Shown here piece after piece: positions 1 to 46,233 of a stretch of 46,233 nucleotides of DNA. Location of the stretch: the sequence record MZ726796.1; one strand, 5' to 3'. The DNA is from Escherichia phage vB_EcoS_ASO78B. How positions within the stretch are numbered: position 1 is the stretch's first letter; the number at the start of each line of letters is the position of its first letter. Below the pieces are notes generated by a model that saw only the letters and a list, made by a program, of their open reading frames with translations, was not told where the DNA came from and did no database searches. The position numbers were made by a program, and so were the translations under genes.

Positions 1-444
1 ATGGCTAATCCAAACCCTGTAATGAAATTTTCCTCTGAGTACCAGCCTGCTGGCAGAGGATTGAGCTACAGAAACAGGCTTATTGAGGCATTAAAGCGTT
101 GCGGGCTTGGGGAGGAGGAATTCCTTGACGCATTCATCAGGACGTCAATCAAGATGACTGAGGAAAACCCGACTCAGGGTGTGCAAATGCTGAAGGAAAT
201 ATTCCTGCGCATCAGTCCTGTGCAGAAAAGTATGGCGCCTCCGGTTAATTTTAAATACCGCAAAGATGCCACGCCAGTTGAGCAGATAGAGGACGTTATT
301 CAATCTGTCTCCAGTGGCGAGCTTCCAATCGATGTGGCGTCTCAGGTTGTATCTATGATTAAGGTTGGCCTTGACGTGAAAGAGTTAACCGAACTCGCCG
401 CGCGCCTTGAGCGACTGGAGAAGTTACTGGAGCAACAACAGTAA
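1..444 (+). CDS. terminase small subunit (putative)
   Basis: 147-aa ORF starting at base 1; N-terminal NPNP..QPAGRG motif of the kind seen in small terminases; sits upstream of HNH and TerL. Confidence 0.55.
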   Translation: MANPNPVMKFSSEYQPAGRGLSYRNRLIEALKRCGLGEEEFLDAFIRTSIKMTEENPTQGVQMLKEIFLRISPVQKSMAPPVNFKYRKDATPVEQIEDVIQSVSSGELPIDVASQVVSMIKVGLDVKELTELAARLERLEKLLEQQQ

Positions 445-547
445 CTGATTTATAATAATTAATGCGGCAAAGGGTAGCTCCCTGCCCGGATTGGTCTCCG
501 GGCTGCCGCATCCAATCAATAGACCGCCTGTAACCGAGGATTCAAGA

Positions 548-1060
548 ATGCCATCATTAAAAGAGCTCGCTCTCACTCAGGAAAGACTTAAGCATCTACT
601 GCATTACAATCCAGATACTGGTGTTTTCACATGGGTTCAGCGCGCCTCAAAAAGCGTAAGAGTTGGTAATTCAGCTGGCAGTAAGAATAAGTCAGGCTAT
701 ATAGATATACGCATCGATAAGTCTTTACACAAAGCTCATCGGCTTGCGTGGCTTTACATTTATGGTGTGTGGCCCAATGGGAAAATAGATCACATCAATA
801 ACGTGAAGACAGATAACAGAATCTGCAACCTGAGAGAAGCAAGTAATAATGAAAACGGATGGAATGTTGGTAAACCATCGACAAATACGTCAGGAGTAAA
901 AGGTGTGAGTTGGGATGCAGAGAAAAATAAATGGAAGGCGCATTGCAGGGTTTTTGGGAAAAAATATACGGTAGGTAGGTTTTCATCACAAGAAGATGCT
1001 GAGAGAGCTGTGGCTGAGTTCAGAAATAAACATCACGGGGAGTTTTGTAATCATGGCTAG
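548..1060 (+). CDS. HNH-AP2 homing endonuclease
   Basis: HNH motif IDHINNVKTDNRICNLREA plus C-terminal AP2-like SGVKGVSW..GRF; GAGGA RBS before ATG 548; stop overlaps TerL start. Confidence 0.8.
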   Translation: MPSLKELALTQERLKHLLHYNPDTGVFTWVQRASKSVRVGNSAGSKNKSGYIDIRIDKSLHKAHRLAWLYIYGVWPNGKIDHINNVKTDNRICNLREASNNENGWNVGKPSTNTSGVKGVSWDAEKNKWKAHCRVFGKKYTVGRFSSQEDAERAVAEFRNKHHGEFCNHG

Positions 1061-2477
1061 AAAAAGACTCTCAAGTGTGGCAATAGAAAAACTCGAACAG
1101 GCAGTTGGAAACTCAACTGCAAAGCCTGAGTCTGCTGTGTTTGGCATTGTTGATCAGCTTCTTGCTGATGGCACGCCTAATGTTATAAAGCGCCTGAAAA
1201 TGACAGCAACAGGCGTCTCGGAAACAAACGAAGAGCCAACAATTCTTATACCAAAGCGAATGGAATTATTGCTTTATCCTCGTCGCTTCAAAGTGTTCTA
1301 TGGGGGCAGGGGGAGCGGAAAGACGGCTAACGTTGTGTCTTACCTGATAGAAAAAGCAAGATTCCGCAATAGTCGCGTTGGTTGTTTCCGGGAGATACAG
1401 AACTCAATCAAAGAATCAAGCTATGCCGAGTTGGTTGATGAGATAAACAGGAAAGGTCATGCTCATGAATATCGCTGCGTGGATGGAGAGATAACACACC
1501 ATACAACGAGATCAAAGTTTGTTTTTCGTGGCCTTTGGCGAAACATAACCGCCATCAAGGGCATGGCTGGCCTTACAGATGTTTTCTGTGAAGAATCCGA
1601 AAATATTAGTCAGGTTTCATGGGATACGCTAATCCCAACAGTCCGTGCCGCTGGCTCTGAAATTATTATTGTTTTTAACCCAAACAAAGAGACGGACCCG
1701 ACATGGACTAACTTTGTTGAGCCTTACATCGACAAGATGGTAGATGGCATATATCAGGATGATGACATTGTTGTTGTTAATGTTAACTACGTCCACAACC
1801 CGTGGTTCACTGAAGAACTTAAACAGCACATGAACCAGATGAAGGCAGTGGATTATGATCGCTATCTGTGGGTGTATGAAGGGTTATTCAACAAGCGTTC
1901 CGAAGAGGCCGTGCTTGGCGGGAAATGGCAAACGCTGGACTTCGAGCCATCTCCCGAATGGGGAGGGCCATATTATGGCATTGACTTTGGTTTTTCTCAG
2001 GATGCAACCGCAGCAACAGAATCATATGTAGAAGATTTGGGCGATGGACGCAGAAACCTGTATATCTATCGTGACTTTGCAAAGGTTGGCCTTGAGATAA
2101 CTGACACGCCGGAAGCGATGAGATCAGCATTCCCAAATTCAGAGAAGTACAGATGGTATGGGGATTGCGCAAGGCCTGAAACAATAAGCCATATACGCCG
2201 ATCTGGATTCGACATTCATCCGTGCGCAAAATGGCCGGGGAGCATTGAGGACGGTATTACGTGGCTGCGTGGGTGTGACAGGATTTACGTACACTCAAGA
2301 TGCAAGCACGTCATTGAAGAGATGACAATGTACAGCTACAAGGTTGATAAGTTAACGGGGAACATACTCCCTGACATAGTTGATAAATACAATCACGCGA
2401 TTGACAGTTTACGCTATGGCCTTGGTGATCACATCGTCCAGCGCGGTAGCGGGATGCTAATCCGGCGCAGGCGATAA
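1053..2477 (+). CDS. terminase large subunit
   Basis: Walker A FYGGRGSGKT near N-terminus, about 475 aa; start taken at MARKRL (ATG 1053), the track ORF begins upstream at 996. Confidence 0.9.
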   Translation: MARKRLSSVAIEKLEQAVGNSTAKPESAVFGIVDQLLADGTPNVIKRLKMTATGVSETNEEPTILIPKRMELLLYPRRFKVFYGGRGSGKTANVVSYLIEKARFRNSRVGCFREIQNSIKESSYAELVDEINRKGHAHEYRCVDGEITHHTTRSKFVFRGLWRNITAIKGMAGLTDVFCEESENISQVSWDTLIPTVRAAGSEIIIVFNPNKETDPTWTNFVEPYIDKMVDGIYQDDDIVVVNVNYVHNPWFTEELKQHMNQMKAVDYDRYLWVYEGLFNKRSEEAVLGGKWQTLDFEPSPEWGGPYYGIDFGFSQDATAATESYVEDLGDGRRNLYIYRDFAKVGLEITDTPEAMRSAFPNSEKYRWYGDCARPETISHIRRSGFDIHPCAKWPGSIEDGITWLRGCDRIYVHSRCKHVIEEMTMYSYKVDKLTGNILPDIVDKYNHAIDSLRYGLGDHIVQRGSGMLIRRRR

Positions 2478-2553
2478 ATCTGCACAACCGCACTTGACCA
2501 ATCTACACCGGGCGCATAGTATAATCTACATCAGGTTTATCGGAGATATCACT

Positions 2554-2760
2554 ATGCGCAGCTATGCAGGATTTACACAGGAGGAAAAAGAGCAGGTTTA
2601 TTCACTGGCACGGGCTGGTGTACCTGATGAGGTGATTTGCCGTCGGTATGACATCAACGAGGATTTCCTGCTGCGCGTTCTGGATGATGTTTTCGTTAAC
2701 CTGCAAGAGAAGCGCGGGTATAAGGGTATCTGCTGCAAGAATGATTTTTTGAGGGGGTGA
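2554..2760 (+). CDS. hypothetical protein
   Basis: 68 aa from ATG 2554 with GGAGAT RBS; upstream in-frame ATG 2494 lies inside the promoter region. Confidence 0.45.
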   Translation: MRSYAGFTQEEKEQVYSLARAGVPDEVICRRYDINEDFLLRVLDDVFVNLQEKRGYKGICCKNDFLRG

Positions 2761-2764
2761 TGTG

Positions 2765-2959
2765 ATGCTTAAGATAAGCAAGATGAGCAACAGAAGCAAG
2801 ATCGGAAGGATTGCTTTACTGCCATTTTTTGTTCCTGTGTGGTTATTGTGGGTTTTCTTTTCTGGTGCAAGGAATTTATTTGAGCGGCTTGAATTTTGGC
2901 AGGCAAAGGTTATGCAAAAATTCCATGATGTCATTGATAAGTGGTTTCCGATTGGTTGA
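2765..2959 (+). CDS. small membrane protein
   Basis: 64 aa, hydrophobic segment IALLPFFVPVWLLWVFF; GAGGGGG RBS; closely follows preceding stop. Confidence 0.4.
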   Translation: MLKISKMSNRSKIGRIALLPFFVPVWLLWVFFSGARNLFERLEFWQAKVMQKFHDVIDKWFPIG

Positions 2960-2967
2960 GGTGTGTG

Positions 2968-3156
2968 ATGATTATTAATGAAACGAAAAATTGCTATGAA
3001 CTGCAAGTTAGTCATAGTTTTGGTGATTACCCTATCATTATGCTTACTTCATTCCGTGAAGGTGATGATGTTAATTCTATCGGCATTGATAAACACCAAG
3101 CCACGCAACTAATCGAAGTTCTGCAGCGCTGGGTTAATGGCGAGGAGATTGAGTGA
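2968..3156 (+). CDS. hypothetical protein
   Basis: 62 aa from ATG 2968 after GAGGTG RBS. Confidence 0.4.
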   Translation: MIINETKNCYELQVSHSFGDYPIIMLTSFREGDDVNSIGIDKHQATQLIEVLQRWVNGEEIE

Positions 3157-3344
3157 TGAGCGTTTATTTTATTCATGCTGAAGCCGTGCTGAGTAACGGC
3201 TGCGTTGCTGAGAAGATAGGAAGAATCGCAATTGCTGATAGCGCCGTGACGGCGTTCGATAAATTCTTTTCTGATGACACGGTTGCCAAGCTACGAGAAC
3301 AAGGTATTGATGTTGTCATTGATAAGCTGGAAAAGGTGGAGTGA
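3156..3344 (+). CDS. hypothetical protein
   Basis: 62 aa; ATG overlaps previous TGA by 1 nt; GAGGAG RBS. Confidence 0.4.
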   Translation: MSVYFIHAEAVLSNGCVAEKIGRIAIADSAVTAFDKFFSDDTVAKLREQGIDVVIDKLEKVE

Positions 3345-3598
3345 TGGACTGGAATAAGGTTGAGCCTAAATACGGGCCGCATGTAATGAACCTTAAGATT
3401 GGTAAAATACATGTTGCAACGGTTTCATACAACTCAGCATCAAGGAACACAGACGAAAAATACCGTTGTTGCGTGCACCTCCCTGGAATGAGGAAGGAGT
3501 TAACAAGCACGAAACACAAAACAGAGGATGAAGCCATGCGCTTCGCGCAAACCATAGTGATTAAGTGGATTCTACTTGCTGGGCTGACATCACAATAA
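3344..3598 (+). CDS. hypothetical protein
   Basis: 84 aa; TGATG overlap with previous gene; AAGGTGGAG RBS. Confidence 0.4.
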   Translation: MDWNKVEPKYGPHVMNLKIGKIHVATVSYNSASRNTDEKYRCCVHLPGMRKELTSTKHKTEDEAMRFAQTIVIKWILLAGLTSQ

Positions 3599-3640
3599 AC
3601 ATCTCTGAGTACAGAAATCGCAACAAGTGACCATGATATA

Positions 3641-3665
3641 ATCCCCTTAATTGGGGATTTTTTTA
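3641..3665 (+). terminator. rho-independent terminator
   Basis: hairpin ATCCCC-TTAATT-GGGGAT followed by T7 run, just upstream of portal ATG. Confidence 0.6.
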
Positions 3666-3675
3666 TTGGTGACAT

Positions 3676-5088
3676 ATGTCAAAAATTGATGCATTAAACG
3701 CCTACATTCGCGACCGCGTGGCGAACAATAACCGGGCGATTCAGCAACAACGGCTTTGCGCTGGCGGGAAGAATCTCGACCAGAAGCGTGAGTTCATGTG
3801 GAAGGAGCTGGGCTACCCGCAGGAAATCACCGCAGAGATGTTCCGCTATGCCTATGAGCGACATCCAGCCGCCGCTGCTGGTATTAACCGCATTATTAAT
3901 AAATGCTGGCAGAAATACCCTGAAGTGGTAGAGGATGGTGAGGATGATAAGAACTCAACGCAGTGGGAGCTGTCCATCAACGACATGATGAAACGTGCTT
4001 ATCCGTTCATCAAAGAAGCTGACAAGCGCAACGCCATCAACCGCTATTCCGCCGTTATCCTGCAAATCCGCGATGGTAAGCAATGGAGTGAGCCGGTAGA
4101 CATCACCAAAACGCGCCGCATTAAAGATAAATCCATCGTCCGCTTTATTCCGGTGTGGGAAGAGCAACTACGCGTCAGTGCGTGGAATAACGACGAAACC
4201 AGCGAAGACTACGGAATGCCTGAGATGTACGAATATCAGGAAAGCGCCGTGGAAGACTTCGGCAGCGACGGCAAGCCTGAGCGTTCCGTGCAGATTCACC
4301 CTGACCGCATCATCATTCTGGCTGAGGGTAGTTTTGATGGCAGTATGTTCAGTGGCATCCCGATGCTGCGCGCTGGTTACAACAGCCTTATAGACATGGC
4401 TAAGGTTTCCGGTAGCTCCGCAGAAGGCTTCCTGAAGAATGCGAGCCGCCAGCTGGCAGTTAACTACACGAAGGATAACGTAACGCCAGCAAGCCTTGCT
4501 CAGTCAATGGGTGTCGATGTTGAAGAACTCACCGACATCATGAATGAGAACATTGAGGCACTGAATTCAGGCATCGACGCCGCTATGTTCACAATGGGGG
4601 CTGATGCAAAAGTTCTCGCCGTGACTCCAGCCGACCCGAAACCCACATGGGAAGTGGCTGCCAACCAGTTCGCCGCATCAATGGCGCTTCCATTCACCGT
4701 CATTTTCGGGCAGCAAACCGGACGCCTTGCGAGCGACGAAGACAAGATGCAGGAGGCGATGACCGCTAAGCAACGTCGCGAAACATGGGTTGACTATGTC
4801 ATCTCAATGTTCGTTGAGCGCATGATTCAGTTCGGCATCGTCGATAAAGCCCCGGCAAATGGCTACAAGGTTAAGTGGGATGACCTGCTGGCGCCATCAG
4901 AGCTGGATAAAGCGGAGTTGCTGGCTAAACTCGCCACTGCGAATAAGTCATTCTTTGATGCTGGTCAATCTGCGTTGTTGACCGTTGATGAGGCTCGCGG
5001 CATGGTTGGTATGGAGCCGATTGAACTCGACGAAAGCTATCGCGAAGACACACCACCGGAAGATGAAAATGAAGATAATCCGGTTTAA
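3676..5088 (+). CDS. portal protein
   Basis: 470-aa ORF between terminase and MuF-like head morphogenesis gene; size and position typical of siphovirus portal. Confidence 0.7.
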
Positions 5089-6019
5089 TGCCCGCCTTCC
5101 GCAACCGCGCATATCGCAGAGTCTGACAGACCCGTTAGGCGCTGCGACTCGCCTGTCAAAGATGGATAAGGTGATAACGCGCAAATACAAACAACTCAGG
5201 AATCGTGCGCTTGGGTTGTTCCGCACTATTCCGCATAGTCAGACTAACGCAGAATCAAGCGACATGTATTTCTATGATTTCAGTAGTGCGCGGGCAGCCA
5301 CGTTCATGGATGAGTTACAGGCGCTGATTGACGAGATTCTTCTGGAAGGTGATGATTTCGGTCACGGCAGGCTGTGGGCTAACGTGTTCATTGGTGATGC
5401 ATATCAGGCCGGCACACAGAAGGCAAACTCAGAGCTATCAAGCCTGTCTCCTGTTTATGCTGAGCAGAGGCCGATTGCCGCGATACTCTACAGTGAGCCT
5501 TATCTGAACCGGCTCCAGCTGGCTTATACGCAAGGATATTCAGACTGGCGCGGATTGAGTGATTATTCCCGTCAGCAACTGGCATCTGTCATCATGGAAG
5601 GCATTGCTCGTGGCGCAAATCCTCGTAACGTTGAAGCTGACATTGTTAAGCGTGTTGATGTGTCGCACAGCTACGCGAAGCAAATCGCACAGACGGAAAT
5701 TACCGGAACTCTGCGGCAGGCTAACAGGCGAGAAGTCATTGAGGCTCGCGAAGAGTTGGGTATTGAGACGGTGATGCTGTGGCAGTCGGCATTGATGCGT
5801 ACAACCCGTCAGACACACGCGGCAAGACATGGACGGTTTTACACGCCAGAAGAGATTGACACGTTCTATAGTGAGAATGGCAACAGATATAATTGTCACT
5901 GTGCGCAAATTCCAACACTGTTAATGGATGGCAAGCCAGTCATTCTTGAGTCATCACAGGAAAGGCTTGATAAGCAGCGTGAGGCTTGGCAATCGGCAAA
6001 CAAAAAGCCCTCTAAGTGA
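5069..6019 (+). CDS. head morphogenesis protein (Mu F / SPP1 gp7 family)
   Basis: C-terminal [17 protein letters not shown]...NCHC motif as in Phage_Mu_F domain; start overlaps portal 3' end. Confidence 0.75.
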
Positions 6020-6035
6020 GGGCTTGGTTTTATCT
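6006..6035 (+). terminator. rho-independent terminator
   Basis: hairpin AAGCCCTC-TAAGT-GAGGGCTT then GGTTTTA; stop codon lies in the loop. Confidence 0.6.
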
Positions 6036-6102
6036 TATCAGCATGAACAGAACAAATATTATTATCGCATAGCACAATATCTCTACGACGCTGAATATTG
6101 TT

Positions 6103-6726
6103 TTAATCATCCAGTTTAACGCCGGGAATCTTGCCTGCTGCGATGGCGTCGTAAACAGCCTCTGCCTCATCTGATCGATTGTGTTGGCGTTCAGCCTTCG
6201 TCAACGCACCATAAATTGCATCACAAATTCTCTCGCGCTTCTTATCTGCTTCTGTGCGGATGGGGCGAAATTTCAGCGTGCCACCATACGATGAAAATTT
6301 AACATACTGGACACCCTCAAAGGTATCGCACAGCATCACCACGCCTTGCGTCCCTACAATGTAATCAATTTTGCACTTCCACCATGTTTTCCCGGCATTG
6401 AGAGAGTATTCGCATTCGCACCCCACTTGCGGGACGCCTTCGCCGTTCCATGTTGGCTTTTGCGATGCGGCGAGTGCTGCTTTATATTGCCAATAGGTCA
6501 CTATCGACTCCCTGTGGTCGCAAGATAAAGGTATGTCCTCAATTCCATGCCAGTAATGCACAAGGCTATTCCCAGTGTGATGTTTCCATGAAAATCCATC
6601 ATAGTGTGGATTATTCGTGTCCCATACACACAGCGAACCATCATCATCTTGAGTAATTGACAGAGCATTATGAGGCCACCCGCCACGCTTAGGTAATTCT
6701 TTAACTAACAGGTCGATAAGTTTCAT
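6103..6726 (-). CDS. hypothetical protein (accessory island 1)
   Basis: 207 aa, Trp/Cys-rich; GGAGGAA RBS; last gene of a 5-gene minus-strand operon. Confidence 0.5.
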   Translation of the reverse strand: MKLIDLLVKELPKRGGWPHNALSITQDDDGSLCVWDTNNPHYDGFSWKHHTGNSLVHYWHGIEDIPLSCDHRESIVTYWQYKAALAASQKPTWNGEGVPQVGCECEYSLNAGKTWWKCKIDYIVGTQGVVMLCDTFEGVQYVKFSSYGGTLKFRPIRTEADKKRERICDAIYGALTKAERQHNRSDEAEAVYDAIAAGKIPGVKLDD

Positions 6727-6947
6727 TTTGTTCCTCCATCAGAAAATATTTCTTTATATTCACCCTCAACCTCGTACAGTTCACCCAGCTTAAATACCTC
6801 ATACGAGTTTTGACCGCCTTCGCGCCATGCGTGAACCTCATTCAGCTTTTCAGCCACCGCATTAGCCTCCTGTTCAGTTGGATAAATAGCAACAACATTT
6901 GATGAAACGCCGCATTCGATGCAACCAACATTAAATACAAGCCACAT
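6723..6947 (-). CDS. hypothetical protein
   Basis: 74 aa; stop overlaps start of downstream gene. Confidence 0.45.
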   Translation of the reverse strand: MWLVFNVGCIECGVSSNVVAIYPTEQEANAVAEKLNEVHAWREGGQNSYEVFKLGELYEVEGEYKEIFSDGGTK

Positions 6948-6949
6948 AA

Positions 6950-7213
6950 TTATTCTCCCAATGCCTTATTAACCACCGCACGCGCATTATCCGGAGCGCG
7001 ACGCTTGCTTGATGCTGTCCAGACTTTGCCGGAATGGTCGTCGTAGATTTCCAGTAGCTGCTGGAGTGCGGCGAGCATGGTCTTGTTATTGTCGTGACGA
7101 TACCCAACAGAAAACCCAAGCCAAAGCCAGTCCTTTTCTCTATCCGTCATGCCGCCAAAGTCAACAGAATCGAACCATTTGCTAAATAATTGGTGCACTT
7201 CGCGCTGCGTCAT
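6950..7213 (-). CDS. hypothetical protein
   Basis: 87 aa from ATG (MTQREV..) with GAGG RBS; track ORF extends to an upstream GTG. Confidence 0.45.
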   Translation of the reverse strand: MTQREVHQLFSKWFDSVDFGGMTDREKDWLWLGFSVGYRHDNNKTMLAALQQLLEIYDDHSGKVWTASSKRRAPDNARAVVNKALGE

Positions 7214-7221
7214 CGCCAACC

Positions 7222-7365
7222 TCACTTAATATATTCCACAATCTCGCACTCGCGCATCTGCACCAGACCAAATGGCGCAACCACTTTACCGCACGGGCGG
7301 ATTTTGATTTGCTCAAGGCTGAACACTCCGCAGCGTCCGTTTTCTTTGAATTTGACCATTACCAT
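7222..7365 (-). CDS. small hypothetical protein (47 aa)
   Basis: Hand-translated ORF below the track cutoff (MVMVKFKENGRCGVF..); GAGGAA RBS 6 nt upstream; fills the gap between neighbours. Confidence 0.3.
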   Translation of the reverse strand: MVMVKFKENGRCGVFSLEQIKIRPCGKVVAPFGLVQMRECEIVEYIK

Positions 7366-7368
7366 GAT

Positions 7369-7779
7369 TTATTCCTCAATATCTCGCCAGTCCATATTGG
7401 ACTCGTTTTGTCCGTACACCCCACCGTAAAAGCCTTCACCCGGCCATACGATTTCGCCGCCATAATATCCGTTTGAATCATTGCGATAGTCAATCACCAT
7501 GTCACCTTTGTTGGTTGTAATTTTCGCTCCGTAGTATTGAACGTAATCACAACCTGGTATATCACCCAAGTCAGGCATTGCCAAATCTTCACACCCAATA
7601 ATAGTAAATGGCAACCCTAGCGCAGGCATTTCAACTGATTCAATCCATGTATACGAGCAGCAATCAGCATCAACGCGAACAACCAGTTCCTCACCATTAT
7701 CACAAACAAAAAGCATAGCCAGCTTATCTTCTGCAATTTTCACATCAACAATTTTCTTACCAATCAGTTTGTTTTCCAT
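7369..7779 (-). CDS. hypothetical protein
   Basis: 136 aa from ATG 7779 (MENKLIGKK..) with GAGGTG RBS; Gly/Tyr-rich C-terminus. Confidence 0.5.
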   Translation of the reverse strand: MENKLIGKKIVDVKIAEDKLAMLFVCDNGEELVVRVDADCCSYTWIESVEMPALGLPFTIIGCEDLAMPDLGDIPGCDYVQYYGAKITTNKGDMVIDYRNDSNGYYGGEIVWPGEGFYGGVYGQNESNMDWRDIEE

Positions 7780-7811
7780 CTTCATCACCTCATTCGTCAC
7801 TTGATGTAGAT

Positions 7812-7840
7812 ACTATGCACCACCACTCAATCTACGTCAA
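7812..7840 (-). promoter_or_regulatory. sigma70-like promoter for accessory island 1
   Basis: minus strand reads TTGACG, 17-nt spacer, CATAGT; overlaps copies of the AATCTACRYCA motif. Confidence 0.4.
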
Positions 7841-7884
7841 TACCTGTTGTGATAGAATTAATCATTATTTGAACAGGAGGCAGA

Positions 7885-8163
7885 ATGAAACTATCGCAAC
7901 GCGGCAAAGATACGCTTGGAATCGCCGATGCCGTGGATATATCGCCTTACATCACCACTGAGACAACGCAGAGTCAGTTTGATGCGATGACAAGTCTCGC
8001 CACCGACATTGGCATTGACGCTTTCCGCAAATCAACACTTCTGAGGAAACACAACCTTCGCTGCTTCTCGTGTGCGGTTGCACATTTCATCGTGTGGGGC
8101 GAGAAGACCGACAACAAAGCAAAACGCAAAGCTGAAAAAGAGGTTTACTGGTATGGCTATTAG
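7885..8163 (+). CDS. T4/P22-type (GH24) lysozyme-like protein lacking the catalytic N-terminal region
   Basis: residues 28-75 align to the C-terminal half of P22 gp19-type lysozymes (QxQ[FY]DA..SL...IG..AF..ST.LR..NL), but about 45 aa containing the catalytic region are missing; strong AGGAGG RBS. Confidence 0.5.
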   Translation: MKLSQRGKDTLGIADAVDISPYITTETTQSQFDAMTSLATDIGIDAFRKSTLLRKHNLRCFSCAVAHFIVWGEKTDNKAKRKAEKEVYWYGY

Positions 8164-8617
8164 CAAAAACATGAAGGCATTTCTGAATATGCTGGCGTAC
8201 AGTGAGGGCACGGATAACGGGCGGCAGAAAACCAATAATCATGGATATGATGTGATTGTTGGTGGCTCACTGTTTACCGACTATTCCGATCATCCGCGCA
8301 AGCTGATTAGCCTGCCTAAGCTGGGCATCAAATCCACTGCTGCAGGGCGCTATCAGGTGCTGGCTAAGTTTTATGACGCGTATAAAAAGCAGCTGCGCCT
8401 GCCTGACTTCTCTCCCGCATCACAGGACGCTATTGCAATGCAGCTAATCCGTGAATGCAAGGCCACTGCCGACATCGAGGCAGGGCGCATTGCTGATGCA
8501 ATCCATAAATGCCGCTCCCGCTGGGCTTCATTGCCGGGTGCTGGCTATGGTCAGCATGAGCAGAAGCTGGATAAGCTGATTCAGGTATACAAGGATGCTG
8601 GTGGGGCTGTGGCATGA
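8153..8617 (+). CDS. R: endolysin, lambda R-like lytic transglycosylase
   Basis: near-colinear match to lambda R: AFLNMLAYSEGTDNGRQKT.NHGYDVIVGG.LFTDYSDHPRKL, WASLPGAGYGQ.E. Confidence 0.9.
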   Translation: MAISKNMKAFLNMLAYSEGTDNGRQKTNNHGYDVIVGGSLFTDYSDHPRKLISLPKLGIKSTAAGRYQVLAKFYDAYKKQLRLPDFSPASQDAIAMQLIRECKATADIEAGRIADAIHKCRSRWASLPGAGYGQHEQKLDKLIQVYKDAGGAVA

Positions 8618-8853
8618 AAAAGTTAAGCAACTGGCTGCTCGGCGCGTGGATTTCGTTCTGTTCACTGCTGCAGCTATGGCCTGATGCAATGATGCATGTG
8701 TGGGTAATGATGCCGGATGACCTGAAAGCGGCGCTGCCTCCAATTGTGGTCAAGGGTGTGAGCTATTCAATCATGCTGGTTGGTATCCTCGGCAAGATGC
8801 ACGGCATGAGGAAGGAAAACCGGAGGCTGCGCAATAATGTCGATTCTCGCTAA
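8614..8853 (+). CDS. holin (putative, two TMDs)
   Basis: 79 aa, two hydrophobic segments and a basic C-tail; ATGA overlap with endolysin stop. Confidence 0.55.
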   Translation: MKKLSNWLLGAWISFCSLLQLWPDAMMHVWVMMPDDLKAALPPIVVKGVSYSIMLVGILGKMHGMRKENRRLRNNVDSR

Positions 8854-9325
8854 ATACTGGCGACCGTTGGCAATTATTATAATTGTTGTGCTCTGCGCGC
8901 TATGGGTGCGTGGCGAAATCATCAGCTACGGCGACCAGCGATACGCAGACGGATATGAAAAAGCCGTCGCAGACCAGAAGGCTGCAGACGAACAAGAGGA
9001 GCAACGACGCAATGCAGAACTGCAAAAGATTCAGGCCGACGCACGGCAAAGGATTGACGCTGCGCGCAATGATGCTGTCAATGCTGCTGCTAAGTCTGGC
9101 AGGTTGCAGCAACAACTCGCAAACATCCGCAAGCAGCTCGTCGGATATTCCACCACTGAGTCCATTGGCAACCCAGCCGCAGAAACCGGAGTTTTGCTCT
9201 CCGGCGTGCTCAGCAAATCTGTCGAAAGAAATCGACAACTGGCAGATTACGCTGACCGGGCAAGGGAAGCAGGACTAGCGTGTGAGGCGCAATACAATTC
9301 GCTGCGCAATAAAAAAGCCCCGTAA
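8837..9325 (+). CDS. i-spanin (Rz-like)
   Basis: N-terminal TMD LAIIIIVVLCALWV followed by a charged coiled-coil-like periplasmic domain; immediately downstream of endolysin and holin. Confidence 0.75.
   Translation: MSILAKYWRPLAIIIIVVLCALWVRGEIISYGDQRYADGYEKAVADQKAADEQEEQRRNAELQKIQADARQRIDAARNDAVNAAAKSGRLQQQLANIRKQLVGYSTTESIGNPAAETGVLLSGVLSKSVERNRQLADYADRAREAGLACEAQYNSLRNKKAP
9069..9278 (+). CDS. o-spanin (Rz1-like lipoprotein), nested in i-spanin +1 frame
   Basis: MMLSMLLLSLAGC lipobox then Pro/Ser-rich 69-aa product, entirely inside the Rz-like gene. Confidence 0.7.
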   Translation: MMLSMLLLSLAGCSNNSQTSASSSSDIPPLSPLATQPQKPEFCSPACSANLSKEIDNWQITLTGQGKQD

Positions 9326-9336
9326 TGGGGCTTGCG
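9315..9336. terminator. bidirectional terminator
   Basis: hairpin AAGCCCC-GTAAT-GGGGCTT with A-run upstream and T-rich downstream; separates convergent units. Confidence 0.6.
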
Positions 9337-9356
9337 TTTACATCCACGGGTCATGC

Positions 9357-9515
9357 TCACCGATTGGCATTTTCTCCACCCTCTCGCTTCTTCCACATCT
9401 GCTTTAGTTGAAAATAAGCATACGCTTCATCGCCATCTTTTGCATTGCGCTCCATTTGCTCGCACCATACCGATGGTTTTGGTGCCTCACTCTGCTGGCA
9501 ATGTTGTTGGCTCAT
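9357..9515 (-). CDS. small hypothetical protein
   Basis: 52 aa from ATG 9515 with GAGGAA RBS; Cys-containing. Confidence 0.3.
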   Translation of the reverse strand: MSQQHCQQSEAPKPSVWCEQMERNAKDGDEAYAYFQLKQMWKKREGGENANR

Positions 9516-9795
9516 CAACAGATTCCTCAACCGCAGCTTCAACGATGCGCACCAGTGAACACTCAAGGTTAGGTGCATTGTAATTGCCAGCCAGAAACAG
9601 CACGCTACCCGTGCTAATCAGCACCTGTTTCGCGCTTGCCTGCGACAGATTCTGCACGATGAATTGCGCTGTTTCGGTGCCAATTTTAAGCACTGCACTG
9701 CCGTCGCTGTTCAGTGATACCAGTTGCGCTGATGTGTCAGCAATGTTGGTGTAGTTCGTGTTTCGTTGCGCGATGGTCATGTCGCAGAATGACAT
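9487..9795 (-). CDS. hypothetical protein
   Basis: 102 aa from ATG 9795 (MSFCDMT..) with AGGAG RBS 7 nt upstream. Confidence 0.45.
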   Translation of the reverse strand: MSFCDMTIAQRNTNYTNIADTSAQLVSLNSDGSAVLKIGTETAQFIVQNLSQASAKQVLISTGSVLFLAGNYNAPNLECSLVRIVEAAVEESVDEPTTLPAE

Positions 9796-9796
9796 T

Positions 9797-10012
9797 TTAT
9801 GCTCCTGTAGTGATATGGATTTTGCCGTTTTCGCCATATGTTGCCGATTCGATTGTTGCAGTGATTGTGGATACTCCATCAAAAGATGCGCCGAGATTGA
9901 AGTTAACCACACCGGCAACCCTGCGCCCATCCTGATCGACAATCATACTTCTGCCGTTAATCTGCTCAATATGAAGATATACGGGTTCATCATTTTTCGG
10001 TGGCGACATCAT
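9797..10012 (-). CDS. hypothetical protein
   Basis: 71 aa; start overlaps upstream stop. Confidence 0.45.
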   Translation of the reverse strand: MMSPPKNDEPVYLHIEQINGRSMIVDQDGRRVAGVVNFNLGASFDGVSTITATIESATYGENGKIHITTGA

Positions 10013-10500
10013 TTAACCTCTCCATTCAGTTCTTTTACAATTAACGTTGCGTAGCCAGCAATATCTTTCCAGCTATCATCATAGTTTGGGTCGCCATTCA
10101 GGATGCGCCCAATCTTGTGCTGAATCATGTCGAGTGCCTCGTGTTGGCTTGGTGTCAGGTTGTGCCAGCCATCAACTTCGCGCATCACATCTTTCAGCTC
10201 CTGCATAATTTCAGCGCCATCTTTGAATTTGCCGTATCGACTACCGCGTTCGGTGATGAGCTGTTCCACCACATCTACTTCCTGCTCGCCAATGCAATCA
10301 TTGTGGTCTTGCTCGTCGGTAATTGGCTCGCGGCATGCAATAACAACATCCCCGCAACCCTCAATCACTTCAATGCGACCAGCATAATCTATGCTTAGAT
10401 AGAAAATCTCACCAGTACTTCCTGACTTAACTACAAGATAAGCCGTGTCATGGCCAGCAAAATCATCCTCACAGCCTTTCAGATATTTCCATTTTTTCAT
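10009..10500 (-). CDS. hypothetical protein with conserved phage C-terminal domain
   Basis: 163 aa; C-terminal RYGKF...W..L...QHEALDMI..KIGR...G....DSW.DIAGYA resembles an all-alpha phage domain (family not assigned). Confidence 0.5.
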   Translation of the reverse strand: MKKWKYLKGCEDDFAGHDTAYLVVKSGSTGEIFYLSIDYAGRIEVIEGCGDVVIACREPITDEQDHNDCIGEQEVDVVEQLITERGSRYGKFKDGAEIMQELKDVMREVDGWHNLTPSQHEALDMIQHKIGRILNGDPNYDDSWKDIAGYATLIVKELNGEVK

Positions 10501-10691
10501 TTCATCGTCACCCGGTTATTTTCATCAACATTAAAATTCTCACGAATCATCTGGTACATCTCATCTTTAGGCATATCAGCCAGTGCCACATAGCAACGGG
10601 CAAAGTAGCGAACATCACGGAGTGTCAGCGGCTGACGCTTCTCCACAATGCTGGTGATAATGTCCATCGGCTCTCGTCGTGGTCTTGGCAT
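10497..10691 (-). CDS. hypothetical protein
   Basis: 64 aa, first gene of the minus-strand island. Confidence 0.45.
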   Translation of the reverse strand: MPRPRREPMDIITSIVEKRQPLTLRDVRYFARCYVALADMPKDEMYQMIRENFNVDENNRVTMK

Positions 10692-10794
10692 ATTTACTAC
10701 TCCTTTCGAAATTTATTATTGACTAATCTACATCAAGTAGTCAATACTGTTTCTACACCAACGATTCTATCACAATGAGAGAGGTGATGTGGAA

Positions 10795-10992
10795 ATGAGA
10801 TACAAAGAAATAGCAGAGAGATACCAGAAAGAGGTGCGCGAGGTTATGGACATACTTAACGTTCGCGAAGATACCATTAAGTTTGTGGAAACTGCCATGT
10901 GTTCACTGGCGCTTGAAGCGGAGGTTGCAGGTCGTGAAAAGGCTGACGAACTTATATCTGCGGTGGTTTATAGTTCAACCAGTAACGGTTGA
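10795..10992 (+). CDS. hypothetical protein
   Basis: 65 aa from ATG 10795 after GAGAGAGG RBS. Confidence 0.4.
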   Translation: MRYKEIAERYQKEVREVMDILNVREDTIKFVETAMCSLALEAEVAGREKADELISAVVYSSTSNG

Positions 10993-11052
10993 GGATGAAG
11001 GTTATCTGTGCGTTGAGCACGTTGTTATTAAATTCTACGGGAGAAATTATAA

Positions 11053-11247
11053 ATGGCGCATGACGAACTGTACGAACAATCGCTAATCCAGCGACTTAAT
11101 GAAGTTGAGCGCACACGCGAATGGCTGGAATGCGAGCTGCGAGAAGTGCGCAATCGTCTGCAACGTAAGCGCAGTCAGCAGAAGGACGTCATCGACTGGT
11201 CGGGTGATACGCCTAAATTTAATAACTTAGGAGAATGGATAAAATGA
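11053..11247 (+). CDS. hypothetical protein
   Basis: 64 aa, coiled-coil-like; GGGAGA RBS. Confidence 0.45.
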   Translation: MAHDELYEQSLIQRLNEVERTREWLECELREVRNRLQRKRSQQKDVIDWSGDTPKFNNLGEWIK

Positions 11248-11465
11248 GAAAGTTCAGCACGTTAGTTGATTTGATTCTCGCTGACATCAGAGAGTCAAAC
11301 GCCAGAAACAAAAAGTCAAGAAATCAGCGGCAGGATATTACTTTCCGCACACTGCTTAAACAATCAATGCGCAACAAGAAGGAATGGAGATACAGACGCG
11401 ACCGAGTCCTGATAAGGCTGTGCAAGTTGAACATGAACAAGATACTTAAGGACATGAGCAAATGA
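11244..11465 (+). CDS. hypothetical basic protein
   Basis: 73 aa rich in R/K; AGGAGAA RBS. Confidence 0.4.
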   Translation: MRKFSTLVDLILADIRESNARNKKSRNQRQDITFRTLLKQSMRNKKEWRYRRDRVLIRLCKLNMNKILKDMSK

Positions 11466-11710
11466 CAGCGCCATATATGCCGATGATGAATGAGGAAGGA
11501 ATTTTAGAATGCCCGTTATGTCAGGCGACAATTGCTCACGCCGACAGCATTAACGGTAAATGGGTTGTTGAATGCTACGAGTGTGGATGCAGGTCTGGGG
11601 TGTACATGACAGGTAAAGGAGCCATTGAATCATGGAATACCCGCAACGGACACCTCTACACCGCAGATGACTTCAATCAAGCAGCAGAGGAGCGCGATTA
11701 TGGATTATAA
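11462..11710 (+). CDS. Lar-family restriction alleviation-like zinc-ribbon protein
   Basis: CPLC..(18)..CYECGC plus downstream GAIESWNTR, matching the Lar-family pattern (CPFCG...C..C...AI.AWNRR) as recalled; ATGA-coupled to upstream gene. Confidence 0.55.
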   Translation: MTAPYMPMMNEEGILECPLCQATIAHADSINGKWVVECYECGCRSGVYMTGKGAIESWNTRNGHLYTADDFNQAAEERDYGL

Positions 11711-12188
11711 ATCGCAAATCATGCGCGTGATTATCAATCACCCAGGAGCAACGCGCGCATACATTGAGAAGCATTGCGGCGGCAAGCATTCAAGCACTAC
11801 AACGCATCGACTTCATGAAATGCTGGCGCTTGGATTCATTCGTCGCGAGAAGTCAGTGATTCGTGGTGGCAAGTGGCAGTACAAGTATTTTATCTCTGAT
11901 GATGCGGCAGGTATTGATGATGCAATTAAGTGCCATTTGCTTGATAACGCTGGCGCAGAGGTGAAAGAAATCAGTGGCGCAACTGGCATTGATTATCGCA
12001 TCGTGAAAAGCAGAATCCGCATCATGTTTCAGAGTGGCGATGTGGTTCGTAATTATGACCAGCACAAGAAGCTATGGCGCTATTCATGGAAACAACAGGA
12101 AATTAATGTAAGCAATCTGTTTAATTCGCTTCTGCGCAACGCAAGAGGTAATCATGGGAAAAGCCAAGCGCAAGAAACAAGAGTATGA
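11700..12188 (+). CDS. hypothetical protein, possible tandem winged-helix DNA-binding protein
   Basis: 162 aa from ATG 11700; two repeats resembling wHTH units; weak call. Confidence 0.4.
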   Translation: MDYKSQIMRVIINHPGATRAYIEKHCGGKHSSTTTHRLHEMLALGFIRREKSVIRGGKWQYKYFISDDAAGIDDAIKCHLLDNAGAEVKEISGATGIDYRIVKSRIRIMFQSGDVVRNYDQHKKLWRYSWKQQEINVSNLFNSLLRNARGNHGKSQAQETRV

Positions 12189-12313
12189 GCCACTGCCGCC
12201 ATGCGAAATGTCAGGAATGCCGCGACATGAGGATGTGATTCTTACTGAGGCAGAATGGCGCAAGGTGGCAAGGGTGCAAATCATGTTCCGCAAACTTGCT
12301 GAGGATGTACTAA

Positions 12314-12745
12314 ATGAGATGGGCTATTAAGCATAAATCTGGCAGAACTCTGTTTGTAACATCCGATGAGTTTATTGCCAATAACCGTAGAGAGATGGGC
12401 TGGATAGTTGAGGAAGTGAAGATGACGAGCAGAGAGCAGTTTGAAGAAGTGATGAGTGATAAGTACGAGTGGTTCAGTGATGCAATTGCTTGCGCTGATT
12501 TTTGCGGTGACGATGACCATGGCTACTATGTTGGTGGCGACTATATCTATCACGGAACTTCATGTTCAGAGGCTTTGTTCTGGTTATGGAGAGGATGGCA
12601 GGCATCACGCGCAGCAATTGAAGTTGCAACGCCGTGGCTATGTGGTGATGGTGATAACGATACCGAATGGACTCAAGGCTATAACGATGGTGTCATGGCG
12701 ACAGAGAAAGCAATTATCAGCGCAGGATTAAAGGTAAAAAAATGA
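12314..12745 (+). CDS. hypothetical protein
   Basis: 143 aa; GAGGA RBS; an alternative 58-aa ORF at 12154-12330 overlaps its start. Confidence 0.4.
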   Translation: MRWAIKHKSGRTLFVTSDEFIANNRREMGWIVEEVKMTSREQFEEVMSDKYEWFSDAIACADFCGDDDHGYYVGGDYIYHGTSCSEALFWLWRGWQASRAAIEVATPWLCGDGDNDTEWTQGYNDGVMATEKAIISAGLKVKK

Positions 12746-13068
12746 TTATCCCATTAAACGACATTATGAAAGCAGACATCATTCAGCTTGAAGATTATGA
12801 TATGCAACTGGCGTTTGAAATCGAAACTGTTGAGCGTCAGTTGCAGTACGCGGATAAGAATAACGACCGCGTATGGCATGAGAAAGCACTTAAAGCGCGT
12901 GACCACATGAAAAGAACACGAGCACTTATCAAAACTCGCCTTGATAAACTTTATTATGGCGAGGAAAGGTTATTGCACGGCGCAATTCTGGCGCAAATAC
13001 GCAAGGAAATGCCGATTGGTAAGTTCATGTCATACGTGCATCGCGCAAAACAGGAGGCTGGGTTATGA
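12742..13068 (+). CDS. hypothetical protein
   Basis: 108 aa; ATGA overlap with upstream stop. Confidence 0.45.
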   Translation: MIIPLNDIMKADIIQLEDYDMQLAFEIETVERQLQYADKNNDRVWHEKALKARDHMKRTRALIKTRLDKLYYGEERLLHGAILAQIRKEMPIGKFMSYVHRAKQEAGL

Positions 13069-13365
13069 TTCCATTACTGTGGATATTATCGGCCTACGCA
13101 TTCGCGAGGGTATTTGAGGCTGACACTCTGTACAAGATGATTTGCTATGGCGCTCTGTTCTGCCTTTCAGGCGCTGCTCTTGCATTTATGGATGATGTGA
13201 TTTCAGACTAACTCCGTATATCTTTTGTTCATCATGGGCTGCTATCATTTAATCAGGAGGTAGCCCATGAATATAATCCCTATCACTTACTTTCTCACGC
13301 TCTACGCGCTCACTGATTCGCCATTATTTGCACTGGCTACCGCCTCATGGTGCTATATCTCCCTG

Positions 13366-13374
13366 TGTTATAAT
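13366..13374 (+). promoter_or_regulatory. extended -10 promoter element (TGtTATAAT)
   Basis: TG-n-TATAAT about 30 nt upstream of scaffold/protease ATG. Confidence 0.4.
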
Positions 13375-13405
13375 TCGAGCACAAACTAACCGTGGAGAGT
13401 TAACC

Positions 13406-15288
<1,883 letters not shown>

Positions 15289-15290
15289 TA

Positions 15291-16361
15291 ATGGAAAAGA
15301 TTATTTTTACCAAAGACTTGGTAGCCAACTCCGCAGTAGTGGCTGACCAGTGGAAACACCTCACCATCGACCGTAAGGTATTCTGCAATGCAGAAGCTGA
15401 ACTGGCGAAAACTTACGGCGTGAACGCTACCGCACTGGTAACGAAAGATTACTGGCGCGACGTGGACAACGTCACCACCCGCGTTTTCCGCAACGAAGCT
15501 GGTCAGGATATGATGGCTGACCTGATGGGTATCGCGGCAAACATCAACATTGGTAAGACTGTGGCAATCAGCCGCATCGCTTCCGATGCTGGTAAGGTCG
15601 TCCGCACCCTGTCTGGTCAGGAACCGGAAGATCTGGATAAAACCCGCTACGATTACACTGGCGATGTGATCCCAATCTTCAAAACTGGCTACAGCCGCGA
15701 GTGGCGCGAACTGCTGGGCATGCAGTCTGAAGGTTTCGACCCGCTGCTGGACGATCAGGCTAACGTCACCTTCAACCTGCGTTCCGACATGGCGCAGTAT
15801 CTGCTGACTGGCGACCAGACTCTGAACGTGAACGGCGTTTACACTGGTTACGGCATCACCAACCACCCAAACACTGTTCAGGTTAACCTGAATGCTTCAG
15901 GCGGCCTGAATATCGACCTGCAAACCGCAACACCTGACCAAATCGTGACCTTCTTTAATCAGGATTTCCAGTCTATTCTGGATAAGCAGAACGTGTTTGA
16001 GCAGGTAACTCTGTGGGTTTCCCCGGCAGTACGTCGTAGCTTCATGCGTCCGTATTCTGACGCGGCAGGATTCAAAGGCGGCACAGTTGAGCAGTACATC
16101 ACGCAGTTCGGCAATGGTCGCATCGGCAAGATTGGCACCAACTTCCTGCTGACCGGCAACCATTTCGTTGGTTACGTTCGCAACGACATGTACATCCGTC
16201 CGCGCGTTGCTCAACCTGTTTCCACCTACGCCGCAGCCCGCGCAAACCCGCACGATAACTTCAATTTCCTCGTGTGGTCTGCTTTTGGTCTGCAAATTCG
16301 CAAGGATGCCACTGGCAAGTCCAGAGTATTCAACGGCTACGGCACGCAAACTCCGCAGTAA
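15291..16361 (+). CDS. major capsid protein
   Basis: 356 aa downstream of scaffold, followed by a strong terminator; positional and size-based call. Confidence 0.7.
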   Translation: MEKIIFTKDLVANSAVVADQWKHLTIDRKVFCNAEAELAKTYGVNATALVTKDYWRDVDNVTTRVFRNEAGQDMMADLMGIAANINIGKTVAISRIASDAGKVVRTLSGQEPEDLDKTRYDYTGDVIPIFKTGYSREWRELLGMQSEGFDPLLDDQANVTFNLRSDMAQYLLTGDQTLNVNGVYTGYGITNHPNTVQVNLNASGGLNIDLQTATPDQIVTFFNQDFQSILDKQNVFEQVTLWVSPAVRRSFMRPYSDAAGFKGGTVEQYITQFGNGRIGKIGTNFLLTGNHFVGYVRNDMYIRPRVAQPVSTYAAARANPHDNFNFLVWSAFGLQIRKDATGKSRVFNGYGTQTPQ

Positions 16362-16363
16362 TA

Positions 16364-16390
16364 AAAAGGGGCGAATAGCCCCTTTTAACT
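16364..16390 (+). terminator. rho-independent terminator
   Basis: AAAAGGGGC-GAATA-GCCCCTTTT directly after the capsid stop. Confidence 0.7.
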
Positions 16391-16400
16391 ATCAGAGGTT

Positions 16401-16784
16401 ATGATGACCAGCAAAGGCATTGAGCAAGAGATTCAGGACAAAGGCAGTGAAGCACCACGAGTAACCGGGCAACACATTGAAGGCATTATTGCTCAGGAGG
16501 CATATTTCACAGCAGAAGATGGTGCCTTTGGCAAAGCCATAAAAGCGAAACATACTGGTGGAGAGATAAACTACCAGCCGCACCAATCACTTTCTCTGCT
16601 GACGTTCTGCGTCCTGGTGCTGCGCAACGGCTTCACCGTCACCGGAGAGAGCGCCTGTGCAAGCCCGGAAAACTTTGATGCAGAAATTGGTCGGAAGATT
16701 GCCCGGCAGAATGCTGTAAACAAAATCTGGATGCTTGAGGGCTATCTCCTTAAGCAGAATCTTTCGGAGGTAAATAATGGCTAA
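16401..16784 (+). CDS. hypothetical protein
   Basis: 127 aa; AGAGG RBS. Confidence 0.45.
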   Translation: MMTSKGIEQEIQDKGSEAPRVTGQHIEGIIAQEAYFTAEDGAFGKAIKAKHTGGEINYQPHQSLSLLTFCVLVLRNGFTVTGESACASPENFDAEIGRKIARQNAVNKIWMLEGYLLKQNLSEVNNG

Positions 16785-16974
16785 ATACGAAGTCATCGCA
16801 CGCGGAATCTTTGTTAAAGAGAAAGGCAAGATCCGTGAGTTGCAGCTTGGCGAGGTGATTACCGAACCAGCCGAGCATCTGCTACCAAAGCTGCGCATCA
16901 TGCCAGAACTGGAAAAGTCTTTCGAAGTCGCAACACCACAACAAAAGACGACAAAGAAAAAGAAAGCAGAGTAA
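16777..16974 (+). CDS. hypothetical protein
   Basis: 65 aa; GGAGGT RBS; basic C-terminus. Confidence 0.4.
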   Translation: MAKYEVIARGIFVKEKGKIRELQLGEVITEPAEHLLPKLRIMPELEKSFEVATPQQKTTKKKKAE

Positions 16975-16976
16975 AC

Positions 16977-17003
16977 AAAACCCGCATAATGCGGGTTTTA
17001 TTG
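16977..17003. terminator. bidirectional terminator
   Basis: AAAACCCGC-ATAAT-GCGGGTTTTA between convergent + and - units. Confidence 0.65.
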
Positions 17004-17540
17004 CTACAGACGCATCGGCATAACAACAATCTTCGCAGTCTCGCCAGTTGGCGCACTAAGGCAGCAAGCTGCGGCATTTGTATTCCCATTCAATTCAAAC
17101 TTAACGCTACAGAATTTAGGATTAAACAGCTTCGCAGCTTTCTCGATATCCACAAGATAGCCAGCATTGAATCCGATGCAATCAGCAGCTTTCGTTTCCT
17201 TTGGTATCACGCGATCAATATCAGGGAATCGACCATCAATCTCTTCGCAGATACCAGCGCCAACCATCACGCCAGCTTCATTATGATATGTTGCAATTTT
17301 CGCCTTAGTATCAATGATTGCGCACTCATATCGCTTTGTTGGTGCCTTGCCAATCTTGATAATCACATTTTCTGTCAGCTTATTGTCATGACTGCTGCCA
17401 ATAAATGCACGATGACCGTCAGTTGATGCAATACGACCATCAGGCATAAAGCAAATACCATTCAGGTAGTAACGCACATCATTGCGAGCCTGAAATATTA
17501 ATGCTGATTCAAGTAATAGTTTGCTGATTTTTAGTTTCAT
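17004..17540 (-). CDS. truncated beta sliding-clamp (DnaN domain II-III) homolog
   Basis: DVRYYLNG, ASTDGHRA, IDGRFPD.DRVIPK and C-terminal KIVVMPMRL align to E. coli DnaN residues about 133-366; domain I absent, domain III shortened. Confidence 0.7.
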   Translation of the reverse strand: MKLKISKLLLESALIFQARNDVRYYLNGICFMPDGRIASTDGHRAFIGSSHDNKLTENVIIKIGKAPTKRYECAIIDTKAKIATYHNEAGVMVGAGICEEIDGRFPDIDRVIPKETKAADCIGFNAGYLVDIEKAAKLFNPKFCSVKFELNGNTNAAACCLSAPTGETAKIVVMPMRL

Positions 17541-17713
17541 CACTTCACCTTAATCATGTGCTGCTTTGCAACCTTCAGGCATTCTTCAAAAATGCCACCT
17601 TTCTTAGCGCTCTGATTGCGCTTGTAATACTGAATTGCCGCATCAACTGCCATCTGGTCGATGTCAGGCAGCTTGGCTCTTAATTGTTTTTCGATGAATT
17701 GTTCAGCGTTCAT
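17540..17713 (-). CDS. small hypothetical protein (57 aa)
   Basis: Hand-translated ORF (MNAEQFIEKQL..); stop overlaps the clamp-like gene ATG by 1 nt. Confidence 0.3.
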   Translation of the reverse strand: MNAEQFIEKQLRAKLPDIDQMAVDAAIQYYKRNQSAKKGGIFEECLKVAKQHMIKVK

Positions 17714-17954
17714 GATTTATCTTCACCCATCCTTTGCTTGCACCATGCGATACGATAAGTCCTTTCTTGCGCAACGCCTGAAGTCGGCGATCAAGGACTC
17801 GAAATCCCTCATGTGGTTTTGTTGCCAGCTTTTCACACTCTGCATGTATTCCGCTATGAATGCCTCCAGAGAAATGAATAGCCATGAACGTCATCGGCTC
17901 AACATAATCAAGCTCATCCATAATCATTGCGTCGAGTTCTTCATACTTGCTCAT
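17703..17954 (-). CDS. hypothetical protein
   Basis: 83 aa; C-terminal RVLDRRLQALRKKGLI may be a winged-helix DNA-binding element. Confidence 0.45.
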   Translation of the reverse strand: MSKYEELDAMIMDELDYVEPMTFMAIHFSGGIHSGIHAECEKLATKPHEGFRVLDRRLQALRKKGLIVSHGASKGWVKINHER

Positions 17955-18763
17955 CGCATCTTCTCCAGAATTGCCATGACCTCATGAATGTCAGCGACAG
18001 GAATCTGAATAAATTCCTCATCCTCTGCCACCACATGACCAGCAGGTAGAATTACATGGTCGGCTTGCTTCAACAGTTCAATCAGGCGGTCCACTGGCTT
18101 AATCTTCTTTGACTTCAGCACCTTCGCTGTGACCTTATCCTTGCCTTGCGCTTTAGCCTCTTCGACTGCCTCGTTGATAACTTTAACCGCATCATCACCA
18201 TGCTCGCGCGTTACCGCTACGGCGTTTGCATAGCTGATTTGCCCTGCGCTGATGCGAGCCTTCACTTCTGCTGGCACATCACCCAGTGACAGATGCATTT
18301 GCACGTCAGATACTGAACGACCTACCTTCTTGGCGATCTCTTCATTCGTCCAGCCAAAGCCTTTCAGTCTCGTATAAGCCTTCGCGCGCTCAAACGGGTC
18401 AAGTTGCTTTCCCTGACTGGATGAAACCATGAAGGCGATTTTATCTGCTTCGTCTCCGGTAAAATCCTTACACTCAATACGAACTATTGGTGCACCTCGT
18501 TCAATGGCACGCAATGCGCCGAGATAGCGATGCTGACCATCAAGAATGCGGATTCCCTTCTCGTCTGGAATGACTGTTAATGCTGGCAGTGGCTGACCTG
18601 ATTCCCAGCACTGCGCGAAATACTCCACATGCTGCTCATCTGCTTCACGGATGTTGTATCCTGGTTCCAGATAGATTTGCTCAACTGGCACTAGATAGGT
18701 TTTGTTAACAGCGATGCCGTTGCGCGTTTCTTTGTCTGAATAGATTTTGCTTAGTGTTTTCAT
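17951..18763 (-). CDS. ParB-like nuclease domain protein
   Basis: ParB/Srx-type motif IRILDGQHRYLGA in N-terminal half; 270 aa. Confidence 0.7.
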   Translation of the reverse strand: MKTLSKIYSDKETRNGIAVNKTYLVPVEQIYLEPGYNIREADEQHVEYFAQCWESGQPLPALTVIPDEKGIRILDGQHRYLGALRAIERGAPIVRIECKDFTGDEADKIAFMVSSSQGKQLDPFERAKAYTRLKGFGWTNEEIAKKVGRSVSDVQMHLSLGDVPAEVKARISAGQISYANAVAVTREHGDDAVKVINEAVEEAKAQGKDKVTAKVLKSKKIKPVDRLIELLKQADHVILPAGHVVAEDEEFIQIPVADIHEVMAILEKMR

Positions 18764-19107
18764 TGTTTCTTTCCTAATGCTTTCTTGATAGATTCTTCAG
18801 CCAACAGCAATTCTTCTGGGTATTGCTCATTCCAGTTTTGTTTGTATGCCTTGCTAAGCATTTTTTGCAGAGCTTCAAGCAACTCAGGTGCTGCTGCCAT
18901 TAAATTAAAGTCATGTTCAACAGATGAATCAATTTCCCATCGCACTCCATTAAATTTGGCTCCCTTGTTTGAATAAGCAATATTGCGAGAATCATCCCTG
19001 TGACATCCTGGAGTGTCATCAATGCAACTGGCTGGGTAAATTGCTGCGCAACCTCCACGGATGTCTGCAACCCAAGGCCGTTTCGTACCTTTGAATTCAT
19101 CTTTCAT
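18760..19107 (-). CDS. hypothetical protein
   Basis: 115 aa, first gene of the operon. Confidence 0.45.
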   Translation of the reverse strand: MKDEFKGTKRPWVADIRGGCAAIYPASCIDDTPGCHRDDSRNIAYSNKGAKFNGVRWEIDSSVEHDFNLMAAAPELLEALQKMLSKAYKQNWNEQYPEELLLAEESIKKALGKKQ

Positions 19108-19146
19108 TTCATCACCTCTAACATTTATTGTTGTTTCTACGTCATC

Positions 19147-19175
19147 ACTATAAACGCCGCACCAATCTACGTCAA
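19147..19175 (-). promoter_or_regulatory. sigma70-like promoter for the ParB/clamp operon
   Basis: minus strand TTGACG, 17-nt spacer, TATAGT; overlaps two copies of the recurring motif. Confidence 0.45.
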
Positions 19176-19222
19176 CTGGAATATGCTAAAATCATGCTAA
19201 TCAAACAATAGGAGATTTAAAC

Positions 19223-19342
19223 ATGGGTTCAACAAACGGTCCGTCTCGTTCGCGCGCTACTGGCAACACCAAAGCTGGCGGCAAAACCGGCGCAGTGAAG
19301 CCAAACGGCTCCACCCGTTCACCATCGCGCGGTAAGAAATAA
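19223..19342 (+). CDS. small basic Gly/Ser-rich protein (39 aa)
   Basis: Hand-translated; AGGAG RBS 8 nt upstream; TAATG coupling to next gene. Confidence 0.3.
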   Translation: MGSTNGPSRSRATGNTKAGGKTGAVKPNGSTRSPSRGKK

Positions 19343-19782
19343 TGTTCGGCGCAGATATTGCCATCATGATCATGTATGTGCTGGGATTCGCCTGCACGGG
19401 CATGGTCGCGTTTCTGGTGTTCATTCCGGCAATGGCGATGTCTGCGTATCTTGGATGGGTGCTTGTTGATTCATTTCCCGCCGAATATCTGTATTACCTT
19501 GCGCAGTCTATGGTCTGGTTGCTTCCGGCTATTGCACTGCGCAAAAGTACAAAGATGGCGCTCTGCGTGCTGGCGATGAGCCTTTACGAATGGCTGGTTG
19601 CGATTGAGTCATTCGTATGGGAATTTATCACGCCTGTAGAAACGCCGCTTCATGCGCAGTACGCATTTATTATTATCGGCATCCATCTGTTCATCCTTTT
19701 CATCACTTTTAAATGGGGCGGCGAAATTGGACATTATTCTTGGCGTGGTCGCCATTGTTTTTTCGCTGATTCAAATCTATAA
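19342..19782 (+). CDS. integral membrane protein
   Basis: 146 aa with 4-5 hydrophobic helices. Confidence 0.45.
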   Translation: MFGADIAIMIMYVLGFACTGMVAFLVFIPAMAMSAYLGWVLVDSFPAEYLYYLAQSMVWLLPAIALRKSTKMALCVLAMSLYEWLVAIESFVWEFITPVETPLHAQYAFIIIGIHLFILFITFKWGGEIGHYSWRGRHCFFADSNL

Positions 19783-19814
19783 GTGCTGGAAACATATCAT
19801 CAGCGAGACTCGCA

Positions 19815-20099
19815 ATGAACGAAACACTAAGGCAGGCCGCAGAGCAGGTTATAAGCGGGACGACGGGGCAGGTGATTGACAAGGCCGGATACGCTTCTAT
19901 TGGCACAGGTATCGGCCTGAAAGTTGCAGAGCAAGCACCTGTCACGCAATCTTATTTTGAGGCTATGATTCCACACAGCCTGACAGAGTGGGCGGCAGTA
20001 GCGTCAATCCTCGGCGCTCTGTCTCTGGTAATAAAGAACCTGTTTGAAATGTGGTGGAAGGTACGGGAGTCGAAGAAAAATGGCAGCACCAACACCTGA
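19815..20099 (+). CDS. membrane-anchored protein
   Basis: 94 aa with C-terminal TMD and basic tail; weak RBS. Confidence 0.35.
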   Translation: MNETLRQAAEQVISGTTGQVIDKAGYASIGTGIGLKVAEQAPVTQSYFEAMIPHSLTEWAAVASILGALSLVIKNLFEMWWKVRESKKNGSTNT

Positions 20100-20478
20100 A
20101 GAATTAGTAAGCCAGATGGCATCCCGTGGAATGACTATCACCACAACCGATGCGTCTGGCGTTCTGTGCCTTGTGGCGTCAATCAGTGAATGCCTTGAGC
20201 TGAACTACCCAAATGATGAATGCCGACAAAATGCGATCATGCTGTGGGCTTCAATCCTGATTAGCGCAAATACCGCAGGGCGCTACGTTACCAGTCAGAG
20301 CGCACCGTCTGGCGCATCACAATCATTCGCGTATGGCAGCAAGCCGTGGGTGGCGCTGTACAATCAGATGAAACTACTGGATACAGCAGGATGCACTGGT
20401 GATTTAGTGGAAGACCCTGACGGAAGCGGCAAGCCGTGGTTTGCGGTTGTGCGTGGTTCACGTTGCGGAGGTAGATAA
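20080..20478 (+). CDS. head-tail connector / adaptor protein (putative)
   Basis: about 133 aa from MAAPTPEEL; positional call. Confidence 0.35.
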   Translation: MAAPTPEELVSQMASRGMTITTTDASGVLCLVASISECLELNYPNDECRQNAIMLWASILISANTAGRYVTSQSAPSGASQSFAYGSKPWVALYNQMKLLDTAGCTGDLVEDPDGSGKPWFAVVRGSRCGGR

Positions 20479-20599
20479 TGACTACTGGCCAAATAAAAGT
20501 AAAAGTTGGCGTGCGTAGATATTGCTTATGGCCTATGGCTGTTCTTGCTCTACTGCGCATTCCTGTGCCAAAGTGGATGTTTACTATCGAGAATGCATC

Positions 20600-20941
20600 A
20601 TGACGAGTATTGCCCGGTTTTCCTATACGCAACCATGCACTATCTGGCATAAAAGCGGCACTGACAAGTACGGCAAGCCGACTTTTGATGCGCCAGTAGG
20701 CATCATGTGCGACTACGGCTTTAATGATGATGTATCGACCGACGCGAAAGGCAATGAGATTGTGCAGAAGAATACCTTCTGGACTGAGTATGTTGGTGCT
20801 AATGTTGGTGATTACATCATGATTGGTGCGGTAACAGAAGCTGACCCGCTAGCGGCTGGCGCAAACCAGATTCTGAATGTGATTAATTATGGTTCGACTT
20901 TCAATAGGGCAGAGCCACCTGATTTTGCACTGGTGACATAA
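20600..20941 (+). CDS. head closure / head-tail joining protein (putative)
   Basis: 114 aa from MTSIARF; preceded by a 41-aa ATGA-coupled ORF at 20477-20602; positional call. Confidence 0.35.
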   Translation: MTSIARFSYTQPCTIWHKSGTDKYGKPTFDAPVGIMCDYGFNDDVSTDAKGNEIVQKNTFWTEYVGANVGDYIMIGAVTEADPLAAGANQILNVINYGSTFNRAEPPDFALVT

Positions 20942-21339
20942 TGCCAGCGAAATTAAGAGGCATTCGCCAAGCCGTAGAAAGAACATCGCAGATTGTGGAT
21001 GAGATAATAGCCACGAAAGCCGTGCGTGCGATCAAGTCAGCTACATACATCATCCGCACCGAATCAGCCACGCTGACGCCAATTGATACGTCAACGCTGA
21101 TTAACAGTCAGTTTGATACCGTGGAAGTCAGCGGAATGCGAATCACTGGCAAGGTTGGTTACTCTGCAAAATATGCGCTGTACGTCCACAATGCCAGTGG
21201 CAAACTTGCAGGCAAACCGCGCAGCAACGGCAACGGCACGTATTGGTCGCCGAATGCTGAACCTAGATTCCTGACCAAAGCAGCGCAACGCACAAAAGAC
21301 CTTGTAGATAGCGTGATTAAGAAGGAGATGACACTGTGA
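20941..21339 (+). CDS. tail completion protein (HK97 gp10-like, putative)
   Basis: 132 aa; YALYVHN..G..YWSPN..PRFL pattern of the kind seen in gp10-family proteins. Confidence 0.45.
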   Translation: MPAKLRGIRQAVERTSQIVDEIIATKAVRAIKSATYIIRTESATLTPIDTSTLINSQFDTVEVSGMRITGKVGYSAKYALYVHNASGKLAGKPRSNGNGTYWSPNAEPRFLTKAAQRTKDLVDSVIKKEMTL

Positions 21340-21710
21340 ATATGCTTGAACTGGTTGACGCATATCTTCAGGATGCCGGATTGTATGATGGCTGGACTTC
21401 GCAGTTGCAGTTCTGGAATGACACCGGAGACGGCAGCGAGCAATTTATTGTCCTGCAATCCAATGGGGGTACGCAGGTGATGGATGGCCTCGGAGGTGAC
21501 TTCTATTTCTCATTGTATATTGTCGGCAAACATGGACAGTATAACGTGTCGGATGTTGACGCTAAAGCCAATGAGATTATCGAATACATCAAAACCCATC
21601 CGATCGATTCATGCGTTAACTACATCCAGTTGCAGGCTCCGCTCGGGCGACCAATGCTGACGGAAGAGAAGCGCCCTGTGCATGAGTTGCTTTTGCGGGT
21701 TGTGAAATAA
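21336..21710 (+). CDS. tail terminator protein (putative)
   Basis: 124 aa, last + strand gene before the major tail protein region. Confidence 0.4.
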   Translation: MNMLELVDAYLQDAGLYDGWTSQLQFWNDTGDGSEQFIVLQSNGGTQVMDGLGGDFYFSLYIVGKHGQYNVSDVDAKANEIIEYIKTHPIDSCVNYIQLQAPLGRPMLTEEKRPVHELLLRVVK

Positions 21711-21712
21711 AT

Positions 21713-21738
21713 AAAGCCGCACTTGGCGGCTTTTAATT
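21713..21738. terminator. bidirectional terminator
   Basis: AAAGCCGC-ACTTG-GCGGCTTT followed by TTAATT. Confidence 0.6.
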
Positions 21739-21912
21739 ATCTTTGCTTTTTATTGAGCTGATAGCATCATCAAATGACTCGAACCTTCCGGCATATCCCC
21801 CACTGGCAAGACTAAGCAAGTACCATTTGTTAATCATTGATATAGAAGCAATGCGCCTGTTGTGGTTGTCAGCGATTCGCCAGTAATCATTATGGATTTG
21901 TTGGATTACCAT
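21733..21912 (-). CDS. small hypothetical protein downstream of tRNAs
   Basis: 59 aa from ATG 21912 with AAGGA RBS; the longer track ORF would overlap tRNA-Arg. Confidence 0.3.
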   Translation of the reverse strand: MVIQQIHNDYWRIADNHNRRIASISMINKWYLLSLASGGYAGRFESFDDAISSIKSKDN

Positions 21913-21927
21913 CGTAATTTCCTTAAC

Positions 21928-22003
21928 TGGCACACCATGCAGGATTCGAACCTGCAACCAATAGCTTAGAAGGCTACTGCTCTGTCCGTTGAGCTAATGG
22001 TGT
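21928..22003 (-). tRNA. tRNA-Arg (anticodon UCU)
   Basis: 76-nt cloverleaf read by hand: 7-bp acceptor stem ACACCAT/ATGGTGT, D-arm GCTC-AACGGACA-GAGC, anticodon loop CTTCTAA, T-arm GCAGG-TTCGAAT-CCTGC, encoded CCA. Confidence 0.8.
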
Positions 22004-22009
22004 TTGATT

Positions 22010-22097
22010 TGGCGGATAGTACAGGATTCGAACCTGTGAACCGTTTCCAGTTTATCGGTTAGCAACCGACTGCTTTCGGCCTCTCAGCCAACTATCC
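22010..22097 (-). tRNA. tRNA-Ser (anticodon GCU), type II
   Basis: 88 nt with long variable arm; acceptor GGATAGT/ACTATCC, anticodon loop TTGCTAA, T-arm ACAGG-TTCGAAT-CCTGT, encoded CCA. Confidence 0.75.
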
Positions 22098-22567
22098 GTT
22101 TATTTAGTGCTGGTTTAAGCATTGCCAGCATGCTTTCCTAATATCCAGCCCCGTAACCCATACATACCCCTACATATGATTGCGATAATGCTGGATATTA
22201 AGTGTTGTGGTGGCCGGCACTGATCTCCGGCTTGCGATGTCACGAATTTGCTACAGTAGAACGTTCACTTTGCTACTGGTCATGAGCGCATCAGCCTGCG
22301 CATTCACCACAACGGAAAGAGCACTGGCTAACCAAGCGCGCAGACTCTTCACGATTATCTGCTCAATGCTCTTACCTGTTGCGTTCCCTGACTTATTAAT
22401 CACACCTCAGGGACGCAGTGCGCCGAATTTGTTTACAAGGAATCGGAATACCTTGCTGACTTACAGGCTATTACGCCGCCATCAGAACAACATCATCGTT
22501 TGCATTTATCTTTGTGGTCAGTTTCTAAAAAGTCCGCAAAGTCGCTCACGAAAACTATCTGAAATAC

Positions 22568-22596
22568 AATCTACACCACAAAATAATCACTGTCAA
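22568..22596 (-). promoter_or_regulatory. consensus sigma70 promoter driving the tRNA transcript
   Basis: minus strand TTGACA, 17-nt spacer, TAGATT; points toward the tRNAs about 480 nt downstream. Confidence 0.55.
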
Positions 22597-22602
22597 CACC
22601 TG

Positions 22603-22611
22603 TGATATAAT
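22603..22611 (+). promoter_or_regulatory. extended -10 promoter (TGaTATAAT) for the major tail protein
   Basis: TG-n-TATAAT 36 nt upstream of ATG 22648, back-to-back with the tRNA promoter. Confidence 0.5.
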
Positions 22612-22647
22612 CACCACGTTAGCAGCTAACACAATTCGGAGATCGAA

Positions 22648-23364
22648 ATGGCTATTTGTGCAAATGATAAGGGCGTTCTGGTTGGTCGCATGACCCGCCT
22701 GTTCCTTGCTGAAGGGTGCGGCGACGCAGTTCCGGATGCAGAAGACTGGAAATATTTAGGCTCAACCACCAGTAAAGGTGTTGACTACTCGCCGCAGACC
22801 ACCACGTCGGAAGCTGATACCACTGGCGGCTTTGTTTCCACTCTCGTTACCAGCTCTGATATGACCATCAGTGCAGAGGTTGAAATCCGCAAGAATGACC
22901 CTAGCGATGAATTTGGCTTCCATCGTCTGGTTGAAATTTACACCACTGAACTTAAAGCGCGTCGCCAGCCTTCCTTGTGGGTGCGTCAGGTGACTGGTGC
23001 GACTATCGTTACCGCGTACTGTAACATCACCAGCATCAGCTACGAAGGTGGCACGAACGACATCGTGACTGGCAGCCTTGAGTTCAAGGTTTATGATTCT
23101 GACAGCGTTACCGTCGAAAGCCTTGAACCTCTGGCGTTCACTACCGACCTGCAATCAACTGGCAGCACTGGCAGCCCGTTAACCGTTGCTGTTGAAGGTG
23201 GCGTCGCTCCTTACACCTACGTCTGGCGCAAAGATGGTGTGGTTGTTGGTAGTGAGTCTGGCGCTTCACTGGCAAGCCCAACCGCTGGCGTGTATACAGT
23301 TACCGTTACCGACTCATCTACTGACCCTGAAATTATTATCAGTACGGCCTGCACAGTATCCTGA
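22648..23364 (+). CDS. major tail protein with C-terminal Ig-like domain
   Basis: 238 aa; C-terminal 75 aa resemble a Big_2-type Ig domain (GVYTVTVTD); precedes chaperone and tape measure. Confidence 0.7.
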   Translation: MAICANDKGVLVGRMTRLFLAEGCGDAVPDAEDWKYLGSTTSKGVDYSPQTTTSEADTTGGFVSTLVTSSDMTISAEVEIRKNDPSDEFGFHRLVEIYTTELKARRQPSLWVRQVTGATIVTAYCNITSISYEGGTNDIVTGSLEFKVYDSDSVTVESLEPLAFTTDLQSTGSTGSPLTVAVEGGVAPYTYVWRKDGVVVGSESGASLASPTAGVYTVTVTDSSTDPEIIISTACTVS

Positions 23365-23371
23365 TAAAGAA

Positions 23372-23397
23372 AAAGCCCCGAAAGGGGCTTTGTTTAT
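23372..23397. terminator. bidirectional terminator
   Basis: AAAGCCCC-GAAA-GGGGCTTT flanked by A-run and T-rich tract. Confidence 0.7.
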
Positions 23398-23591
23398 TCT
23401 TGTGGAGGTCCCGGTAGCGGCATCCAGTGGTCGAAGGTGGTCTGTGCTAATTCATCATATTCGTTGTACCAGTCACTCCATAACTCCCCATCCCAACAAA
23501 AAACATTTTTCTGCACTACCTCATTCACGCATACCAAAACAGCGACGTTCGTAGGAGGCATCATCTCACTACACTTAATCCACTGGCTCAT
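23394..23591 (-). CDS. DUF551-like protein
   Basis: 65 aa: MSQWIKCSEMMP..VAVLV...WDGELW...HWMPLPGPP matches the DUF551 pattern as recalled. Confidence 0.55.
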   Translation of the reverse strand: MSQWIKCSEMMPPTNVAVLVCVNEVVQKNVFCWDGELWSDWYNEYDELAQTTFDHWMPLPGPPQE

Positions 23592-23962
23592 AATCCTTCC
23601 TCATTCATCTTCAGGAAAACAATCATGGCGGCGCGGAGTGCTCCTCGTGATGATATATCTCCAATAGCGCTGCATGAACTAAAGATAAAAAATCCATTTT
23701 TATATTTTTTATCATAAACAAGCGAATCGGCATCCCACTTACAAATCGAATGATGAAGGGATATTTTACTATCAACTATGATAGGCCATGCATCTTCTGG
23801 ATTATTGCATGGGTCAAATTCAATCTCGTTAAAGTCGGCATAAGAACCCGTATCACACTCGACAAATCTAACCGGCTCGCCATCATCATTAAATGACACG
23901 CCAATAATTAGCGCTACCGCCTTATTAATCTCAAAATCACTCATCTCTTCATAATTTTTCAT
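23588..23962 (-). CDS. hypothetical protein (NinX/DUF2591-like?)
   Basis: 124 aa; MSDFEINKAVA...NNPEDAWPII resembles NinX-type proteins; weak. Confidence 0.4.
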   Translation of the reverse strand: MKNYEEMSDFEINKAVALIIGVSFNDDGEPVRFVECDTGSYADFNEIEFDPCNNPEDAWPIIVDSKISLHHSICKWDADSLVYDKKYKNGFFIFSSCSAIGDISSRGALRAAMIVFLKMNEEGL

Positions 23963-24102
23963 ATCACCTTATCCTCATCAAAAATCACGCCAATCACACG
24001 AAGCAGGTCTTTCGCCATGCGCTCTGCTTCTTCGTAGTCATAACCTGCATCGACATACAAATCAGTGTAGAAAGTCAGGTCGGCTTTTGTTTGTTCGTTC
24101 AT
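23959..24102 (-). CDS. small acidic hypothetical protein (47 aa)
   Basis: Hand-translated; ATGA overlaps with both neighbours. Confidence 0.3.
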   Translation of the reverse strand: MNEQTKADLTFYTDLYVDAGYDYEEAERMAKDLLRVIGVIFDEDKVI

Positions 24103-24293
24103 TTCTTGTCGTCGCTCTTAACTAATGCCCAAACCAGTGCGGCGACCCAACCAATAAAACTCCATCCAACGAGAATATTCAGTACGCAGATTGCAGTCCT
24201 GTTTACGTGCTTGCGTTGAAGAGCCACAAAAGATGGCAGAAGGTACACAAATATCACCAAACCAACAAAAAACAACAAAATAACAACATCCAT
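24099..24293 (-). CDS. superinfection-immunity (Imm-family)-like small membrane protein
   Basis: 64 aa, two TMDs; YLLPSFVALQRKH.NR.AI.VLNILVGWSFIGWVAALVWAL matches the Imm-family signature as recalled. Confidence 0.55.
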   Translation of the reverse strand: MDVVILLFFVGLVIFVYLLPSFVALQRKHVNRTAICVLNILVGWSFIGWVAALVWALVKSDDKK

Positions 24294-24328
24294 GACTCAC
24301 CTCATTCATCACTCGTTTCGATGACTTG

Positions 24329-24358
24329 AATCTACATCACCACCTCGCAGGTGTCAAC
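24329..24358 (-). promoter_or_regulatory. sigma70 promoter for the Imm-like operon
   Basis: minus strand TTGACA, 18-nt spacer, TAGATT, about 35 nt upstream of the Imm-like ATG. Confidence 0.5.
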
Positions 24359-24368
24359 ACCACTGAGA

Positions 24369-24377
24369 TGATATAAT
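24369..24377 (+). promoter_or_regulatory. extended -10 promoter (TGaTATAAT) for the tail chaperone/tape measure operon
   Basis: TG-n-TATAAT just upstream of ORF 24398. Confidence 0.45.
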
Positions 24378-24397
24378 CAACATCAGTCAAATTCAGG

Positions 24398-25114
24398 ATG
24401 CAAAACATGAGCTATCGCACGCCACTAACAGAAATCGGAGAGATGCGCATCTCGCTTTCTGACAGGAGTTTCTTCTTTAAGCCATCATTCCGCGCAATGA
24501 ATGAAATCGGCACACCAAAAGAAATCGTCGAGGTGTACGCAAAACTCAATGGCATTGATTATGTTGCGCCATTGCAGCACGTGGAATACCTGCCATTTGG
24601 CGCGCAGATGCAGGTTATGAAAACCATCAGCAAGCCTGTTTATGGTCGCCATGTGCTGAGTGCGGCCTATATCGTAATGCAGTCATGCTGTGAAGATGAT
24701 ATCTCTGCGCTGATTGGCGGATGGAAGCCAACTCCGCGCGGCGTGCGATACGTGCCGGGCATCATGCCAGTGAACGACATTATTATTATTGCGCGGAACC
24801 TGATGGAGCACGGCATTATTGGCAAGTCACCGCTCAAAGTGCCTGAGCGTCTGGAAGAGCAAGGCAAGAAAACCACAAACGAATTTCATGCGTCGCAATA
24901 CATCATCTCAGCACGCACGCATTTCGACATGACGCGTGATGAGGCCGAAAACCTGTCCATGACAGAGTTTCAGATGATGATTAAGAATAAATATCCAGAG
25001 CCGAAAGGGTTAACGAAAGAAGAGCGCGCGGCAGAGTACGATCAGGCTAAAGCAGACCGTGAGCGCATGAAGGCACTGGCTGAACGCAAAGCGAAAAAAG
25101 CGAGGAATACATAA
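24398..25114 (+). CDS. tail assembly chaperone (putative)
   Basis: 238 aa between major tail and tape measure; basic/acidic C-terminal tail; stop overlaps tape measure ATG. Confidence 0.5.
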   Translation: MQNMSYRTPLTEIGEMRISLSDRSFFFKPSFRAMNEIGTPKEIVEVYAKLNGIDYVAPLQHVEYLPFGAQMQVMKTISKPVYGRHVLSAAYIVMQSCCEDDISALIGGWKPTPRGVRYVPGIMPVNDIIIIARNLMEHGIIGKSPLKVPERLEEQGKKTTNEFHASQYIISARTHFDMTRDEAENLSMTEFQMMIKNKYPEPKGLTKEERAAEYDQAKADRERMKALAERKAKKARNT

Positions 25115-27486
25115 TGGCTGAAGAAGTAGGCGGAATTGTCTATGAAGTCGGGATGGATGTTAAAGGTCTGAAAGCTGGCGCGACAACAGCCAATAAGGCT
25201 TTGGATGACCTTGAATCATCACTGAATAAAACCACTGGTGAGCTTAACAAACTGGACAAAGGCGCACGCAATGCTGGCAGCGGAATGAAGAATGCTGGCG
25301 GTGCAGCTTCAGGGCTTAAAACCAGCATGTCCATGTTGGCTGGTGCAATATCCGTGTCGTTGATTATCGAATGGGGGAAAAGATTCCTTGAGGTTGCTGA
25401 TAACATGACACAGCTTCAGGCAAGAATTGCTCGCCTGTCAACTGATGCAAAAACTGCGAACGAAACATTCAGTTCACTGGCAAATATCGCATCAACCACT
25501 GGCGCAAGCCTCAGTGATACAACGAAGTTATGGGAAACGTTAACATCATCACTGAAAGAGGCTGGCGCGACAAATGCGCAGGTGCTTAACCTTACTGACA
25601 CTCTGCAAAAAATAGGTCGAATCGGCGGCTCTTCAACCGAGGAAATGGCGAACGCCTTACGTCAGTTCGGTCAGTCAATCGCATCTGGCACAATCCGCGC
25701 CGAAGAATTTAACTCCATCCTTGAACAGATGCCTGAACTTGCGCGCCAGATAGCCGCTGGACTTGGCATTTCAATGGGTGAGCTTCACGCCAGAATGCTT
25801 GACGGCAAACTGACGGCAGAAGATGCGCTAAATGCCATTCAGGACAGAACAAGCGTAGTCAATGCTGAGTTCGCAAAACTACCGCGCTCTATATCTCAGG
25901 CTACTGGCAGCCTTGAAACATCCTTTGCAAAAATGATAGCAAGCATAAACGATGCAACCGGAGCCAGTTCCACTTTTGTTTCTGTTATTGATTCCATCAC
26001 TTCAGCAATAAACAGACTTACTGGTCAAACTGTAAGTGCGGCAGAGGTTATTTCTGATTTGACGTCAACTGCCGAAATGTTCAGTCGCAGGGCAAGAACC
26101 TGGTCGTGGGTTGGCATTGACGGGTGGGCAGCACAAAATCAGGCAATAGCGGCGGTAGCAAATCAGGCTGCAACTTTGGTTTCAGACATGGATGCCGTAA
26201 CGAAGTCAACAGGAGAAGCAGCAAAAGCTCAGGCTCATTTGACAGTACCGAAAGCAGCAGAGAAAGACAAAAAGAAAAAAGGCAAGAGCGCCGAAGAACG
26301 ACAAGCTGAGTCAGTCGCTGAAAAGCTGGAGAAATTACGCCAGCAAACCATGCTCAATGCAACATCTACCAGCGAACTATCCCGCGAGCAAGCAATCCTC
26401 AACGCGCAGCAATCACTTGGCAAAGCTGCCACTCAGGAGCAAATAAAACTGGCTGGCGAGTACGCTGCGAAGATTTGGGACCAGAAGAATGCATTGAAGG
26501 AACAGGCTGCTGCGGAGAAGGAAAAGCAGCGCGTAGAACAATCATATCAGGGATTACGTGCCATTGCGTCACCAACGACTGGCATTGACAGTGAATACCA
26601 GCAACGTATGGCTGACCTTGACGCCTACGCCGCAGCATATCCGCAGAAAATCACGGAGATTGAACAGACTAGAGCAGCAATTGAAGCACAATACCGCCAG
26701 CAGCGAATGGATGCGATGTGGGCTGAATGGCAGCAACAAAGCCTCGGTGCGCAACTGTTCGGTACGGCGCTTGATTCGGCAATGAGCACAGCATCAAACA
26801 GCATCACCGGATTACTCACCGGAACAATGAGCGTTCAGGATGCCATGCGCAGCCTCGGCTCTACGGTGCTTAACTCACTGGTAAACAGTTTTGTCGAGAT
26901 GGGCGTGCAGTGGGTGAAATCTGCGGTTATGGGTCAGACAGCTCAGGTAGCAGCAACCGCTACGACAACGGCGGCGCAAACGGCAGGACTGGCAACCACA
27001 ACAGCAGCGTCGACGGCGGCGGCAGCCACCACTACCGCAGCATGGACCCCCGCTGCAATCGTTGCATCAATAGGTTCATTCGGCGGTGCGGCTGCAATTG
27101 GTGTAGGCGCGGTTCTCGGTGCACTAGCGATGGGTATTGCTGGCAAGCGCAAGAATGGCGGCCCTGTTAGCGCCGGAAGCATGTATGAAGTGGGCGAGGG
27201 AAATGCACCAGAAATATTCCAGGCGAGCACAGGCAGGCAATACATGATCCCTGGCAACTCAGGAAAGGTTATCAGCAATAAGGATATTTCCGGTGGAGGG
27301 GGCGGTGTTGTTGTTTATAATAATGTTTACAATAATTCAAGCAACGCCAGCGCAACAAGCAATGCAAGAGATAATGGTGACGGTTCGATAACGATTGAGA
27401 CTTTTATCTCTGACATGGACGAGGGAGGCCCAATGAGCCAGTCAATTTCAAGAAACTTTAACGCCAACAGAAGGGCGACAGAGTAA
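25114..27486 (+). CDS. tail tape measure protein
   Basis: 790 aa, long helical Ala/Gln/Glu-rich regions, Ala/Thr/Gly-rich hydrophobic block. Confidence 0.85.
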   Translation: MAEEVGGIVYEVGMDVKGLKAGATTANKALDDLESSLNKTTGELNKLDKGARNAGSGMKNAGGAASGLKTSMSMLAGAISVSLIIEWGKRFLEVADNMTQLQARIARLSTDAKTANETFSSLANIASTTGASLSDTTKLWETLTSSLKEAGATNAQVLNLTDTLQKIGRIGGSSTEEMANALRQFGQSIASGTIRAEEFNSILEQMPELARQIAAGLGISMGELHARMLDGKLTAEDALNAIQDRTSVVNAEFAKLPRSISQATGSLETSFAKMIASINDATGASSTFVSVIDSITSAINRLTGQTVSAAEVISDLTSTAEMFSRRARTWSWVGIDGWAAQNQAIAAVANQAATLVSDMDAVTKSTGEAAKAQAHLTVPKAAEKDKKKKGKSAEERQAESVAEKLEKLRQQTMLNATSTSELSREQAILNAQQSLGKAATQEQIKLAGEYAAKIWDQKNALKEQAAAEKEKQRVEQSYQGLRAIASPTTGIDSEYQQRMADLDAYAAAYPQKITEIEQTRAAIEAQYRQQRMDAMWAEWQQQSLGAQLFGTALDSAMSTASNSITGLLTGTMSVQDAMRSLGSTVLNSLVNSFVEMGVQWVKSAVMGQTAQVAATATTTAAQTAGLATTTAASTAAAATTTAAWTPAAIVASIGSFGGAAAIGVGAVLGALAMGIAGKRKNGGPVSAGSMYEVGEGNAPEIFQASTGRQYMIPGNSGKVISNKDISGGGGGVVVYNNVYNNSSNASATSNARDNGDGSITIETFISDMDEGGPMSQSISRNFNANRRATE

Positions 27487-27514
27487 AAAAAAGCCCCTCA
27501 CGGGGCTTTTTTTA
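27485..27514. terminator. bidirectional terminator
   Basis: A8-GCCCC-TCAC-GGGGC-T7 between tape measure stop and the convergent KilA-N gene stop. Confidence 0.75.
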
Positions 27515-28162
27515 AATCTTATCAGCGCATTTACGTACTACCCTCGGTATCGTTTCTTTCAGTTCATCCCATGAGTTGACCGCTTCCATATCCAGAAGCG
27601 TGACAAGAGACTTCTGGATGTCACTGCGTAACTGGTTAGTTTTTGCGTCCTGAGAGTCCCATGTGTCAAATCCGGTAACTTCACGGATATCTATCGACTC
27701 CTTTACTGCCTTTGCCACCTGAATGAAATGACCACTATGACCAATCCTGCCCTCTGTGCGTTCAAGCATTCTGCTGACGGCAGCATTAAGTTCCACGAAG
27801 CTTACCGCACCAATATTTCGCAATTCAACCTGCCTCTGCGTAATGAATCTGTCGATGACGAGGAAATGGAAATATGTGCTGTATTGCTCTGCTATATATA
27901 CAGCCAGATGCAAGCAAGCAAAAGTGGAACCATTTCTACCTCGTGTTGATTTTATTGCGCTATCGATACCAAGCTGCTTTTCGCACTCAGCCTTGAAATC
28001 CTTAAACGCATCAGTTGCCATTACCTGTCGTATTTCTCTCGTCCCCATCCCATTATCCAGTCGCCAGCGATTCATCTGGTTAACAAGCTCATTAACGTTA
28101 ATAAAATTTTCACGGTCGAAAGTGATCTCTCCGTACGGGAACTCTAATGTTTGCAGTTTCAT
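27512..28162 (-). CDS. KilA-N domain protein
   Basis: 216 aa; N-terminal region with INVNEL..W and IKSTRGRNGSTFACLHLAVYIAEQYSTYFHFLVIDRF fits the KilA-N pattern (RGG..GTW.HP.LA...A.WLSP.F.V.V). Confidence 0.5.
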   Translation of the reverse strand: MKLQTLEFPYGEITFDRENFINVNELVNQMNRWRLDNGMGTREIRQVMATDAFKDFKAECEKQLGIDSAIKSTRGRNGSTFACLHLAVYIAEQYSTYFHFLVIDRFITQRQVELRNIGAVSFVELNAAVSRMLERTEGRIGHSGHFIQVAKAVKESIDIREVTGFDTWDSQDAKTNQLRSDIQKSLVTLLDMEAVNSWDELKETIPRVVRKCADKI

Positions 28163-28191
28163 GATTATTTCTCCTGTTTAATATAACAATT

Positions 28192-28217
28192 AAATTCTAC
28201 ATTCAAATGTAGAATTT
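28192..28217. promoter_or_regulatory. 26-bp palindromic operator overlapping the KilA-N promoter
   Basis: AAATTCTACATT-CA-AATGTAGAATTT, perfect 12-bp arms; on the minus strand it fills the spacer and -10 of a TTGCAA, 18-nt spacer, TAGAAT promoter. Confidence 0.6.
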
Positions 28218-28336
28218 TTGCAAGCTATTTTAGACAGCAAAACACCACCGAATAGATACATTTTAAACATGCTCAGGCTGGGGTGGCGAAACTTGCTCCG
28301 TGCTAAAATACATCAACAAAGCGAAGAGGATTTCAC

Positions 28337-32135
<3,799 letters not shown>

Positions 32136-32174
32136 TACAATATACATCAAATTCACACAGGAGCATTTATTATA

Positions 32175-34211
32175 ATGGCTACCACACCAACCAATAAACC
32201 AATTCCGTCCGAAGACCCTCGTGATCTTAAATTTAATGCCGGGAAGATTGACGAGGTTGTAAGTGGCGACAACCACTACTACACCGACCGATTCGGCGTG
32301 CGCCGCTGGACGATTGCTGGGTTCCAGTACACTGCAGAAGAAGCTATCCGCAACTATGGCTACATCACGATGGATAGCTTCGAAGGTGGTGCGACACTGA
32401 CATTGCCTAATCAGGTATTGCGCTATGAGGCTACTGGCGAATATTACAGATGGGATGGTGCATTTCCTAAATCTGTAGGTGCTGGCTCAACTCCGGCAAC
32501 AACTGGAGGCATTGGTTTAGGCGCATGGTTAAGTGTTGGTGATGCTACTCTGAGGAGTGATTTAAATAAACCAAATGGCTTATCTTATATAGGAACTGCA
32601 TCATCAGTTTCTGAGTTATCATCAATATCAGGATCAATCGGCGATTCCATAATTCTTGATTCGTATGTGAGCGGGTTTAATCTTGGTGGTGGTATTATGG
32701 TAGCTGTTAGCGAGGATACCACTATAGACAATATTGTTACCTTCTCAGGAAGTGGGGTGGTATGGAAAAGAAAATTCTTCAACGGCACCGTGGACGTGTA
32801 TGATGCTGGCTATACTGGAACCGAAGATTTGGCGGTATTCATCAACAAAATAAACTCTGCCGGATTTGACTGTGTAGTTCCTGTTTCTGGTGAGATAACA
32901 ACACCGATTGTTTTAGACATAGCAAAAGGCGCACTTATTGGAAAAAATAAATGTACTTTAACAGAGTCTGCTTCCGTAACCGGTGACTACTACCTAACCA
33001 TTATTAATACAGGCGCGGATTACACTAACAGAGATGCAGTTAACGCAACTGCTTTGATGAGTGGCGTGTCATTCGTCGGGAAAGGTTCCAGGAAATTGGC
33101 TATCGGTGGTTCTACTAGTGGTGAAGTATCAGAGTTAAGAATCTCTAATAGTGGGTTTATCTCAACTGCCGGAATTGAGTTTCTTGATAATGCATATCGT
33201 ATCCTTTTTGATAAATGTACGTTGTCCAGAAGTTTTACAAATTCTGCTATTTTCAATTCACCAGCGAATTCAGGTGAGGTTATAAAATTTAATCACTGCT
33301 GGATGGTTGACAACGGCGGACCTTTCACGTTTGTTAATGGTCAATTTATATTCGATAGCTGCTCACTTCCTGCTGGTAAGAAAGCAGGTTATTTCGACCC
33401 TGCTATAGCACTATCTGATAATGCTACGGTTGTTTTTTCCAACGGAAATATAGAATATCAGCCTGGTCAGAGTTTTGTTGGCTTTACCGTTGCAGGAAGT
33501 TCAAGATTAAGCATCAAAGACTCAACAGTATTACTGCCTGTCGGATTTAGTTCTGTTCCTGTGGTAAGTAACGATGACGGCGTGGTTATTCTTAGCAATT
33601 GCTCCCTGCCTTTGTACGGGAACACTACTATTGCCACTGGATTCCCTACCAGGCAGTTAATTGGAGGCTCTAGCCGCAAAGTTATATCCAGAGGTTGCTT
33701 CCCTCGAGCAGGGTTTGTAATAGCTAACTGGGATTTAGGTGCAATAGTTAGTCCGTTTATAAATAGTTTAAGCAACGGTTCAGGACAGTTTTTATCTACA
33801 TCCAACTGGTCATTAGCTCAAACTGGGGTGGGTGTTGTTACGGCATCACATAACAATGATGTACCTAACGACCTTATGTTCACAACATCAATAATTATTA
33901 ATGTCCCATCCTCTGATGCTTCAGCTAACTTCACCCAATCGGTTATTGATTGTGAGCCTGGTAGATATTTCCAGTTTGGTTTTTGGGCTAAAAATACAAC
34001 AACCACCCTAGCGTCAATTAGATTCCTGGACCAGTCTGGAAATGCTGTAGCAGATTCCATAGGGTATAACATCCCAGCGGTAGGCACATTCAATTTTTAT
34101 GCCTTGGTGGATTCAGTCCCTCAAGGAGCATATAAGGCTGAGGTTAATTTTAATGTTGGTAAATCAATTGGCAGTTTAACAATACACAATGCAGTGTATG
34201 GTTTAATATAA
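32175..34211 (+). CDS. tail fibre / tailspike with beta-helix-like C-terminal domain
   Basis: 678 aa; conserved N-terminal anchor DPRDLKFNAGKIDE; C-terminal two-thirds visibly AT-rich with repetitive beta-strand-like segments. Confidence 0.7.
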   Translation: MATTPTNKPIPSEDPRDLKFNAGKIDEVVSGDNHYYTDRFGVRRWTIAGFQYTAEEAIRNYGYITMDSFEGGATLTLPNQVLRYEATGEYYRWDGAFPKSVGAGSTPATTGGIGLGAWLSVGDATLRSDLNKPNGLSYIGTASSVSELSSISGSIGDSIILDSYVSGFNLGGGIMVAVSEDTTIDNIVTFSGSGVVWKRKFFNGTVDVYDAGYTGTEDLAVFINKINSAGFDCVVPVSGEITTPIVLDIAKGALIGKNKCTLTESASVTGDYYLTIINTGADYTNRDAVNATALMSGVSFVGKGSRKLAIGGSTSGEVSELRISNSGFISTAGIEFLDNAYRILFDKCTLSRSFTNSAIFNSPANSGEVIKFNHCWMVDNGGPFTFVNGQFIFDSCSLPAGKKAGYFDPAIALSDNATVVFSNGNIEYQPGQSFVGFTVAGSSRLSIKDSTVLLPVGFSSVPVVSNDDGVVILSNCSLPLYGNTTIATGFPTRQLIGGSSRKVISRGCFPRAGFVIANWDLGAIVSPFINSLSNGSGQFLSTSNWSLAQTGVGVVTASHNNDVPNDLMFTTSIIINVPSSDASANFTQSVIDCEPGRYFQFGFWAKNTTTTLASIRFLDQSGNAVADSIGYNIPAVGTFNFYALVDSVPQGAYKAEVNFNVGKSIGSLTIHNAVYGLI

Positions 34212-34240
34212 AAAAACCCCGCTTCGGCGGGGTTAGTTTT
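34212..34240. terminator. bidirectional terminator
   Basis: A7-CCCCGC-TTCG-GCGGGG-TTAGTTTT between tail fibre and convergent SSB. Confidence 0.75.
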
Positions 34241-34244
34241 ATCA

Positions 34245-34730
34245 TCAGAAGGGTATTGAATCGTCGAAGTCCATTGGAGGCTCATTTCCTCCTTGTGGGC
34301 TTTGTTGTTTTGGTGGCTGTTGTTGTCTTTGCGGTTGCTGGCCTGATTGCTGGCGTGGTTGTTGCTGACCAGAATCATCACGTTTACCGCCAAGCATCTG
34401 CATGACGCCGCCCATCTGTGGAATGACAATCTCAGTGGTATATCGGTCTACGCCGTTGCTGTCAGTCCATTTTCTAGTGCGCAGCTGGCCTTCGATGTAA
34501 ACCTGAGAACCTTTGCGAAGGTATTCTCCTGCAACTTCTGCAAGTTTTCCGAAGATGACCACGCGATGCCATTCAGTCTGCTCTTTCTTTTCTCCTGTCT
34601 GCTTATCTTTCCACTGCTCAGATGTTGCAACTGAAAGATTGGCAATTGCAGAGCCTGATGCTGAATATTTAACTTCCGGGTAGTTACCGAGAGTGCCGAC
34701 AATAATTACTTTGTTTACGCCGCGTGCCAT
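34245..34730 (-). CDS. ssb: single-stranded DNA-binding protein
   Basis: OB-fold N-terminus ([11 protein letters not shown]), Gln/Pro-rich linker and acidic C-terminal tip DFDDSIPF. Confidence 0.9.
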
Positions 34731-34733
34731 TTA

Positions 34734-35393
34734 TTAAAATCCTTCAATTGGAGTTGGTTTATGTTCGGTTTTTTCTTCCTGCGGTTCTGGATGTTGAGGT
34801 TGCGGTTTGGCCAGTTTTGCAGGGTTGAATGATTCGCCTGATACCATGAATTTAGCCTTCATCTCTTGGTAAGCACCAACAATAACGCGAGTTGCTGCAT
34901 CGTCTCCACGGAACGCCTTGTATTCATCGCCATAGATTGAAGCTAACTCTTCCATGCTGGCTGCGTTGCGAATCAATGCGACAGCATCCTTTGGCGATTT
35001 GCGAGCAGCATTACCGTCATCATCAGCCTGAGCAATGCCAAACATTGCTGCGATGGAATATCTTCGCGCATATGTCATTGCCGAGCCGTACCCCTGCGCA
35101 TCCTTCTTAGCAACTGGCATTGGCATCACTGACGACATGTACTCACCGGACTCATGCATTATCGTTGTTTCAAGTTTAAGCACATCCATTGAATCACCAT
35201 CAATGGCATTCTGGATGATTATAAGTCCGTTCGCCTCAAGCGCAGGACGTATTGCATCAAGAAACGACTCAAGGTTTGCGTAGTTGCTTTTCAGGTGTGG
35301 GTTTTTTGCATTTTTCTTTGCTCCGCTACTCATCACCTTTCGAGCTTCAACCAGCGCCTTAATCAGGTTGGCTTTCTGTTCCGAGAAAATCAT
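34734..35393 (-). CDS. ERF-family single-strand annealing protein
   Basis: GSAMTYARRYSIAAMFGIAQADDDG resembles the P22 Erf core (GATSSYARKY..LFGIDDAKD). Confidence 0.7.
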   Translation of the reverse strand: MIFSEQKANLIKALVEARKVMSSGAKKNAKNPHLKSNYANLESFLDAIRPALEANGLIIIQNAIDGDSMDVLKLETTIMHESGEYMSSVMPMPVAKKDAQGYGSAMTYARRYSIAAMFGIAQADDDGNAARKSPKDAVALIRNAASMEELASIYGDEYKAFRGDDAATRVIVGAYQEMKAKFMVSGESFNPAKLAKPQPQHPEPQEEKTEHKPTPIEGF

Positions 35394-35409
35394 TTCATCA
35401 CCTCACTAA

Positions 35410-36348
35410 TTATAAATTAAACTGTTTTTTGAACCACTCAGGCGTTTCCATTTCTATGACAGGATTACCCATTGAATAACCCGGCCACGAATTGGCTTTT
35501 TTGCACGCTTTGTAAATTTCCATTGCACCATGCAACTGAATTCGACCAATATGCAACTGCTCTTCCGTTAATCTAATTAACGCAGGAATAAACGGAGCTT
35601 TCTTTTCCTGAACTAAAAGGTTTACCGAACGCGGTGCATGACCGTATGCCGCAACAAACATATCGTGTTGCATCGCCATTTTCATAAAGTAACCAAGTCG
35701 CGCAGCATGGCGAAAAAACTCATCAGGCTTGGCGCTCACCGCTGTCTTGTAGTCAATGATGTCTCCACCTTTGGTAAGGCAGTCAAAGCGAACTTTTGCT
35801 TTTTCTCCATTAAGCTCACCAAGAATTGACACCTCAGCATAAGCACCAGAAAGAAGACTGCTGTAATAGCTATTTGCGTGGATTACAGCACGCATTTGCT
35901 GAATAGAGTCATAATCACTGCCTTCCAGCATCTGCTTTCCTGCAGCAGCTTTTTCCGCCTCTTCACGGATTACATCGTAAATTTTCACTGGCTCGCCAGT
36001 TGCACGAATGATTTTGATCACATCAGATTTAGACTTTCCTGAAAGTCCTTTAATGCCTCGTTCTTTCGCCCATGAGTTCATGTCACTGACAGTAACTAGC
36101 AGGTCATCACCAAAATCTTCTTTTGTTGGCATACGAGCATATTCAGCATCGAAACGCTCAGGTTCAAGAAGAGCTGTATGGCTACCAGTACCAAAAATGA
36201 GAGCCTTTGATTTCTCATCTTCTTCGTCTTTGTAGCGCCAAGCTGCAGGGCATCTGTCATACAGATTCCACAGACCAGAGCCATTAATATGCTCTGTGTC
36301 GGCGTGGTAATCCTGATTGCTTAATTCATTATTGAAATAGACTTTCAT
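35410..36348 (-). CDS. PD-(D/E)XK family exonuclease
   Basis: 312 aa from ATG 36348; D...DYKT catalytic-type motif (GGDIIDYKT); adjacent to ERF and SSB. Confidence 0.65.
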   Translation of the reverse strand: MKVYFNNELSNQDYHADTEHINGSGLWNLYDRCPAAWRYKDEEDEKSKALIFGTGSHTALLEPERFDAEYARMPTKEDFGDDLLVTVSDMNSWAKERGIKGLSGKSKSDVIKIIRATGEPVKIYDVIREEAEKAAAGKQMLEGSDYDSIQQMRAVIHANSYYSSLLSGAYAEVSILGELNGEKAKVRFDCLTKGGDIIDYKTAVSAKPDEFFRHAARLGYFMKMAMQHDMFVAAYGHAPRSVNLLVQEKKAPFIPALIRLTEEQLHIGRIQLHGAMEIYKACKKANSWPGYSMGNPVIEMETPEWFKKQFNL

Positions 36349-36385
36349 TGTTAACCTCACTCATCATCACGTAAATGAATCTACA

Positions 36386-36862
36386 TCAATCTACATCGGA
36401 AAGCAAGCCAAAATAGAAAAGCGTGGCTTTTTTTAGTTGCTCAAGACCATAAGCGATAGCGGCGTAGTGACCGAGTCTGCACATCTCAGTTAGCACGGCA
36501 TACTGGTCTTTGCTCACTCTGCTCTTACTTTTGTCACGGCGCTTTGCCTCAATCATTCCACAACTGTGCTTCACTCCAGGCGTCATTATCACGTTGTCGC
36601 CTATTCCAGTCTTAACCCCCATCTTCTGGCGTTTCAGTACGAACTGGATGCGGCTGGACGTGCCTGTTTCATTCGGGACGTGAAACCAGAGCACGTCAGG
36701 GAATTGGCTTTGCATCCATGTGCCGTAACCCATCTGTTCAGTCTCCTCTTTCGGGCATTCCCCACGATAACCGCTATCAAATACCCATATACCGCTATCA
36801 AGCTGCTTCACTTTGTTCTCCTGCAAAATCTTTTCTGTGGATGATGTCGCGACCTTTATCAT
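36386..36862 (-). CDS. VRR-NUC domain nuclease
   Basis: GDNVIMTPG...GMIEAKRRD...SKDQYAVL pattern; start uncertain because the 5' end overlaps the helicase. Confidence 0.6.
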   Translation of the reverse strand: MIKVATSSTEKILQENKVKQLDSGIWVFDSGYRGECPKEETEQMGYGTWMQSQFPDVLWFHVPNETGTSSRIQFVLKRQKMGVKTGIGDNVIMTPGVKHSCGMIEAKRRDKSKSRVSKDQYAVLTEMCRLGHYAAIAYGLEQLKKATLFYFGLLSDVD

Positions 36863-38720
36863 TAATGCGGTGCGTGATGCGTTTTGGCGCTTTAATCAAT
36901 GCCGCATACATCATGAATTGCTTGGCGTTTTGGCATTTCAGTATTTTCCCCGCCATTGACTTATCATCAAGGTGAGGAAAGACCGCCTTTGCCTTGAACA
37001 TGTTTTTCATGTGAGTTGCGCCACCATAAGGGTAGAAAACTTCGTTAGCCCAGCCTTCTTTGCCATCACAACGATTAATCCAGTAGCGATACAAAATACC
37101 TTCTCCATCCTTAGTTAACTGGACTTTGAAATCCATAACATCAGCCCACTCATTATCGGTATACGCACGCTCATTAAGTGCCGCATTCGGGTCGCGCAAA
37201 ACATGATCGCAATGTCGGCAATAACGCGCAGTGGGGTCGTTTTTAGTGCCGCAGCCATCATCAAAAATACGGATTCCGTGCTTATCGAAACCGCAACGGA
37301 TGTAACTGAAAAACTCCTCGCAACGACCGTCTGGCGATAATGCATCTTTGCCAATGCAGCGGCGCGCATATGGGCTGTTCATTGTCCCGCACTTCGGACA
37401 CGGAACCTGTTCACCACTGCGTTTTGAACGTTGCGCTTCAGCCTCTTCAAGGATTGGGTCTTCATACAGCTGACCAAGCTCAAACATCGTGCCTGAGAAA
37501 TCAAGAACCAGATGATCTTCTTTATGATACCCGGCATCAATTTGCTCTTTCTTCAGCAAGCGCATCCCGCGACCAAGCAACTGGACAAGGAGAGTTAGCG
37601 ACATTATTTTTCGTAATATGCAGCTCGTATCCCATAGCGGAATGTTGACACCAGTGGTAAGGGCTGCTATCTGGAATGTGAATTTTTTGCGCCCGGTGTA
37701 TGCATCTTTTAGAGCCTTCCTTCTGGCTTTTGGCCCCATATCTTCTGTAACTATTGAATAGCTTCCTTCAGGTAGGTATTTTGCCGCCTCCTGACAGTGC
37801 TTCTTGCCAGCACATGTAATCAATACTCCGTTTCTGTTTTTAGTCAGCTCCATAACCTTTAGCATTATTTTCTGCGTCAGCGTACCTTGTTCAAGGATTT
37901 CTTTCTGCATCTGCTTGAGCTGCTCGGTGGTAAAGTCCTGTGTGCCATCAACATCTGAACCATGAAACTCGGAAAGGTCATAATGCAGACTATCAACATC
38001 ATGAAGACCAAAAATTGTTGGCACAAGAAAGCCGTTTTCAACCATGTACTTGGTGTCTATATTGATAATCTCTTTCTTCCAGAAAGCGCCTTTTATTGAT
38101 GTAGTTCCGCGAAACGGTGAGCCTGTATAACCTATTATTCTCAACTCATGGCCGTGCTTATCTTTGCACCTTTTCATTAGCTCATTAATTATCACTGCAT
38201 ACTGCGTATCACCATCATTAACAACATCAATGTCATTAACCATATGATTTTCATCGATAAGCAGGAATCTTGGGCAAAAGTCAGAAAGCGCACCTTTTGC
38301 AATAACATTCCCTGATTCATCATTTTTATCAAACAAAGCATTTACAACAGTACCCTCAGAACCACAAATTATTGGATACGTAGAACTTTTCCTCCCCAAC
38401 GAAGCGCTGAATAGCGAGTTTCTTACACCAAGCGACCATAGCTCTTCCGCATCTTGCTCCACTATTTCGCCCTGTCTTGATAAAATCATCCCTGAATAGC
38501 CCATTTCCTGAAAACGCTTTGCTATCATGGCAATCATCAGTGACTTTCCGCTACCGACGCTTGCTGTTACATAGCTTGGACCAACATAATGGCGGATCAC
38601 ATCACCAGTTAACTTATATATCAACCACTGATATGGTCTTGGCTCGATATCACCAGTATCCAGATAAGATTTCAGTAGATTAATATCAATCTCTGAAATC
38701 ATCTTGTCTATTTTATGCAT
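36798..38720 (-). CDS. SF2 DNA helicase (DExH box) with C-terminal zinc ribbons
   Basis: Walker A SVGSGKS, LLIDENH DExH box, C-terminal CPKCG...C and CRHC pairs. Confidence 0.8.
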   Translation of the reverse strand: MHKIDKMISEIDINLLKSYLDTGDIEPRPYQWLIYKLTGDVIRHYVGPSYVTASVGSGKSLMIAMIAKRFQEMGYSGMILSRQGEIVEQDAEELWSLGVRNSLFSASLGRKSSTYPIICGSEGTVVNALFDKNDESGNVIAKGALSDFCPRFLLIDENHMVNDIDVVNDGDTQYAVIINELMKRCKDKHGHELRIIGYTGSPFRGTTSIKGAFWKKEIINIDTKYMVENGFLVPTIFGLHDVDSLHYDLSEFHGSDVDGTQDFTTEQLKQMQKEILEQGTLTQKIMLKVMELTKNRNGVLITCAGKKHCQEAAKYLPEGSYSIVTEDMGPKARRKALKDAYTGRKKFTFQIAALTTGVNIPLWDTSCILRKIMSLTLLVQLLGRGMRLLKKEQIDAGYHKEDHLVLDFSGTMFELGQLYEDPILEEAEAQRSKRSGEQVPCPKCGTMNSPYARRCIGKDALSPDGRCEEFFSYIRCGFDKHGIRIFDDGCGTKNDPTARYCRHCDHVLRDPNAALNERAYTDNEWADVMDFKVQLTKDGEGILYRYWINRCDGKEGWANEVFYPYGGATHMKNMFKAKAVFPHLDDKSMAGKILKCQNAKQFMMYAALIKAPKRITHRINDKGRDIIHRKDFAGEQSEAA

Positions 38721-39241
38721 TATTTTACCCTACCAAATTCACCATGATACTTTTTTGATGCTTCCGCATAAACTTTTGCTGCTTCTTCTTTTGTATCATA
38801 TCTGCCGAGCCATATTTTTTTATTATTTACATGTATAGAGCAAGTCCATTTTTTTGTTTGCTTACAAAAACCAACCCCTTTTACACCGGATGTGTTATGG
38901 CTTGGAATCCTCATGTTTCTTAAATTTCCATTAAAGTTTGTTTCTCTTAGGTTTTCTATCCTGTTATTCAATCTATTACCATCTTTATGGTCTATTATTA
39001 ACTCAGGCCAATAACCATGCACTAAAGCCCAAATTATTCTATGAACCTTTATATCAACCCCTAAAAATCCAACCTGAAGATATCCACTTACAGTCTTCGA
39101 ACCTGCAATAGCGCCACGTTTAACCCTGTTTGTTGTTGTTCTTTTCCATATGAGATTTATTCCGTCATATGAAAAATACTCCCGCAGCGTGGATACTGGT
39201 ATTGACTTCTCTTTTAACTTCATCAATTCGAAATCATTCAC
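38720..39241 (-). CDS. HNH-AP2 homing endonuclease (paralog of 548-1060)
   Basis: IDHKDGNRLNNRIENLRE HNH motif and SGVKGVGF..GRY AP2-like region; 1-nt overlap with helicase start. Confidence 0.8.
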   Translation of the reverse strand: MNDFELMKLKEKSIPVSTLREYFSYDGINLIWKRTTTNRVKRGAIAGSKTVSGYLQVGFLGVDIKVHRIIWALVHGYWPELIIDHKDGNRLNNRIENLRETNFNGNLRNMRIPSHNTSGVKGVGFCKQTKKWTCSIHVNNKKIWLGRYDTKEEAAKVYAEASKKYHGEFGRVK

Positions 39242-39303
39242 TTTACGTTACCCTCACTCAGTGTTACGCTTAAAGCATACAAACAGTAACAGATGGAGTC
39301 AAC

Positions 39304-40254
39304 ATGTTTTATTGGGAAGAGATACAACAAAAGATGATTGGAAATTGGGAGGCGGCATTACTGTCAATAGTCAACATAGACAGGAAAATTTTTTCTGGGA
39401 AACATCAACCATGCCCTCATTGCATGGGGGTTGATCGGTTCCGCTGGGATAATCACTTCGAAATCAAAGGCGATGGCGGCGCAATATGCAATCAGTGCGG
39501 GTCAGGTAGCGGCATGAACTGGCTGATGAAACTTTCAGGCATGAACTTCCCTGAAGCACTAGAGGCGCTTGGTGGATTCCTGAATATGCACCCACGCGAA
39601 AAGCTGGAGGCAATCAGGAAGGAGTTGCCGAAGATAAATTACAACGATGACTTCATCACCGAGCAGGAAGTCGCCGCAATCATGTCTAAAACTACGCGTG
39701 TCTCGATGAATGAGTGGACTTTGACAAATGGTATTGGTTGTGACGTTAACGTCGTCAGAGGCAAATCTGGAGAGCTTATTGCGGTTGAGATGGTGCGTGC
39801 TGATACAATGAAGCCGTGCAACGTAGCATTCATTGGCATGGATGGTGATTCATTCAGAACGTTTTTCCGCGCAGGATACAACAAGGACTCAGCCATCAAC
39901 GGCAAACTCACACGCGGCGCGATAAGCACAATCGGAGAAGATAATGGAAAGTTCATTTATCTGGTATCTGATTATGCCGATGCGTGGAAGTGCCATTACT
40001 TCACTGGCGCGCATGTCTGGTGCTGCTGGTATCCTGAAAACATGTGGGAAGTGGTGCGTTCTGTTAGCGATGAGATGAAGGCACGGTTACGCTGCATAGT
40101 TAATTATAAATTTGACGAACTTTGTGCTGCGGAAAATGCAGGACTTCCGGTGATGTTGCCTGATGATGCTGACACTATCAGGATGGCGAAGCGAATCAGA
40201 AGAAAGATTTATGACGCTGGCGAGTTGATAGAAAAAATGTCAGTAAGCAGATAA
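39304..40254 (+). CDS. DNA primase (zinc-ribbon N-terminus)
   Basis: GKHQPCPHCMGVDRFRWDNH...CNQCGSGSGMNWLMK matches the primase zinc-binding ribbon pattern; only + strand gene inside the minus-strand module. Confidence 0.65.
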   Translation: MFYWEEIQQKMIGNWEAALLSIVNIDRKIFSGKHQPCPHCMGVDRFRWDNHFEIKGDGGAICNQCGSGSGMNWLMKLSGMNFPEALEALGGFLNMHPREKLEAIRKELPKINYNDDFITEQEVAAIMSKTTRVSMNEWTLTNGIGCDVNVVRGKSGELIAVEMVRADTMKPCNVAFIGMDGDSFRTFFRAGYNKDSAINGKLTRGAISTIGEDNGKFIYLVSDYADAWKCHYFTGAHVWCCWYPENMWEVVRSVSDEMKARLRCIVNYKFDELCAAENAGLPVMLPDDADTIRMAKRIRRKIYDAGELIEKMSVSR

Positions 40255-40257
40255 AAG

Positions 40258-40283
40258 AAACCCTCCAATAGGAGGGTTTTTGT
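40258..40283. terminator. bidirectional terminator
   Basis: AAACCCTCC-AATA-GGAGGGTTTTT. Confidence 0.7.
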
Positions 40284-40699
40284 TATTCCTTGAACTCTGG
40301 CGCTTCAGTCCAGAAGGCTACATTTCGCAGCGACTTACCCGTGTGATTGCACCAGTATATGCCTGAGTCATCATACTTCGCAGTAACCTTTACGCGATCA
40401 GCATCAATAACAACAACCTCCTGTCCATCTTTAGGGTCGAAAAGACGCGCATCTTTCCAGTTAGCAATCTCATTAAGTGAAAGAATGACATAACCAGGAA
40501 GATAAGAGCCGACATCAGCGATGTGAACTATAGTTCTCTCTGTTCTCTCTCCTGTGTAGTCTCCATTCCACTCATAAAGAATAATCGTGTCTCCAACCTT
40601 AAAATCACGATCGTTCTTTCTTAGTTCCGCCTTCTTGTGTCCGGTGACTACAGGCCAGAAGTGCTCAGGTAAAATTTTAAGTTCGTGTGTTTTGCTCAT
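40283..40699 (-). CDS. DUF3850 / ASCH-like (PUA-fold) domain protein
   Basis: N-terminal HELKILPEHF..V.TG.KKAELRKNDRDFKVGD matches the DUF3850 pattern as recalled; about 60-aa C-terminal extension. Confidence 0.55.
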   Translation of the reverse strand: MSKTHELKILPEHFWPVVTGHKKAELRKNDRDFKVGDTIILYEWNGDYTGERTERTIVHIADVGSYLPGYVILSLNEIANWKDARLFDPKDGQEVVVIDADRVKVTAKYDDSGIYWCNHTGKSLRNVAFWTEAPEFKE

Positions 40700-42276
40700 T
40701 ACAACCCCCTCATAAATCTCATGCGCTTAACGGCAGCAGAAAGATAATTTCTAACAGTTGAGTTCATCCGCAGACCATCCCATGAACCATCACTACACAT
40801 CTTAATTGCTCTTGGATTATCCCTGTCCAGCATTAGTGGTGAATGTTTGTTCTCCTCAATGGCAAGAAGAACTTCATAAACAAATTTATCCGGCGTTAAT
40901 GTGATATTATTCGAGTCAGCAGAATTGATTATCTTTTCAACTCTGTCACGGCACAGCTTGTTCTTTATAACAGACAAATAAGGCGTTTTAATGAATGCCT
41001 GCGATTCACAAATTCGCTTTATTTTTTCAACAATGTTCGACCACTCAGTATTCTCAAGCCCATCAAATGCCTGTTCACCCTCAAGGAATCTTTTCAGCCC
41101 TGCGAGGTGTTCAAGAACCGTGAGATAACCCCACTCGATATGCTCCGTCGTCACTGATGGTGTCATCCCCCGCCGACTTGACAGATCGGTATACGCCGCC
41201 AGAGTTGCAAGATCGACAATCATTAGACCCATACGAGGGATAACATCGCCAACAACACCATCGCAATCACCAAGCTCACTTTCCAGTTTCATAGACAGAT
41301 ATCTGTGCAGTTTTTTCGCATTATCATCAGCCCACACAACGTTAGTTTTCGCGGTAAGAACCCTACCTTTCCACTCATTGATTATTTTTCTTGAAAGCGT
41401 ACCACTCACTTCCACATCCTTCATTGCTGGCATTTCCTCACCAGCAAGATGACCAAGCTGGAACAGCACGCGCCCCATACCGCCATCCTTCTGCCATGAA
41501 CGCGCAGCATCTATTCCCTGCTCTGGCGTGACAGTAATCAGCGGAACAAATTTTGCGTTTTCAATTCCACCGTCTTTTGTTGCAAGTTCGTACTCATTCA
41601 TTGCCGACTTTAGCGCGCGCCCAACGCTGTGGTCCATCATCGCAAGGCGCTTATAATCTATGACTCCTTTCCCATCATCGCCACCAGTAAGTGGCACTAT
41701 CCATCCCTCAGCACTTGCTGCCGCCATGATGCGTTTTGGGTTTTGTTCCCAAGTAAGGTTTTCAAGCAACTCCTTGATTATTGGTCTGTTAGGCACCCAC
41801 ACTCCGCCATCAGTTAGGCCTCTATACCACGCCATCGTACCGCCAAGATATGCATTGCGCGGGTTGTTCCAGTCTTCAAGATGTTGCTTGTCATCGTTCA
41901 CAACGTAGAGCAAAGACCCACCTCCGGCAATCAGGTCTAACTGCATCTGTTTCGTCGATGTTGATTTAGATGCACAAACTCTGGAACCTATTCCCAGCTC
42001 ATTGGCATATGCCCTGACGAAACTCACCGGTGCACCCTTACCTGCACCAGAGCGAGCTACCAGAAATATGCCAGTATTGCAGATACTACCTGTTGGACCA
42101 ATCAAGTATCGTCCAGCCATCGCCTGAGCAAGGCCCAAAGCGCCAGTTAATCGATATCTTTCCCCTCCCTCACGGCGCTCAAACCCCCTTGCGATCTCAT
42201 CCATAAACTCACCAAGTGCCCCGGGAGTCTCCCGATTTATGCCCATAGCCAGAGACTCAAAATCAATCGAACTCAT
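40699..42276 (-). CDS. large hypothetical protein (525 aa)
   Basis: start taken at MSSIDF (ATG 42276) with GGAGGGTG RBS; GAGKG segment is not a canonical Walker A; ATGA-coupled to the DUF3850 gene. Confidence 0.5.
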   Translation of the reverse strand: MSSIDFESLAMGINRETPGALGEFMDEIARGFERREGGERYRLTGALGLAQAMAGRYLIGPTGSICNTGIFLVARSGAGKGAPVSFVRAYANELGIGSRVCASKSTSTKQMQLDLIAGGGSLLYVVNDDKQHLEDWNNPRNAYLGGTMAWYRGLTDGGVWVPNRPIIKELLENLTWEQNPKRIMAAASAEGWIVPLTGGDDGKGVIDYKRLAMMDHSVGRALKSAMNEYELATKDGGIENAKFVPLITVTPEQGIDAARSWQKDGGMGRVLFQLGHLAGEEMPAMKDVEVSGTLSRKIINEWKGRVLTAKTNVVWADDNAKKLHRYLSMKLESELGDCDGVVGDVIPRMGLMIVDLATLAAYTDLSSRRGMTPSVTTEHIEWGYLTVLEHLAGLKRFLEGEQAFDGLENTEWSNIVEKIKRICESQAFIKTPYLSVIKNKLCRDRVEKIINSADSNNITLTPDKFVYEVLLAIEENKHSPLMLDRDNPRAIKMCSDGSWDGLRMNSTVRNYLSAAVKRMRFMRGL

Positions 42277-42568
42277 CAATACACCCTCCATACGCGCAAG
42301 AATTTACCCGGGATAACACCATGTTTCACCGTTAACACAGCACCCACCCTGTCAGCCTCAATTTTTAGCGCTTTCTGAAGTGACGCCACTGTCATCTGAA
42401 AACCTCGCTCTATGTCGTATGCGTAGCACCCATCTCTGCCACCAATCAAAATTGAAGTTGAATACCCGTTCTCAAAGTAAAACTGACACCCATCAGGAAC
42501 GGTAAGATTATTTATCACGTCGTTAGCAAGCGATGTCGTAACAGGGAATATCGGCGCGCAACTCATAC
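42276..42568 (-). CDS. hypothetical protein
   Basis: about 97 aa from MSCAPIF; 1-nt overlap with the 525-aa gene. Confidence 0.4.
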
Positions 42569-42573
42569 TCACC

Positions 42574-42804
42574 TCACTCAACTCGCTTAATGTGCAAAAC
42601 TTCATCGAAATATGAGCACGTTCTGAATTTCATCCCGAAATCCTCACCAACCCTTCCGAGACACGCGCGAAATCTTTCAACAGACAGCCCTTTATCTGCA
42701 ATATCCTCATAAGAAATCGAATTAACCTGACCAACATCAATATGTTTTGCAATGCGATACACGAACTCCATCTTTGAACCGTCACGATACATTTTGTTTC
42801 TCAT
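42574..42804 (-). CDS. hypothetical protein (first gene of the minus-strand module)
   Basis: 76 aa from MRNKMY with GGAGG RBS; next to the AT-rich control region. Confidence 0.4.
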   Translation of the reverse strand: MRNKMYRDGSKMEFVYRIAKHIDVGQVNSISYEDIADKGLSVERFRACLGRVGEDFGMKFRTCSYFDEVLHIKRVE

Positions 42805-42967
42805 AGTAACCTCCATCCGCATTCCAATAGTAACTATAGATAAAAAATAAAATTAACGCAACACAAAACAGGTCTAACCAGCAACAACAGCTACCACAAT
42901 TAACAACTGGTAAGACCACCATCTCATATCTGATATGTGTGGATGGTGCCTGTCGTTCAATTTGCAC

Positions 42968-43400
42968 TCGATTTTTACCTAATTTACCGTATATTTATTG
43001 GTCAGTTTTTTGCATAACTAATTGATTTATATGATTTTACCGGTTTTACCGGAACTCTAATGAGTATTTTCATCATTGAGAGTGTCAGTATATTAATTGG
43101 TCTAATTTTTAAAGAACTCCAATAAAATCAATATATTAATATAAGAAAGTAACTTACTTACTTATATAGGATTTACCGGGTAAAACCGGTAACTCCTCCG
43201 CAGCCCGCGTCATTACTGGATTGATTTTTACCACCTGTAGGTAAATACAGTAGTTTTTAAGTCAGGATTGTTTTTGTAAGATGTTGATTACCGGTACTTT
43301 ATTTGAAAAACCGGGATTTACCGGGTTTTTGTGGTGTGATTAATAATCGCGCAATTGGTCATGTTTCACCAGAACCCACTAATGCGACACCTGAAAATCA
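42968..43400. repeat. AT-rich divergent control region with ACCGG iterons
   Basis: at least 7 copies of TTTACCGG/ACCGG[GT] at 43034-43051, 43171-43190, 43285-43296, 43306-43329; inverted TTTACC..GGTAAA at 43225-43245; no ORF. Confidence 0.6.
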
Positions 43401-43401
43401 T

Positions 43402-43430
43402 ATTGACGTAGAGTCACAACTGATGTAGAT
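43402..43430 (+). promoter_or_regulatory. sigma70 promoter for the right-end + strand genes
   Basis: TTGACG, 17-nt spacer, TAGATT, 30 nt upstream of ATG 43461; both hexamers sit within copies of the recurring motif. Confidence 0.5.
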
Positions 43431-43460
43431 TGAACTCATCGAAACAACGAGGGTGAAGAG

Positions 43461-43646
43461 ATGAGCAAAGAAAGCACGTACAGCATCGACCAGATGAAGT
43501 TATTCAGCGATATATGCATGGCATTATCACAACAGGTTCCGAGCCTTCCTGCTGACATGCGTTCAAATGCAATCATTGATGCAGCAAACATGATTTGCGA
43601 GGCTTATGCGATAACTGAAGATGAATATAAGGATTCGAAGAAATGA
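43461..43646 (+). CDS. hypothetical protein
   Basis: 61 aa; GAGGGTGAAGAG RBS. Confidence 0.4.
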   Translation: MSKESTYSIDQMKLFSDICMALSQQVPSLPADMRSNAIIDAANMICEAYAITEDEYKDSKK

Positions 43647-43738
43647 CAGGCGCAACACTCGGGCTTATCGCCAGCCTGGTTATCGTGGCATTCATCATTA
43701 TCGCAGTGGCAGTTTCAAAATCAGGGTATAAGGAGTGA
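43643..43738 (+). CDS. small single-TM peptide (31 aa)
   Basis: Hand-translated MTGATLGLIASLVIVAFIIIAVAVSKSGYKE; ATGA-coupled to the upstream gene. Confidence 0.3.
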   Translation: MTGATLGLIASLVIVAFIIIAVAVSKSGYKE

Positions 43739-43741
43739 AAA

Positions 43742-43900
43742 ATGAGCAACAAACCAATCCAACCAACAGAAGAAATGATTGAGGCGGGTATCCGTGAAGT
43801 TATTGAAAACTTCGATATCGACTACCTCACTGATGATGAGCTAAGCGATGCCGTTGTGTTCATCTGGCAGGCAATGTATCAGGCGCACGTGGAGAAATAA
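43742..43900 (+). CDS. small acidic hypothetical protein (52 aa)
   Basis: Hand-translated; AGGAG RBS 6 nt upstream. Confidence 0.35.
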   Translation: MSNKPIQPTEEMIEAGIREVIENFDIDYLTDDELSDAVVFIWQAMYQAHVEK

Positions 43901-43903
43901 CAA

Positions 43904-44086
43904 ATGGCAAAAACCATCTATCGTCGCGAGAAGCTGGAACAAGAACTCGGACACGTTGGTGCGCAGAACTTCATGAACAAGCAGGCACGCAATGCAATGG
44001 AATCTATCCGCGTAAATCGAGTTGTGCGCGTGTTTAATGGTGAAGGTAAGCGCAGAGTAATGGATGAGCTGATTATCGTATTCTGA
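43904..44086 (+). CDS. hypothetical basic protein
   Basis: 60-aa track ORF. Confidence 0.4.
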   Translation: MAKTIYRREKLEQELGHVGAQNFMNKQARNAMESIRVNRVVRVFNGEGKRRVMDELIIVF

Positions 44087-44122
44087 CATCGATTCAGCGC
44101 TTTTATTTTTAATGGTGATGAT

Positions 44123-44356
44123 ATGGCAAAAGTGAAAACATACGAGTTCTGGTTTGTGCAGAACAAAATGTATGCGAGCAAAACAATCAAGAAAGTGCGT
44201 TGGTGGAACAAGTGGTTAATCATGTCCGGCTGCATCGTGCTGGAAAAGTGCAAATTCAAAGCGATTGATATCACTGATGAGGACGCGCTCACAATCGCAA
44301 AGATTGAGTTTGAGGAAGATGGCTATTACGAAGAAATCATGGGGGTTAGGGTATGA
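44123..44356 (+). CDS. hypothetical protein
   Basis: 77-aa track ORF. Confidence 0.4.
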   Translation: MAKVKTYEFWFVQNKMYASKTIKKVRWWNKWLIMSGCIVLEKCKFKAIDITDEDALTIAKIEFEEDGYYEEIMGVRV

Positions 44357-44697
44357 GTGAAGTAAAGCGTTATGACATGAGGGTTTCATTTGGTGGAGTT
44401 GAATCTTACGAATCACCATGTGGTGATTATGTTGACTACGATGACTACGCGGCACTGCAAGCTAAATGCGCGGCGCTTGCGGCGGAGAATGCTGGGCTGA
44501 AGACAACACACCCTCAACCGTTCGGACCTGAGATGATGAAGGCTCTTGATGCGTATGAGAAGCATCAGGATGAAGTGCCGGAGGTTGGAATGCTTGATGC
44601 ATTTTTCATCTTGCGCGACAGCATCCGTGTTAAAACCCCAGCCACCGATGCTTTCCTTGCTGAAGTGCGGGCGCAGGGGGTTGAGAGGGCACCTTAA
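44353..44697 (+). CDS. hypothetical protein
   Basis: 114 aa; ATGA overlap; Ala-rich coiled-coil-like segment. Confidence 0.45.
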   Translation: MSEVKRYDMRVSFGGVESYESPCGDYVDYDDYAALQAKCAALAAENAGLKTTHPQPFGPEMMKALDAYEKHQDEVPEVGMLDAFFILRDSIRVKTPATDAFLAEVRAQGVERAP

Positions 44698-44745
44698 TGA
44701 AATATATGACGGTGTAATTGTTAATAAGAAAGAAGGAAACTCAGC

Positions 44746-45612
44746 ATGATCACTATTACCAAAGAGCGACTGCTGACAATCCAGCAGTGGCGCGAAACAT
44801 ACGGACCGGGTAGCAACGTTGTACTGCCAGCAGAAGAAGCGGAAGAACTGGCACGAATTGCTCTGGCAGCGCTGGAAGTCGAGCCGATAGGTTTCCGTTG
44901 CAGGCGCAATGATAACCTTGGTGATTGGAGTTACGTATATCATCGAGAGCCAGATGATTTTGAGCGCAAACATTTAGTGATAGAGGGTATTTACGCCGCC
45001 CCTCCAGCGCAAGTAGTACCGGAAGAAAAACCAATGCCTAATCCTCTTAGCATGTACGCGGTTGATGCTGTTGCCGCTATTGCAGAGGTGAGAGGCTGGA
45101 ACGCCTGCCGTGCAGCTATGCTTCAGTCCGGAAACTTTCGGGAAAACAAGAATTCGTCAACCAATAATTTTAGGGAAATCGCGGAAACGTCAACCAACTA
45201 TCCGGTAATTCCTAGTGAGGTGTTGTCCGCAATCCAGAAGGTTGCCAAGATTCGTGCCGATTTCGATGATTTTGACGGTGACAGGCGAGGTATCGGTGAT
45301 TGTCTGGATGAGGCTGAGCAAGAGCTTATCGTTACCATTAACAAATATGCCAGTCAGTTGGCAGCAGAACCGATAGCGACTAATGACGTTCGAGAGCAAA
45401 CAGCCGTTCCGCCAGTTCCTGTAATACAGGCTGATGTCGCGCAGGCAATTGAAAAACTCAAACGGAAATTAGTGGAATGCAATCGCTATAACTACTGCGA
45501 AGATGCAGTTAAGGGCGTTGAGTATGCCTGCCGCGCTGCCATGCTTCAGCGCTCAGAGCCTGTAACAGATAACACCAACCAGCAATTCGAAAGCCTGGCC
45601 AAAAGCGAATAG
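44746..45612 (+). CDS. hypothetical protein with internal repeat
   Basis: 288 aa; motif ACRAAMLQ occurs twice (about residues 118 and 265). Confidence 0.5.
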   Translation: MITITKERLLTIQQWRETYGPGSNVVLPAEEAEELARIALAALEVEPIGFRCRRNDNLGDWSYVYHREPDDFERKHLVIEGIYAAPPAQVVPEEKPMPNPLSMYAVDAVAAIAEVRGWNACRAAMLQSGNFRENKNSSTNNFREIAETSTNYPVIPSEVLSAIQKVAKIRADFDDFDGDRRGIGDCLDEAEQELIVTINKYASQLAAEPIATNDVREQTAVPPVPVIQADVAQAIEKLKRKLVECNRYNYCEDAVKGVEYACRAAMLQRSEPVTDNTNQQFESLAKSE

Positions 45613-45775
45613 CTACCCGTTCATATTAATTATCAGTGCGCTCTATGTGGCGCACGCTTTAGTGGAGGAATACATATGACCAGACACCAACGGCGCCGAT
45701 ACACCACTGGCGCTAAAATATTCCTTGCTGTTTATCTGATGGCATTGGTTGCTGCTATCGCAGGAGTTTTGCATT

Positions 45776-45955
45776 ATGTTTAATGATATCAGCGACGCAA
45801 TGCAAAACATGTGGGAACGCTACTGGAACAGCATGAAGACATGCCACTACATGATGGTGCAGATAGGTAATTACATTGAGGTTGTGCCTGATAGTGGTGT
45901 GCATGACATTAAGTGCATGTGCTCAACGAGGGATTATGCTAATGCAAACAACTAA
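45776..45955 (+). CDS. hypothetical protein
   Basis: 59 aa from ATG 45776 with AGGAG RBS; a 35-aa TM peptide ORF at 45676-45783 precedes it. Confidence 0.3.
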   Translation: MFNDISDAMQNMWERYWNSMKTCHYMMVQIGNYIEVVPDSGVHDIKCMCSTRDYANANN

Positions 45956-46115
45956 AGCCAATGTTTGGCAGCTCGCAAAGCAGCACGAATTAGACGATTT
46001 TATCGCGAAGGTTGCAAAGGCATTCCCTGACGCGCTTGAAATCGTTCATGTGCAGACTCGCAATGAAAACGCATGGTGCTATGCTGGCAAGCGTGATAAT
46101 GATGGTGTACAATAA
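45942..46115 (+). CDS. hypothetical protein
   Basis: 57 aa from ATG 45942 with GAGGGA RBS. Confidence 0.3.
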   Translation: MQTTKANVWQLAKQHELDDFIAKVAKAFPDALEIVHVQTRNENAWCYAGKRDNDGVQ

Positions 46116-46160
46116 GCGCATAACCACCATTGCTTTCACTTATATCATCACCCAACCTTT

Positions 46161-46188
46161 AACCCGCCTTGTGCGGGTTCTTTTTTAT
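46161..46188 (+). terminator. rho-independent terminator
   Basis: AACCCGC-CTTGT-GCGGGTT then T6. Confidence 0.7.
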
Positions 46189-46233
46189 CTGTGTTAAACT
46201 AACGACATCGAAATACGAAAAGACGAAAACAGA

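Follow-up and report, generated by a model that had tools for sequence, protein, structure and literature searches.

Does the 46,233-nucleotide stretch of Escherichia phage vB_EcoS_ASO78B analysed here (the window) hold a complete phage genome, and how is a genome organized whose coding strand changes so often? Our analysis makes it highly probable that the window is the whole genome of an obligately lytic, block-built siphophage of the Skatevirus cluster; it measures 46,233 bp and has ~86 genes for proteins as well as 2 tRNAs. This is an ordinary, already well-known class of virulent enterobacterial tailed phage, and the alternating-block architecture has already been annotated in many relatives. 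Gene calling combined a simple in-house model with homology, and a handful of small ORFs, that at 22207-22605 among them, are doubtful.

Megablast searches with the two halves of the genome matched 483 and 770 phage records. The best matches were Skatevirus-cluster genomes, with 88-91% identity across 56-78% of the query half. The window is collinear with many complete siphophage genomes of this cluster, and its gene order and orientation pattern agree with those annotated for VSt472, Bas81, ZCEC08 and CECAV_048. Skatevirus-cluster phages are reported to be strictly virulent small siphoviruses with genomes of 46-48 kb (PMC11990801, PMC12965234). Because only ~60-78% of its DNA aligns to any one relative, at ~90% identity, ASO78B represents a distinct species. 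Its placement in the genus Skatevirus proper appears borderline, since ZCEC08, the best among the full relatives compared, is ~66-69% similar against a genus convention of 70%.

The largest share of either genome half covered by a single database record is about 78%, as might be expected if the window were a mere fragment or a mis-joined assembly with a coincidentally tidy start and end. We consider this extremely improbable, because the uncovered parts are discrete, cassette-sized islands within a collinear backbone, and 46.2 kb and the gene set fit relatives of 44-49 kb. Moreover, when the end of the window was artificially joined to its start, query positions 7-974 formed one alignment with 966 nt of phage Sf11 (92.9%), and the junction is likewise unbroken in the permuted relatives DS8, SeLz-2 and others. 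Since the joined ends align as one piece in permuted relatives, no sequence is missing from the genome, in agreement with the preliminary description, which had called it complete. The window ends are thus a deposit convention and not physical termini, the linearisation point being by convention the first gene upstream of the large terminase. A related phage reportedly has a terminally redundant, completely permuted genome with neither a polymerase nor an identifiable TerS (PMC11769527), and headful packaging is the mode we would predict for ASO78B.

Also borne out is the earlier claim that integrase and repressor are lacking. Among the 87 called proteins, Pfam and PHROGs searches found no integrase, serine recombinase or CI-type repressor, and no integrase, resolvase, Peptidase_S24 or HTH_3 domain. 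Every ORF of 150 aa or more has been accounted for, with no integrase or recombinase domain in any of them. No prophage copy was found in 5,426 complete E. coli genomes and no plasmid copy in the 72,556 plasmids of PLSDB; the longest match in these two sets amounted to 1% of a 25-kb query. Among GTDB genomes (one per species) the only close match was a 20-kb scaffold consisting of phage DNA throughout. These results argue against the alternative of a temperate phage, or of a prophage that has excised, with an integrase and a repressor that escape recognition or are encoded beyond the window. As the window closes on itself, there is no outside to hold missing genes, and neither flanking bacterial DNA nor an integrase can lie beyond it. 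Some genes do point towards a temperate phage, namely a superinfection-immunity gene (24099-24293), NinX-, Gp49- and DUF551-type genes common to lambdoid or P22-like prophages, an Erf recombinase, a MarR-like regulator, and gene g37, which is ~92% identical to E. coli prophage genes. However, relatives are described as strictly virulent (PMC12965234, PMC11476292), and we regard the temperate alternative as very unlikely and already largely refuted. An integrase-free plasmid-prophage in the style of P1 or N15 seems less likely still. Such an element could be kept through the ParB/KorB-like DNA-binding protein encoded at 17951-18763, and the repeat-rich non-coding region described below could serve it as origin or centromere, but there is no ParA partner, plasmid Rep initiator, protelomerase or repressor, no PLSDB plasmid shares more than 1% of the 25-kb query, and ParB-like proteins are annotated in all relatives, which are reported to be lytic. 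We infer for ASO78B a virulent lifestyle, with no lysogeny genes.

The preliminary description had counted about eleven changes of transcription direction. There are in fact 16 strand switches (14 without the small tRNA block), eight convergent (+ to -) and eight divergent; it is the strong terminator-like hairpins that number eleven. The genome accordingly divides into 17 transcription blocks of alternating orientation. Rightward blocks comprise the packaging, head, lysis, connector and tail genes, and small accessory genes in three clusters. Among the structural genes lie six short leftward blocks, none of whose genes matches a structural family (0 of 21), and two long leftward blocks hold the recombination and replication genes.

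A hairpin was found at all eight convergent junctions and at none of the eight divergent ones, so that the earlier statement that nearly every switch is marked by a terminator holds for 8 of 16. Three more hairpins lie between co-directional genes. The last of these confirms that the window ends at a terminator, a GC hairpin followed by a T-run 54 nt before the end.

3640..3659, + strand: terminator-like hairpin, co-directional, directly before the portal gene; stem sequence varies among relatives with pairing kept
6005..6025: bidirectional terminator hairpin, convergent junction 1
9315..9333: terminator hairpin, convergent junction 2
16364..16386, + strand: terminator-like hairpin, co-directional, immediately 3' of the major capsid gene
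16977..16999: bidirectional terminator hairpin, convergent junction 3
21713..21733: bidirectional terminator hairpin, convergent junction 4
23372..23391: bidirectional terminator hairpin, convergent junction 5
27486..27513: bidirectional terminator hairpin with 12-bp stem, convergent junction 6
34215..34234: bidirectional terminator hairpin, convergent junction 7
40258..40279: bidirectional terminator hairpin, convergent junction 8
46161..46179, + strand: hairpin and T-run between the early cluster and gp01/packaging genes

Strong structures of the form A-run/GC-hairpin/T-run are far more frequent than expected (12 observed against 1.4; none of 30 dinucleotide shuffles gave more than 4). These 12 are among 15 perfect stems of at least 7 bp, against 5.2 +/- 2.4 in shuffles. 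The hairpins are kept at syntenic sites in relatives, one with compensatory stem changes. The single GC-rich hairpin at each convergent junction, with its A-run and T-run flanks, would serve as an intrinsic terminator for transcription arriving from either side, and such bidirectional terminators would insulate neighbouring blocks from each other.

The divergent junctions have a signal of their own. The element tTGAYGTAGATT is present at five of the eight and as variants at two more, while the junction at 39242-39303 lacks it. Ten copies were found against 0.5 expected, all intergenic; nine precede the first gene of a block by 37-83 nt, and the tenth, at 2525-2533 (- strand), has no gene downstream. 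The motif is conserved in all close loci and nearly absent from distant ones. It contains -35-like and -10-like hexamers and may be a sigma-70 promoter for the leftward and the early rightward blocks.

7780..7884: divergent promoter region with an inverted tTGAYGTAGATT pair (7802+, 7839-)
10727-10735, - strand: promoter element of block D
19136-19174, - strand: two promoter elements of block F
22568-22596: leftward promoter TTGACA-N17-TAGATT, block H
24329-24357, - strand: promoter of block J
43403..43431, + strand: promoter TTGACG-N17-TAGATT upstream of the rightward early operon

The last of these putative promoters pairs two 12-mers at an offset of 17 nt, and the same offset is found in all four full relatives.

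Packaging (TerL), portal, head, tail and lysis genes were all present by Pfam and PHROGs matches, as had been claimed. The first of them are as follows.

1..444, + strand: gp01, ATG ORF of 147 aa, all-helical with a long C-terminal helix
548..1060, + strand: homing-type endonuclease overlapping the TerL start (Pfam HNH_3, 2e-12; AP2, below the curated cutoff)
1053..2477, + strand: terminase large subunit (Pfam Terminase_3, 2e-35, and Terminase_3C; 82-99% identity to relatives)
3676-5088, + strand: portal (Pfam Phage_portal_3)
5069-6019, + strand: Mu-F-like head morphogenesis protein (Pfam Phage_Mu_F)
7885..9325, + strand: lysis cassette of lysozyme-like fragment, endolysin, holin and Rz-like spanin (relatives' annotation)
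13406-14818, + strand: prohead core/protease-like protein
14818-15288, + strand: head decoration protein
15291-16361, + strand: major capsid protein
19223..21710, + strand: head-tail connector, completion and tail terminator genes (Pfam DUF7370, Phage_tail_terminator_3; phrog_5)

An ATG ORF does begin at base 1, as described, but its label as a small terminase is unsupported: gp01 is a candidate by position, and Pfam, PHROGs, a PDB sequence search and a fold search gave no support for that identity. The endonuclease next to it has a paralogue, g72, at 38720-39241. The portal/Mu-F region (3676..6019) also matches phrog_758, and the lysis cassette matches Pfam Phage_lysozyme, DUF7940 and DUF2514 and the endolysin family phrog_90. 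The capsid module (13406..16361) matches phrog_760, phrog_766, phrog_771 and Pfam DUF6260 (4e-111); the name of the homologue follows PMC11769527.

The tail genes complete the structural set.

22648..23364, + strand: major tail protein (95-98% identical to relatives' annotated major tail proteins)
24407-25114, + strand: DUF6246 protein (Pfam DUF6246)
25114-27486, + strand: tape measure protein (Pfam TMP_3)
28337..34211, + strand: distal tail genes, with NlpC/P60 minor tail protein, J-like protein and tailspike (phrog_384, 396, 329, 469 and 4217; Pfam NLPC_P60, Tail_spike_N)
29649-32135, + strand: J-like tail protein
32175-34211, + strand: tailspike

The receptor-binding part of the tailspike (window 32526-34230) has 93-94% DNA identity to E. 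coli O78 phages, which makes E. coli O78 the likely host. This identity is to the O78-specific tailspikes of phages phiHAO78-1 and vB_EcoS_AVIO78A (the latter a Nonanavirus), whose N-terminal anchor and remaining genome belong to a different lineage from ASO78B; this combination indicates horizontal exchange of the receptor-binding module.

Between the structural genes lie the accessory clusters and short inverted blocks.

2554..3598, + strand: variable accessory cluster of five small ORFs, TerL to portal
6103..7779, - strand: block B, five genes, one with DUF7448
9357..10691, - strand: block D, five genes, one with DUF6378
10795..13211, + strand: nine small accessory genes (Pfam Lar_restr_allev, DUF7301; phrog_1687)
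17004..19107, - strand: block F, RusA-like/clamp-like protein, ParB-like protein and three others (phrog_3007; Pfam HTH_ParB, KorB)
21733..22097, - strand: block H, small gene g52 (phrog_35112, 1e-38), tRNA-Arg(tct) and tRNA-Ser(gct)
23394..24293, - strand: block J, DUF551, NinX-like, one other and superinfection immunity protein (Pfam DUF551, Phage_P22_NinX, Imm_superinfect)
27512..28162, - strand: single-gene cassette g61 (phrog_6095 'amidase', weak KilA-N)
43461..46115, + strand: cluster of ten small rightward genes, half of which are variable

Among the products of the 10795..13211 cluster are a Lar-like restriction alleviation protein and a wHTH protein resembling MarR, and the cluster at 43461..46115 probably consists of early genes. 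For g05, g08 and g15, comparison of the region with about 25 relatives showed no counterpart, and g84 has none in the four full relatives. The g61 cassette, absent in four compared relatives and ~94% identical in KFS-SE2, KFSST1, LPSTLL and Vi II-E1, appears to be a presence/absence island within the genus. ParB-like, MarR-like and superinfection-immunity proteins are more typical of temperate elements, although annotations of relatives that are reported to be lytic list them too. According to the preliminary description accessory genes cluster in the inverted segments. They do fill the six short blocks, but at least as many are on the + strand, where there are at least 24 accessory ORFs (2554-3598, 10795-13211 and 43461-46115). 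Variable genes make up 13 of 31 genes on the - strand and 14 of 55 on the + strand, an enrichment that is not significant (86 genes, Fisher p=0.15). For the two long leftward blocks the description fails, since both hold core replication or recombination genes.

34245..39241, - strand: recombination/replication block (Pfam SSB, ERF, DUF3799, ResIII/Helicase_C, HNH_3; phrog_824, phrog_99)
39304..40254, + strand: zinc-ribbon type DNA primase (Pfam Zn_Ribbon_Prim; phrog_510)
40283..42804, - strand: block P, ASCH/DUF3850 protein, primase-like 525-aa protein and two others (Pfam DUF3850; phrog_3022)
42805..43460: non-coding AT-rich region of 656 nt with six clustered TTACCGG repeats (43037-43324)

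The first block encodes SSB, Erf, a PDDEXK exonuclease, a small phrog_824 protein (named VRR-NUC in relatives' annotations), a helicase and an HNH endonuclease. Block P is an alternative module found only in some relatives. The full replication gene set claimed earlier is present as far as replication and recombination genes go, but the ASO78B genome has no DNA polymerase gene. Because primase, helicase, SSB, Erf and exonuclease are encoded and a polymerase is not, replication would rely on the host polymerase. The cumulative GC-skew minimum falls inside 42805..43460, a candidate replication origin or regulatory region.

Compared with the Skatevirus cluster (Salmonella phages Skate, VSt472, IME207 and KFS-SE2, Escherichia phages Bas77-81, ZCEC08 and HC6, and Shigella phage Sf11), ASO78B has the same gene order and genome size, the same alternating-block architecture (16 annotated switches in Bas81 and 20 in VSt472), core proteins ~90-99% identical, terminator hairpins and promoter 12-mers at syntenic sites, and the same lack of lysogeny genes. 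Bas81 has two tRNA genes at the same locus, other relatives one or none. ASO78B differs from this cluster in a cassette complement of its own, an Erf-type recombinase module and a tailspike receptor-binding domain of O78 type. It also lacks the relatives' small inverted block between TerL and g04, of which the promoter motif at 2525-2533 is left. The Roufvirus-like phages of Klebsiella, Aeromonas and Vibrio (proposed 'Roufvirinae', e.g. KlebP_265) share a related TerL (~91% identical in loci L015-L025) and the promoter 12-mer, and reportedly have a permuted genome with neither a polymerase nor an identified TerS (PMC11769527); however, most of their other proteins are just 40-70% identical, and their tailspikes target capsules. 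Lastly, the short inverted blocks resemble the morons of lambdoid phages, which are autonomous promoter-gene-terminator units inserted between core genes: they lie between structural genes, have a promoter-like element upstream and a hairpin downstream, and differ in content among relatives. Unlike lambdoid morons, they belong to a virulent phage, run opposite to the structural genes, and are multi-gene units at fixed positions conserved in the clade instead of sporadic single-gene insertions.

The window is a complete genome and a new species-level member of a well-sampled, known cluster of lytic phages. When each half was compared by megablast with 50,697 phage records, both halves matched hundreds of related genomes. 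The nearest relatives, which the preliminary description had left to such a search, are siphophages of the Skatevirus cluster, with 88-91% identity over 56-78% of the query. These best matches have Salmonella, E. coli, Shigella and Klebsiella as hosts and include VSt472, IME207, Sf11, Bas77-81, ZCEC08, HC6 and CECAV_048; base 1 of the VSt472 and IME207 records is base 1 of the window. Gene order is collinear with that of four annotated relatives, which have the core structural and replication genes in common with the window, and core proteins share 82-99% identity with their counterparts in the relatives. By blastn against four full relatives (VSt472, Bas81, ZCEC08 and CECAV_048), 87% of the window bases align to at least one and 58% to all four. 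Of the full relatives compared, ZCEC08 is the best: it aligns over ~73-78% at ~89-90% identity, or ~66-69% similarity. The ICTV convention asks for at least 70% intergenomic nucleotide similarity within a genus and at least 95% within a species; this estimate clearly falls short of the latter and is borderline for the former. The genome size (46,233 bp, compared with 44.6-49.5 kb in relatives) lies within the ~44-49 kb of the cluster, and a windowed GC of 0.41-0.52 agrees with its GC content of about 46-48%. The BASEL paper describes the cluster as small siphoviruses of 46-48 kb with one tailspike downstream of a J-like protein (PMC11990801); for the present phage we infer siphovirus morphology from the tape measure, major tail protein and tail terminator genes.

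Completeness was assessed at the ends of the window, by joining the last 500 nt to the first 500 nt and searching the product against the phage collection. The junction is unbroken in Sf11 (966 nt aligned to query positions 7-974 at 92.9%) and likewise in one piece in DS8, SeLz-2, ECO111 5-P and others, relatives that were deposited in other permutations. Because the junction aligns uninterrupted in these permuted relatives, the window is a closed genome, as the preliminary description had supposed; by this alignment nothing is missing or duplicated at the junction, and start and end would be a convention of deposit. Bacterial flank or an integrase beyond the window, either of which was to count against that description, cannot arise in a sequence that closes on itself. 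[quoted passage not shown] Junction contiguity, a large terminase (TerL) of the Terminase_3 family (Pfam) and the analogy with KlebP_265 lend indirect support to headful (pac) packaging of a permuted genome.

Genes were called with a codon model trained on the window itself and then curated against the relatives, which gave 87 ORFs, one of them doubtful, and a coding fraction of 94%. All 87 proteins were scanned against Pfam (E<=0.01) and 50 of the 87 against PHROGs.

Gene content of the window
Packaging: TerL
Head: portal, Mu-F-like head protein, prohead core/protease-like protein, decoration protein, capsid protein (DUF6260)
Connector and tail: connector proteins, tail terminator, major tail protein, DUF6246 protein, tape measure, distal tail proteins including NlpC/P60, J-like protein, tailspike
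Lysis: endolysin, holin, spanin
Replication and recombination: SSB, Erf, PDDEXK exonuclease, helicase, two primase-like proteins, small protein named VRR-NUC in the relatives' annotation
Host interaction: Lar, superinfection immunity, NinX, DUF551, Gp49-family protein, ParB-like, MarR-like
Other: two HNH_3+AP2 endonucleases
tRNAs (- strand): Arg-tct and Ser-gct

Rfam and tandem-repeat searches of the window returned only the two tRNAs. The window had been credited with a full set of packaging, head, tail, lysis and replication genes. The first four are present; for replication the statement goes too far, because no DNA polymerase gene was found among the called proteins in the Pfam and PHROG scans. 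KlebP_265 is likewise reported to be without one (PMC11769527). The doubtful ORF, 22207-22605 (+), was dropped from the statistics: its PHROG and tblastn support is weak and partial, and a predicted leftward promoter lies inside it. Among the lysis genes, ORF 7885-8163 (92 aa) covers no more than the C-terminal half of the Phage_lysozyme profile and is possibly a remnant, while the neighbouring ORF 8153-8617 (154 aa) matches the phrog_90 endolysin and no Pfam family.

The preliminary claim that integrase and repressor are lacking holds. No integrase, recombinase (serine recombinases included), Peptidase_S24/LexA-like peptidase or CI-type/HTH_3 repressor was found in the 87 proteins (Pfam, E<=0.01), and every ORF of at least 150 aa in the window is accounted for. 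There is no prophage copy in 5,426 complete E. coli genomes, where the longest match, a Gp49-family gene common to prophages, covers 1% of a 25-kb query and the capsid module finds only four weak matches (67-75% identity). Nor is there a copy in 72,556 plasmids, with a maximum coverage of 1% of a 25-kb query. The chromosome, plasmid and GTDB searches matched only small shared genes (Gp49 family, SSB), with one exception: among the GTDB genomes (one per species) the only close match is a 20-kb Pantoea eucrina scaffold, NZ_JAOBTT010000003.1. This scaffold is Skatevirus-like phage DNA from end to end with no host flank, is collinear with window 5659-25179 and encodes a capsid protein 96% identical to that of the window; it is likely to be phage carry-over or contamination in the Pantoea assembly. 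Members of the cluster are described as strictly virulent, without integrase, repressor or recombinase, and failed lysogen formation is reported for relatives (PMC12965234, PMC11476292). Gene content and database searches thus support the reading of an integrase-free phage that is probably lytic, and the same searches argue against a plasmid-prophage lifestyle, the ParB-like gene notwithstanding.

The curated map consists of 17 blocks of alternating orientation.

Transcription blocks of the window
1-6019, + strand
6103-7779, - strand
7885-9325, + strand
9357-10691, - strand
10795-16974, + strand
17004-19107, - strand
19223-21710, + strand
21733-22097, - strand
22648-23364, + strand
23394-24293, - strand
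24407-27486, + strand
27512-28162, - strand
28337-34211, + strand
34245-39241, - strand
39304-40254, + strand
40283-42804, - strand
43461-46115, + strand (probable early cluster)

The 16 switches between them exceed the number of about eleven first counted, which was an undercount. Nearly every switch had been thought to carry a GC-rich hairpin flanked by A and T runs, and for one of the two kinds of junction this is exactly so. A strict scan (perfect stems of at least 7 bp, at least 4 GC pairs, loops of 3-6 nt, with dinucleotide shuffles as control) found 15 hairpins compared with 5.2 +/- 2.4 in shuffles; with A-/T-rich flanks there were 12, compared with 1.4 expected and a shuffle maximum of 4. 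Eleven hairpins are terminator-like, with stems of 7-12 bp, at least 4 GC pairs, A/T-rich flanks and energies of -10.6 to -21.7 kcal/mol. They stand at all eight convergent (+ to -) junctions (6005, 9315, 16977, 21713, 23372, 27486, 34215 and 40258) and at none of the eight divergent (- to +) ones, hence at exactly half of the switches. Because each stem has an A-run before it and a T-run after it, the convergent hairpins are read as terminators on both strands. The other three are co-directional: 3640 follows the accessory cluster g04-g08 (genes are numbered along the window) just before the portal gene, 16364 lies right behind the capsid gene, and 46161 separates the early cluster from gp01, the first gene. 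By structure and placement all eleven are predicted intrinsic (Rho-independent) terminators. The hairpins are kept at syntenic positions in relatives. At 3640-3659 the stems differ across the window and four relatives' loci (AATCCCC/GGGGATT, AATCCCTC/GAGGGATT and AATCCCATC/GATGGGATT) with pairing retained, and such compensatory change is consistent with a functional structure. A generic terminator scan was replaced by the strict one; its criteria were too lax, so that its totals did not rise above shuffles, and it missed the hairpins at 16364, 16977 and 27486. Immediately after the capsid-gene hairpin lies a gene of the Gp49/Sf6-gp66 family (16404-16784), whose ~92% DNA identity to genes of prophages present in hundreds of E. 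coli chromosomes points to a probable recent exchange with temperate phages.

Divergent junctions have promoter-like sequences in place of hairpins, with a recurring element among them. Its core, TGAYGTAGA, occurs 10 times in the window (0.5 expected) within a fuller consensus, tTGAYGTAGATT, outside of which the flanks are not conserved. The copies lie at 2525-2533, 7802-7839, 10727-10735, 19136-19174, 24331-24339, 36380-36388 and 43404-43429. Some stand alone, and others form tandem pairs (offset 17 or 30 nt) or an inverted pair. All ten are intergenic, and nine precede by 37-83 nt the gene that opens a leftward block, the lysis block or the rightward early cluster; the tenth, 2525-2533 (-), has no downstream gene in the window. 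The exact core is present at five of the eight divergent junctions and variants at two more (near 22568-22596 and 28190-28215), leaving 39242-39303 without a copy in this window. The early cluster is preceded by two copies with a 17-nt offset, which together make TTGACG-N17-TAGATT (43403-43431), and the same offset is found there in all four full relatives. The four full relatives have 12-14 copies per genome, and every partial locus of the Skate/Rouf type has 2-9, but loci whose TerL is only distantly related have 0-1. The element is thus kept throughout the Skate/Rouf clade, the comparison taking in 25 loci (L001-L025) and the Pantoea eucrina scaffold. We infer a clade-specific class of promoter or operator. 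The element could serve as a class of early promoter or as an operator for a regulator that the phage encodes, and would then activate the insulated leftward cassettes together with the early rightward operon, a single regulon opposed to the late structural operons.

Accessory genes had been said to cluster in the strand-inverted segments. In support, the 21 genes of the six short inverted blocks in the structural half are all without a match to a structural family. On the other side, at least 24 accessory ORFs lie on the + strand in three clusters (2554-3598, 10795-13211 and 43461-46115), and the two long - blocks consist of core recombination and replication genes. Genes with no good orthologue in at least three of the four full relatives were counted as variable. 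The - strand has 13 among its 31 genes and the + strand 14 among 55 (odds ratio 2.1, p=0.15); the short inverted blocks have 10 among 21 and the rest of the genome 17 among 65 (p=0.10). The clustering is therefore a tendency and not a rule. The alignment to relatives that had been proposed for locating variable islands resolved the non-aligning remainder into discrete, cassette-sized islands across the window. The main ones are g05-g08; g11-g15; g41; g52 with the tRNAs; g55 and g56; g61; the tailspike receptor-binding domain; the HNH gene g72; the g74-g77 module; g78-g80; and g83 and g84. The island gene g61 has ~94% identity in KFS-SE2, LPSTLL and Vi II-E1. Between TerL and g04 the relatives have one or two small leftward genes (VSt472 gp04; Bas81_0004/0005) that the window lacks at 2478-2553, where it nevertheless keeps the leftward promoter motif 2525-2533(-); the interval looks as if an inverted cassette had been lost there.

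The window was thought to begin at the start codon of a small terminase (TerS) gene. A + strand ORF, gp01 (1-444, 147 aa), does start at base 1, upstream of TerL with a homing-type HNH gene between, and it has the position and size of a small terminase (immediately upstream of TerL, about 100-200 aa). It matches no known TerS family: there is no Pfam match, the only PHROG is phrog_9747 of 'unknown function', a PDB sequence search returned designed helical repeats only, and all 79 homologues are hypothetical or without a name. Its AlphaFold model (24 sequences; pLDDT 74.8, pTM 0.35) is all-helical with a long C-terminal helix; a TerS-like fold was defined by an N-terminal HTH, a helical oligomerisation core and a C-terminal barrel. 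Because every TerS test was uninformative, it is position that gives gp01 this label. According to the literature on this clade, its TerS is yet to be identified (PMC11769527). That the 12-mer is an undescribed clade-specific regulatory site, and gp01 with it an unrecognised TerS family of the Skate/Rouf clade, is a tentative proposal that we hold to be rather doubtful. Among close relatives gp01 occurs as two very divergent alleles (98-100% vs 35-45% identity) while TerL is constant at 82-99%; the adjacent HNH gene and the portal (~97% vs 69%) likewise have two (21 loci, L005-L025). The packaging module is therefore a mosaic of allelic replacements. HK97-style cos packaging by way of the TerL-adjacent HNH gene was rejected: this gene is an HNH_3 + AP2 homing-type endonuclease with a paralogue elsewhere in the genome, and relatives have a different allele or none there. 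The interval that separates gp01 from the HNH gene contains a perfect GC-rich hairpin without a T-run (484-504, GCCCGGA...TCCGGGC), conceivably a packaging recognition site.

The receptor-binding part of the tailspike (32526-34230) is 93-94% identical to that of the E. coli O78 phages phiHAO78-1 and vB_EcoS_AVIO78A, which belong to other lineages than the present phage (AVIO78A is classed as Nonanavirus), and 80-85% identical to tailspikes of large ~150-159-kb E. coli/Salmonella phages (PhaxI, FEC14). This indicates probable module exchange between lineages, and identity to the O78-phage tailspikes makes E. coli O78 the likely host. O78 is an avian-pathogenic serogroup, and the prediction may be of interest for phage therapy or biocontrol. 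The leftward replication block is separated from the rightward early genes by 656 nt of non-coding, AT-rich DNA (42805-43460) with several inverted repeats and, inside 290 nt, six TTACCGG repeats. It coincides with the cumulative GC-skew minimum and is a candidate replication origin.

What the check adds is a corrected map: 17 putatively insulated blocks, eight predicted bidirectional terminators, a conserved 12-mer that is a probable promoter or operator, and a candidate origin. Its discovery value is small, hundreds of cluster phages having already been sequenced, and the deposited annotations of the cluster already show its lytic lifestyle, its mosaic cassettes and the alternation of gene orientation. 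By these annotations Bas81 has 16 switches, the same number as the window, whereas VSt472 has 20. The alternating architecture is therefore a conserved and already annotated property of the clade, with an exact number of switches that varies with cassette content.

What the first reader, a model, noticed from the sequence alone, without database searches (positions are those of the whole stretch)
548..1060. Two paralogous HNH-AP2 homing endonucleases at terminase and replication loci
The ORFs at 548-1060 and 38720-39241 share the HNH core (IDH..N/D.NR..NLRE) and an AP2-like C-terminus (NTSGVKGV..GR[FY]...E.A...Y.....K.HGEF). One is wedged between TerS and TerL, the other between helicase and primase, both with overlapping stop/start codons. 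HNH genes beside the terminase are sometimes needed for packaging, so the first copy may be functional rather than purely selfish.
Basis: partly seen in the sequence, partly recalled or inferred. Interest (0 to 1): 0.4.

Follow-up and report, generated by a model that had tools for sequence, protein, structure and literature searches.

The report
Two mobile HNH-AP2 homing endonuclease genes
The two genes are real but ordinary: they are selfish, mobile "homing endonuclease" genes of a well-known phage type, inserted beside the terminase and the replication genes of a Skate-like Salmonella phage, and nothing suggests the phage needs either one to package its DNA.

Summary
ORFs 548-1060 (+) and 38720-39241 (-) encode 170- and 173-aa proteins that are 37% identical (E 2e-33). 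Both have Pfam HNH_3 plus AP2. The HNH1 model matches I-HmuI and plant AP2 domains.

The window is a Skatevirus-like Salmonella siphophage genome. Close relatives already annotate these genes as HNH or homing endonucleases. The class (HNH-AP2 "IPA-HNH" HEGs near terminase and replisome genes) is published.

They are not in-genome duplicates. Each is closer to endonucleases of other phages (49% and 59%) than to its partner. They also differ in GC (41.5% and 34.7%; genome 46.6%).

Both sites are polymorphic hot spots among relatives: empty, or holding this or another HNH. Each cassette carries a recoded 5' end of the neighbouring essential gene (terL codons 1-9, primase codons 1-12).

The packaging idea is not supported. 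Relatives with about 87% identical terL lack any gene at that site. TerL is Terminase_3, not the Terminase_1 type linked to packaging HNHs, and the protein has no CxxC zinc site. "TerS" is assigned by position only.

One side finding may be new. A conserved, structured leader of about 80 nt (462-547) precedes five different endonuclease ORFs in relatives, including a T5orf172 enzyme.

The parts
1..444 (+). The assignment is positional only.
445..547 (+). Non-coding leader of HNH1. It holds a -10-like TATAAT (451-456) and a three-way-junction hairpin: P1 464-469/504-509, P2 471-474/480-483, P3 484-490/497-503. A CCU(527-529)/AGG(537-539) mini-hairpin lies over the SD GAGG (536-539).
   Evidence: The ~80-nt core is 86-100% identical upstream of five different endonuclease ORFs at three kinds of site. 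RNAalifold and manual pair counts give the same fold, with two covarying P1 pairs (G-C/G-U/A-U and C-G/U-A). There is no Rfam match and no consensus sigma-70 promoter or terminator.
548..1060 (+). HNH1: free-standing HNH_3-AP2 homing endonuclease gene, 170 aa.
1053..2477 (+). Large terminase gene. Its ATG lies inside the last codons of HNH1. Codons 1-9 (1053-1079) travel with the endonuclease cassette.
   Evidence: Pfam Terminase_3 E 4e-36 plus Terminase_3C. All HEG+ alleles share GCT AGA AAA AGA CTC TCA AGT GTG, while empty-site alleles have RCT CGT AAR MRM CTM TCM GCN CTG. Nucleotides 90-300 are mosaic.
36798..38720 (-). DNA helicase gene. Its ATG overlaps the HNH2 stop by 1 nt.
   Evidence: Pfam Helicase_C, ResIII and zinc ribbons. 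The helicase sequence resumes the common allele immediately at the ATG.
38720..39241 (-). HNH2: second free-standing HNH_3-AP2 homing endonuclease gene, 173 aa, co-oriented with the helicase.
   Evidence: Pfam HNH_3 E 1.5e-15 and AP2 E 4e-9. It hits I-HmuI 1U3E at E 3e-5 and WRI1 AP2 at E 2e-6. Only three phage records are >=80% identical (Klebsiella phages ZX4 and F14), and ZX4, the one inspected, has it at the same site. GC is 34.7% and GC3 28%. dN/dS against ZX4 is 0.15.
39242..39303 (.). Divergent intergenic region that moves with HNH2. It contains a promoter-like site on the - strand (39302-39274, TTGACT-17-TATGCT).
   Evidence: Consensus scan only. The 62 nt are nearly identical in ZX4 and unrelated to the region in Akira, PJN025 or SB28.
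39304..40254 (+). DNA primase gene. Its first ~12 codons (39304-39339) belong to the HNH2 cassette.
   Evidence: Pfam Zn_Ribbon_Prim. The window and ZX4 read MFYWEEIQQKMI, while Akira, PJN025 and SB28 read MRYDWKDIEPKML. The sequences converge from codon ~13.

Best explanation
Both genes are free-standing homing endonuclease genes of the HNH_3-AP2 class (the "IPA-HNH" HEGs of Barth et al. 2023). They were acquired independently and sit at two recombination hot spots of a Skatevirus-like Salmonella siphophage.

Each protein has three parts: an I-HmuI-like N-terminal beta-sheet, an HNH catalytic module with an intact D-H...N...N motif, and a C-terminal AP2 DNA-binding domain.

Proposed mechanism. 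The steps below are inferred; none was observed.
1. A cell is co-infected with a relative that lacks the gene.
2. The enzyme recognises a site in the empty allele next to the insertion point. The likely position is the 5' end of terL for HNH1 and of the primase gene for HNH2, because the HEG-linked alleles are recoded there.
3. It nicks or cuts that site.
4. Recombinational repair off the HEG+ genome copies the endonuclease gene, its leader or intergenic region, and the recoded 5' codons of the neighbouring essential gene into the recipient (intronless homing with co-conversion).

Placing the stop codon over the start codon of terL or of the helicase gene keeps the essential gene expressed and makes the insert hard to delete.

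Shown here: domain architecture and fold, presence/absence and allelic replacement at both sites, cassette boundaries, foreign base composition, and purifying selection.
For: Architecture:
- Pfam HNH_3 plus AP2 in both proteins, and both fall in phrog_99.
- A family profile hits I-HmuI 1U3E at E 5e-7 and the WRI1 AP2 domain at E 2e-7.
- The family-invariant HNH residues D81, H82, N90, N94, N103 and N106 are present in both.

Mobility at site 1:
- Empty, with a 45-52-aa ORF, in SB28, KE12/KE13 and BS5.
- HNH1 type in VSt472, KFS-SE2, ZX4 and others.
- Variants at 67% (INT55) and 45% (IME207, Bas81) identity sit at exactly the same junction.

Mobility at site 2:
- Empty in Akira, and in ST65 judged from the length of the matched span only.
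- A different HNH in PJN025, VSt472, swi2 and SB28.
- The HNH2 type occurs only in Klebsiella phages ZX4 and F14.

Other evidence:
- Cassette-linked recoding of terL codons 1-9 and primase codons 1-12.
- GC 41.5% and 34.7% against 46.6% for the genome; dN/dS 0.15-0.27.
- Relatives carry HNH-AP2 genes at still other sites.
- The family is very large: 3538 phage records and 965 metagenomic clusters.
- HNH-AP2 and T5orf172 HEGs are reported to cluster near terminase and replisome genes (PMC10448857).
- The T4 intronless-homing paradigm is reviewed in PMC2988022.
Against: - No cleavage activity or target site is known for either protein. The target positions are inferred only from recoded flanks, which could also be plain recombination junctions.
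- No relative was found that has no HNH-AP2 gene anywhere, so a trans-acting role for such enzymes cannot be formally excluded.
- Purifying selection and three long-diverged variants fixed at the terL junction would also fit a domesticated function.
- The empty sites are not clean deletions. They hold a different short ORF, so the events are replacements, and their direction is not proven.
Confidence: 0.85

Rival explanations
1. HNH1 is a domesticated accessory nuclease of the packaging machine. It would work with the terminase, as HK97 gp74, the staphylococcal cos-phage HNH or Skunavirus HrdP do, rather than as a selfish element.
For: - It lies directly upstream of terL and is translationally coupled to it.
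- Three diverged variants (45-67% aa) occupy the identical junction, so the arrangement is old.
- dN/dS of 0.16-0.27 shows the protein is kept functional.
- Barth et al. note that the homing and packaging readings are not mutually exclusive.
Against: - Relatives with ~87% identical terL (SB28, KE12/KE13, BS5) have no endonuclease at this site.
- Packaging HNHs are universally conserved within their phage group and are essential (PMC12967558). HNH1 is patchy: 27 phage records hold HNH1 at >=60% identity (24 at >=90%), against 165 records that match the terminase region.
- Packaging HNHs are tied to Terminase_1 TerL (Kala 2014, as quoted in PMC8861465). This TerL is Terminase_3.
- Cos-adjacent HNHs carry a [CxxC]2 zinc site (PMC3592412). 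HNH1 has no CxxC.
- A phage of the wider family is permuted and headful by PhageTerm (PMC11769527).
- The same leader and related ORFs occur at non-packaging sites.
Confidence: 0.05
2. The two genes are true paralogues made by duplication within this phage lineage, followed by divergence.
For: They share the same domain architecture, the same PHROG and 37% identity (E 2e-33).
Against: - Each has closer relatives outside the genome. HNH1: 49% to Felix-O1-like phages, 48% to the PJN025 site-2 HNH, 45% to IME207. HNH2: 59% to phage P818.
- No nucleotide similarity remains.
- GC3 is 37% in one and 28% in the other.
- HNH2 occurs in only three phage records, all Klebsiella phages, whereas HNH1 is spread through the Salmonella and E. 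coli clade.
Confidence: 0.05
3. One or both genes are inactive remnants, or serve as AP2-type DNA-binding regulators (for example of the divergent helicase/primase promoter region) rather than as active endonucleases.
For: - HEG life cycles include decay. The PJN025/VSt472 site-2 HNH has lost half its AP2 domain, and Akira has an AP2-only ORF.
- HNH2 sits in a divergent promoter region.
- I-TevI is a precedent for autorepression by a homing endonuclease.
Against: - Both window proteins are full length with all family-invariant catalytic residues.
- Both are under purifying selection.
- The HNH1 model is confident throughout, with pLDDT 96.
Confidence: 0.05

Closest known systems
IPA-HNH homing endonuclease genes (N-terminal HNH plus C-terminal AP2) described across phages by Barth, Dunham and Seed 2023 (PMC10448857). 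Magnani et al. 2004, cited there, described the HNH-AP2 family.
   Same: Same domain order and size class. They are free-standing, there are several copies per genome at variable sites, and they are placed beside the terminase and replisome genes.
   Different: Nothing essential differs. These are members in a Skatevirus-like Salmonella phage, a group that paper did not examine.
I-HmuI (PDB 1U3E), the intron-encoded HNH nicking homing endonuclease of Bacillus phage SPO1
   Different: I-HmuI is intron-encoded and ends in helices plus a helix-turn-helix. The window proteins are free-standing and end in an AP2 domain. Nicking versus double-strand cutting is untested here.
T4 free-standing HEGs (seg and mob genes) and intronless homing (PMC2988022)
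   Same: Intergenic insertion next to essential genes, co-conversion of flanks, expression tied into host operons, and RNA hairpins near the ribosome-binding site.
   Different: The nuclease and DNA-binding modules differ (GIY-YIG, or HNH with other C-termini). The hairpin here lies upstream of the SD and does not enclose it, which is closer to seg43(25) of Aeromonas phage 25.
Packaging-associated HNH proteins (HK97 gp74; staphylococcal phage HNH; Skunavirus HrdP; cos-adjacent zinc-ribbon HNH nickases)
   Same: An HNH nuclease gene adjacent to terminase genes.
   Different: Those are small PF01844-type proteins with a [CxxC]2 zinc site. They are universally conserved in their phage group, are linked to cos sites and Terminase_1, and are essential. 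HNH1 is HNH_3-AP2, patchy in distribution, next to a Terminase_3 TerL, and absent from close relatives.

Membership tests
HNH-AP2 (IPA-HNH) free-standing homing endonuclease | N-terminal HNH (His-Me finger) nuclease domain with intact catalytic residues | tested here: met
HNH-AP2 (IPA-HNH) free-standing homing endonuclease | C-terminal AP2 DNA-binding domain | tested here: met
HNH-AP2 (IPA-HNH) free-standing homing endonuclease | Presence/absence polymorphism at a fixed site among otherwise collinear relatives | tested here: met
   Site 1 is empty in SB28, KE12/13 and BS5. Site 2 is empty in Akira and, by span length, in ST65. Alternative endonucleases occupy both sites in other relatives.
HNH-AP2 (IPA-HNH) free-standing homing endonuclease | Site-specific cleavage of the endonuclease-less allele and super-Mendelian inheritance in mixed infection | not testable with these tools
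   There is only indirect support: cassette-linked recoded 5' codons of terL and primase, and a mosaic tract in terL.
Packaging-associated HNH (HK97 gp74 / HrdP type) | Conserved in all members of the phage group and essential | tested here: not met
   It is absent from the site in SB28, KE12/13 and BS5. 27 phage records hold HNH1 at >=60% identity (24 at >=90%), against 165 records that match the terminase region. Essentiality was not tested.
Packaging-associated HNH (HK97 gp74 / HrdP type) | Partnered with a Terminase_1 (HK97-like) large terminase and a cos site | tested here: not met
   TerL is Terminase_3 plus Terminase_3C. The requirement is as quoted from Kala 2014 in PMC8861465. The relative KlebP_265 is permuted and headful by PhageTerm. 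The termini of this phage itself are unknown.
Packaging-associated HNH (HK97 gp74 / HrdP type) | Small HNH domain with a [CxxC]2 zinc-binding site (PF01844 type) | tested here: not met
   There is no CxxC pair in HNH1. The Pfam hit is HNH_3, not HNH. The feature is as described in PMC3592412.
Small terminase subunit (for ORF 1-444) | Match to a TerS family or fold | tested here: inconclusive

The most novel reading that the evidence does not exclude
The conserved ~80-nt leader at 462-547 may be a portable, structured RNA module that travels with homing endonuclease genes and is exchanged among them.

It is shared at 86-100% identity by five otherwise unrelated or distant endonuclease ORFs (HNH-AP2 variants, an HNH_3 protein and a T5orf172 enzyme). 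These sit at three different genomic sites in Skate/Rouf-like phages.

Its three-way-junction fold shows compensatory changes. It might set the timing, stability or translation level of the endonuclease. Alternatively it might serve as a homology "handle" that lets different endonuclease ORFs swap in behind it.
Probability: 0.3. Interest if true: 0.5.

Novelty: already known. Interest (0 to 1): 0.2.

Why it matters
The main result is housekeeping. It fixes the annotation: two selfish HNH-AP2 homing endonuclease genes, not a packaging factor and not a duplication. It also shows that the terminase and helicase/primase junctions of Skate-like phages are endonuclease hot spots, which helps when reading the mosaicism and taxonomy of this phage group, used in biocontrol.

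The recoded 5' ends of terL and primase give concrete candidate target sites for anyone who wants to test homing in these phages.

The shared structured leader in front of different endonuclease families is the only element that could add something new. It might show how such genes are expressed, or how they are exchanged.

Tried and rejected
- **Leader as genome terminus or cos site.** I suspected this because four GenBank records (Skate, CECAV_048, BUCT541, HC6) break inside or just after the hairpin. I rejected it as unsupported. The break points differ. The Skate paper reports no termini and closed the contig by PCR. A relative is permuted. The element also occurs at non-terminase sites.
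- **Leader as a known RNA family.** Rfam at E<=1 found nothing.
- **Leader as promoter or terminator.** Consensus scans found neither in the window nor in VLCpiS13e. The TATAAT-like hexamer is missing in metagenome locus L026.
- **Finding a relative with no HNH-AP2 gene at all**, to exclude a trans role. SB28 and Akira both carry such genes elsewhere.
- **C-terminal ...HGEFCNHG as a result of the terL overlap.** It is a family-wide motif, so I dropped the idea.
- **Wider searches for the leader.** Scans of viral and metagenome contigs gave only 13 loci, mostly the same phage clade. Diversity is too low for a strong covariation test.

Full report
**Observation**

The window has an ORF at 548-1060 (+) and another at 38720-39241 (-). 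They encode 170- and 173-aa proteins that align over 166 residues at 37% identity, E 2e-33. Both pass Pfam HNH_3, and both hit AP2: HNH2 above the curated cut-off, HNH1 below it. tblastn finds only these two copies in the window, and no nucleotide similarity remains between them.

The HNH1 TAG (1058-1060) lies over the terL ATG (1053), and the HNH2 TAA shares one base with the helicase ATG. Upstream, HNH1 follows the preceding ORF after 103 nt. HNH2 faces the divergently transcribed primase gene across 62 nt.

**What the window is**

DNA searches place the window among Skatevirus, Macdonaldcampvirus and related Salmonella, Escherichia and Klebsiella siphophages, about 93% identical to VSt472, KFS-SE2 and LPST10. 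These records already annotate the same gene at 548-1060 as a "homing endonuclease" or "HNH endonuclease". The KFS-SE2 protein is 99.4% identical to HNH1. HNH2 has only three close matches (85-86% aa), in Klebsiella phages ZX4 and F14. In ZX4 it sits at the same helicase/primase position and is annotated as an HNH endonuclease.

**What the proteins are**

- Both fall in phrog_99, "HNH endonuclease".
- A profile of 53 family members hits the homing endonuclease I-HmuI (1U3E, E 5e-7) over the N-terminal 110 residues, and plant AP2 domains (WRI1, E 2e-7) over the C-terminus.
- The AlphaFold model of HNH1 is confident, with pLDDT 96.
- The family-invariant D-H...N...N residues are present in both proteins.

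This is the HNH-AP2 architecture that Barth et al. 2023 call IPA-HNH HEGs. They report it in many phage lineages, preferentially next to terminase and replisome genes (PMC10448857).

**Mobility at site 1 (upstream of terL)**

Relatives show at least four states:
- No endonuclease, with a 45-52-aa ORF bridging to terL: SB28, KE12/KE13, BS5.
- The HNH1 type.
- A 67%-identical variant: INT55.
- A 45%-identical variant: IME207, Bas81.

All endonuclease-bearing alleles share the same last codons and the same terL codons 1-9 (GCT AGA AAA AGA CTC TCA AGT GTG). Empty alleles encode nearly the same peptide with different codons (RCT CGT AAR ...). The sequences merge at codon 10. terL nucleotides 90-300 are mosaic between genomes.

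**Mobility at site 2 (helicase/primase)**

- Akira is empty. ST65 appears empty too, judged from the length of the matched span.
- PJN025, VSt472, swi2 and SB28 carry a different HNH.
- HC6 and IME207 carry a small ORF.
- Only ZX4 and F14 share HNH2.

The HNH2 cassette comprises the ORF, the 62-nt intergenic region and the first ~12 primase codons (MFYWEEIQQKMI against MRYDWKDIEPKML). On the other side it ends exactly at the helicase ATG. SB28 and Akira carry further HNH-AP2 genes at other places.

**Independent origin**

HNH1 is 45-49% identical to endonucleases of IME207, PJN025 and Felix-O1-like phages. HNH2 is 59% identical to that of E. coli phage P818. Both figures exceed the 37% between the two window proteins. 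GC is 41.5% (GC3 37%) for HNH1 and 34.7% (GC3 28%) for HNH2, against 46.6% for the genome and 42-52% GC3 in the flanking genes. dN/dS against close homologues is 0.15-0.27, so both proteins are maintained by selection.

**The packaging hypothesis**

Packaging HNH proteins have four published traits:
- They are universally conserved and essential in their phage group (HrdP, PMC12967558).
- They lie next to cos sites.
- They carry a [CxxC]2 zinc site (PMC3592412).
- They are tied to Terminase_1 large terminases (Kala 2014, as quoted in PMC8861465).

Here the gene is patchy, TerL is Terminase_3, and HNH1 has no CxxC. A member of the wider family is permuted and headful by PhageTerm (PMC11769527). 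I therefore rate this reading at about 5%. It cannot be excluded completely, because every relative examined has some HNH-AP2 gene somewhere.

**"TerS"**

**Side finding: the leader**

The 103-nt spacer upstream of HNH1 contains an ~80-nt core (462-547). This core recurs at 86-100% identity in front of different ORFs:
- HNH1.
- INT55- and L016-type variants.
- An IME207-type HNH, in metagenome locus L026.
- A 183-aa HNH_3 protein after the head-morphogenesis gene of Segz_1, ST46 and ECO95.
- A 368-aa T5orf172 endonuclease in a divergent intergenic region of the tail module of Klebsiella phage VLCpiS13e (also L028).

In each case similarity stops at or just after the start codon.

RNAalifold and my own pair count give the same three-way junction. 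Two P1 pairs covary (G-C, G-U, A-U; and C-G to U-A), and a conserved CCU/AGG mini-hairpin lies over the Shine-Dalgarno sequence. P2 and P3 are almost invariant, so the support is modest. The G-U intermediate fits an RNA on the sense strand.

Rfam has no match, and consensus scans find no sigma-70 promoter or terminator. The closest precedent is the set of RNA hairpins that control T4 and Aeh1 endonuclease genes, especially seg43(25), whose hairpin sits upstream of the ribosome-binding site (PMC2988022). Whether the leader is a functional regulatory RNA or simply a recombination junction shared by recent exchange is open.

**Verdict**

The finding is real and correctly identified as HNH-AP2 endonucleases, but it is ordinary and already annotated in relatives. 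The duplication and packaging interpretations are not supported.

Noticed in passing
window 462-547 (also L006 2501-2580, L007 2511-2590, L008 2001-2085, L026, L028): An ~80-nt conserved structured leader sits upstream of five different endonuclease ORFs (HNH-AP2 variants, an HNH_3 protein, a T5orf172 enzyme) at three kinds of genomic site. It folds as a three-way junction with two covarying P1 pairs. There is no Rfam match.
   Followed up: partly
window 494-525: Four independent GenBank records open or close inside or just after the leader hairpin: Skate at 494, CECAV_048 at 500, BUCT541 at 516/517, HC6 at 524/525. These are probably assembly or record-opening artefacts, but a physical end or a sequencing-coverage effect of the hairpin was not excluded.
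   Followed up: partly
window 1140-1350 (terL nt ~90-300): This is a mosaic tract. The window is only 57-80% identical to VSt472 here but 90-100% identical to INT55 and IME207, whereas downstream all are 90-100%. That is consistent with gene-conversion tracts next to the endonuclease site.
   Followed up: partly
window 1-444: The ORF assumed to be TerS has no family assignment (phrog_9747, unknown function). Its helical model gives no specific fold match. The KlebP_265 paper also notes that no TerS can be identified in that relative's genome.
   Followed up: yes
L004 2793-3299 (PJN025; same gene in VSt472, swi2): The alternative site-2 HNH (168 aa) has an N-terminal extension and ends in the middle of the AP2 domain (…LVCLTP). 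It looks like a decaying homing endonuclease gene.
   Followed up: no
L001 440-577; L022 1141-1278; L020 857-1015: The empty TerS/terL sites hold a small 45-52-aa ORF that overlaps both neighbours and has no family match. The endonuclease cassette therefore replaces this ORF rather than inserting cleanly.
   Followed up: no
L029 7873-8373 and 37664-38239; L030 20409-20900 and 223-495: SB28 and Akira carry HNH-AP2 genes at other positions (after the lysis cassette, and in the head-tail module). Akira also has an AP2-only ORF. Many alternative endonuclease sites exist in this phage group.
   Followed up: partly
L024 (human gut metagenome contig, coverage ~2.5x): An HNH1 copy is truncated at 99 aa (…NRICKLREAI*) behind an intact leader. 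This is either a pseudogene or a low-coverage sequencing error.
   Followed up: no

What the first reader, a model, noticed from the sequence alone, without database searches (positions are those of the whole stretch)
6103..7840. Strand-inverted five-gene island of unknown function between head genes and lysis cassette
Five coupled minus-strand genes (136, 47, 87, 74 and 207 aa) with their own promoter (TTGACG-N17-CATAGT) interrupt the + strand block. None shows a motif I recognise; the 207-aa protein is unusually Trp/Cys/His-rich. Placement and autonomy suggest horizontally acquired accessory cargo, where anti-defence or host-takeover functions usually sit.
Basis: inference. Interest (0 to 1): 0.55.

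Follow-up and report, generated by a model that had tools for sequence, protein, structure and literature searches.

The report
Swappable accessory-gene operon in a coliphage
The five backward-facing genes are real and form a self-contained, dispensable operon at a fixed "plug-in" site of this phage family, where genes are swapped between phages. What the genes do is unknown, although two of them point to early host or DNA-related roles rather than to building the virus particle.

Summary
The window is Escherichia phage vB_EcoS_ASO78B, a Skatevirus-like siphovirus. Five tightly packed minus-strand genes (136, 47, 87, 74 and 207 aa) each have a Shine-Dalgarno site and show dN/dS of 0.03-0.31. 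They lie between a promoter conserved in 31 relatives and a bidirectional terminator.

The block is not a recent foreign island. Its GC content matches the genome, and nearly every relative has a cassette at this site. Its content is mosaic: the 47-aa gene and the 207-aa family are common, the 74-aa gene is rare, and the 136-aa gene (Pfam DUF7448) fills a variable promoter-proximal slot. One relative has lost the whole cassette and three have lost most of it, so it is not needed for morphogenesis.

Homologues of the 207-aa protein sit next to xis/int at the end of the recombination-gene operon of temperate phages. The protein is built of independently swapped modules, including a hypervariable SH3/Tudor-like barrel. 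DUF7448 is a uniformly acidic all-beta protein found from phages to giant viruses, usually in early or replication operons. Its best fold match is a DNase-toxin immunity protein.

An anti-defence role is plausible but unproven. [quoted passage not shown] I classify it as a new member of a known kind, of moderate-to-low interest.

The parts
7812..7840 (-). Sigma-70-type promoter of the cassette: -35 TTGACG (7840-7835), 17-nt spacer, -10 CATAGT (7817-7812)
   Evidence: 9/12 consensus match. The -35 is invariant and the -10 nearly invariant in 31 relatives. It is kept even in L098, where the cassette is deleted.
7369..7779 (-). Gene 1, 136 aa (ORF extends to a GTG at 7800). DUF7448 protein: acidic (net charge -16, pI 4.1) and all-beta. 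It occupies the variable promoter-proximal slot 7385-7800.
7222..7365 (-). Gene 2, 47 aa, basic. The most conserved cassette member (PHROG 21280, function unknown).
   Evidence: Found in 145 phage records, mostly above 90% identity. Present in 26 of 31 cassettes. Retained in the deletion variants L109 and L111. dN/dS 0.03-0.15.
6950..7213 (-). Gene 3, 87 aa (91 aa from the GTG at 7225). The C-terminal ~42 aa are a conserved module and the N-terminal half is swapped between phages. Carries a precomputed PF27050 label.
   Evidence: 79 phage records, only 15 of them full-length. PF27050 label on homologues. Weak match to PHROG 1273. dN/dS 0.13-0.29.
6723..6947 (-). Gene 4, 74 aa, acidic, with a CxxC motif. 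A rare occupant of a second variable slot.
   Evidence: Only 10 phage records. Present in 8 of 31 cassettes. No Pfam or PHROG match. dN/dS 0.09-0.31.
6103..6726 (-). Gene 5, 207 aa. A modular protein: N-terminal domain (1-92), conserved junction WNGEGxPxVGCECE, hypervariable SH3/Tudor-like barrel (~107-152), conserved FRPIRTEA linker, variable helix, and an invariant tail AIAAGKIPGVKL.
6005..6025 (.). Bidirectional intrinsic terminator hairpin (AAGCCCTC-loop-GAGGGCTT) with T-runs on both strands. It overlaps the last codons of the MuF head-morphogenesis gene.
   Evidence: An equivalent terminator is annotated in phage Skate. Retained in L098.
7850..7858 (+). Extended -10 element TGATAGAAT of the divergent lysis operon, back-to-back with and partly overlapping the cassette promoter.
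   Evidence: Read from the sequence. Nearly invariant in 31 relatives. Assigning it as a promoter is inference.

Best explanation
**What it is.** The block is a dispensable, self-contained operon: a host sigma-70 promoter, five translationally coupled small soluble proteins, and a bidirectional terminator. It sits at a fixed 'plug-in' site between the MuF head gene and the lysis genes of Skatevirus-like siphophages.

**How it changes.** The conserved flanks (promoter/lysis side and terminator/MuF side), together with conserved gene-to-gene and within-gene junctions, let homologous recombination between co-infecting phages swap whole genes and even domains. Each phage therefore carries its own combination.

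**What the products most likely do (inferred).** They probably act in the cytoplasm on host or competitor factors during lytic growth, not in virion assembly.
- The 136-aa DUF7448 protein is most likely an acidic protein inhibitor that occupies the basic DNA-binding surface of a nuclease or another DNA enzyme, in the manner of an immunity protein.
- The 207-aa protein is most likely an adaptor. Its conserved ends would hold a constant partner, and its hypervariable SH3/Tudor-like barrel and helix would recognise a variable target.
- I have no specific function to propose for the 47-, 87- and 74-aa proteins.

**Shown versus inferred.**
- Shown: the anatomy, selection, mosaicism, dispensability and genomic contexts.
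- Inferred: expression timing, the targets and any anti-defence activity.
For: **Operon anatomy.**

**Real genes.** dN/dS is 0.03-0.31 for all five.

**Dispensable.**
- L098 keeps only the promoter, the terminator and a 40-nt remnant.
- L109, L111 and L113 lack the 207-aa gene apart from its 3' end, and L109 and L111 show a clean deletion from 6155 to 7177.

**Mosaic.**
- At most 63% of the region aligns to any one phage.
- Record counts for the five genes are 205, 10, 79, 145 and 25.
- The slot architecture is shown.
- A metagenomic relative has the order DUF7448-47-42-74-210-77.

**207-aa family.**
- In temperate phages it sits just upstream of the integrase, on the same strand as the upstream RecT/YqaJ recombination genes (L019).
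- A BLAST-detectable relative of the L019 integrase follows the homologue in 23 of the roughly 50 loci outside the phage family, and a relative of its Xis in 14.
- Its modules recombine independently. For example, P0028 compared with the window protein is 82% identical in the N domain, 10% in the middle and 100% in the helix, while P0054 is 29%, 96% and 100%.
- The middle module folds as a small beta-barrel.

**DUF7448.**
- The model is confident (pLDDT 93).
- Net charge is -11 to -20 in every member checked, including a mycobacteriophage homologue at 31% identity.
- It sits in early, replication or recombination operons: after the DNA polymerase in Astro, between the primase-helicase and the polymerase in a contig with T7-type replication genes, upstream of ERF/YqaJ in a temperate phage, near SSB, and divergent from a helicase operon in HU1.

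**Soluble.** No protein has a clear transmembrane segment; the 74-aa N-terminus is borderline.
Against: - No experiment or homology ties any of the five proteins to a known function. Pfam, PHROGs, NCBIfam, PADLOC and PDB sequence searches gave only 'unknown' or nothing.
- PIM7 has a helix that the all-beta DUF7448 model lacks, and no toxin gene neighbours DUF7448 in any of the 10 contexts examined.
- DUF7448 occurs in giant viruses of amoebae, which argues against a target specific to bacteria.
[quoted passage not shown] Bas81 carries homologues of the 47-, 87-, 74- and 207-aa genes.
- Early expression is assumed from the promoter type and from prophage contexts. It was not measured.
- The N-terminal domain of the 207-aa model is unreliable (pLDDT below 50 for residues 42-72).
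Confidence: 0.55

Rival explanations
1. The cassette encodes phage DNA-metabolism accessories rather than counter-defence. DUF7448 would be a helper of replication or recombination, for example a polymerase- or helicase-associated factor, and the 207-aa protein a partner of the recombination or excision machinery.
For: - DUF7448 lies directly next to DNA polymerase genes in two unrelated phage types.
- It also lies near SSB, ERF/YqaJ and helicase genes.
- Homologues of the 207-aa protein follow RecT/YqaJ and precede xis/int.
- DUF7448 is present in giant viruses, which fits a universal DNA-related role.
Against: - In the window, in Sasha, in L055 and in L128 the gene lies among head or portal genes, far from replication genes.
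- The cassette is deleted in natural relatives.
- Within the family, DUF7448 turned up only in the window and some uncultured relatives, so it cannot be a core replication factor.
- hhalign of the 207-aa tail against Xis gives 1% probability.
Confidence: 0.15
2. The cassette serves competition between phages or superinfection exclusion. The hypervariable modules of the 207-aa protein would track variable proteins of rival phages rather than host defences.
For: - Module-level hypervariability is flanked by conserved junctions.
- The family is very diverse, with 1029 clusters at 50% identity.
- It is shared among co-occurring Salmonella, Escherichia and Klebsiella phages and prophages.
- The DUF7448 homologue at 65% identity is in AVIO78A, a phage that lyses the same O78 strains (PMC10612097).
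Against: - There are no membrane segments of the kind typical of entry-exclusion proteins.
- In temperate phages the gene sits with the recombination and xis/int genes rather than beside the repressor. From general knowledge of lambdoid phages I would expect that operon to be silent in lysogens, which would give no prophage-encoded exclusion; I did not test this.
- There is no direct evidence.
Confidence: 0.12
3. The cassette encodes morphogenesis or lysis-timing accessories, given its position between the head genes (portal, MuF) and the lysis cassette, with which it shares a divergent promoter region.
For: - The cassette is adjacent to MuF and shares an 84-bp control region with the lysis operon.
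- DUF7448 also lies next to portal or MuF in Sasha and in L128.
Against: - Complete or near-complete natural deletions exist in otherwise intact relatives.
- Gene content varies between phages whose head and lysis genes are 90-97% identical.
- Homologues occur in early operons of temperate phages.
- No protein has a clear transmembrane segment.
Confidence: 0.08
4. The genes are selfish or neutral ORFan passengers that persist at a recombination hot spot without benefit to the phage.
For: - All functions are unknown.
- The cassette is frequently lost and replaced.
- Homing-endonuclease genes are inserted at or in the cassette in some relatives (Sf11; a 368-aa DUF723 gene in L121).
Against: - All five genes are under purifying selection.
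- The 47-aa protein is 91-98% identical in most relatives.
- DUF7448 keeps about 60% identity and its acidity across phages from widely different sources.
Confidence: 0.1

Closest known systems
Accessory early genes of lambdoid phages (the lambda exo-xis region and the P22 ea genes, recalled from knowledge)
   Same: Small, non-essential, highly mosaic genes of mostly unknown function, arranged in one operon. Full-length homologues of the 207-aa protein (33-42% identity) occupy exactly such a place in prophages: last gene before xis/int, downstream of RecT/YqaJ and of Ead/Ea22-like and DUF3850 genes.
   Different: Here the genes are in a virulent siphovirus, between head and lysis genes, with their own promoter. 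None of the five matches Ead_Ea22 or any named exo-xis protein.
Morons and 'accessory regions' of phage genomes (an autonomous promoter-gene-terminator unit inserted between conserved genes)
   Same: The unit has its own conserved promoter and terminator, lies on the opposite strand, shows presence/absence and content polymorphism between otherwise collinear relatives, and has gene-sized insertion slots. The DUF7448 gene fills 7385-7800 exactly.
   Different: There is no compositional difference from the genome. The site itself is ancestral to the whole phage group and is not a recent insertion.
PIM7, immunity protein of the T7SS LXG DNase toxin PT7 (PDB 8owu_E)
Acidic DNA-mimic inhibitors of phages (T7 Ocr, T7 gp5.9, ArdA; recalled from knowledge)
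   Same: Small, strongly acidic, early-expressed and non-essential. T7 gp5.9 is encoded among the replication genes, as DUF7448 is in several phages.
   Different: No fold or sequence similarity to any of them was found. No activity has been tested.
Small beta-barrel (SH3/Tudor/KOW) interaction domains, for example the UvrD C-terminal Tudor domain, the CarD RNAP-interacting domain and Spt5 KOW
   Different: The fold is generic. Identity is 8-15%, and no binding partner can be deduced. The module is replaced outright between close relatives.

Membership tests
Pfam DUF7448 (PF24240) | Score above the curated gathering threshold of the family HMM | tested here: met
   74.4 bits against a cutoff of 27, E 1.1e-20, covering profile positions 2-103 of 104. 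The conserved GDCC and R-x3-NGYYGG core is shared with Providencia and mycobacteriophage members. BFVD hits are labelled DUF7448.
Moron / autonomous accessory unit | Own promoter and terminator flanking the inserted genes | tested here: met
   The promoter at 7840-7812 is conserved in 31 relatives. Terminator hairpin at 6005-6025. No transcript data are available.
Moron / autonomous accessory unit | Present in some genomes and absent from otherwise collinear relatives | tested here: met
   L098 lacks the cassette. L109, L111 and L113 have lost most of it. Gene content differs among 31 cassettes.
Moron / autonomous accessory unit | Nucleotide composition distinct from the surrounding genome | tested here: not met
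   GC is 0.455-0.463 across 6001-8000, within the range of the rest of the window. Only the skew changes, as expected for the opposite strand.
Lambdoid early-operon accessory genes next to xis/int (207-aa protein) | Homologues located between the recombination genes and xis/int of temperate phages | tested here: met
   L019 has the order RecT, YqaJ, Ead/Ea22-like, DUF3850, an 84-aa ORF, the homologue, Xis (HTH_17), integrase. A detectable relative of that integrase lies downstream of the homologue in 23 loci, and of that Xis in 14.
Polymorphic-toxin immunity proteins (PIM7-like) for DUF7448 | Fold similarity to a solved immunity protein | tested here: inconclusive
Polymorphic-toxin immunity proteins (PIM7-like) for DUF7448 | Encoded immediately next to its cognate toxin gene | tested here: not met
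   None of the 10 contexts examined has a toxin-domain neighbour.
DNA-mimic anti-restriction proteins (Ocr/ArdA/gp5.9-like) for DUF7448 | Strongly acidic surface charge conserved across the family | tested here: met
   Net charge -11 to -20 and pI 4.05-4.57 in 26 close and 3 distant members. Charge alone does not establish mimicry.
DNA-mimic anti-restriction proteins (Ocr/ArdA/gp5.9-like) for DUF7448 | Sequence or fold relationship to a known mimic, or demonstrated inhibition of a nuclease | tested here: not met
Known defence-system proteins (PADLOC) and NCBIfam named families | Match to a curated model | tested here: not met
   No family matched any of the five proteins or two distant homologues.
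Excisionase / MerR-type HTH_17 (C-terminal tail of the 207-aa protein) | Profile similarity to the Xis HTH domain | tested here: not met
   hhalign of the 95-sequence family profile against neighbouring Xis proteins gave 1% probability over 17 columns. None of the 95 members hits HTH_17 in Pfam.
Ead/Ea22-like proteins (87-aa protein; one GenBank record calls a homologue 'Ead protein') | Match to Pfam Ead_Ea22 or to an Ead_Ea22-positive protein | tested here: not met
   No Pfam hit. No BLASTP alignment to the Ead_Ea22-positive protein of L019.
SH3/Tudor-like small beta-barrel fold (middle module of the 207-aa protein) | Five-stranded barrel superposable on solved members | tested here: met

The most novel reading that the evidence does not exclude
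DUF7448 is an unrecognised pan-viral family (phages of Gram-negative, Gram-positive and actinobacterial hosts, and giant viruses of amoebae) of acidic beta-proteins that block a DNA-acting enzyme of the host, such as a nuclease used in defence. Separately, the 207-aa family is a polymorphic, module-swapping early effector whose hypervariable SH3/Tudor-like barrel tracks a fast-evolving host or rival-phage target. Together they would make this site a counter-defence 'plug-in' locus.
Probability: 0.2. Interest if true: 0.65.

Novelty: new member of a known kind. Interest (0 to 1): 0.35.

Why it matters
Variable cassettes bounded by conserved genes are where many phage counter-defence and host-takeover genes have been found. 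This one is well delimited: a conserved promoter, a terminator, two variable slots, and natural deletion controls.

It contains two widespread families with no known function:
- DUF7448 stands out for its reach from phages to giant viruses, its invariant NGYYGG/GDCC core and its uniform acidity.
- The 207-aa family stands out for domain-level shuffling and for its fixed place next to xis/int in temperate phages.

Both are cheap to test. If either proved to be an inhibitor of a defence nuclease, or a variable-target effector, it would add a new family to the anti-defence catalogue. If not, the locus is still a clear example of modular phage evolution.

Tried and rejected
**Sequence searches that gave nothing useful.**
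- Pfam, NCBIfam and PADLOC found no named function for any of the five proteins. PHROGs returned only 'unknown function' families.
- PDB sequence and profile searches had no significant hit.
- Scanning 95 diverse members of the 207-aa family individually against Pfam gave only scattered single hits.
- Longer fusion-type relatives of the 207-aa protein carry no recognisable extra domain.

**Leads tested and rejected.**
- The tail 'AIAAGKIPGVKL' resembling the recognition helix and wing of Xis/HTH_17: hhalign probability 1%.
- The 87-aa protein as an Ead/Ea22 relative: no alignment.
- The conserved 84-aa ORF that precedes prophage homologues as a relative of the 74- or 87-aa proteins: no alignment.
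- 'Guilt by slot': ten alternative occupants of the variable slots in relatives all have unknown function.
- The Bas81 68-aa occupant reminded me of DUF2829/Tad2, but Pfam shows no such hit even at E up to 10.
- The W/C/H richness as a metal site: these Cys and His residues are not conserved in the wider family.

**Literature and tools.**
- A full-text search for DUF7448 found no papers.
- The afdb50 fold library was unavailable.
Full report
**Identity of the window.** The 207-aa and 136-aa products are 100% identical to ASO78B_011 and ASO78B_015 of Escherichia phage vB_EcoS_ASO78B, on a contig of 46,233 bp, the length of the window. This is a lytic siphovirus isolated on avian pathogenic E. 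coli O78 (PMC10612097). Its relatives are swi2, Skate, Sa179lw, Akira, KFS-SE2, VSt472 and BASEL phages Bas77-81. The BASEL authors treat that group as the Skatevirus cluster (PMC11990801).

**Observation.**
- The sequence shows tight packing: an ATGA overlap and gaps of 2, 8 and 3 nt. Every start has a Shine-Dalgarno site.
- All five are under purifying selection, with dN/dS of 0.03-0.31 against homologues from fetched loci.
- The proposed promoter TTGACG-N17-CATAGT (7840-7812) is only a 9/12 match. The region has 8 such matches where 4.0 +/- 1.7 are expected, so the match alone proves little.
- In an alignment of the intergenic region from 31 relatives, the -35 is invariant and the -10 nearly so.
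- The same 84-bp region carries a conserved extended -10 (TGATAGAAT, 7850-7858) facing the lysis genes. The two units are therefore divergent and back-to-back.
- A bidirectional terminator hairpin at 6005-6025 overlaps the end of the MuF gene.
- The 207-aa protein has 11.1% W+C+H, against 5.4 +/- 2.8% for the window's long ORFs. These residues are not conserved in the wider family.

**Not a recent island, but a conserved variable site.**
- GC content is unremarkable.
- I fetched 31 relatives anchored on the MuF protein, independently of the cassette.
  - 27 have a cassette with a recognisable 207-aa homologue (full-length in 24, partial in 3).
  - Three (L109, L111 = VSt472, L113) retain only the 47-aa gene plus a fused remnant. 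L109 and L111 show a clean deletion from window 6155 to 7177.
  - One (L098) has lost everything except the promoter, the terminator and a 40-nt remnant.
- Clustering the cassette ORFs of 31 loci gives this layout: promoter, variable slot, 47-aa gene (26/31), 87-aa family (25/31; only its C-terminal ~42 aa are constant), second variable slot (74-aa gene in 8/31), 207-aa family, sometimes one more small gene, terminator.
- L109 joins window positions 7384 and 7801 directly, so the DUF7448 gene is a gene-sized insert in the first slot.
- Across 50,697 phage records the five genes occur in 205, 10, 79, 145 and 25 records.
- DUF7448 is in none of the isolated family members. Its nearest isolated homologues (about 64-65% identity) are in Sashavirus phages and in Pseudomonas phage HU1. 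One of the Sashavirus phages is AVIO78A, which infects the same O78 strains.
- Uncultured relatives do carry it (80-99% identity on 46-48 kb contigs). One has the order DUF7448-47-42-74-210-77.

**The 207-aa protein.**
- The family is large (1029 clusters at 50% identity), and its two halves also occur as separate proteins.
- It has no Pfam, NCBIfam, PADLOC or PDB relative.
- Alignment of close relatives shows conserved junctions (WNGEGLPPVGCECE, FRPLRTEAERKR, IYDAIAAGKIPGVKLDD). These separate an N-terminal domain, a middle segment and a helix that are exchanged independently. Mean pairwise identity is 79% for the N domain, 25% for the middle and 41% for the helix, with all combinations observed.
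- About half of the 80 loci found with this protein are not from the phage family at all. In a Cronobacter prophage the homologue is the last gene before Xis and integrase, downstream of RecT, YqaJ, an Ead/Ea22-like gene and DUF3850.
- A BLAST-detectable relative of that integrase follows the homologue in 23 loci, and of that Xis in 14.
- This points to lytic growth or induction rather than virion assembly, assuming the operon behaves like the lambdoid early-left operon.

**DUF7448.**
- The model is confident (pLDDT 93) and all-beta.
- Among viral models, the family spans Providencia, Enterococcus, Bacillus, Pseudomonas jumbo and Gordonia phages, and Mimivirus, Tupanvirus, Hokovirus and Pithovirus.
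- The core motifs GDCC and R-x3-NGYYGG survive to 31% identity.
- Every member checked is strongly acidic, with net charge -11 to -20.
- Its genomic contexts are mostly early or DNA-related:
  - first gene of small-gene operons in Sasha and HU1;
  - after the DNA polymerase in mycobacteriophage Astro;
  - between the primase-helicase and the polymerase in a contig with T7-type replication genes;
  - upstream of ERF/YqaJ in a temperate phage;
  - near SSB.
- It also lies next to portal or MuF in Sasha and in L128.
- In L055, both it and a 207-aa homologue are opposite-strand single-gene inserts among structural genes.
- No toxin gene is ever adjacent.
- My preferred reading is an acidic protein inhibitor of a DNA-acting enzyme. 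This is inference.

[quoted passage not shown] Bas81 carries homologues of the 47-, 87-, 74- and 207-aa genes. A Lar-like restriction-alleviation gene lies elsewhere in the window (11462-11710).

**Verdict.** This is a new member of a known kind (a moron-like accessory cassette). It contains two widespread uncharacterised families that are reasonable candidates for experimental work.

Noticed in passing
window 7885-8163 (+), overlapping 8072-8617 (+): The first gene of the lysis operon is a 92-aa protein that matches only the C-terminal half of the T4-type Phage_lysozyme profile (positions 55-112 of 125). It overlaps the start of the ORF of the endolysin proper (annotated as a lambda/P2-type transglycosylase in Skate). 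It is conserved at 84-92% identity in relatives, whereas Bas81 has a single full T4-type endolysin instead. It could be a fragment kept for a new role.
   Followed up: partly
window 11462-11710 (+): An 82-aa protein matches Pfam Lar_restr_allev, the restriction alleviation protein Lar (36.6 bits against a cutoff of 28.6). It lies in another small-gene cluster next to a DUF7301 protein at 11235-11465. An anti-restriction-like gene therefore sits outside the finding.
   Followed up: partly
window 7806-7835: A perfect 6-bp inverted repeat, GTAGAT (7806-7811) and ATCTAC (7830-7835), brackets the -10 and reaches the -35 of the cassette promoter. It is conserved in most of the 31 relatives. It could be an operator shared by the divergent cassette and lysis promoters, or it could be chance.
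   Followed up: no
DUF7448 relatives (BFVD hits): The DUF7448 fold and family occur in giant viruses of amoebae (Mimivirus, Tupanvirus, Hokovirus, Pithovirus) as well as in phages of very different hosts. This is an unusually wide spread for a small protein of unknown function.
   Followed up: partly
L019 3712-3966 and equivalents in 14 prophage loci: An 84-aa ORF directly upstream of the prophage homologues of the 207-aa protein is 85-95% identical between loci whose 207-aa homologues are only about 40% identical to one another. It is unrelated to the window's 74- and 87-aa proteins. It may be a constant partner of a variable protein.
   Followed up: partly
P0081 (290 aa, one 3.7-kb metagenome contig): One protein combines the PF27050 domain (the 87-aa family) with a full 207-aa homologue. 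It is either a real gene fusion, hinting that the two proteins work together, or an assembly or frameshift artefact.
   Followed up: no
L121 5567-6673; Shigella phage Sf11 (H48); several Klebsiella phages: Extra DNA is inserted at or within the cassette in some relatives. L121 has a 368-aa DUF723 gene between MuF and the cassette. In Sf11 the 207-aa match is split in two with an annotated HNH homing endonuclease, and it is also split into two pieces in several Klebsiella phages.
   Followed up: no
window 9487-10691 (-), 17004-19107 (-), 23394-24312 (-), 27512-28162 (-): The genome has several other minus-strand small-gene blocks among plus-strand blocks, seen in the GC skew and the ORF map. 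One includes a DUF6378 protein at 10009-10500. The studied cassette is one of several such units.
   Followed up: partly
window 21928-22097 (-): Two adjacent tRNA genes, tRNA-Arg(TCT) and tRNA-Ser(GCT). This agrees with the two tRNAs reported for ASO78B.
   Followed up: yes

What the first reader, a model, noticed from the sequence alone, without database searches (positions are those of the whole stretch)
7801..7840. Recurrent 11-bp motif AATCTACRYCA at about nine promoter regions
Copies read directly at 2500-2509, 2523-2533, 7801-7811 (inverted), 7829-7840, 10725-10736, 10751-10760, 19134-19144, 19164-19175, 22568-22578, 24329-24339, 28195-28214 (palindrome), 36378-36398 (tandem), 43402-43412 and 43420-43430. 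They occur only in intergenic regions, usually as pairs 17-30 bp apart, and in several cases coincide with the -35 (TTGACG) or -10 (TAGATT) hexamer of sigma70-like promoters. This suggests either a phage-specific promoter consensus or an operator for a global regulator. Candidate binders are the possible tandem winged-helix protein (11700-12188) and the KilA-N protein.
Basis: seen in the sequence. Interest (0 to 1): 0.65.

Follow-up and report, generated by a model that had tools for sequence, protein, structure and literature searches.

The report
Shared operator-like motif in phage early promoters
An 11-base sequence (AATCTACRYCA) is built into the core of nearly every strong early-type promoter of this lytic Salmonella/E. 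coli phage and its relatives.

Summary
AATCTACRYCA has 8 exact copies against 0.14 expected. All 14 strong copies lie in intergenic DNA, at the stated coordinates within 1-2 nt.

The window is a complete ~46-kb virulent siphovirus genome of the Skatevirus group. The motif (core WWTCTACRYCA, TCTAC invariant) is kept at orthologous promoters in Skatevirus and Roufvirus phages that share only ~70% nucleotide identity.

It is not a fixed-geometry promoter consensus, because nothing is conserved at a fixed distance from it. In 8 genomes, 104 of 122 copies overlap a −35/−10 sigma70-like promoter, against 1.5% of random positions. A copy can lie:
- inside the −35 (TTGACGTAGATT);
- inside the −10 (TGRYGTAGATT);
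- in the spacer just after the −35;
- just after the −10, over the start site.

Either orientation occurs, and one copy is inverted in place between relatives. Late genes use a separate class, extended −10 TGnTAnAAT, which mostly lacks the motif.

Best reading: a dispersed, asymmetric operator for a family-specific trans-acting regulator that shuts off early promoters. The binder is unresolved. The KilA-N protein is excluded. The wHTH is disfavoured: absent from phage Akira, and only 36% conserved while the motif is unchanged. The ParB/KorB-like protein fits best but imperfectly. No description was found in the searched literature.

The parts
2500..2510 (+). Site AATCTACACCG. It lies in the spacer directly after the -35 TTGACC (2494-2499) of rightward promoter P_A.
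   Evidence: conserved in Bas79, Skate, Akira, SB28 and SEzh_1
2523..2533 (+). Site AATCTACATCA. It lies directly after the -10 TAGTAT (2517-2522) of P_A and covers the predicted start site. P_A precedes the conserved 68-aa gene at 2554-2760.
7802..7812 (-). Site TATCTACATCA. It lies at the -10/+1 of leftward promoter P_B (-35 TTGACG 7840-7835, -10 CATAGT 7817-7812).
7829..7839 (+). Site AATCTACGTCA. On the other strand it supplies the -35 (TTGACG) of leftward P_B. It is also centred near -31 of the rightward lysis promoter, whose extended -10 TGATAGAAT is at 7850-7858.
10725..10735 (+). Site AATCTACATCA. It lies between two opposed -35 hexamers (TTGACT 10719-10724 on + and 10744-10739 on -), so it is in the spacer of both divergent promoters P_C(+) and P_C(-).
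10750..10760 (+). Site TTTCTACACCA at the -10/+1 of P_C(+). In every relative examined the same 11-mer is present as its reverse complement, an in-place inversion. There it follows the leftward extended -10 promoter (window equivalent: -35 TCCACA at 10793-10788, TG-extended -10 TAGAAT ending at 10764).
19134..19144 (+). Site TTTCTACGTCA, antiparallel, over the start site of leftward promoter P_D (-35 TTGACG 19175-19170, -10 TATAGT 19152-19147). P_D heads the operon that contains the ParB/KorB-like gene.
19164..19174 (+). Site AATCTACGTCA. It supplies the -35 of leftward P_D and is centred near -30 of the rightward extended -10 promoter TGCTAAAAT (19184-19192).
22568..22578 (+). Site AATCTACACCA. 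On the other strand it supplies the -10 (TAGATT) of leftward promoter P_E (TTGACA 22596-22591, 17-nt spacer). P_E reads into the tmRNA-like element and two tRNA genes.
   Evidence: conserved in BUCT610
24329..24339 (+). Site AATCTACATCA. On the other strand it supplies the -10 (TAGATT) of leftward promoter P_F (TTGACA 24357-24352, 17-nt spacer). A degenerate copy, AATCAACATCA at 24375-24385, follows the rightward late -10.
28195..28214 (.). Palindrome of two variant half-sites, TTCTACATT-CA-AATGTAGAA. It overlaps the -10 TAGAAT (28199-28194) of the leftward promoter of the KilA-N gene (-35 TTGCAA 28223-28218).
36378..36398 (+). Tandem sites AATCTACATCA and AATCTACATCG, 10 bp apart. They cover the -10 (TAGATT, 36383-36378) and the spacer of a leftward promoter read by eye, with -35 TTGCTT at 36406-36401, upstream of the exonuclease/recombinase/SSB genes.
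   Evidence: This promoter is weaker evidence: it was not called by the scan or by the classifier.
43403..43431 (+). Early promoter P_I built entirely from two sites 17 bp apart: T-TGACGTAGAGT gives the -35 and TGATGTAGATT gives the -10. The same two-site cassette recurs elsewhere in Akira, SEzh_1 and BUCT610.
2554..2760 (+). Conserved 68-aa three-helix protein, first gene behind the two-site promoter P_A. It is present in all 205 family records. It is a candidate partner, but a weak DNA-binding candidate.
17951..18763 (-). ParB/KorB-like HTH protein (270 aa) in the operon behind the two-site promoter P_D. It is the best-fitting candidate binder but is not proven.
   Evidence: against:

Best explanation
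The 11-mer WWTCTACRYCA is a dispersed, asymmetric operator. A single trans-acting DNA-binding protein, specific to this phage family, is proposed to recognise each copy on its own.

The copies lie inside the RNA-polymerase footprint of almost every -35/-10-type promoter. These are the presumptive early promoters of the leftward accessory and DNA-metabolism operons and of three rightward small-gene operons. Occupying the sites would therefore block sigma70 contacts or open-complex formation and switch these promoters off together.

Transcription would then be left to the late genes, which use a different promoter class (extended -10, TGnTAnAAT, with no -35). At two divergent regions (7829 and 19164) the same bound copy sits at about -30 of the late promoter and could also help it.

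Shown here: the enrichment, the placement, the conservation and the independence from orientation. Inferred: that a protein binds, the direction of regulation, the timing, and the identity of the binder.
For: - Enrichment: 8 copies against 0.14 expected. All 14 strong sites are intergenic.
- Placement: 104 of 122 sites in 8 family genomes overlap a sigma70-like -35/-10 promoter, against 1.5% of random positions. The placements are within the -35, within the -10, in the spacer after the -35, or abutting the -10 over +1. These are positions typical of repressor operators (established knowledge of bacterial promoter regulation).
- These promoters already have near-consensus hexamers and 17-18-bp spacers, so they need no activator.
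- There is no fixed-distance flanking signal. Both orientations occur, and the site at 10750 is inverted in place relative to the relatives examined. This fits steric blocking and does not fit recognition by RNA polymerase.
- The parts of the motif that sigma70 would not read are conserved as strongly as the hexamers: TAGATT when the site acts as a -35, TGRYG when it acts as a -10. This holds between clades that share only ~70% nucleotide identity.
- Several promoters that precede candidate regulator genes carry two sites, which suggests autoregulation.
- The late extended -10 promoters form a separate class: 13 of 14 are on the + strand, in front of the portal, lysis, capsid, connector and tail genes, and most lack the motif.
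- Paired matches outside the family are coding repeats.
Against: - No binding protein has been identified, and every candidate has a counter-argument.
- There are no transcription data for this family, so the early and late labels rest only on gene content and promoter type.
- The motif itself resembles a -35 hexamer followed by a -10 hexamer. Part of its conservation therefore comes from promoter function.
- Sites that abut a hexamer do so within a narrow window (0 to 3 bp). That is tighter than simple occlusion would require.
- The motif is unchanged across hosts and clades in which most early proteins are only 36-66% identical. This would also fit a conserved host factor.
Confidence: 0.55

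Rival explanations
1. The motif is a positive element, like a T4 MotA box. A phage factor bound at about -30 would replace the -35 contact and activate extended -10 (middle or late) promoters. Repression of the opposed early promoter would be a side effect.
For: - At 7829 and 19164 the site lies 13 and 12 bp upstream of an extended -10 promoter that has no -35.
- The Roufvirus orthologues keep nearly the same distance, 12 and 11 bp.
Against: - Only 2 of about 14 sites in the window have this geometry.
- At 22568 and 24329 the site is 27 and 32 bp from the late -10.
- Five late promoters (3634, 13366, 28301, 29554, 32133) have no site.
- Most sites lie in promoters that already have good -35 hexamers.
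- No MotA- or AsiA-like family was detected among the proteins scanned.
Confidence: 0.12
2. The motif is part of a family-specific promoter consensus. It would be read directly by host RNA polymerase, possibly after modification by the phage, and no separate operator protein would be involved.
For: - The reverse complement reads (T)TGAYG + TAGATT, that is, a -35-like hexamer followed by a -10-like hexamer.
- Complete promoters are assembled from two copies 17 bp apart (43403-43431).
- The motif is unchanged across clades and hosts.
Against: - There is no fixed geometry.
- The copies at 2500, 2523, 10725 and 10750 lie next to the hexamers, not in them, and do not form promoters on the other strand.
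- Both orientations occur relative to the promoter, and one copy is inverted in place.
- The conserved positions include bases in the spacer that sigma70 does not read.
Confidence: 0.1
3. The motif is the binding site of a conserved host (enterobacterial) DNA-binding protein that the phage family exploits.
For: - The motif logos are identical in phages of Salmonella/E. coli and of Klebsiella, although most early phage proteins have diverged to 36-66% identity.
- Each phage-encoded candidate is missing from at least one phage that still carries the motif, or looks a poor DNA binder.
Against: - No known E. coli regulator consensus that I could recall matches the motif (my own knowledge, not a database test).
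- Paired motifs in other viral contigs were coding repeats, not promoter elements of other enterobacterial phages.
- Dependence of nearly all early promoters of a virulent phage on one host regulator would be unusual.
Confidence: 0.1
4. The motif has no binder. The copies would be relics of duplicated promoter cassettes, or short homology patches that mediate exchange of gene modules between relatives.
For: - The sites lie at the borders of mosaic gene blocks that differ between relatives.
- The two-site promoter cassette recurs at different loci in different genomes.
Against: - Only the 11-mer is shared. The sequences between and around the copies are unrelated.
- The core is intact at orthologous sites across ~30% nucleotide divergence, whereas neutral relics should decay.
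- 11 bp is too short for efficient homologous exchange.
Confidence: 0.05

Closest known systems
Phage P1 C1 repressor operators (asymmetric 17-bp sites dispersed at many promoters across the genome); my own knowledge
   Same: - One asymmetric motif with many dispersed copies, single or paired in varying arrangements.
- The copies overlap the promoters of many separate operons, so one protein controls them all.
   Different: - P1 is temperate, and C1 maintains lysogeny. This family has no integrase, and no prophage or plasmid copies of the tested capsid-to-ParB segment (13500-19500) were found in 5,426 complete E. coli genomes or in PLSDB.
- No C1-like protein was detected among the proteins scanned.
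- The motif here is shorter and itself supplies the -35 or -10 hexamer.
Mycobacteriophage L5 gp71 / Bxb1 gp69 13-bp asymmetric operators and 'stoperators'; my own knowledge
   Same: - A short asymmetric site in about 15-30 copies in short intergenic gaps.
- The operator at the early promoter overlaps a TTGACA-type -35.
   Different: - Stoperators lie within transcribed DNA in one orientation and block elongation. Here the sites lie in promoter cores, in both orientations relative to the promoter.
- The L5 system is an immunity system of a temperate phage.
KorB (ParB family) global regulon of IncP plasmid RK2; my own knowledge
   Same: - A ParB/KorB-type HTH protein is encoded here (HTH_ParB E = 2e-11, KorB E = 4e-6).
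- About a dozen promoter-associated sites are spread over the replicon.
- The promoter of the protein's own operon carries sites.
   Different: - KorB operators are 13-bp palindromes bound by a dimer. This motif is asymmetric, and the only palindromic arrangement is at 28195.
- Binding of the phage protein to the motif is untested.
- Phage SB28 lacks the gene but keeps the sites.
T4 middle promoters (MotA box at -30 plus AsiA sigma appropriation); my own knowledge
   Same: - At two promoters a non-sigma70 motif occupies the -35 position upstream of a good or extended -10.
- There is an apparent split between -35-dependent promoters and -35-independent promoters for different gene sets.
   Different: - Most copies are not at -30.
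- The motif sequence is unrelated to the MotA box.
- No MotA or AsiA homologue was detected.

Membership tests
sigma70 -35/-10 promoter (the elements the motif overlaps) | A TTGACA-like hexamer, a 16-18-bp spacer and a TATAAT-like hexamer with A at position 2 and T at position 6 | tested here: met
   Nine consensus matches overlap motif copies, at 2494, 7840, 10719, 10744, 19175, 22596, 24357, 28223 and 43403. The promoter at 36406 was read by eye only and was not called by the scan. These are sequence matches only; function was not tested.
Fixed-geometry phage promoter consensus (for example T7-type promoters or T4 late promoters) | The motif lies at one fixed position and in one orientation relative to the start site and to other conserved elements | tested here: not met
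   No information content at any fixed distance in 103 aligned sites. Five placements and both orientations occur. One copy is inverted in place.
T4 MotA-box middle promoter | The box is centred at about -30, 11-13 bp from a -10, and replaces the -35 | tested here: not met
   This holds for only 2 sites in the window, 7829 and 19164.
T4 MotA-box middle promoter | MotA and AsiA homologues are encoded | tested here: inconclusive
   About 30 window proteins scanned against Pfam or PHROGs gave no such hit. Not every ORF was scanned.
Dispersed asymmetric repressor operator (P1 C1 / L5 gp71 type) | A non-palindromic site in many dispersed copies that overlap promoters | tested here: met
Dispersed asymmetric repressor operator (P1 C1 / L5 gp71 type) | A cognate repressor is identified and binds the site | not testable with these tools
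   Only co-occurrence and conservation arguments were possible. No binding assay could be run.
Dispersed asymmetric repressor operator (P1 C1 / L5 gp71 type) | The system maintains lysogeny or immunity in a temperate phage | tested here: not met
   No integrase or repressor module is annotated in the relatives. No prophage or plasmid copies of the tested capsid-to-ParB segment were found; only a ~300-bp moron gene matches.
L5-type stoperator | A single orientation relative to the direction of transcription, with a location inside transcription units | tested here: not met
   Co-directional and antiparallel copies both occur, and the copies lie in promoter cores.
ParB/KorB operator (parS / OB) | A palindromic 13-16-bp site | tested here: not met
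   The motif is asymmetric, and no second inverted half-site lies at a constant spacing. The exception is the palindrome at 28195-28214.
ParB/KorB operator (parS / OB) | A ParB/KorB-family HTH protein is encoded on the same replicon | tested here: met
   The protein at 17951-18763 matches HTH_ParB (E = 2.2e-11) and KorB (E = 4.1e-6).

The most novel reading that the evidence does not exclude
A virulent siphovirus family would run its whole early-to-late switch through one 11-bp word that is written into the -35 or -10 hexamers of its early promoters. A single phage protein, most plausibly the unusually conserved ParB/KorB-like HTH protein binding asymmetric half-sites as a flexible dimer, would occupy the sites. 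It would silence all -35-dependent promoters at once and hand RNA polymerase to -35-independent extended -10 late promoters. At two divergent regions it would also act as a class II-like activator.
Probability: 0.25. Interest if true: 0.65.

Novelty: new variant of a known kind. Interest (0 to 1): 0.45.

Why it matters
Gene regulation in Skatevirus/Roufvirus phages is uncharacterised, although these are common Salmonella, E. coli and Klebsiella biocontrol and therapy candidates and include members of the BASEL collection.

This analysis gives:
- a concrete map of about 10 early promoters and 9 late promoters;
- one cis-element that can be mutated;
- a short list of proteins to test.

If the operator reading holds, it offers a compact way to switch a whole set of phage operons on or off when engineering these phages. 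It would also be an example of global repression by a dispersed asymmetric site outside temperate phages and plasmids.

Tried and rejected
- **wHTH as binder.** The protein is absent from Akira except for its first 23 residues, yet Akira keeps about 19 sites. It is only 36% identical between clades although the motif is the same in both. Caveat: the age of the loss is unknown.
- **KilA-N as binder.** No homologue was found in four motif-bearing relatives, so this is rejected.
- **ParB/KorB-like as binder.**
  - For: the central part including the HTH is almost identical between clades.
  - Against: SB28 lacks the gene but has 21 core hits against 2.7 expected.
  - E1 has the gene, and the remnant in SB28 is at ordinary identity, so the deletion cannot be dated.
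  - Homologues at 43-48% identity in unrelated phages OS31 and Kp4864-1 show no motif enrichment.
  - Verdict: unresolved.
- **The TTACCGG repeats at 42968-43400 as the ParB-like protein's sites.** These repeats are unique to this window's swapped replication module, so this is rejected.
- **The 68-aa protein (2554-2760) as binder.**
  - It is universal in the family.
  - It is predicted as a three-helix bundle, and the top Foldseek hits are HTH domains but with E > 0.5.
  - It has no Pfam or PDB sequence match.
  - It is acidic, and helix 3 has no conserved basic residue in distant homologues.
  - Verdict: a weak candidate.
- **Search for the motif outside the family.** Two-site matches in IMG/VR outside the family were coding repeats. 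A peptide scan for more distant relatives of the 68-aa protein returned only Roufvirus contigs.
- **Literature.** Searches with the motif strings and with 'Skatevirus' found no description. The paper on phage E1 is not held. The supplement of the genome-reduction paper on phage seszw is not held.
- **RNA-level function.** Rejected, because many copies lie upstream of the predicted start sites.

Full report
**What the window is.** The 46,233-bp window is a complete genome of a siphovirus of the Skatevirus group.
- It is 87-91% identical over 60-83% of its length to Escherichia phages Bas77-81, Salmonella phages Skate, SeSz-2 and Akira, IME207 and others.
- The taxonomy and the BASEL paper place these phages in or near Skatevirus, as O-antigen-dependent lytic phages of 46-48 kb.
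- Annotated relatives show late structural and lysis genes on one strand. These are interrupted by short opposed operons of small unknown genes and DNA-metabolism genes. No integrase, repressor module or RNA polymerase is annotated.
- No prophage or plasmid copy of the tested capsid-to-ParB segment (13500-19500) exists in 5,426 complete E. coli genomes or in PLSDB; only a ~300-bp moron gene matches.

- AATCTACRYCA occurs 8 times against 0.14 expected, and 16 times against 2.95 with one mismatch. No shuffle reached either count.
- A weight matrix places all 14 strong copies in intergenic DNA; only weaker matches fall in genes.
- The informative core is WWTCTACRYCA with TCTAC invariant, plus weak preferences one or two bases either side.

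**Where the copies sit.** Each copy overlaps a sigma70-like promoter with a recognisable -35.
- P_A: TTGACC-17-TAGTAT at 2494-2522 (+).
- P_B: TTGACG-17-CATAGT at 7840-7812 (-).
- P_C: two opposed promoters, TTGACT-18-AATACT at 10719-10748 (+) and TTGACT-18-AATAAT at 10744-10715 (-).
- P_D: TTGACG-17-TATAGT at 19175-19147 (-).
- P_E: TTGACA-17-TAGATT at 22596-22568 (-).
- P_F: TTGACA-17-TAGATT at 24357-24329 (-).
- P_G: TTGCAA-18-TAGAAT at 28223-28194 (-).
- P_H: TTGCTT-17-TAGATT at 36406-36378 (-). This one was read by eye and was not called by the scan.
- P_I: TTGACG-17-TAGATT at 43403-43431 (+).

Relative to these promoters the motif takes five placements.
1. Antiparallel, supplying the -35 (T-TGACG-TAGATT).
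2. Antiparallel, supplying the -10 (TGRYG-TAGATT).
3. Co-directional, in the spacer directly after the -35 (TTGACN|AATCTAC...).
4. Co-directional, abutting the -10 and covering +1 (TAGTAT|AATCTACATCA).
5. Antiparallel, over +1.

Across eight family genomes, 104 of 122 copies fall into one of these classes, against 1.5% of random positions. P_I is built wholly from two copies 17 bp apart. The same cassette recurs at other loci in Akira, SEzh_1 and BUCT610.

**A second promoter class.**
- TGnTAnAAT occurs 14 times, 13 of them on the + strand.
- These stand just upstream of the portal (3634), lysis (7850), capsid (13366), connector (19184), major tail (22603), tail (24369, 28301, 29554) and tailspike (32133) genes, without a -35.
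- Only two have the motif at about -30 (7850 and 19184).
- Two share a divergent region with a motif-bearing leftward promoter.
- Five have no copy.

The motif therefore marks the -35-dependent class, not the late class. The early and late labels are inferred from gene content; there are no transcription data.

**Conservation.** The copies are present at orthologous intergenic sites in:
- Bas79 and Skate;
- Akira;
- SB28, with 21 core hits against 2.7 expected;
- SEzh_1;
- the Roufvirus phages BUCT610 and pYD38-A, which share only about 70% nucleotide identity with the window.

The motif logos of the two clades are the same. The conserved positions include bases that sigma70 would not read in that placement.

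The second copy in the 10692-10794 region is present as its exact reverse complement in all relatives examined. This is an in-place inversion that moves it from the rightward to the leftward promoter.

More distant relatives are known only from ~1-4-kb contigs. They keep TCTAC-type sites in the promoter of the homologue of the 68-aa protein. One reads TTGACG-17-TAGAAT-CTACATCA.

**What the motif is not.**
- Aligning 103 copies shows no information at any fixed distance on either side. It is therefore not one half of a fixed-geometry promoter consensus.
- Paired matches elsewhere in IMG/VR are coding repeats, such as runs encoding Asp-Val-Asp, not promoter elements.
- Nothing in the searched literature describes it.

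**Who binds it? This remains open.**
- *KilA-N protein (27512-28162).* It has no homologue in four motif-bearing relatives.
- *Protein at 11700-12188.*
  - It is a weak MarR-type wHTH with a Ren-like second half.
  - It is replaced in Akira, which keeps all sites.
  - It is only 36% identical between clades.
- *ParB/KorB-like protein (17951-18763).*
  - It matches HTH_ParB at 2e-11 and KorB at 4e-6.
  - It is the most conserved non-structural protein: 99% within the clade and 80% between clades, with the HTH region nearly identical.
  - It lies behind a two-site promoter.
  - Against it: the motif is asymmetric.
  - Against it: SB28 lacks the gene, although E1 has it and the deletion cannot be dated.
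  - Against it: homologues at 43-48% identity in unrelated phages come without the motif.
- *68-aa protein (2554-2760).*
  - It is the first gene behind the two-site promoter P_A.
  - It is present in all 205 family records.
  - It folds as a three-helix bundle (pLDDT 81), and its best structural neighbours are HTH domains, though not significantly.
  - It is acidic and lacks conserved basic residues in the third helix. It may bind protein rather than DNA.
- *Other universal small early proteins.* DUF7301, DUF7540, DUF7334 and others have no known function.

**Most likely mechanism.** A trans-acting protein binds each 11-mer independently or as a flexibly linked dimer. Because the sites lie within the -35 to +6 region of promoters that are already near consensus, occupancy excludes RNA polymerase and shuts down all early operons together, including the operons that encode the candidate regulators. 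Late genes then rely on the extended -10 class. At 7829 and 19164 the bound protein sits at about -30 of the late promoter and may assist it. I put this at about 0.55.

The rivals are:
- a MotA-box-like activator;
- a polymerase-read consensus;
- a host factor;
- binder-free cassette relics.

Each is listed with the evidence for and against it.

**Comparison with known systems.** In logic the motif resembles the dispersed asymmetric operators of P1 C1 and of mycobacteriophage L5 gp71, and the KorB regulon of RK2. It differs in three ways.
- It occurs in a virulent phage.
- It doubles as the -35 or -10 hexamer.
- It shows no orientation rule.

It fails the defining tests for a MotA box, a stoperator and a palindromic parS/OB site.

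**Verdict.** The motif is a real, conserved and apparently undescribed regulatory word of an understudied phage family. The kind of element is known, the particular design is a variant, and the binding protein is still to be found.

Noticed in passing
window 22416-22560 (- strand), just downstream of the leftward promoter at 22596-22568: A ~145-bp element is conserved at 72-91% nucleotide identity in many unrelated phages (Vi01-like, N4-like EC1-UPM, HK620, Ag3), where nothing is annotated. It gives weak Rfam hits to tmRNA models (tmRNA_permuted, 27 bits, E = 0.001, below the gathering score). It contains an SsrA-like tag reading frame, GCA AAC GAU GAU GUU GUU CUG AUG GCG GCG UAA, which encodes ANDDVVLMAA-stop. 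ARAGORN calls no tmRNA. In HK620 the element lies between pR'/qut and the late terminator. It may be a mobile phage RNA that mimics the mRNA-like part of tmRNA.
   Followed up: partly
window 21928-22097 (- strand): tRNA-Arg(tct) and tRNA-Ser(gct) lie on the minus strand, inside the rightward late operon. They appear to be served by the same motif-bearing leftward promoter and to end at the bidirectional terminator at 21713-21733.
   Followed up: partly
window 40283-43400: The replication module is not homologous to that of Bas79, Skate, Akira or BUCT610. It comprises a 525-aa helicase/primase-like ORF at 40699-42276, small ORFs, and a 430-bp non-coding stretch at 42968-43400. The stretch carries TTACCGG repeats, including the palindrome TTTACCGGGTAAA at 43172, that are found only in this window. 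This looks like a swapped origin with iterons and its initiator.
   Followed up: partly
window 3634, 7850, 13366, 19184, 22603, 24369, 28301, 29554, 32133 (+ strand): There is a distinct class of extended -10 promoter-like sites, TGnTAnAAT, without a -35. Thirteen of 14 are on the + strand, directly upstream of late gene clusters. The count alone is only mildly above chance (14 against 8.6). The strand bias and the positions are the signal.
   Followed up: partly
window 2554-2760 (+): An unannotated-function 68-aa acidic protein is predicted to form three helices. It lies between the large terminase and portal genes and has its own strong promoter. It is present in all 205 family records (97-98% identical within the clade, about 54% in Roufvirus) and has no Pfam or PDB sequence match. 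It could be an RNA-polymerase or sigma-binding factor rather than a DNA binder.
   Followed up: partly
window 548-1060 (+) and 38720-39241 (-): Two HNH_3 + AP2-domain homing-endonuclease-like genes are present. The second lies where relatives have a motif-bearing divergent promoter region upstream of the primase gene. In this window that region (39242-39303) has no motif copy, but it does have a consensus-like leftward promoter, TTGACT-17-TATGCT.
   Followed up: no
window 17951-18763 (-): The ParB/KorB-like protein has a DGQHR-type N-terminal motif (ILDGQHRYLGALRA). It is 99% identical across Salmonella and E. coli phages and 80% identical to the Klebsiella phage version. It is still present in the smallest records (about 37 kb) of the seszw genome-reduction series, although a natural isolate (SB28) lacks it.
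   Followed up: partly
window 16404-16784 (+): A ~300-bp stretch (about 16453-16760) is 90-95% identical to a 'Gp49 family protein' gene in hundreds of E. coli chromosomes (prophages) and a few plasmids. Of the four relatives compared, only Akira has a homologue (70% amino-acid identity). This is a recently exchanged moron.
   Followed up: no
window 6005-6025, 9315-9333, 21713-21733, 23372-23391, 34215-34234, 40256-40281: Strong bidirectional intrinsic-terminator hairpins lie at every convergent junction between rightward and leftward gene blocks. They neatly delimit the opposed transcription units.
   Followed up: no

What the first reader, a model, noticed from the sequence alone, without database searches (positions are those of the whole stretch)
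7885..8163. Internally truncated GH24 lysozyme remnant upstream of the lambda R-type endolysin
The 92-aa ORF retains the C-terminal half of a T4/P22-type lysozyme but lacks about 45 residues that would hold the catalytic region. It has a strong AGGAGG RBS and overlaps the start of an intact lambda R-like transglycosylase. This looks like endolysin replacement, with the ancestral lysozyme decaying or repurposed.
Basis: partly seen in the sequence, partly recalled or inferred. Interest (0 to 1): 0.45.

Follow-up and report, generated by a model that had tools for sequence, protein, structure and literature searches.

The report
Conserved catalytically dead half-lysozyme gene
The first gene of this phage's lysis operon encodes only the non-catalytic half of a T4/P22-type lysozyme; it is not a decaying relic, because more than 140 related phages keep it under purifying selection beside a different, working endolysin, and its job is still unknown.

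Summary
ORF 7885-8163 (92 aa, AGGAGG ribosome-binding site, 11-nt overlap with an intact lambda-R-like endolysin) is a GH24 lysozyme homologue. It lacks 50 residues that hold the catalytic Glu/Asp/Thr and the beta-sheet lobe.

The "endolysin replacement" reading is supported. Related siphophages carry a full 144-146-aa lysozyme at this position, directly before the same DUF7940 holin.

The "decaying" reading is refuted:
- All 36 copies examined are intact.
- dN/dS is 0.12 overall and 0.076 for the C-lobe, similar to the holin.
- About 141 phage records with the short gene versus 142 with this R orthologue.
- The short form persists down to about 45-50% identity.

A metagenomic sister clade keeps the half-lysozyme next to an unrelated endolysin (GH108 + PG_binding_3). 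That clade includes one full-length form with the catalytic residues mutated.

AlphaFold gives a confident all-helical model (pLDDT 94) that matches lysozyme C-lobes. It corresponds to T4 lysozyme's autonomously folding C-terminal subdomain.

Substrate-contact motifs are lost. A HxxxCxxC motif is kept and a YxYGY tail is gained.

Best reading: a repurposed, non-enzymatic lysis-cassette protein (pseudoenzyme). Its mechanism is only inferred; a partner-binding or lysis-timing role is my preferred guess.

The parts
7848..7858 (+). Conserved extended -10-like element TGTGATAGAAT (TGn + TAGAAT); candidate promoter of the lysis operon
   Evidence: Read directly from the sequence. Near-invariant in 34 of the 36 copies (single-base variants TGTGGTAGAAT, TGTGATAAAAT; Flyfo Tbat1_6 lacks it) and present as TGGTAGAAT in the GH108-linked clade. 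Not flagged by the consensus scan, which requires a -35. Function is inferred only.
7875..7880 (+). Shine-Dalgarno AGGAGG of the half-lysozyme gene
   Evidence: Conserved in almost all 36 copies.
7885..8163 (+). 92-aa half-lysozyme. Residues 1-11 are an A-helix stub, 12-18 a linker, and 19-92 the GH24 C-terminal lobe with H56/C60/C63 and the C-terminal EVYWYGY. There is no catalytic lobe.
   Evidence: dN/dS.
8153..8617 (+). Intact lambda-R-like (GH104) lytic transglycosylase endolysin, 154 aa. Its GAGG ribosome-binding site (8141-8144) and its ATG lie inside the 3' end of the half-lysozyme gene.
   Evidence: phrog_90, E=1.3e-56. 65.6% identity to lambda R. dN/dS 0.034. The junction is conserved.
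8614..8853 (+). Holin, 79 aa, DUF7940 / phrog_13249. ATGA overlap with the R stop codon.
   Evidence: Skate annotates its homologue as a class II holin.
8837..9325 (+). i-spanin (Rz-like, DUF2514), 162 aa
9012..9278 (+). Embedded o-spanin (Rz1-like), 88 aa, with lipobox LSLAGC, in the +1 frame inside the i-spanin gene
   Evidence: ORF translation. Position matches Skate CPT_Skate_019.
9315..9333 (.). GC-rich hairpin at the end of the cassette, scored as a terminator for the converging minus-strand genes
   Evidence: Skate annotates a terminator at the same place.

Best explanation
The ORF is a real, translated, selectively maintained gene for a non-catalytic "half-lysozyme" (pseudoenzyme).

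What is shown:
- It descends from the GH24 endolysin that relatives still use at this locus.
- A lineage acquired a second endolysin between the lysozyme and holin genes: lambda-R-type here, GH108 in a sister clade.
- The GH24 protein lost its catalytic residues, its substrate-contact motifs, and then the whole N-terminal lobe.
- The remainder is the A-helix stub plus the C-terminal subdomain. This is the unit that folds on its own in T4 lysozyme.
- It is a 10.5-kDa soluble protein with no TM segment in a hydropathy scan, encoded by the first gene of the late lysis operon.

What is inferred:
- Because the C-lobe stays under strong constraint whichever endolysin follows, it does not act as a muramidase or as a specific partner of R.
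- It most likely keeps a second, non-enzymatic activity that the ancestral lysozyme's C-lobe already had. The clade-specific HxxxCxxC motif marks this C-lobe.
- My preferred guess is binding to a component common to all these cassettes (the DUF7940 holin, the spanins or the envelope) to tune lysis timing or efficiency.
- Its translation also probably delivers ribosomes to the overlapping endolysin start.
For: Homology and missing catalytic lobe.

Fold: AF2 pLDDT 94.2, pTM 0.86, six helices. The best structural matches are the C-lobes of R21, AbLys1, P22 lysozyme and DLP12 endolysin, with TM about 0.7 normalised to the query.

Correspondence to T4 lysozyme: residue I19 aligns with T4L V75. The T4L C-terminal subdomain is residues 75-164 plus 1-12 and folds autonomously (bioRxiv 10.1101/353649).

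Selection:
- 36 of 36 intact copies.
- dN/dS 0.115-0.119, against holin 0.11-0.12, R 0.034 and Rz 0.27.
- C-lobe codons 19-88 give 0.076; the stub and linker give 0.335.
- Pairwise 0.08-0.37 in the GH108-linked clade.

Distribution: about 141 phage records carry the short gene and 142 carry R at >=80% identity. PHROG 10457 is a family of this length.

Ancestral state: full-length lysozyme, then DUF7940 holin, in phage 6991 and L058. The upstream region and 5' codons remain DNA-homologous.

Independence from the type of endolysin: L050, L052, L054 and L055 have a short form, then GH108+PG_binding_3, then DUF7940.

Intermediate: P0229 is full length with E15->Y and T33->R and sits next to a GH108 gene. 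AF2 predicts a two-lobe fold, pLDDT 92.4.

Shared derived characters of all non-catalytic forms: the 5-aa loop deletion, YNIG changed to [TA][DSA]IG, and a Y[YW]YGY tail found in 37 non-catalytic and 0 catalytic sequences.

HxxxCxxC is restricted to this clade: 76 of 343 retrieved proteins.

No hydrophobic segment: maximum 19-residue Kyte-Doolittle mean 0.78; pI 8.95.
Against: - No experiment or literature bears on the protein's activity, so the partner-binding or timing role is inference only.
- Distance-matrix correlations between the half-lysozyme, R and the holin across 35 genomes showed no co-evolution signal.
- The holin association cannot be separated from simple vertical synteny.
- The full-length "intermediate" P0229 is a single sequence from a 1,088-bp metagenomic contig and could be chimeric.
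- The clade tree rests on only 66-71 alignment columns.
- Database annotations call the protein "endolysin" or "lysozyme".
Confidence: 0.8

Rival explanations
1. Decaying remnant: the gene is a pseudogene left by endolysin replacement and is drifting toward loss.
For: The catalytic lobe is gone and a complete endolysin follows. The N-terminal 18 codons are relatively relaxed, dN/dS 0.335.
Against: - All 36 copies are intact with a conserved SD and ATG.
- dN/dS is 0.12 overall and 0.076 for the C-lobe.
- It co-occurs about 1:1 with R in roughly 140 genomes.
- It is retained at 51% identity in Flyfo Tbat1_6 and in the GH108-linked clade.
- The only "broken" variants (P0029, P0033) come from indel-rich long-read assemblies with 9-17 gap openings per 1.5 kb.
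Confidence: 0.03
2. Leader ORF only: the reading frame is kept because its translation is needed to load ribosomes onto the overlapping endolysin start. The peptide itself has no function.
For: The R ribosome-binding site and ATG lie inside the last 23 nt of the ORF and that junction is conserved. There is a 4-nt ATGA-type overlap in the GH108 clade.
Against: - A leader ORF needs no conserved amino-acid sequence or fold, yet dN/dS is 0.076 across 70 C-lobe codons and the AF2 model is confident.
- The YYYGY tail is conserved in the GH108 clade although it lies 6 codons upstream of the overlap.
- No RNA structure sequesters the R start, z=-0.11.
- Coupling could be achieved with a far shorter ORF.
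Confidence: 0.07
3. Still an enzyme: a minimal muramidase, as implied by the annotations "endolysin/glycosidase" and "has Ex5Dx8T motif".
For: The Pfam and PHROG hits are to lysozyme/endolysin families.
Against: - The whole N-lobe, with the E, D and T of the GH24 triad, is absent.
- The "motif" is E9/D15/T24. E9 also exists in full-length relatives six residues before their true catalytic Glu. The window has D9, and Flyfo has K9 and K24.
- The spacing is reversed relative to T4L E11-x8-D20-x5-T26 (established knowledge).
- The C-lobe substrate-contact elements are changed or deleted.
Confidence: 0.03
4. Trans-acting peptidoglycan-binding module: after holin triggering, the C-lobe enters the periplasm and binds murein to assist or localise the catalytic endolysin.
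For: By my recollection of the T4L-muropeptide adduct structure (unchecked here), the T4L C-lobe contributes the peptide-binding groove of the substrate site. The protein is basic, pI 8.95. Separately produced non-catalytic endolysin subunits are known from Gram-positive phages (own knowledge: CTP1L, CD27L, Lys170, PlyC).
Against: - The elements that contact substrate in GH24 (the [YF]N[IL]G motif and the GGKxxxGL-RRR loop) are invariant in catalytic relatives but replaced or deleted in every non-catalytic form.
- One partner endolysin (GH108) already carries its own PG_binding_3 domain.
Confidence: 0.12

Closest known systems
GH24 phage lysozymes (P22 gp19, T4 e, phage 21 R21; Pfam PF00959). 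The closest are the 144-146-aa endolysins of related siphophages, such as Klebsiella phage 6991 gp16.
   Same: Clear homology: 48-55% identity over the C-lobe to the closest relatives. Same genomic slot, upstream region and first eight residues. Same C-lobe fold and the same clade-specific HxxxCxxC motif.
   Different: It lacks the 50-residue N-lobe with the catalytic Glu, Asp and Thr. It lacks 5 residues of the conserved C-lobe loop. YNIG is changed to TDIG, and a WYGY C-terminal tail is gained. It is followed by a second, intact endolysin.
Engineered C-terminal subdomain fragment of T4 lysozyme (residues 75-164 + 1-12)
   Same: Almost the same structural unit: A-helix plus C-lobe. The natural junction maps to about T4L residue 7 joined by a 7-residue linker to residue 75. 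The T4L fragment folds autonomously.
   Different: The T4L fragment is a laboratory construct with marginal stability. This is a natural gene product under selection, and it has only about 14% identity to T4L.
SpmX muramidase domain (Caulobacter/Asticcacaulis), a GH24 domain co-opted as a localisation factor
   Same: A precedent for a phage-lysozyme fold reused for a non-lytic, protein-interaction role. Weak hits to NF051871 and to structure 6h9d.
   Different: SpmX keeps the complete two-lobe domain inside a large bacterial membrane protein. Here only the C-lobe remains, as a free-standing phage protein in a lysis cassette.
Non-catalytic endolysin subunits made as secondary translation products (CTP1L, CD27L, Lys170) or as separate genes (PlyC), from own knowledge
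   Same: A small, non-enzymatic, endolysin-derived polypeptide expressed together with a catalytic endolysin.
   Different: Those are cell-wall-binding domains of Gram-positive phage endolysins and associate with their own full-length enzyme. Here the fragment is half of a catalytic domain, in a Gram-negative phage, and is paired with unrelated endolysins (GH104 or GH108).
PHROG 10457 / GenBank "endolysin" or "lysozyme" entries (e.g. Skate CPT_Skate_015, KFS-SE2 A0A4Y5TNI8)
   Same: Orthologues, 84-93% identical, same length and position.
   Different: They are annotated as enzymes. The evidence here says they cannot be GH24 muramidases.

Membership tests
GH24 / PF00959 phage lysozyme (functional muramidase) | Significant match to the family profile | tested here: met
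   E=1.6e-9, 38.6 bits against a gathering score of 22.3, but only profile positions 55-112 of 125.
GH24 / PF00959 phage lysozyme (functional muramidase) | Catalytic general-acid Glu at the end of helix A (T4L E11; FEG in close relatives) | tested here: not met
   The segment is deleted. Residues 1-11 stop before the FEG position.
GH24 / PF00959 phage lysozyme (functional muramidase) | Asp and Thr of the triad (T4L D20, T26) and the beta-sheet N-lobe that forms half of the cleft | tested here: not met
   Absent from the alignment. The AF2 model has no strands. No N-lobe is encoded elsewhere in the window; best tblastn E=0.056.
GH24 / PF00959 phage lysozyme (functional muramidase) | C-lobe substrate-contact elements ([YF]N[IL]G; the GGKxxxGL-RRR loop) | tested here: not met
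   TDIG replaces YNIG, and there is a 5-residue loop deletion, in all non-catalytic forms. These elements are invariant in 7 catalytic sequences. The mapping to T4L contacts is from memory.
GH24 / PF00959 phage lysozyme (functional muramidase) | C-terminal lobe fold | tested here: met
   Foldseek matches to 3hde, 8app, 2anv and 4zpu, rmsd 1.3-2.9 A over 74-83 columns.
PHROG 10457 (short lysozyme-like proteins of Skatevirus-like phages) | Full-length match to a ~95-column profile | tested here: met
   E=2.7e-40, residues 1-90 against profile 1-95 of 95.
Antiholin / lysis-timing regulator (functional class, no sequence family) | Binds the holin and changes the triggering time | not testable with these tools
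   Context only: the first gene of the cassette, always with a DUF7940 holin that has no dual-start motif. Co-variation test was uninformative.
Secondary-translation-product endolysin subunits (CTP1L/Lys170 type) | Produced from an internal start within a full-length endolysin gene of the same phage | tested here: not met
   It is a separate gene with its own SD and no in-frame upstream extension. No full-length GH24 gene is in the window.

The most novel reading that the evidence does not exclude
The half-lysozyme is a new kind of soluble lysis regulator, an endolysin-derived pseudoenzyme that controls holin triggering or envelope disruption through its C-lobe. The HxxxCxxC site and the aromatic YxYGY tail would be the functional surfaces. 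The N-lobe would have been shed convergently at least twice once a foreign endolysin took over catalysis.
Probability: 0.25. Interest if true: 0.7.

Novelty: new variant of a known kind. Interest (0 to 1): 0.5.

Why it matters
- Annotation: more than 140 sequenced Salmonella, Escherichia and Klebsiella siphophages, including therapy and biocontrol candidates and the BASEL phages Bas77-80, are annotated as having two endolysins. One of the two cannot be an enzyme.
- Evolution: the locus shows a stepwise path from active lysozyme, to a full-length catalytically dead form, to a lobe-less form. It is a rare natural counterpart of the classic T4-lysozyme subdomain dissection.
- Phage lysis: a strongly conserved extra protein at the head of the lysis operon points to an uncharacterised player in Gram-negative phage lysis. 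It can be tested directly in genetically tractable E. coli phages.

Tried and rejected
1. Frameshifted "divergent" short forms (P0029 at 76% and P0033 at 60% identity) looked like evidence that only the frame matters. They come from indel-rich long-read assemblies in which the neighbouring genes are also broken, so they are artefacts.
2. Mantel-type correlation of pairwise distances (short vs R, short vs holin, R vs holin; 35 genomes) to look for co-evolution gave r from -0.22 to -0.04, none significant. It is uninformative, probably because of mosaic recombination.
3. RNA folding of the short/R junction, to test for a sequestered endolysin start, gave z=-0.11, so there is no structure.
4. A split-enzyme idea, with the N-lobe encoded elsewhere: tblastn of the N-lobe against the window found nothing.
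5. Many ~100-aa hits in the representative-protein search appeared to be further half-lysozymes. Most start inside helix C and look like truncated gene calls. P0089's viral relatives are full length (L046). P0089 and P0167 may be independent internal deletions but were not followed up.
6. The paper on phage S10 "two endolysins" concerns a different Jerseyvirus cassette and is irrelevant.
8. The sigma-70 consensus scan found no +-strand promoter upstream of the gene. The conserved TGnTAGAAT element was found by eye and by comparison.

Full report
**What is there**

The window is essentially a complete Skatevirus-like siphophage genome. Its closest relatives are Escherichia phages Bas77-79 and Sa179lw and Salmonella phage Skate.

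The reported ORF (7885-8163, + strand, 92 aa) starts at the first start codon after an in-frame stop. AGGAGG lies at 7875-7880, and a conserved TGTGATAGAAT element lies at 7848-7858.

The ORF ends 11 nt inside the next gene. The genes that follow are:
- 8153-8617: a 154-aa protein 65.6% identical to lambda R (phrog_90, E=1.3e-56).
- 8614-8853: a DUF7940 holin.
- 8837-9325: a DUF2514 i-spanin with an embedded o-spanin at 9012-9278.

The finding is therefore the first gene of a compact lysis operon.

**Is it a lysozyme fragment?**

Yes.
- Pfam PF00959 matches at E=1.6e-9, but only to profile positions 55-112 of 125.
- phmmer against solved structures hits P22 lysozyme, AbLys1, R21 and others, always in their C-terminal parts.
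- Alignment with the closest full-length relatives (P0037, P0038, phage 6991 gp16) shows identical first residues (MKLSQRGK), then a 50-residue gap, then colinear sequence from TTQxQFDA onward.
- The gap removes the FEG Glu, the YPDP Asp, the WT[IA]GYGH Thr and the beta-sheet lobe.
- DNA homology to the phage 6991 gene survives in the upstream region and first codons, and again from about codon 22.
- No N-lobe is encoded anywhere else in the window.

AlphaFold2 gives a confident all-helical model (pLDDT 94.2, pTM 0.86). Its best PDB matches are the C-lobes of GH24 enzymes, with rmsd 1.3-2.9 A over 74-83 columns.

Residue I19 aligns with T4 lysozyme V75. The T4L N-terminal subdomain is residues 13-74. 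The C-terminal subdomain is 75-164 plus the A-helix 1-12, and it folds autonomously in isolation (bioRxiv 10.1101/353649). The natural protein is thus almost exactly that subdomain.

**Is it decaying?**

No.
- In 35 related loci plus the window, every copy is an intact 92-codon ORF with an ATG (93 codons in Flyfo Tbat1_6) and a conserved SD and junction.
- Pairwise Nei-Gojobori dN/dS is 0.115-0.119. That equals the holin (0.11-0.12), is lower than Rz (0.27) and higher than R (0.034).
- The constraint is concentrated in the C-lobe: 0.076 for codons 19-88. The A-helix stub and linker are more relaxed, at 0.335.
- In the isolate database, about 141 records carry the short gene and 142 carry this R orthologue at >=80% identity.
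- Flyfo siphovirus Tbat1_6 keeps a 93-aa version at 51% identity, again followed by R, holin and spanins.
- Two apparently divergent variants (P0029, P0033) are frameshift artefacts of error-rich assemblies.

**Where it came from**

Related siphophages have a full-length catalytic lysozyme immediately followed by a homologous DUF7940 holin and spanin, with no second endolysin. Examples are Klebsiella phage 6991 and the P0074-bearing contig L058.

A profile search of 1.8 billion representatives found a third lineage: P0078, then P0226-P0228. These 90-98-aa proteins sit in syntenic 45-48-kb phage contigs. There the next gene is an unrelated endolysin (GH108 + PG_binding_3), followed again by DUF7940. 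Pairwise dN/dS within that clade is 0.08-0.37.

The same clade contains P0229, a full-length 147-aa form next to a GH108 gene. Its catalytic Glu is Tyr and its Thr is Arg. AF2 predicts a complete two-lobe fold (pLDDT 92.4).

All non-catalytic forms share three features:
- A 5-residue deletion in the GKVMNGL loop.
- Replacement of the invariant YN of YNIG.
- A Y[YW]YGY C-terminal tail, seen in 37 non-catalytic sequences and no catalytic one.

They group together on a C-lobe tree, with P0229 basal to the GH108-linked short forms. Within the GH108 clade the start codon and upstream region are the same, but the N-terminal junctions differ.

The most economical history is inactivation first, followed by shedding of the N-lobe, probably more than once. 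This rests on a short alignment and on one small contig for P0229.

**How it most likely works**

Shown:
- The product cannot be a GH24 muramidase.
- It is a small, basic, soluble protein (10.5 kDa, pI 8.95, no hydrophobic segment).
- Its C-lobe is under strong purifying selection irrespective of which endolysin follows.

Inferred:
- It performs a non-enzymatic task that does not depend on R.
- It probably does not use the canonical substrate groove, since the contact motifs are lost.
- The clade-specific H56-x3-C60-x2-C63 motif is shared with the nearest catalytic relatives and absent from 237 other GH24 proteins. Together with the gained aromatic tail, it is a candidate functional surface.
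- I favour binding to a constant component of these cassettes (the DUF7940 holin, which lacks a dual-start antiholin, or the spanins or envelope) to tune lysis. Translational coupling to the endolysin would be a secondary role.

I put about 0.8 on "functional non-catalytic protein" and about 0.25-0.3 on the specific regulator idea.

The rivals are a pure leader ORF, residual enzymatic activity, a decaying remnant and a trans-acting murein-binding module. They are weighed separately, and the first three are poorly compatible with the data.

**Comparison with what is known**

The protein is a homologue of GH24 lysozymes but fails every catalytic membership criterion. It is a full-length member of PHROG 10457, whose "endolysin" label is therefore misleading. 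The Skate GenBank note "Ex5Dx8T motif" is spurious: E9 also exists in full-length relatives beside the real catalytic Glu, the window has D9, and Flyfo has K at two of the three positions.

The Skate genome announcement names only the transglycosylase as the endolysin. Text searches found no study of this truncated family.

The nearest conceptual precedents are the engineered T4L C-terminal subdomain, the co-opted SpmX lysozyme domain, and the non-catalytic endolysin subunits of Gram-positive phages. All differ in architecture and context.

**Verdict**

The replacement scenario is supported, "decay" is refuted and "repurposed" is favoured. It is a new variant of a known kind. Interest is moderate (0.5): a specialist would be mildly to clearly surprised by a conserved dead half-lysozyme heading a lysis operon, and the question is directly testable in available E. 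coli phages. No function is demonstrated.

Noticed in passing
window 7848-7858: TGTGATAGAAT (TGn + TAGAAT, an extended -10-like element) about 27 nt upstream of the half-lysozyme ATG. It is near-invariant in 34 of the 36 copies (single-base variants; absent from Flyfo Tbat1_6) and appears as TGGTAGAAT in the GH108-linked clade. It is a likely promoter of the lysis operon, but the consensus scan misses it because there is no -35.
   Followed up: partly
window 8050-8073 (codons H56, C60, C63 of the 92-aa protein): The H-x3-C-x2-C motif is invariant in all short forms and in P0229, and present in the 38 closest catalytic lysozymes. It is absent from 237 other GH24 proteins retrieved. It sits at the N-terminus of predicted helix 61-75 and could be a metal or redox site.
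   Followed up: partly
L003 2501-2779 (Salmonella phage Skate CPT_Skate_015): The GenBank note "has Ex5Dx8T motif; endolysin_glycosidase" refers to E9/D15/T24 of the truncated protein. These are not the GH24 catalytic residues and are not conserved (the window has D9; Flyfo has K9 and K24). The annotation is probably wrong in many records.
   Followed up: yes
L053 95-538 (P0229): A full-length GH24 homologue with the catalytic Glu changed to Tyr and the Thr changed to Arg, but a confidently predicted two-lobe fold. It lies directly upstream of a GH108 endolysin. It looks like an intermediate pseudoenzyme, but it is known from a single 1,088-bp contig.
   Followed up: partly
P0089 (101 aa) and P0167 (110 aa), from the representative-protein search: Two other lysozyme-like proteins keep an A-helix-like N-terminus (MQLNEKGKQFI..., MKVSEKGLELLK...) joined directly to the C-lobe. 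They may be independent N-lobe reductions in unrelated lineages. Viral relatives of P0089 are full length (L046).
   Followed up: partly
P0077 (894 aa): Fifteen tandem 59-aa repeats resembling residues 44-85 of the half-lysozyme. Probably a concatemer or assembly artefact.
   Followed up: no
L004-L006, L008, L009, L012, L019, L022, L024, L031, L039 (about 3690-3870 in locus coordinates): In 11 of the 35 related loci the Rz match starts about 140-190 bases later than elsewhere, leaving extra sequence between the holin and the i-spanin; a 76-aa holin variant also occurs in six of the 37 copies, not mapped to particular loci. This suggests a small inserted ORF or a mosaic exchange in the cassette.
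   Followed up: no
L056 and L057 (ENA contig_319, contig_416): These long-read-style assemblies carry 9-17 indels per 1.5 kb relative to the window. They break the R and Rz genes and generate pseudo-divergent protein clusters (P0029, P0033, P0035) in the protein database.
   Followed up: yes
window 7369-7800 (- strand): The divergently oriented neighbour is a 143-aa DUF7448 protein (phrog_2650, unknown function). The 84-bp intergenic region between it and the half-lysozyme gene holds the conserved -10-like element.
   Followed up: no

What the first reader, a model, noticed from the sequence alone, without database searches (positions are those of the whole stretch)
8837..9325. Nested spanin pair (o-spanin inside i-spanin)
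A lipoprotein ORF (lipobox LAGC, Pro-rich, 69 aa) is embedded in the +1 frame of the Rz-like gene, the classic lambda Rz/Rz1 embedded architecture. It is a known type but confirms a complete Gram-negative lysis cassette located unusually between head genes.
Basis: partly seen in the sequence, partly recalled or inferred. Interest (0 to 1): 0.3.

Follow-up and report, generated by a model that had tools for sequence, protein, structure and literature searches.

The report
Embedded spanin gene pair, already catalogued
This is a real but ordinary pair of overlapping phage lysis genes (an inner-membrane spanin with an outer-membrane lipoprotein spanin nested in its +1 frame), and the same pair in 90%-identical phages is already annotated and listed in the published spanin database.

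Summary
Window 8837-9325 (+) encodes a 162-aa i-spanin: N-terminal membrane helix, DUF2514, PHROG 312 "Rz-like spanin". A lipoprotein ORF ending at 9278 lies wholly inside it in the +1 frame, with lipobox SLAG|C and a 57-aa mature part (PHROG 11621).

It is not a chance ORF:
- Only 1 of 10,000 synonymous recodings of the i-spanin gives an out-of-frame lipoprotein-like ORF.
- All 31 relatives keep the ORF, the lipobox, the 57-aa mature length and two periplasmic cysteines.
- i-spanin synonymous sites are three times less variable inside the overlap.

- The likely start is the invariant ATG at 9012 (88-aa precursor, conserved AGGAG upstream), not ATG 9069 (69 aa). The 69-aa form fails the PROSITE lipoprotein rule.
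- The pair copies the lambda Rz/Rz1 architecture but belongs to other sequence families.
- The cassette's position between the portal/head-morphogenesis genes and the decoration/capsid genes is the normal layout of Skatevirus-like phages.

The orthologous pair of phage Vi II-E1 is in SpaninDB (Kongari 2018) as "embedded", 163 + 88 aa. Phage Skate's record and genome announcement name the embedded pair. Verdict: already known, low interest.

The parts
7885..8163 (+). First gene of the lysis cassette: a 92-aa protein matching only the C-terminal half of a GH24 phage lysozyme. Its role is unknown.
   Evidence: It matches PF00959 at profile positions 55-112 of 125 and phrog_10457 at 2.7e-40. It is intact at 92 aa in 31 of 31 relatives, with codon-position diversity 0.046/0.039/0.196.
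8153..8617 (+). Endolysin: a lambda-R-type lytic transglycosylase of 154 aa.
   Evidence: It is 66% identical to lambda R over 154 aa, E 4e-73, and matches phrog_90 at 1.3e-56. The Skate ortholog is annotated endolysin/transglycosylase.
8614..8853 (+). Holin, 79 aa, with two hydrophobic segments and a basic C-terminal tail. Its ATG overlaps the endolysin stop (ATGA), and its 3' end overlaps the i-spanin start by 17 nt.
   Evidence: It matches phrog_13249 'holin' at 9.4e-52 and PF25612 DUF7940 at 1.1e-9. Skate annotates its ortholog as a class II holin. The overlaps are read from the sequence.
8822..8826 (+). Shine-Dalgarno sequence GGAGG for the i-spanin, 10 nt upstream of ATG 8837.
   Evidence: Read from the sequence. 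SpaninDB lists the same motif for phage E1.
8837..9325 (+). i-spanin gene, 162 aa. N-terminal membrane helix at about residues 10-23 (nt 8864-8905), then periplasmic helix 1, a break at residues 107-112, and helix 2. Cys149 is invariant.
   Evidence: It matches PF10721 DUF2514 at 2.1e-31 and phrog_312 'Rz-like spanin' at 4.6e-49. The AlphaFold2 model has helices 8-106 and 113-159 at mean pLDDT 64.7. C149 is invariant in the 15-sequence alignment.
8994..9001 (+). Shine-Dalgarno sequence AAGAGGAG for the o-spanin, lying inside i-spanin codons 53-55.
   Evidence: It is invariant in 30 of 31 sequences, including at i-spanin third positions. SpaninDB lists AGGAG for the E1 o-spanin.
9012..9278 (+). 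o-spanin gene, +1 frame, wholly embedded. The most likely precursor is 88 aa: a 31-aa signal peptide (basic n-region of residues 1-18, h-region AMMLSMLLLSL) and a 57-aa mature lipoprotein.
   Evidence: It matches phrog_11621 'Rz-like spanin' at 3e-36. It passes the PS51257-type rule with Cys32. ATG 9012 is invariant in 31 of 31. The orthologs in E1 and Skate are curated at 88 aa.
9069..9278 (+). It would give the same mature product.
   Evidence: ATG 9069 becomes ACG in L017 and GTG in L024. ATG 9072 becomes ACG in L020. Cys would be at position 13 with no K/R before it, which fails the lipoprotein rule.
9096..9107 (+). Lipobox L-A-G-C. The Cys codon at 9105-9107 is the predicted lipidation site, and Ser at +2 implies outer-membrane sorting.
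   Evidence: L[AV]GC is present in 31 of 31 sequences. The +2 residue is S, N, G or A and never D.
9315..9333 (.). GC-rich hairpin AAGCCCCGTAATGGGGCTT overlapping the i-spanin stop codon. It marks the end of the cassette and is the convergent terminator.
   Evidence: The terminator scan finds it on the minus strand: 7 pairs followed by TTTTATTG. Skate annotates a minus-strand terminator at the same place.

Best explanation
Window 8837-9325 carries a two-component spanin in the embedded architecture, the last module of a late lysis cassette. The cassette runs: half-lysozyme-like ORF, lambda-R-type transglycosylase, holin, i-spanin/o-spanin. The phage is a Skatevirus-like siphophage of E. coli or Salmonella.

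Shown here:
- The i-spanin (162 aa) has an N-terminal membrane helix and a largely helical periplasmic part.
- The o-spanin is read in the +1 frame, most probably from ATG 9012 (88 aa). It carries a signal-peptidase-II signal ending in SLAG|C.
- It would be lipidated on Cys32, cut to a 57-aa Ser/Pro/Gln-rich lipoprotein, and sent to the outer membrane, because residue +2 is Ser and not Asp.

Inferred from work on lambda Rz/Rz1 (PMC6139136, PMC5295617):
- The C-terminal parts of the two proteins bind each other across the periplasm. [quoted passage not shown]
- After the holin triggers and the endolysin removes the peptidoglycan mesh, the complexes collapse and fuse the inner and outer membranes. 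That fusion destroys the last barrier to phage release.
For: - Both products match spanin profiles (phrog_312 at 4.6e-49 and phrog_11621 at 3e-36). The i-spanin also matches DUF2514.
- The adjacent genes are a holin and an endolysin.
- The 88-aa form passes a PROSITE-type lipoprotein rule.
- The joint recoding null gives 1 in 10,000.
- 31 of 31 relatives keep the ORF, the lipobox, the 57-aa mature length, two mature-domain cysteines and a non-Asp residue at +2.
- Synonymous-site diversity of the i-spanin is 0.10 inside the overlap against 0.29 outside, p about 1e-3.
- The Shine-Dalgarno sequence and ATG 9012 are conserved.
- The model shows two helices separated by a break.
- The region is about 90-92% identical to phages whose records annotate I-spanin and O-spanin.
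- SpaninDB lists the E1 ortholog as embedded, 163 + 88 aa, signal 31 aa, mature 57 aa.
- The Skate genome announcement states that an embedded i-spanin/o-spanin pair is present.
Against: - No experiment on this pair or its close orthologs was found. Function rests on profile matches, anatomy and analogy with lambda.
- No dedicated signal-peptide predictor (SignalP or LipoP) was available. My rule-based test also flags about 1% of arbitrary start sites in the window.
- The n-region of the 88-aa precursor is unusually long (18 residues). The real start (9012, 9054 TTG or 9069/9072) is inferred from conservation only.
- The AlphaFold2 model has low confidence (pLDDT 64.7).
- Part of the reduced diversity in the overlap could come from stronger constraint on the i-spanin itself.
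Confidence: 0.93

Rival explanations
1. The +1 ORF is a by-product of i-spanin amino-acid composition (Ala/Gln/Arg-rich codons rarely give +1 stops) and is not a gene. Outer-membrane disruption is done by the DUF2514 protein alone or by something else.
For: ORF length alone is not significant. Synonymous recodings reach a 131-codon open +1 frame in 5% of trials and an ATG ORF of at least 88 codons in 9%. A lipobox tetrapeptide appears in 14% of recodings.
Against: The full combination (ATG ORF, basic n-region, uncharged h-region, lipobox, at least 40 aa of mature part) arises in 1 of 10,000 recodings. It is kept in 31 of 31 relatives at identical mature length, even where the sequence has been replaced (L032, L034). 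Synonymous sites are suppressed inside the overlap. The product matches an o-spanin profile at 3e-36.
Confidence: 0.02
2. The o-spanin is translated from ATG 9069 or 9072, as the first reader assumed (69 or 68 aa). This gives a minimal 12-residue signal peptide. The mature product would be the same.
For: Two adjacent ATGs sit immediately before the hydrophobic core. At least one of them, or a GTG, is present in every relative.
Against: Cys would be at position 13 with no K/R in the n-region, which fails the PROSITE-type rule requiring Cys at 15-35 and K/R within the first 7 residues. No Shine-Dalgarno sequence lies at a suitable distance: AAGGA is about 16 nt upstream. Each internal ATG is lost in some relative by a change that is silent in the i-spanin (L017, L020, L024). 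ATG 9012 and its AGGAG are essentially invariant. Curators chose 88 aa for E1 and Skate.
Confidence: 0.12
3. The pair is a true homolog (family member) of lambda Rz/Rz1, not merely an analog with the same architecture.
For: Pairwise BLASTP of the i-spanin against lambda Rz gives 26% identity over 112 residues, E 1e-6 for the single comparison. The signal peptides are weakly alike. Both o-spanins give weak hits to phrog_456. The adjacent endolysin is 66% identical to lambda R.
Against: The window proteins do not match PF03245 or PF06085, even at E up to 0.1 to 1, whereas lambda Rz and Rz1 match them at 2.6e-54 and 2.9e-20. The best PHROGs differ: 312 and 11621 here, 13 and 3198 for lambda. The pairwise similarity lies in the membrane helix and a low-complexity charged helical segment. 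SpaninDB places E1 in the 'Bcep176' family, not the lambda family.
Confidence: 0.1

Closest known systems
Embedded spanin pair of Salmonella phage Vi II-E1 (NC_010495) in SpaninDB (Kongari et al. 2018, PMC6139136), and the annotated I-spanin/O-spanin of Salmonella phage Skate (MH321493; PMC6606912)
   Same: These are orthologs. The DNA is about 90% identical across the cassette and the i-spanin is 90% identical as protein. They share the embedded +1 architecture, the 88-aa precursor with a 31-aa signal and 57-aa mature part, the SLAG|C lipobox, the Shine-Dalgarno motifs, and one periplasmic Cys in the i-spanin plus two in the o-spanin.
   Different: Only point substitutions. The window i-spanin starts MSIL..., without the extra N-terminal Met of most relatives. 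It also carries a non-conserved Cys20 in the membrane helix.
Lambda Rz/Rz1
   Same: The o-spanin is wholly embedded in the +1 frame of the i-spanin, spanning 0.36-0.90 of its length here. The pair is the last module of a cassette with a holin and an R-type transglycosylase. The i-spanin has a membrane helix, helix 1, a linker and helix 2. The o-spanin is a small lipoprotein with little predicted structure. Periplasmic cysteines are present.
   Different: The sequence families differ: DUF2514, phrog_312 and phrog_11621 here, against PF03245, PF06085, phrog_13 and phrog_3198 for lambda. The mature o-spanin is 57 aa against 40 aa, with 10.5% Pro against 25%. It has two periplasmic Cys (CxxxC) instead of one. 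The gene order is endolysin-holin-spanins instead of holin-endolysin-spanins.
Unimolecular spanin (T1 gp11)
   Same: Same function (outer-membrane disruption), and both have a lipoprotein signal.
   Different: gp11 is a single chain with an N-terminal lipobox and a C-terminal membrane helix, and it has no periplasmic Cys (PMC6139136). Here there are two separate chains. The lipoprotein has no C-terminal hydrophobic segment.

Membership tests
Two-component spanin, embedded architecture (criteria of Kongari et al. 2018) | The i-spanin has a single N-terminal transmembrane helix, with the bulk of the protein in the periplasm. | tested here: met
   Residues 10-23 (PLAIIIIVVLCALW) are preceded by K6 and R9. 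The model has a helix from residue 8 onward. The hydrophobic core is conserved. Topology itself is inferred.
Two-component spanin, embedded architecture (criteria of Kongari et al. 2018) | The periplasmic domain of the i-spanin is largely alpha-helical, in two segments separated by a linker. | tested here: met
   The AlphaFold2 model has helices 8-106 and 113-159 with a break at 107-112. Mean pLDDT is only 64.7. No coiled-coil predictor was run.
Two-component spanin, embedded architecture (criteria of Kongari et al. 2018) | The o-spanin has a signal-peptidase-II signal with a lipobox [LVI][ASTVI][GAS]C. | tested here: met
   LAGC is preceded by an 11-residue uncharged h-region and a basic n-region. 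The 88-aa form passes the PS51257-type rule. The feature is conserved in 31 of 31 sequences. SignalP and LipoP were not available.
Two-component spanin, embedded architecture (criteria of Kongari et al. 2018) | Outer-membrane sorting: no Asp at position +2 of the mature lipoprotein. | tested here: met
   Residue +2 is Ser here, and S, N, G or A in relatives.
Two-component spanin, embedded architecture (criteria of Kongari et al. 2018) | The o-spanin gene lies entirely within the i-spanin gene in another reading frame. | tested here: met
   9012 (or 9069) to 9278 lies inside 8837-9325 in the +1 frame. This spans 0.36/0.47 to 0.90 of the i-spanin length, against a typical 0.4-0.5 to 0.9-1 (PMC6139136).
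Two-component spanin, embedded architecture (criteria of Kongari et al. 2018) | The pair lies next to holin and endolysin genes. | tested here: met
   The holin at 8614-8853 and the endolysin at 8153-8617 lie directly upstream with overlapping ends.
Two-component spanin, embedded architecture (criteria of Kongari et al. 2018) | At least one periplasmic cysteine is available for homotypic disulfides. | tested here: met
   i-spanin C149 is invariant. o-spanin mature C31 and C35 are present in 31 of 31 sequences. Disulfide formation itself was not tested.
Two-component spanin, embedded architecture (criteria of Kongari et al. 2018) | [quoted passage not shown] | not testable with these tools
   This needs complementation of lambda Rz(am)Rz1(am), or pull-downs.
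SpaninDB 'Bcep176' i-/o-spanin families; PHROG 312 and 11621; Pfam DUF2514 | Significant sequence match to the family profiles or to catalogued members. | tested here: met
   PF10721 scores 109.6 bits against a cutoff of 26. phrog_312 matches at 4.6e-49 and phrog_11621 at 3e-36. The i-spanin is 90% identical to the catalogued E1 i-spanin.
Lambda Rz (Pfam PF03245) and Rz1 (Pfam PF06085) sequence families | Match to the family HMMs above the gathering threshold. | tested here: not met
   There was no hit for either window protein at E up to 0.1 and 1. Lambda Rz and Rz1 hit at 2.6e-54 and 2.9e-20. Pairwise similarity is weak.
Unimolecular spanin (T1 gp11 type) | A single chain with an N-terminal lipobox and a C-terminal transmembrane helix. 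| tested here: not met
   The lipoprotein ends ...WQITLTGQGKQD with no hydrophobic C-terminus. The membrane helix is on the other protein.

The most novel reading that the evidence does not exclude
The o-spanin may have two functional starts. ATG 9012 would give an 88-aa precursor with an unusually long, strongly basic 18-residue n-region. ATG 9069/9072 would give a 68-69-aa form with no charged n-region. Their ratio, or slow export of the long form, could tune when spanin complexes accumulate, in the way dual-start holins tune timing. The n-region DNA (9012-9068) is the most conserved stretch of the gene in all three codon positions. That fits this reading, but it fits strong constraint on i-spanin residues 59-77 just as well.
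Probability: 0.04. Interest if true: 0.35.

Novelty: already known. Interest (0 to 1): 0.07.

Why it matters
It matters little beyond correct annotation. The result confirms that this phage carries a complete canonical Gram-negative lysis system. It also shows that the embedded o-spanin, which automatic pipelines often miss (Bas78 and most relatives annotate only the i-spanin), should be annotated at 9012-9278. The comparative data add a small illustration of dual-coding constraint. They also show the i-spanin C-terminal domain and the mature o-spanin being exchanged as one module, as shared DNA requires.

Tried and rejected
- **ORF length as evidence.** The synonymous-recoding null gives P of about 0.05-0.09, so length alone is too weak. 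I replaced it with a joint signal-peptide null and comparative tests.
- **Pfam on the o-spanin.** No family matched, not even PF06085 Rz1.
- **NCBIfam.** Nothing useful for any cassette protein.
- **First Pfam call.** It failed because I gave an out-of-frame coordinate.
- **Promoter scan upstream of the cassette.** No convincing plus-strand sigma-70 site lies in 7800-7885, and hit counts equal the shuffled expectation.
- **Lipoprotein-rule scan of the whole window.** It flags 12 of 1,113 candidate starts, so the rule alone is not specific. One flagged ORF (45876-46115) matches its PHROG only from residue 23 on, so its apparent lipobox probably lies upstream of the real start.
- **Longer versions of the +1 ORF (TTG 8883, ATG about 8955).** Rejected, because relatives carry stop codons between these sites and ATG 9012.
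- **The expensive protein-database and metagenome searches.** Not run, because 171 phage records and 33 viral contigs already answered the question.

Full report
**What is in the sequence.** The window 8837-9325 (+) is an ATG-initiated ORF of 162 codons. Its product begins MSILAKYWRPLAIIIIVVLCALWVRGE..., that is, two basic residues followed by a 14-residue hydrophobic segment. The rest is rich in Ala, Gln, Arg and Glu.

In the +1 frame an ORF is open from 8883 to the stop at 9276-9278. From ATG 9069 it reads MMLSMLLLSLAGCSNNSQ... LAGC is at 9096-9107. So the described object is there at the stated coordinates.

**Is it more than chance?** ORF length alone is not convincing. I re-encoded the i-spanin protein with synonymous codons drawn from the window's own usage.
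- A +1 frame open for at least 131 codons appeared in 5% of trials.
- An ATG ORF of at least 88 codons appeared in 9% of trials.
- A bare lipobox tetrapeptide appeared in 14% of trials.

The full combination is much rarer. It requires an ATG ORF with K/R in the first seven residues, an uncharged h-region, a lipobox with Cys at position 15-35, and at least 40 residues after the Cys. That appeared in 1 of 10,000 recodings, counting both alternative frames.

Comparative evidence is stronger. I fetched 33 related viral contigs and could extract the full i-spanin gene from 30 of them.
- All 31 sequences, window included, keep the +1 ORF, L[AV]GC, a mature part of exactly 57 residues, two further cysteines at mature positions 31 and 35, and a non-Asp residue at +2.
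- At codons where the i-spanin amino acid never changes, third-position nucleotide diversity is 0.10 inside the overlap and 0.29 outside (Mann-Whitney p = 1.3e-3; 4.5e-4 without the two mosaic relatives).
- The +2 frame carries 7-14 stops per gene. The +1 frame carries 2-6, none of them inside the o-spanin.

It fails a PROSITE PS51257-type rule. The form starting at ATG 9012 (MQNCKRFRPTHGKGLTLRAMMLSMLLLSLAG|C, 88 aa, Cys32) passes.
- ATG 9012 is invariant in all 31 sequences.
- The AAGAGGAG at 8994-9001, 10-11 nt upstream, is invariant in 30 of 31, although it sits on i-spanin third positions that could vary silently.
- Each internal ATG is lost somewhere through a change that is silent in the i-spanin: 9069 in L017 and L024, 9072 in L020.
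- Longer upstream extensions are excluded by stop codons in relatives.
- Curators made the same choice. SpaninDB lists the phage E1 o-spanin as 88 aa with a 31-aa signal and 57-aa mature part. Skate annotates 88 aa.

The mature lipoprotein is the same whichever start is used.

**What the two proteins are.**
- The i-spanin matches Pfam DUF2514 (2.1e-31) and PHROG 312 "Rz-like spanin" (4.6e-49).
- The o-spanin matches PHROG 11621 "Rz-like spanin" (3e-36).
- An AlphaFold2 model of the i-spanin from 15 sequences has low confidence (mean pLDDT 64.7). It gives the expected layout: one helix from residue 8 to 106 (membrane helix plus periplasmic helix 1), a break at 107-112, and a second helix at 113-159.
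- Cys149 near the C-terminus is invariant. Cys20 in the membrane helix is not conserved.
- The mature o-spanin has 11 Ser, 6 Gln and 6 Pro in 57 residues. It is Ser/Pro/Gln-rich rather than strongly Pro-rich.

**Context.** Upstream on the same strand, with overlapping ends, lie three genes.
- A 92-aa ORF (7885-8163) matches only the C-terminal half of a GH24 lysozyme.
- A 154-aa transglycosylase (8153-8617) is 66% identical to lambda R.
- A 79-aa holin (8614-8853) matches phrog_13249 at 9.4e-52.

A GC-rich hairpin at 9315-9333 overlaps the i-spanin stop codon. So a complete Gram-negative lysis cassette is present, in the order endolysin, holin, spanins.

It does lie between head genes. Terminase (996-2477), portal (3676-5088) and head morphogenesis (5069-6019) lie upstream. 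Decoration (14818-15288) and a capsid-like structural protein (15291-16361) lie downstream. Blocks of small ORFs on both strands separate the cassette from both groups.

This layout is not peculiar to the window. The window is collinear with Escherichia phage Bas78 at about 90% identity. Bas78 and Skate have the same order. The whole group is the Skatevirus cluster of small O-antigen-dependent siphoviruses (PMC11990801).

**How it most likely works.**
- Shown here: two overlapping genes under dual-coding constraint, encoding a membrane-anchored helical protein and a lipoprotein with an outer-membrane sorting signal, placed next to a holin and an endolysin.
- Inferred from lambda Rz/Rz1 (PMC6139136, PMC5295617): the two proteins join through their C-terminal regions into a complex spanning the periplasm, stabilised by homotypic disulfides. 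The candidates here are i-spanin C149 and the o-spanin CxxxC.
- Also inferred: once the endolysin has removed the peptidoglycan, the complex collapses and fuses the inner and outer membranes.

One observation fits a C-terminal interaction module. In two divergent relatives (L032, L034) the i-spanin sequence changes abruptly from about residue 92. That point is the o-spanin Cys codon. The i-spanin C-terminal domain and the whole mature o-spanin are therefore replaced together. The signal peptide and the i-spanin N-terminal half stay nearly identical, and the length and cysteine positions are kept.

**Comparison with what is known.** In architecture this is the lambda Rz/Rz1 arrangement: the same +1 frame and a typical relative position of 0.36-0.90 of the i-spanin length. 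In sequence it is not a member of lambda's families.
- Neither window protein hits PF03245 or PF06085, whereas lambda's proteins do.
- The best PHROGs differ.
- Pairwise similarity is weak and sits in the membrane helix and the charged helix.
- SpaninDB files the E1 orthologs in the "Bcep176" family.

**Novelty.** None.
- The ortholog in Salmonella phage Vi II-E1, whose i-spanin is 90% identical, is catalogued as an embedded spanin pair in Kongari et al. 2018.
- The Skate GenBank record annotates I-spanin and O-spanin.

The practical point is that many relatives, including the closest one (Bas78), annotate only the i-spanin. The o-spanin at 9012-9278 should be added to any annotation of this genome.

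**Limits.**
- No SignalP or LipoP was available.
- My rule-based test is not specific on its own: it flags 12 of 1,113 arbitrary starts in the window.
- No experimental data exist for this spanin family.
- The start-codon assignment rests on conservation.

Noticed in passing
window 7885-8163 (+): The first gene of the lysis cassette is a 92-aa protein matching only the C-terminal half of a GH24 phage lysozyme (PF00959 profile positions 55-112 of 125), so the catalytic N-terminal part is missing. There is no room for that part upstream. The ORF is nevertheless intact at exactly 92 aa in 31 of 31 relatives, with diversity 0.046/0.039/0.196 at codon positions 1/2/3. It therefore looks like a selected gene rather than a relic. 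Databases call it 'endolysin', but its role is unknown. It sits next to a complete lambda-R-type endolysin.
   Followed up: partly
L032:1498-1974 and L034:1498-1974, compared with window 9105-9325: The mosaic junction falls exactly at the o-spanin lipobox Cys codon. The i-spanin C-terminal domain and the mature o-spanin are replaced together by an unrelated sequence of the same length with the same cysteine positions. The 5' part stays nearly identical.
   Followed up: partly
window 8153-9325: The gene order is endolysin, holin, spanins, not lambda's holin, endolysin, spanins. Junctions are tightly coupled: ATGA at 8614-8617, and the holin 3' end overlaps the i-spanin start by 17 nt.
   Followed up: no
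window 9315-9333: The hairpin AAGCCCCGTAATGGGGCTT overlaps the i-spanin stop codon. Its T-run is on the minus strand, so it looks like the terminator of the convergent minus-strand genes. It has only a weak tail for the lysis transcript.
   Followed up: no
window 6103-7800 (-) and 9340-10700 (-): The cassette is bracketed by two blocks of small minus-strand ORFs of unknown function (phrog_7798, phrog_2650 and phrog_17775). The late-gene region is therefore interrupted several times by opposite-strand modules. This layout is conserved in Bas78 and Skate.
   Followed up: no
window 45876-46115 (+): A TTG-initiated 79-aa ORF with an apparent lipobox (LSAC) passes the lipoprotein rule. Its PHROG match (phrog_18384, unknown function) starts only at residue 23, so the lipobox is probably upstream of the real start and a false positive.
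   Followed up: partly
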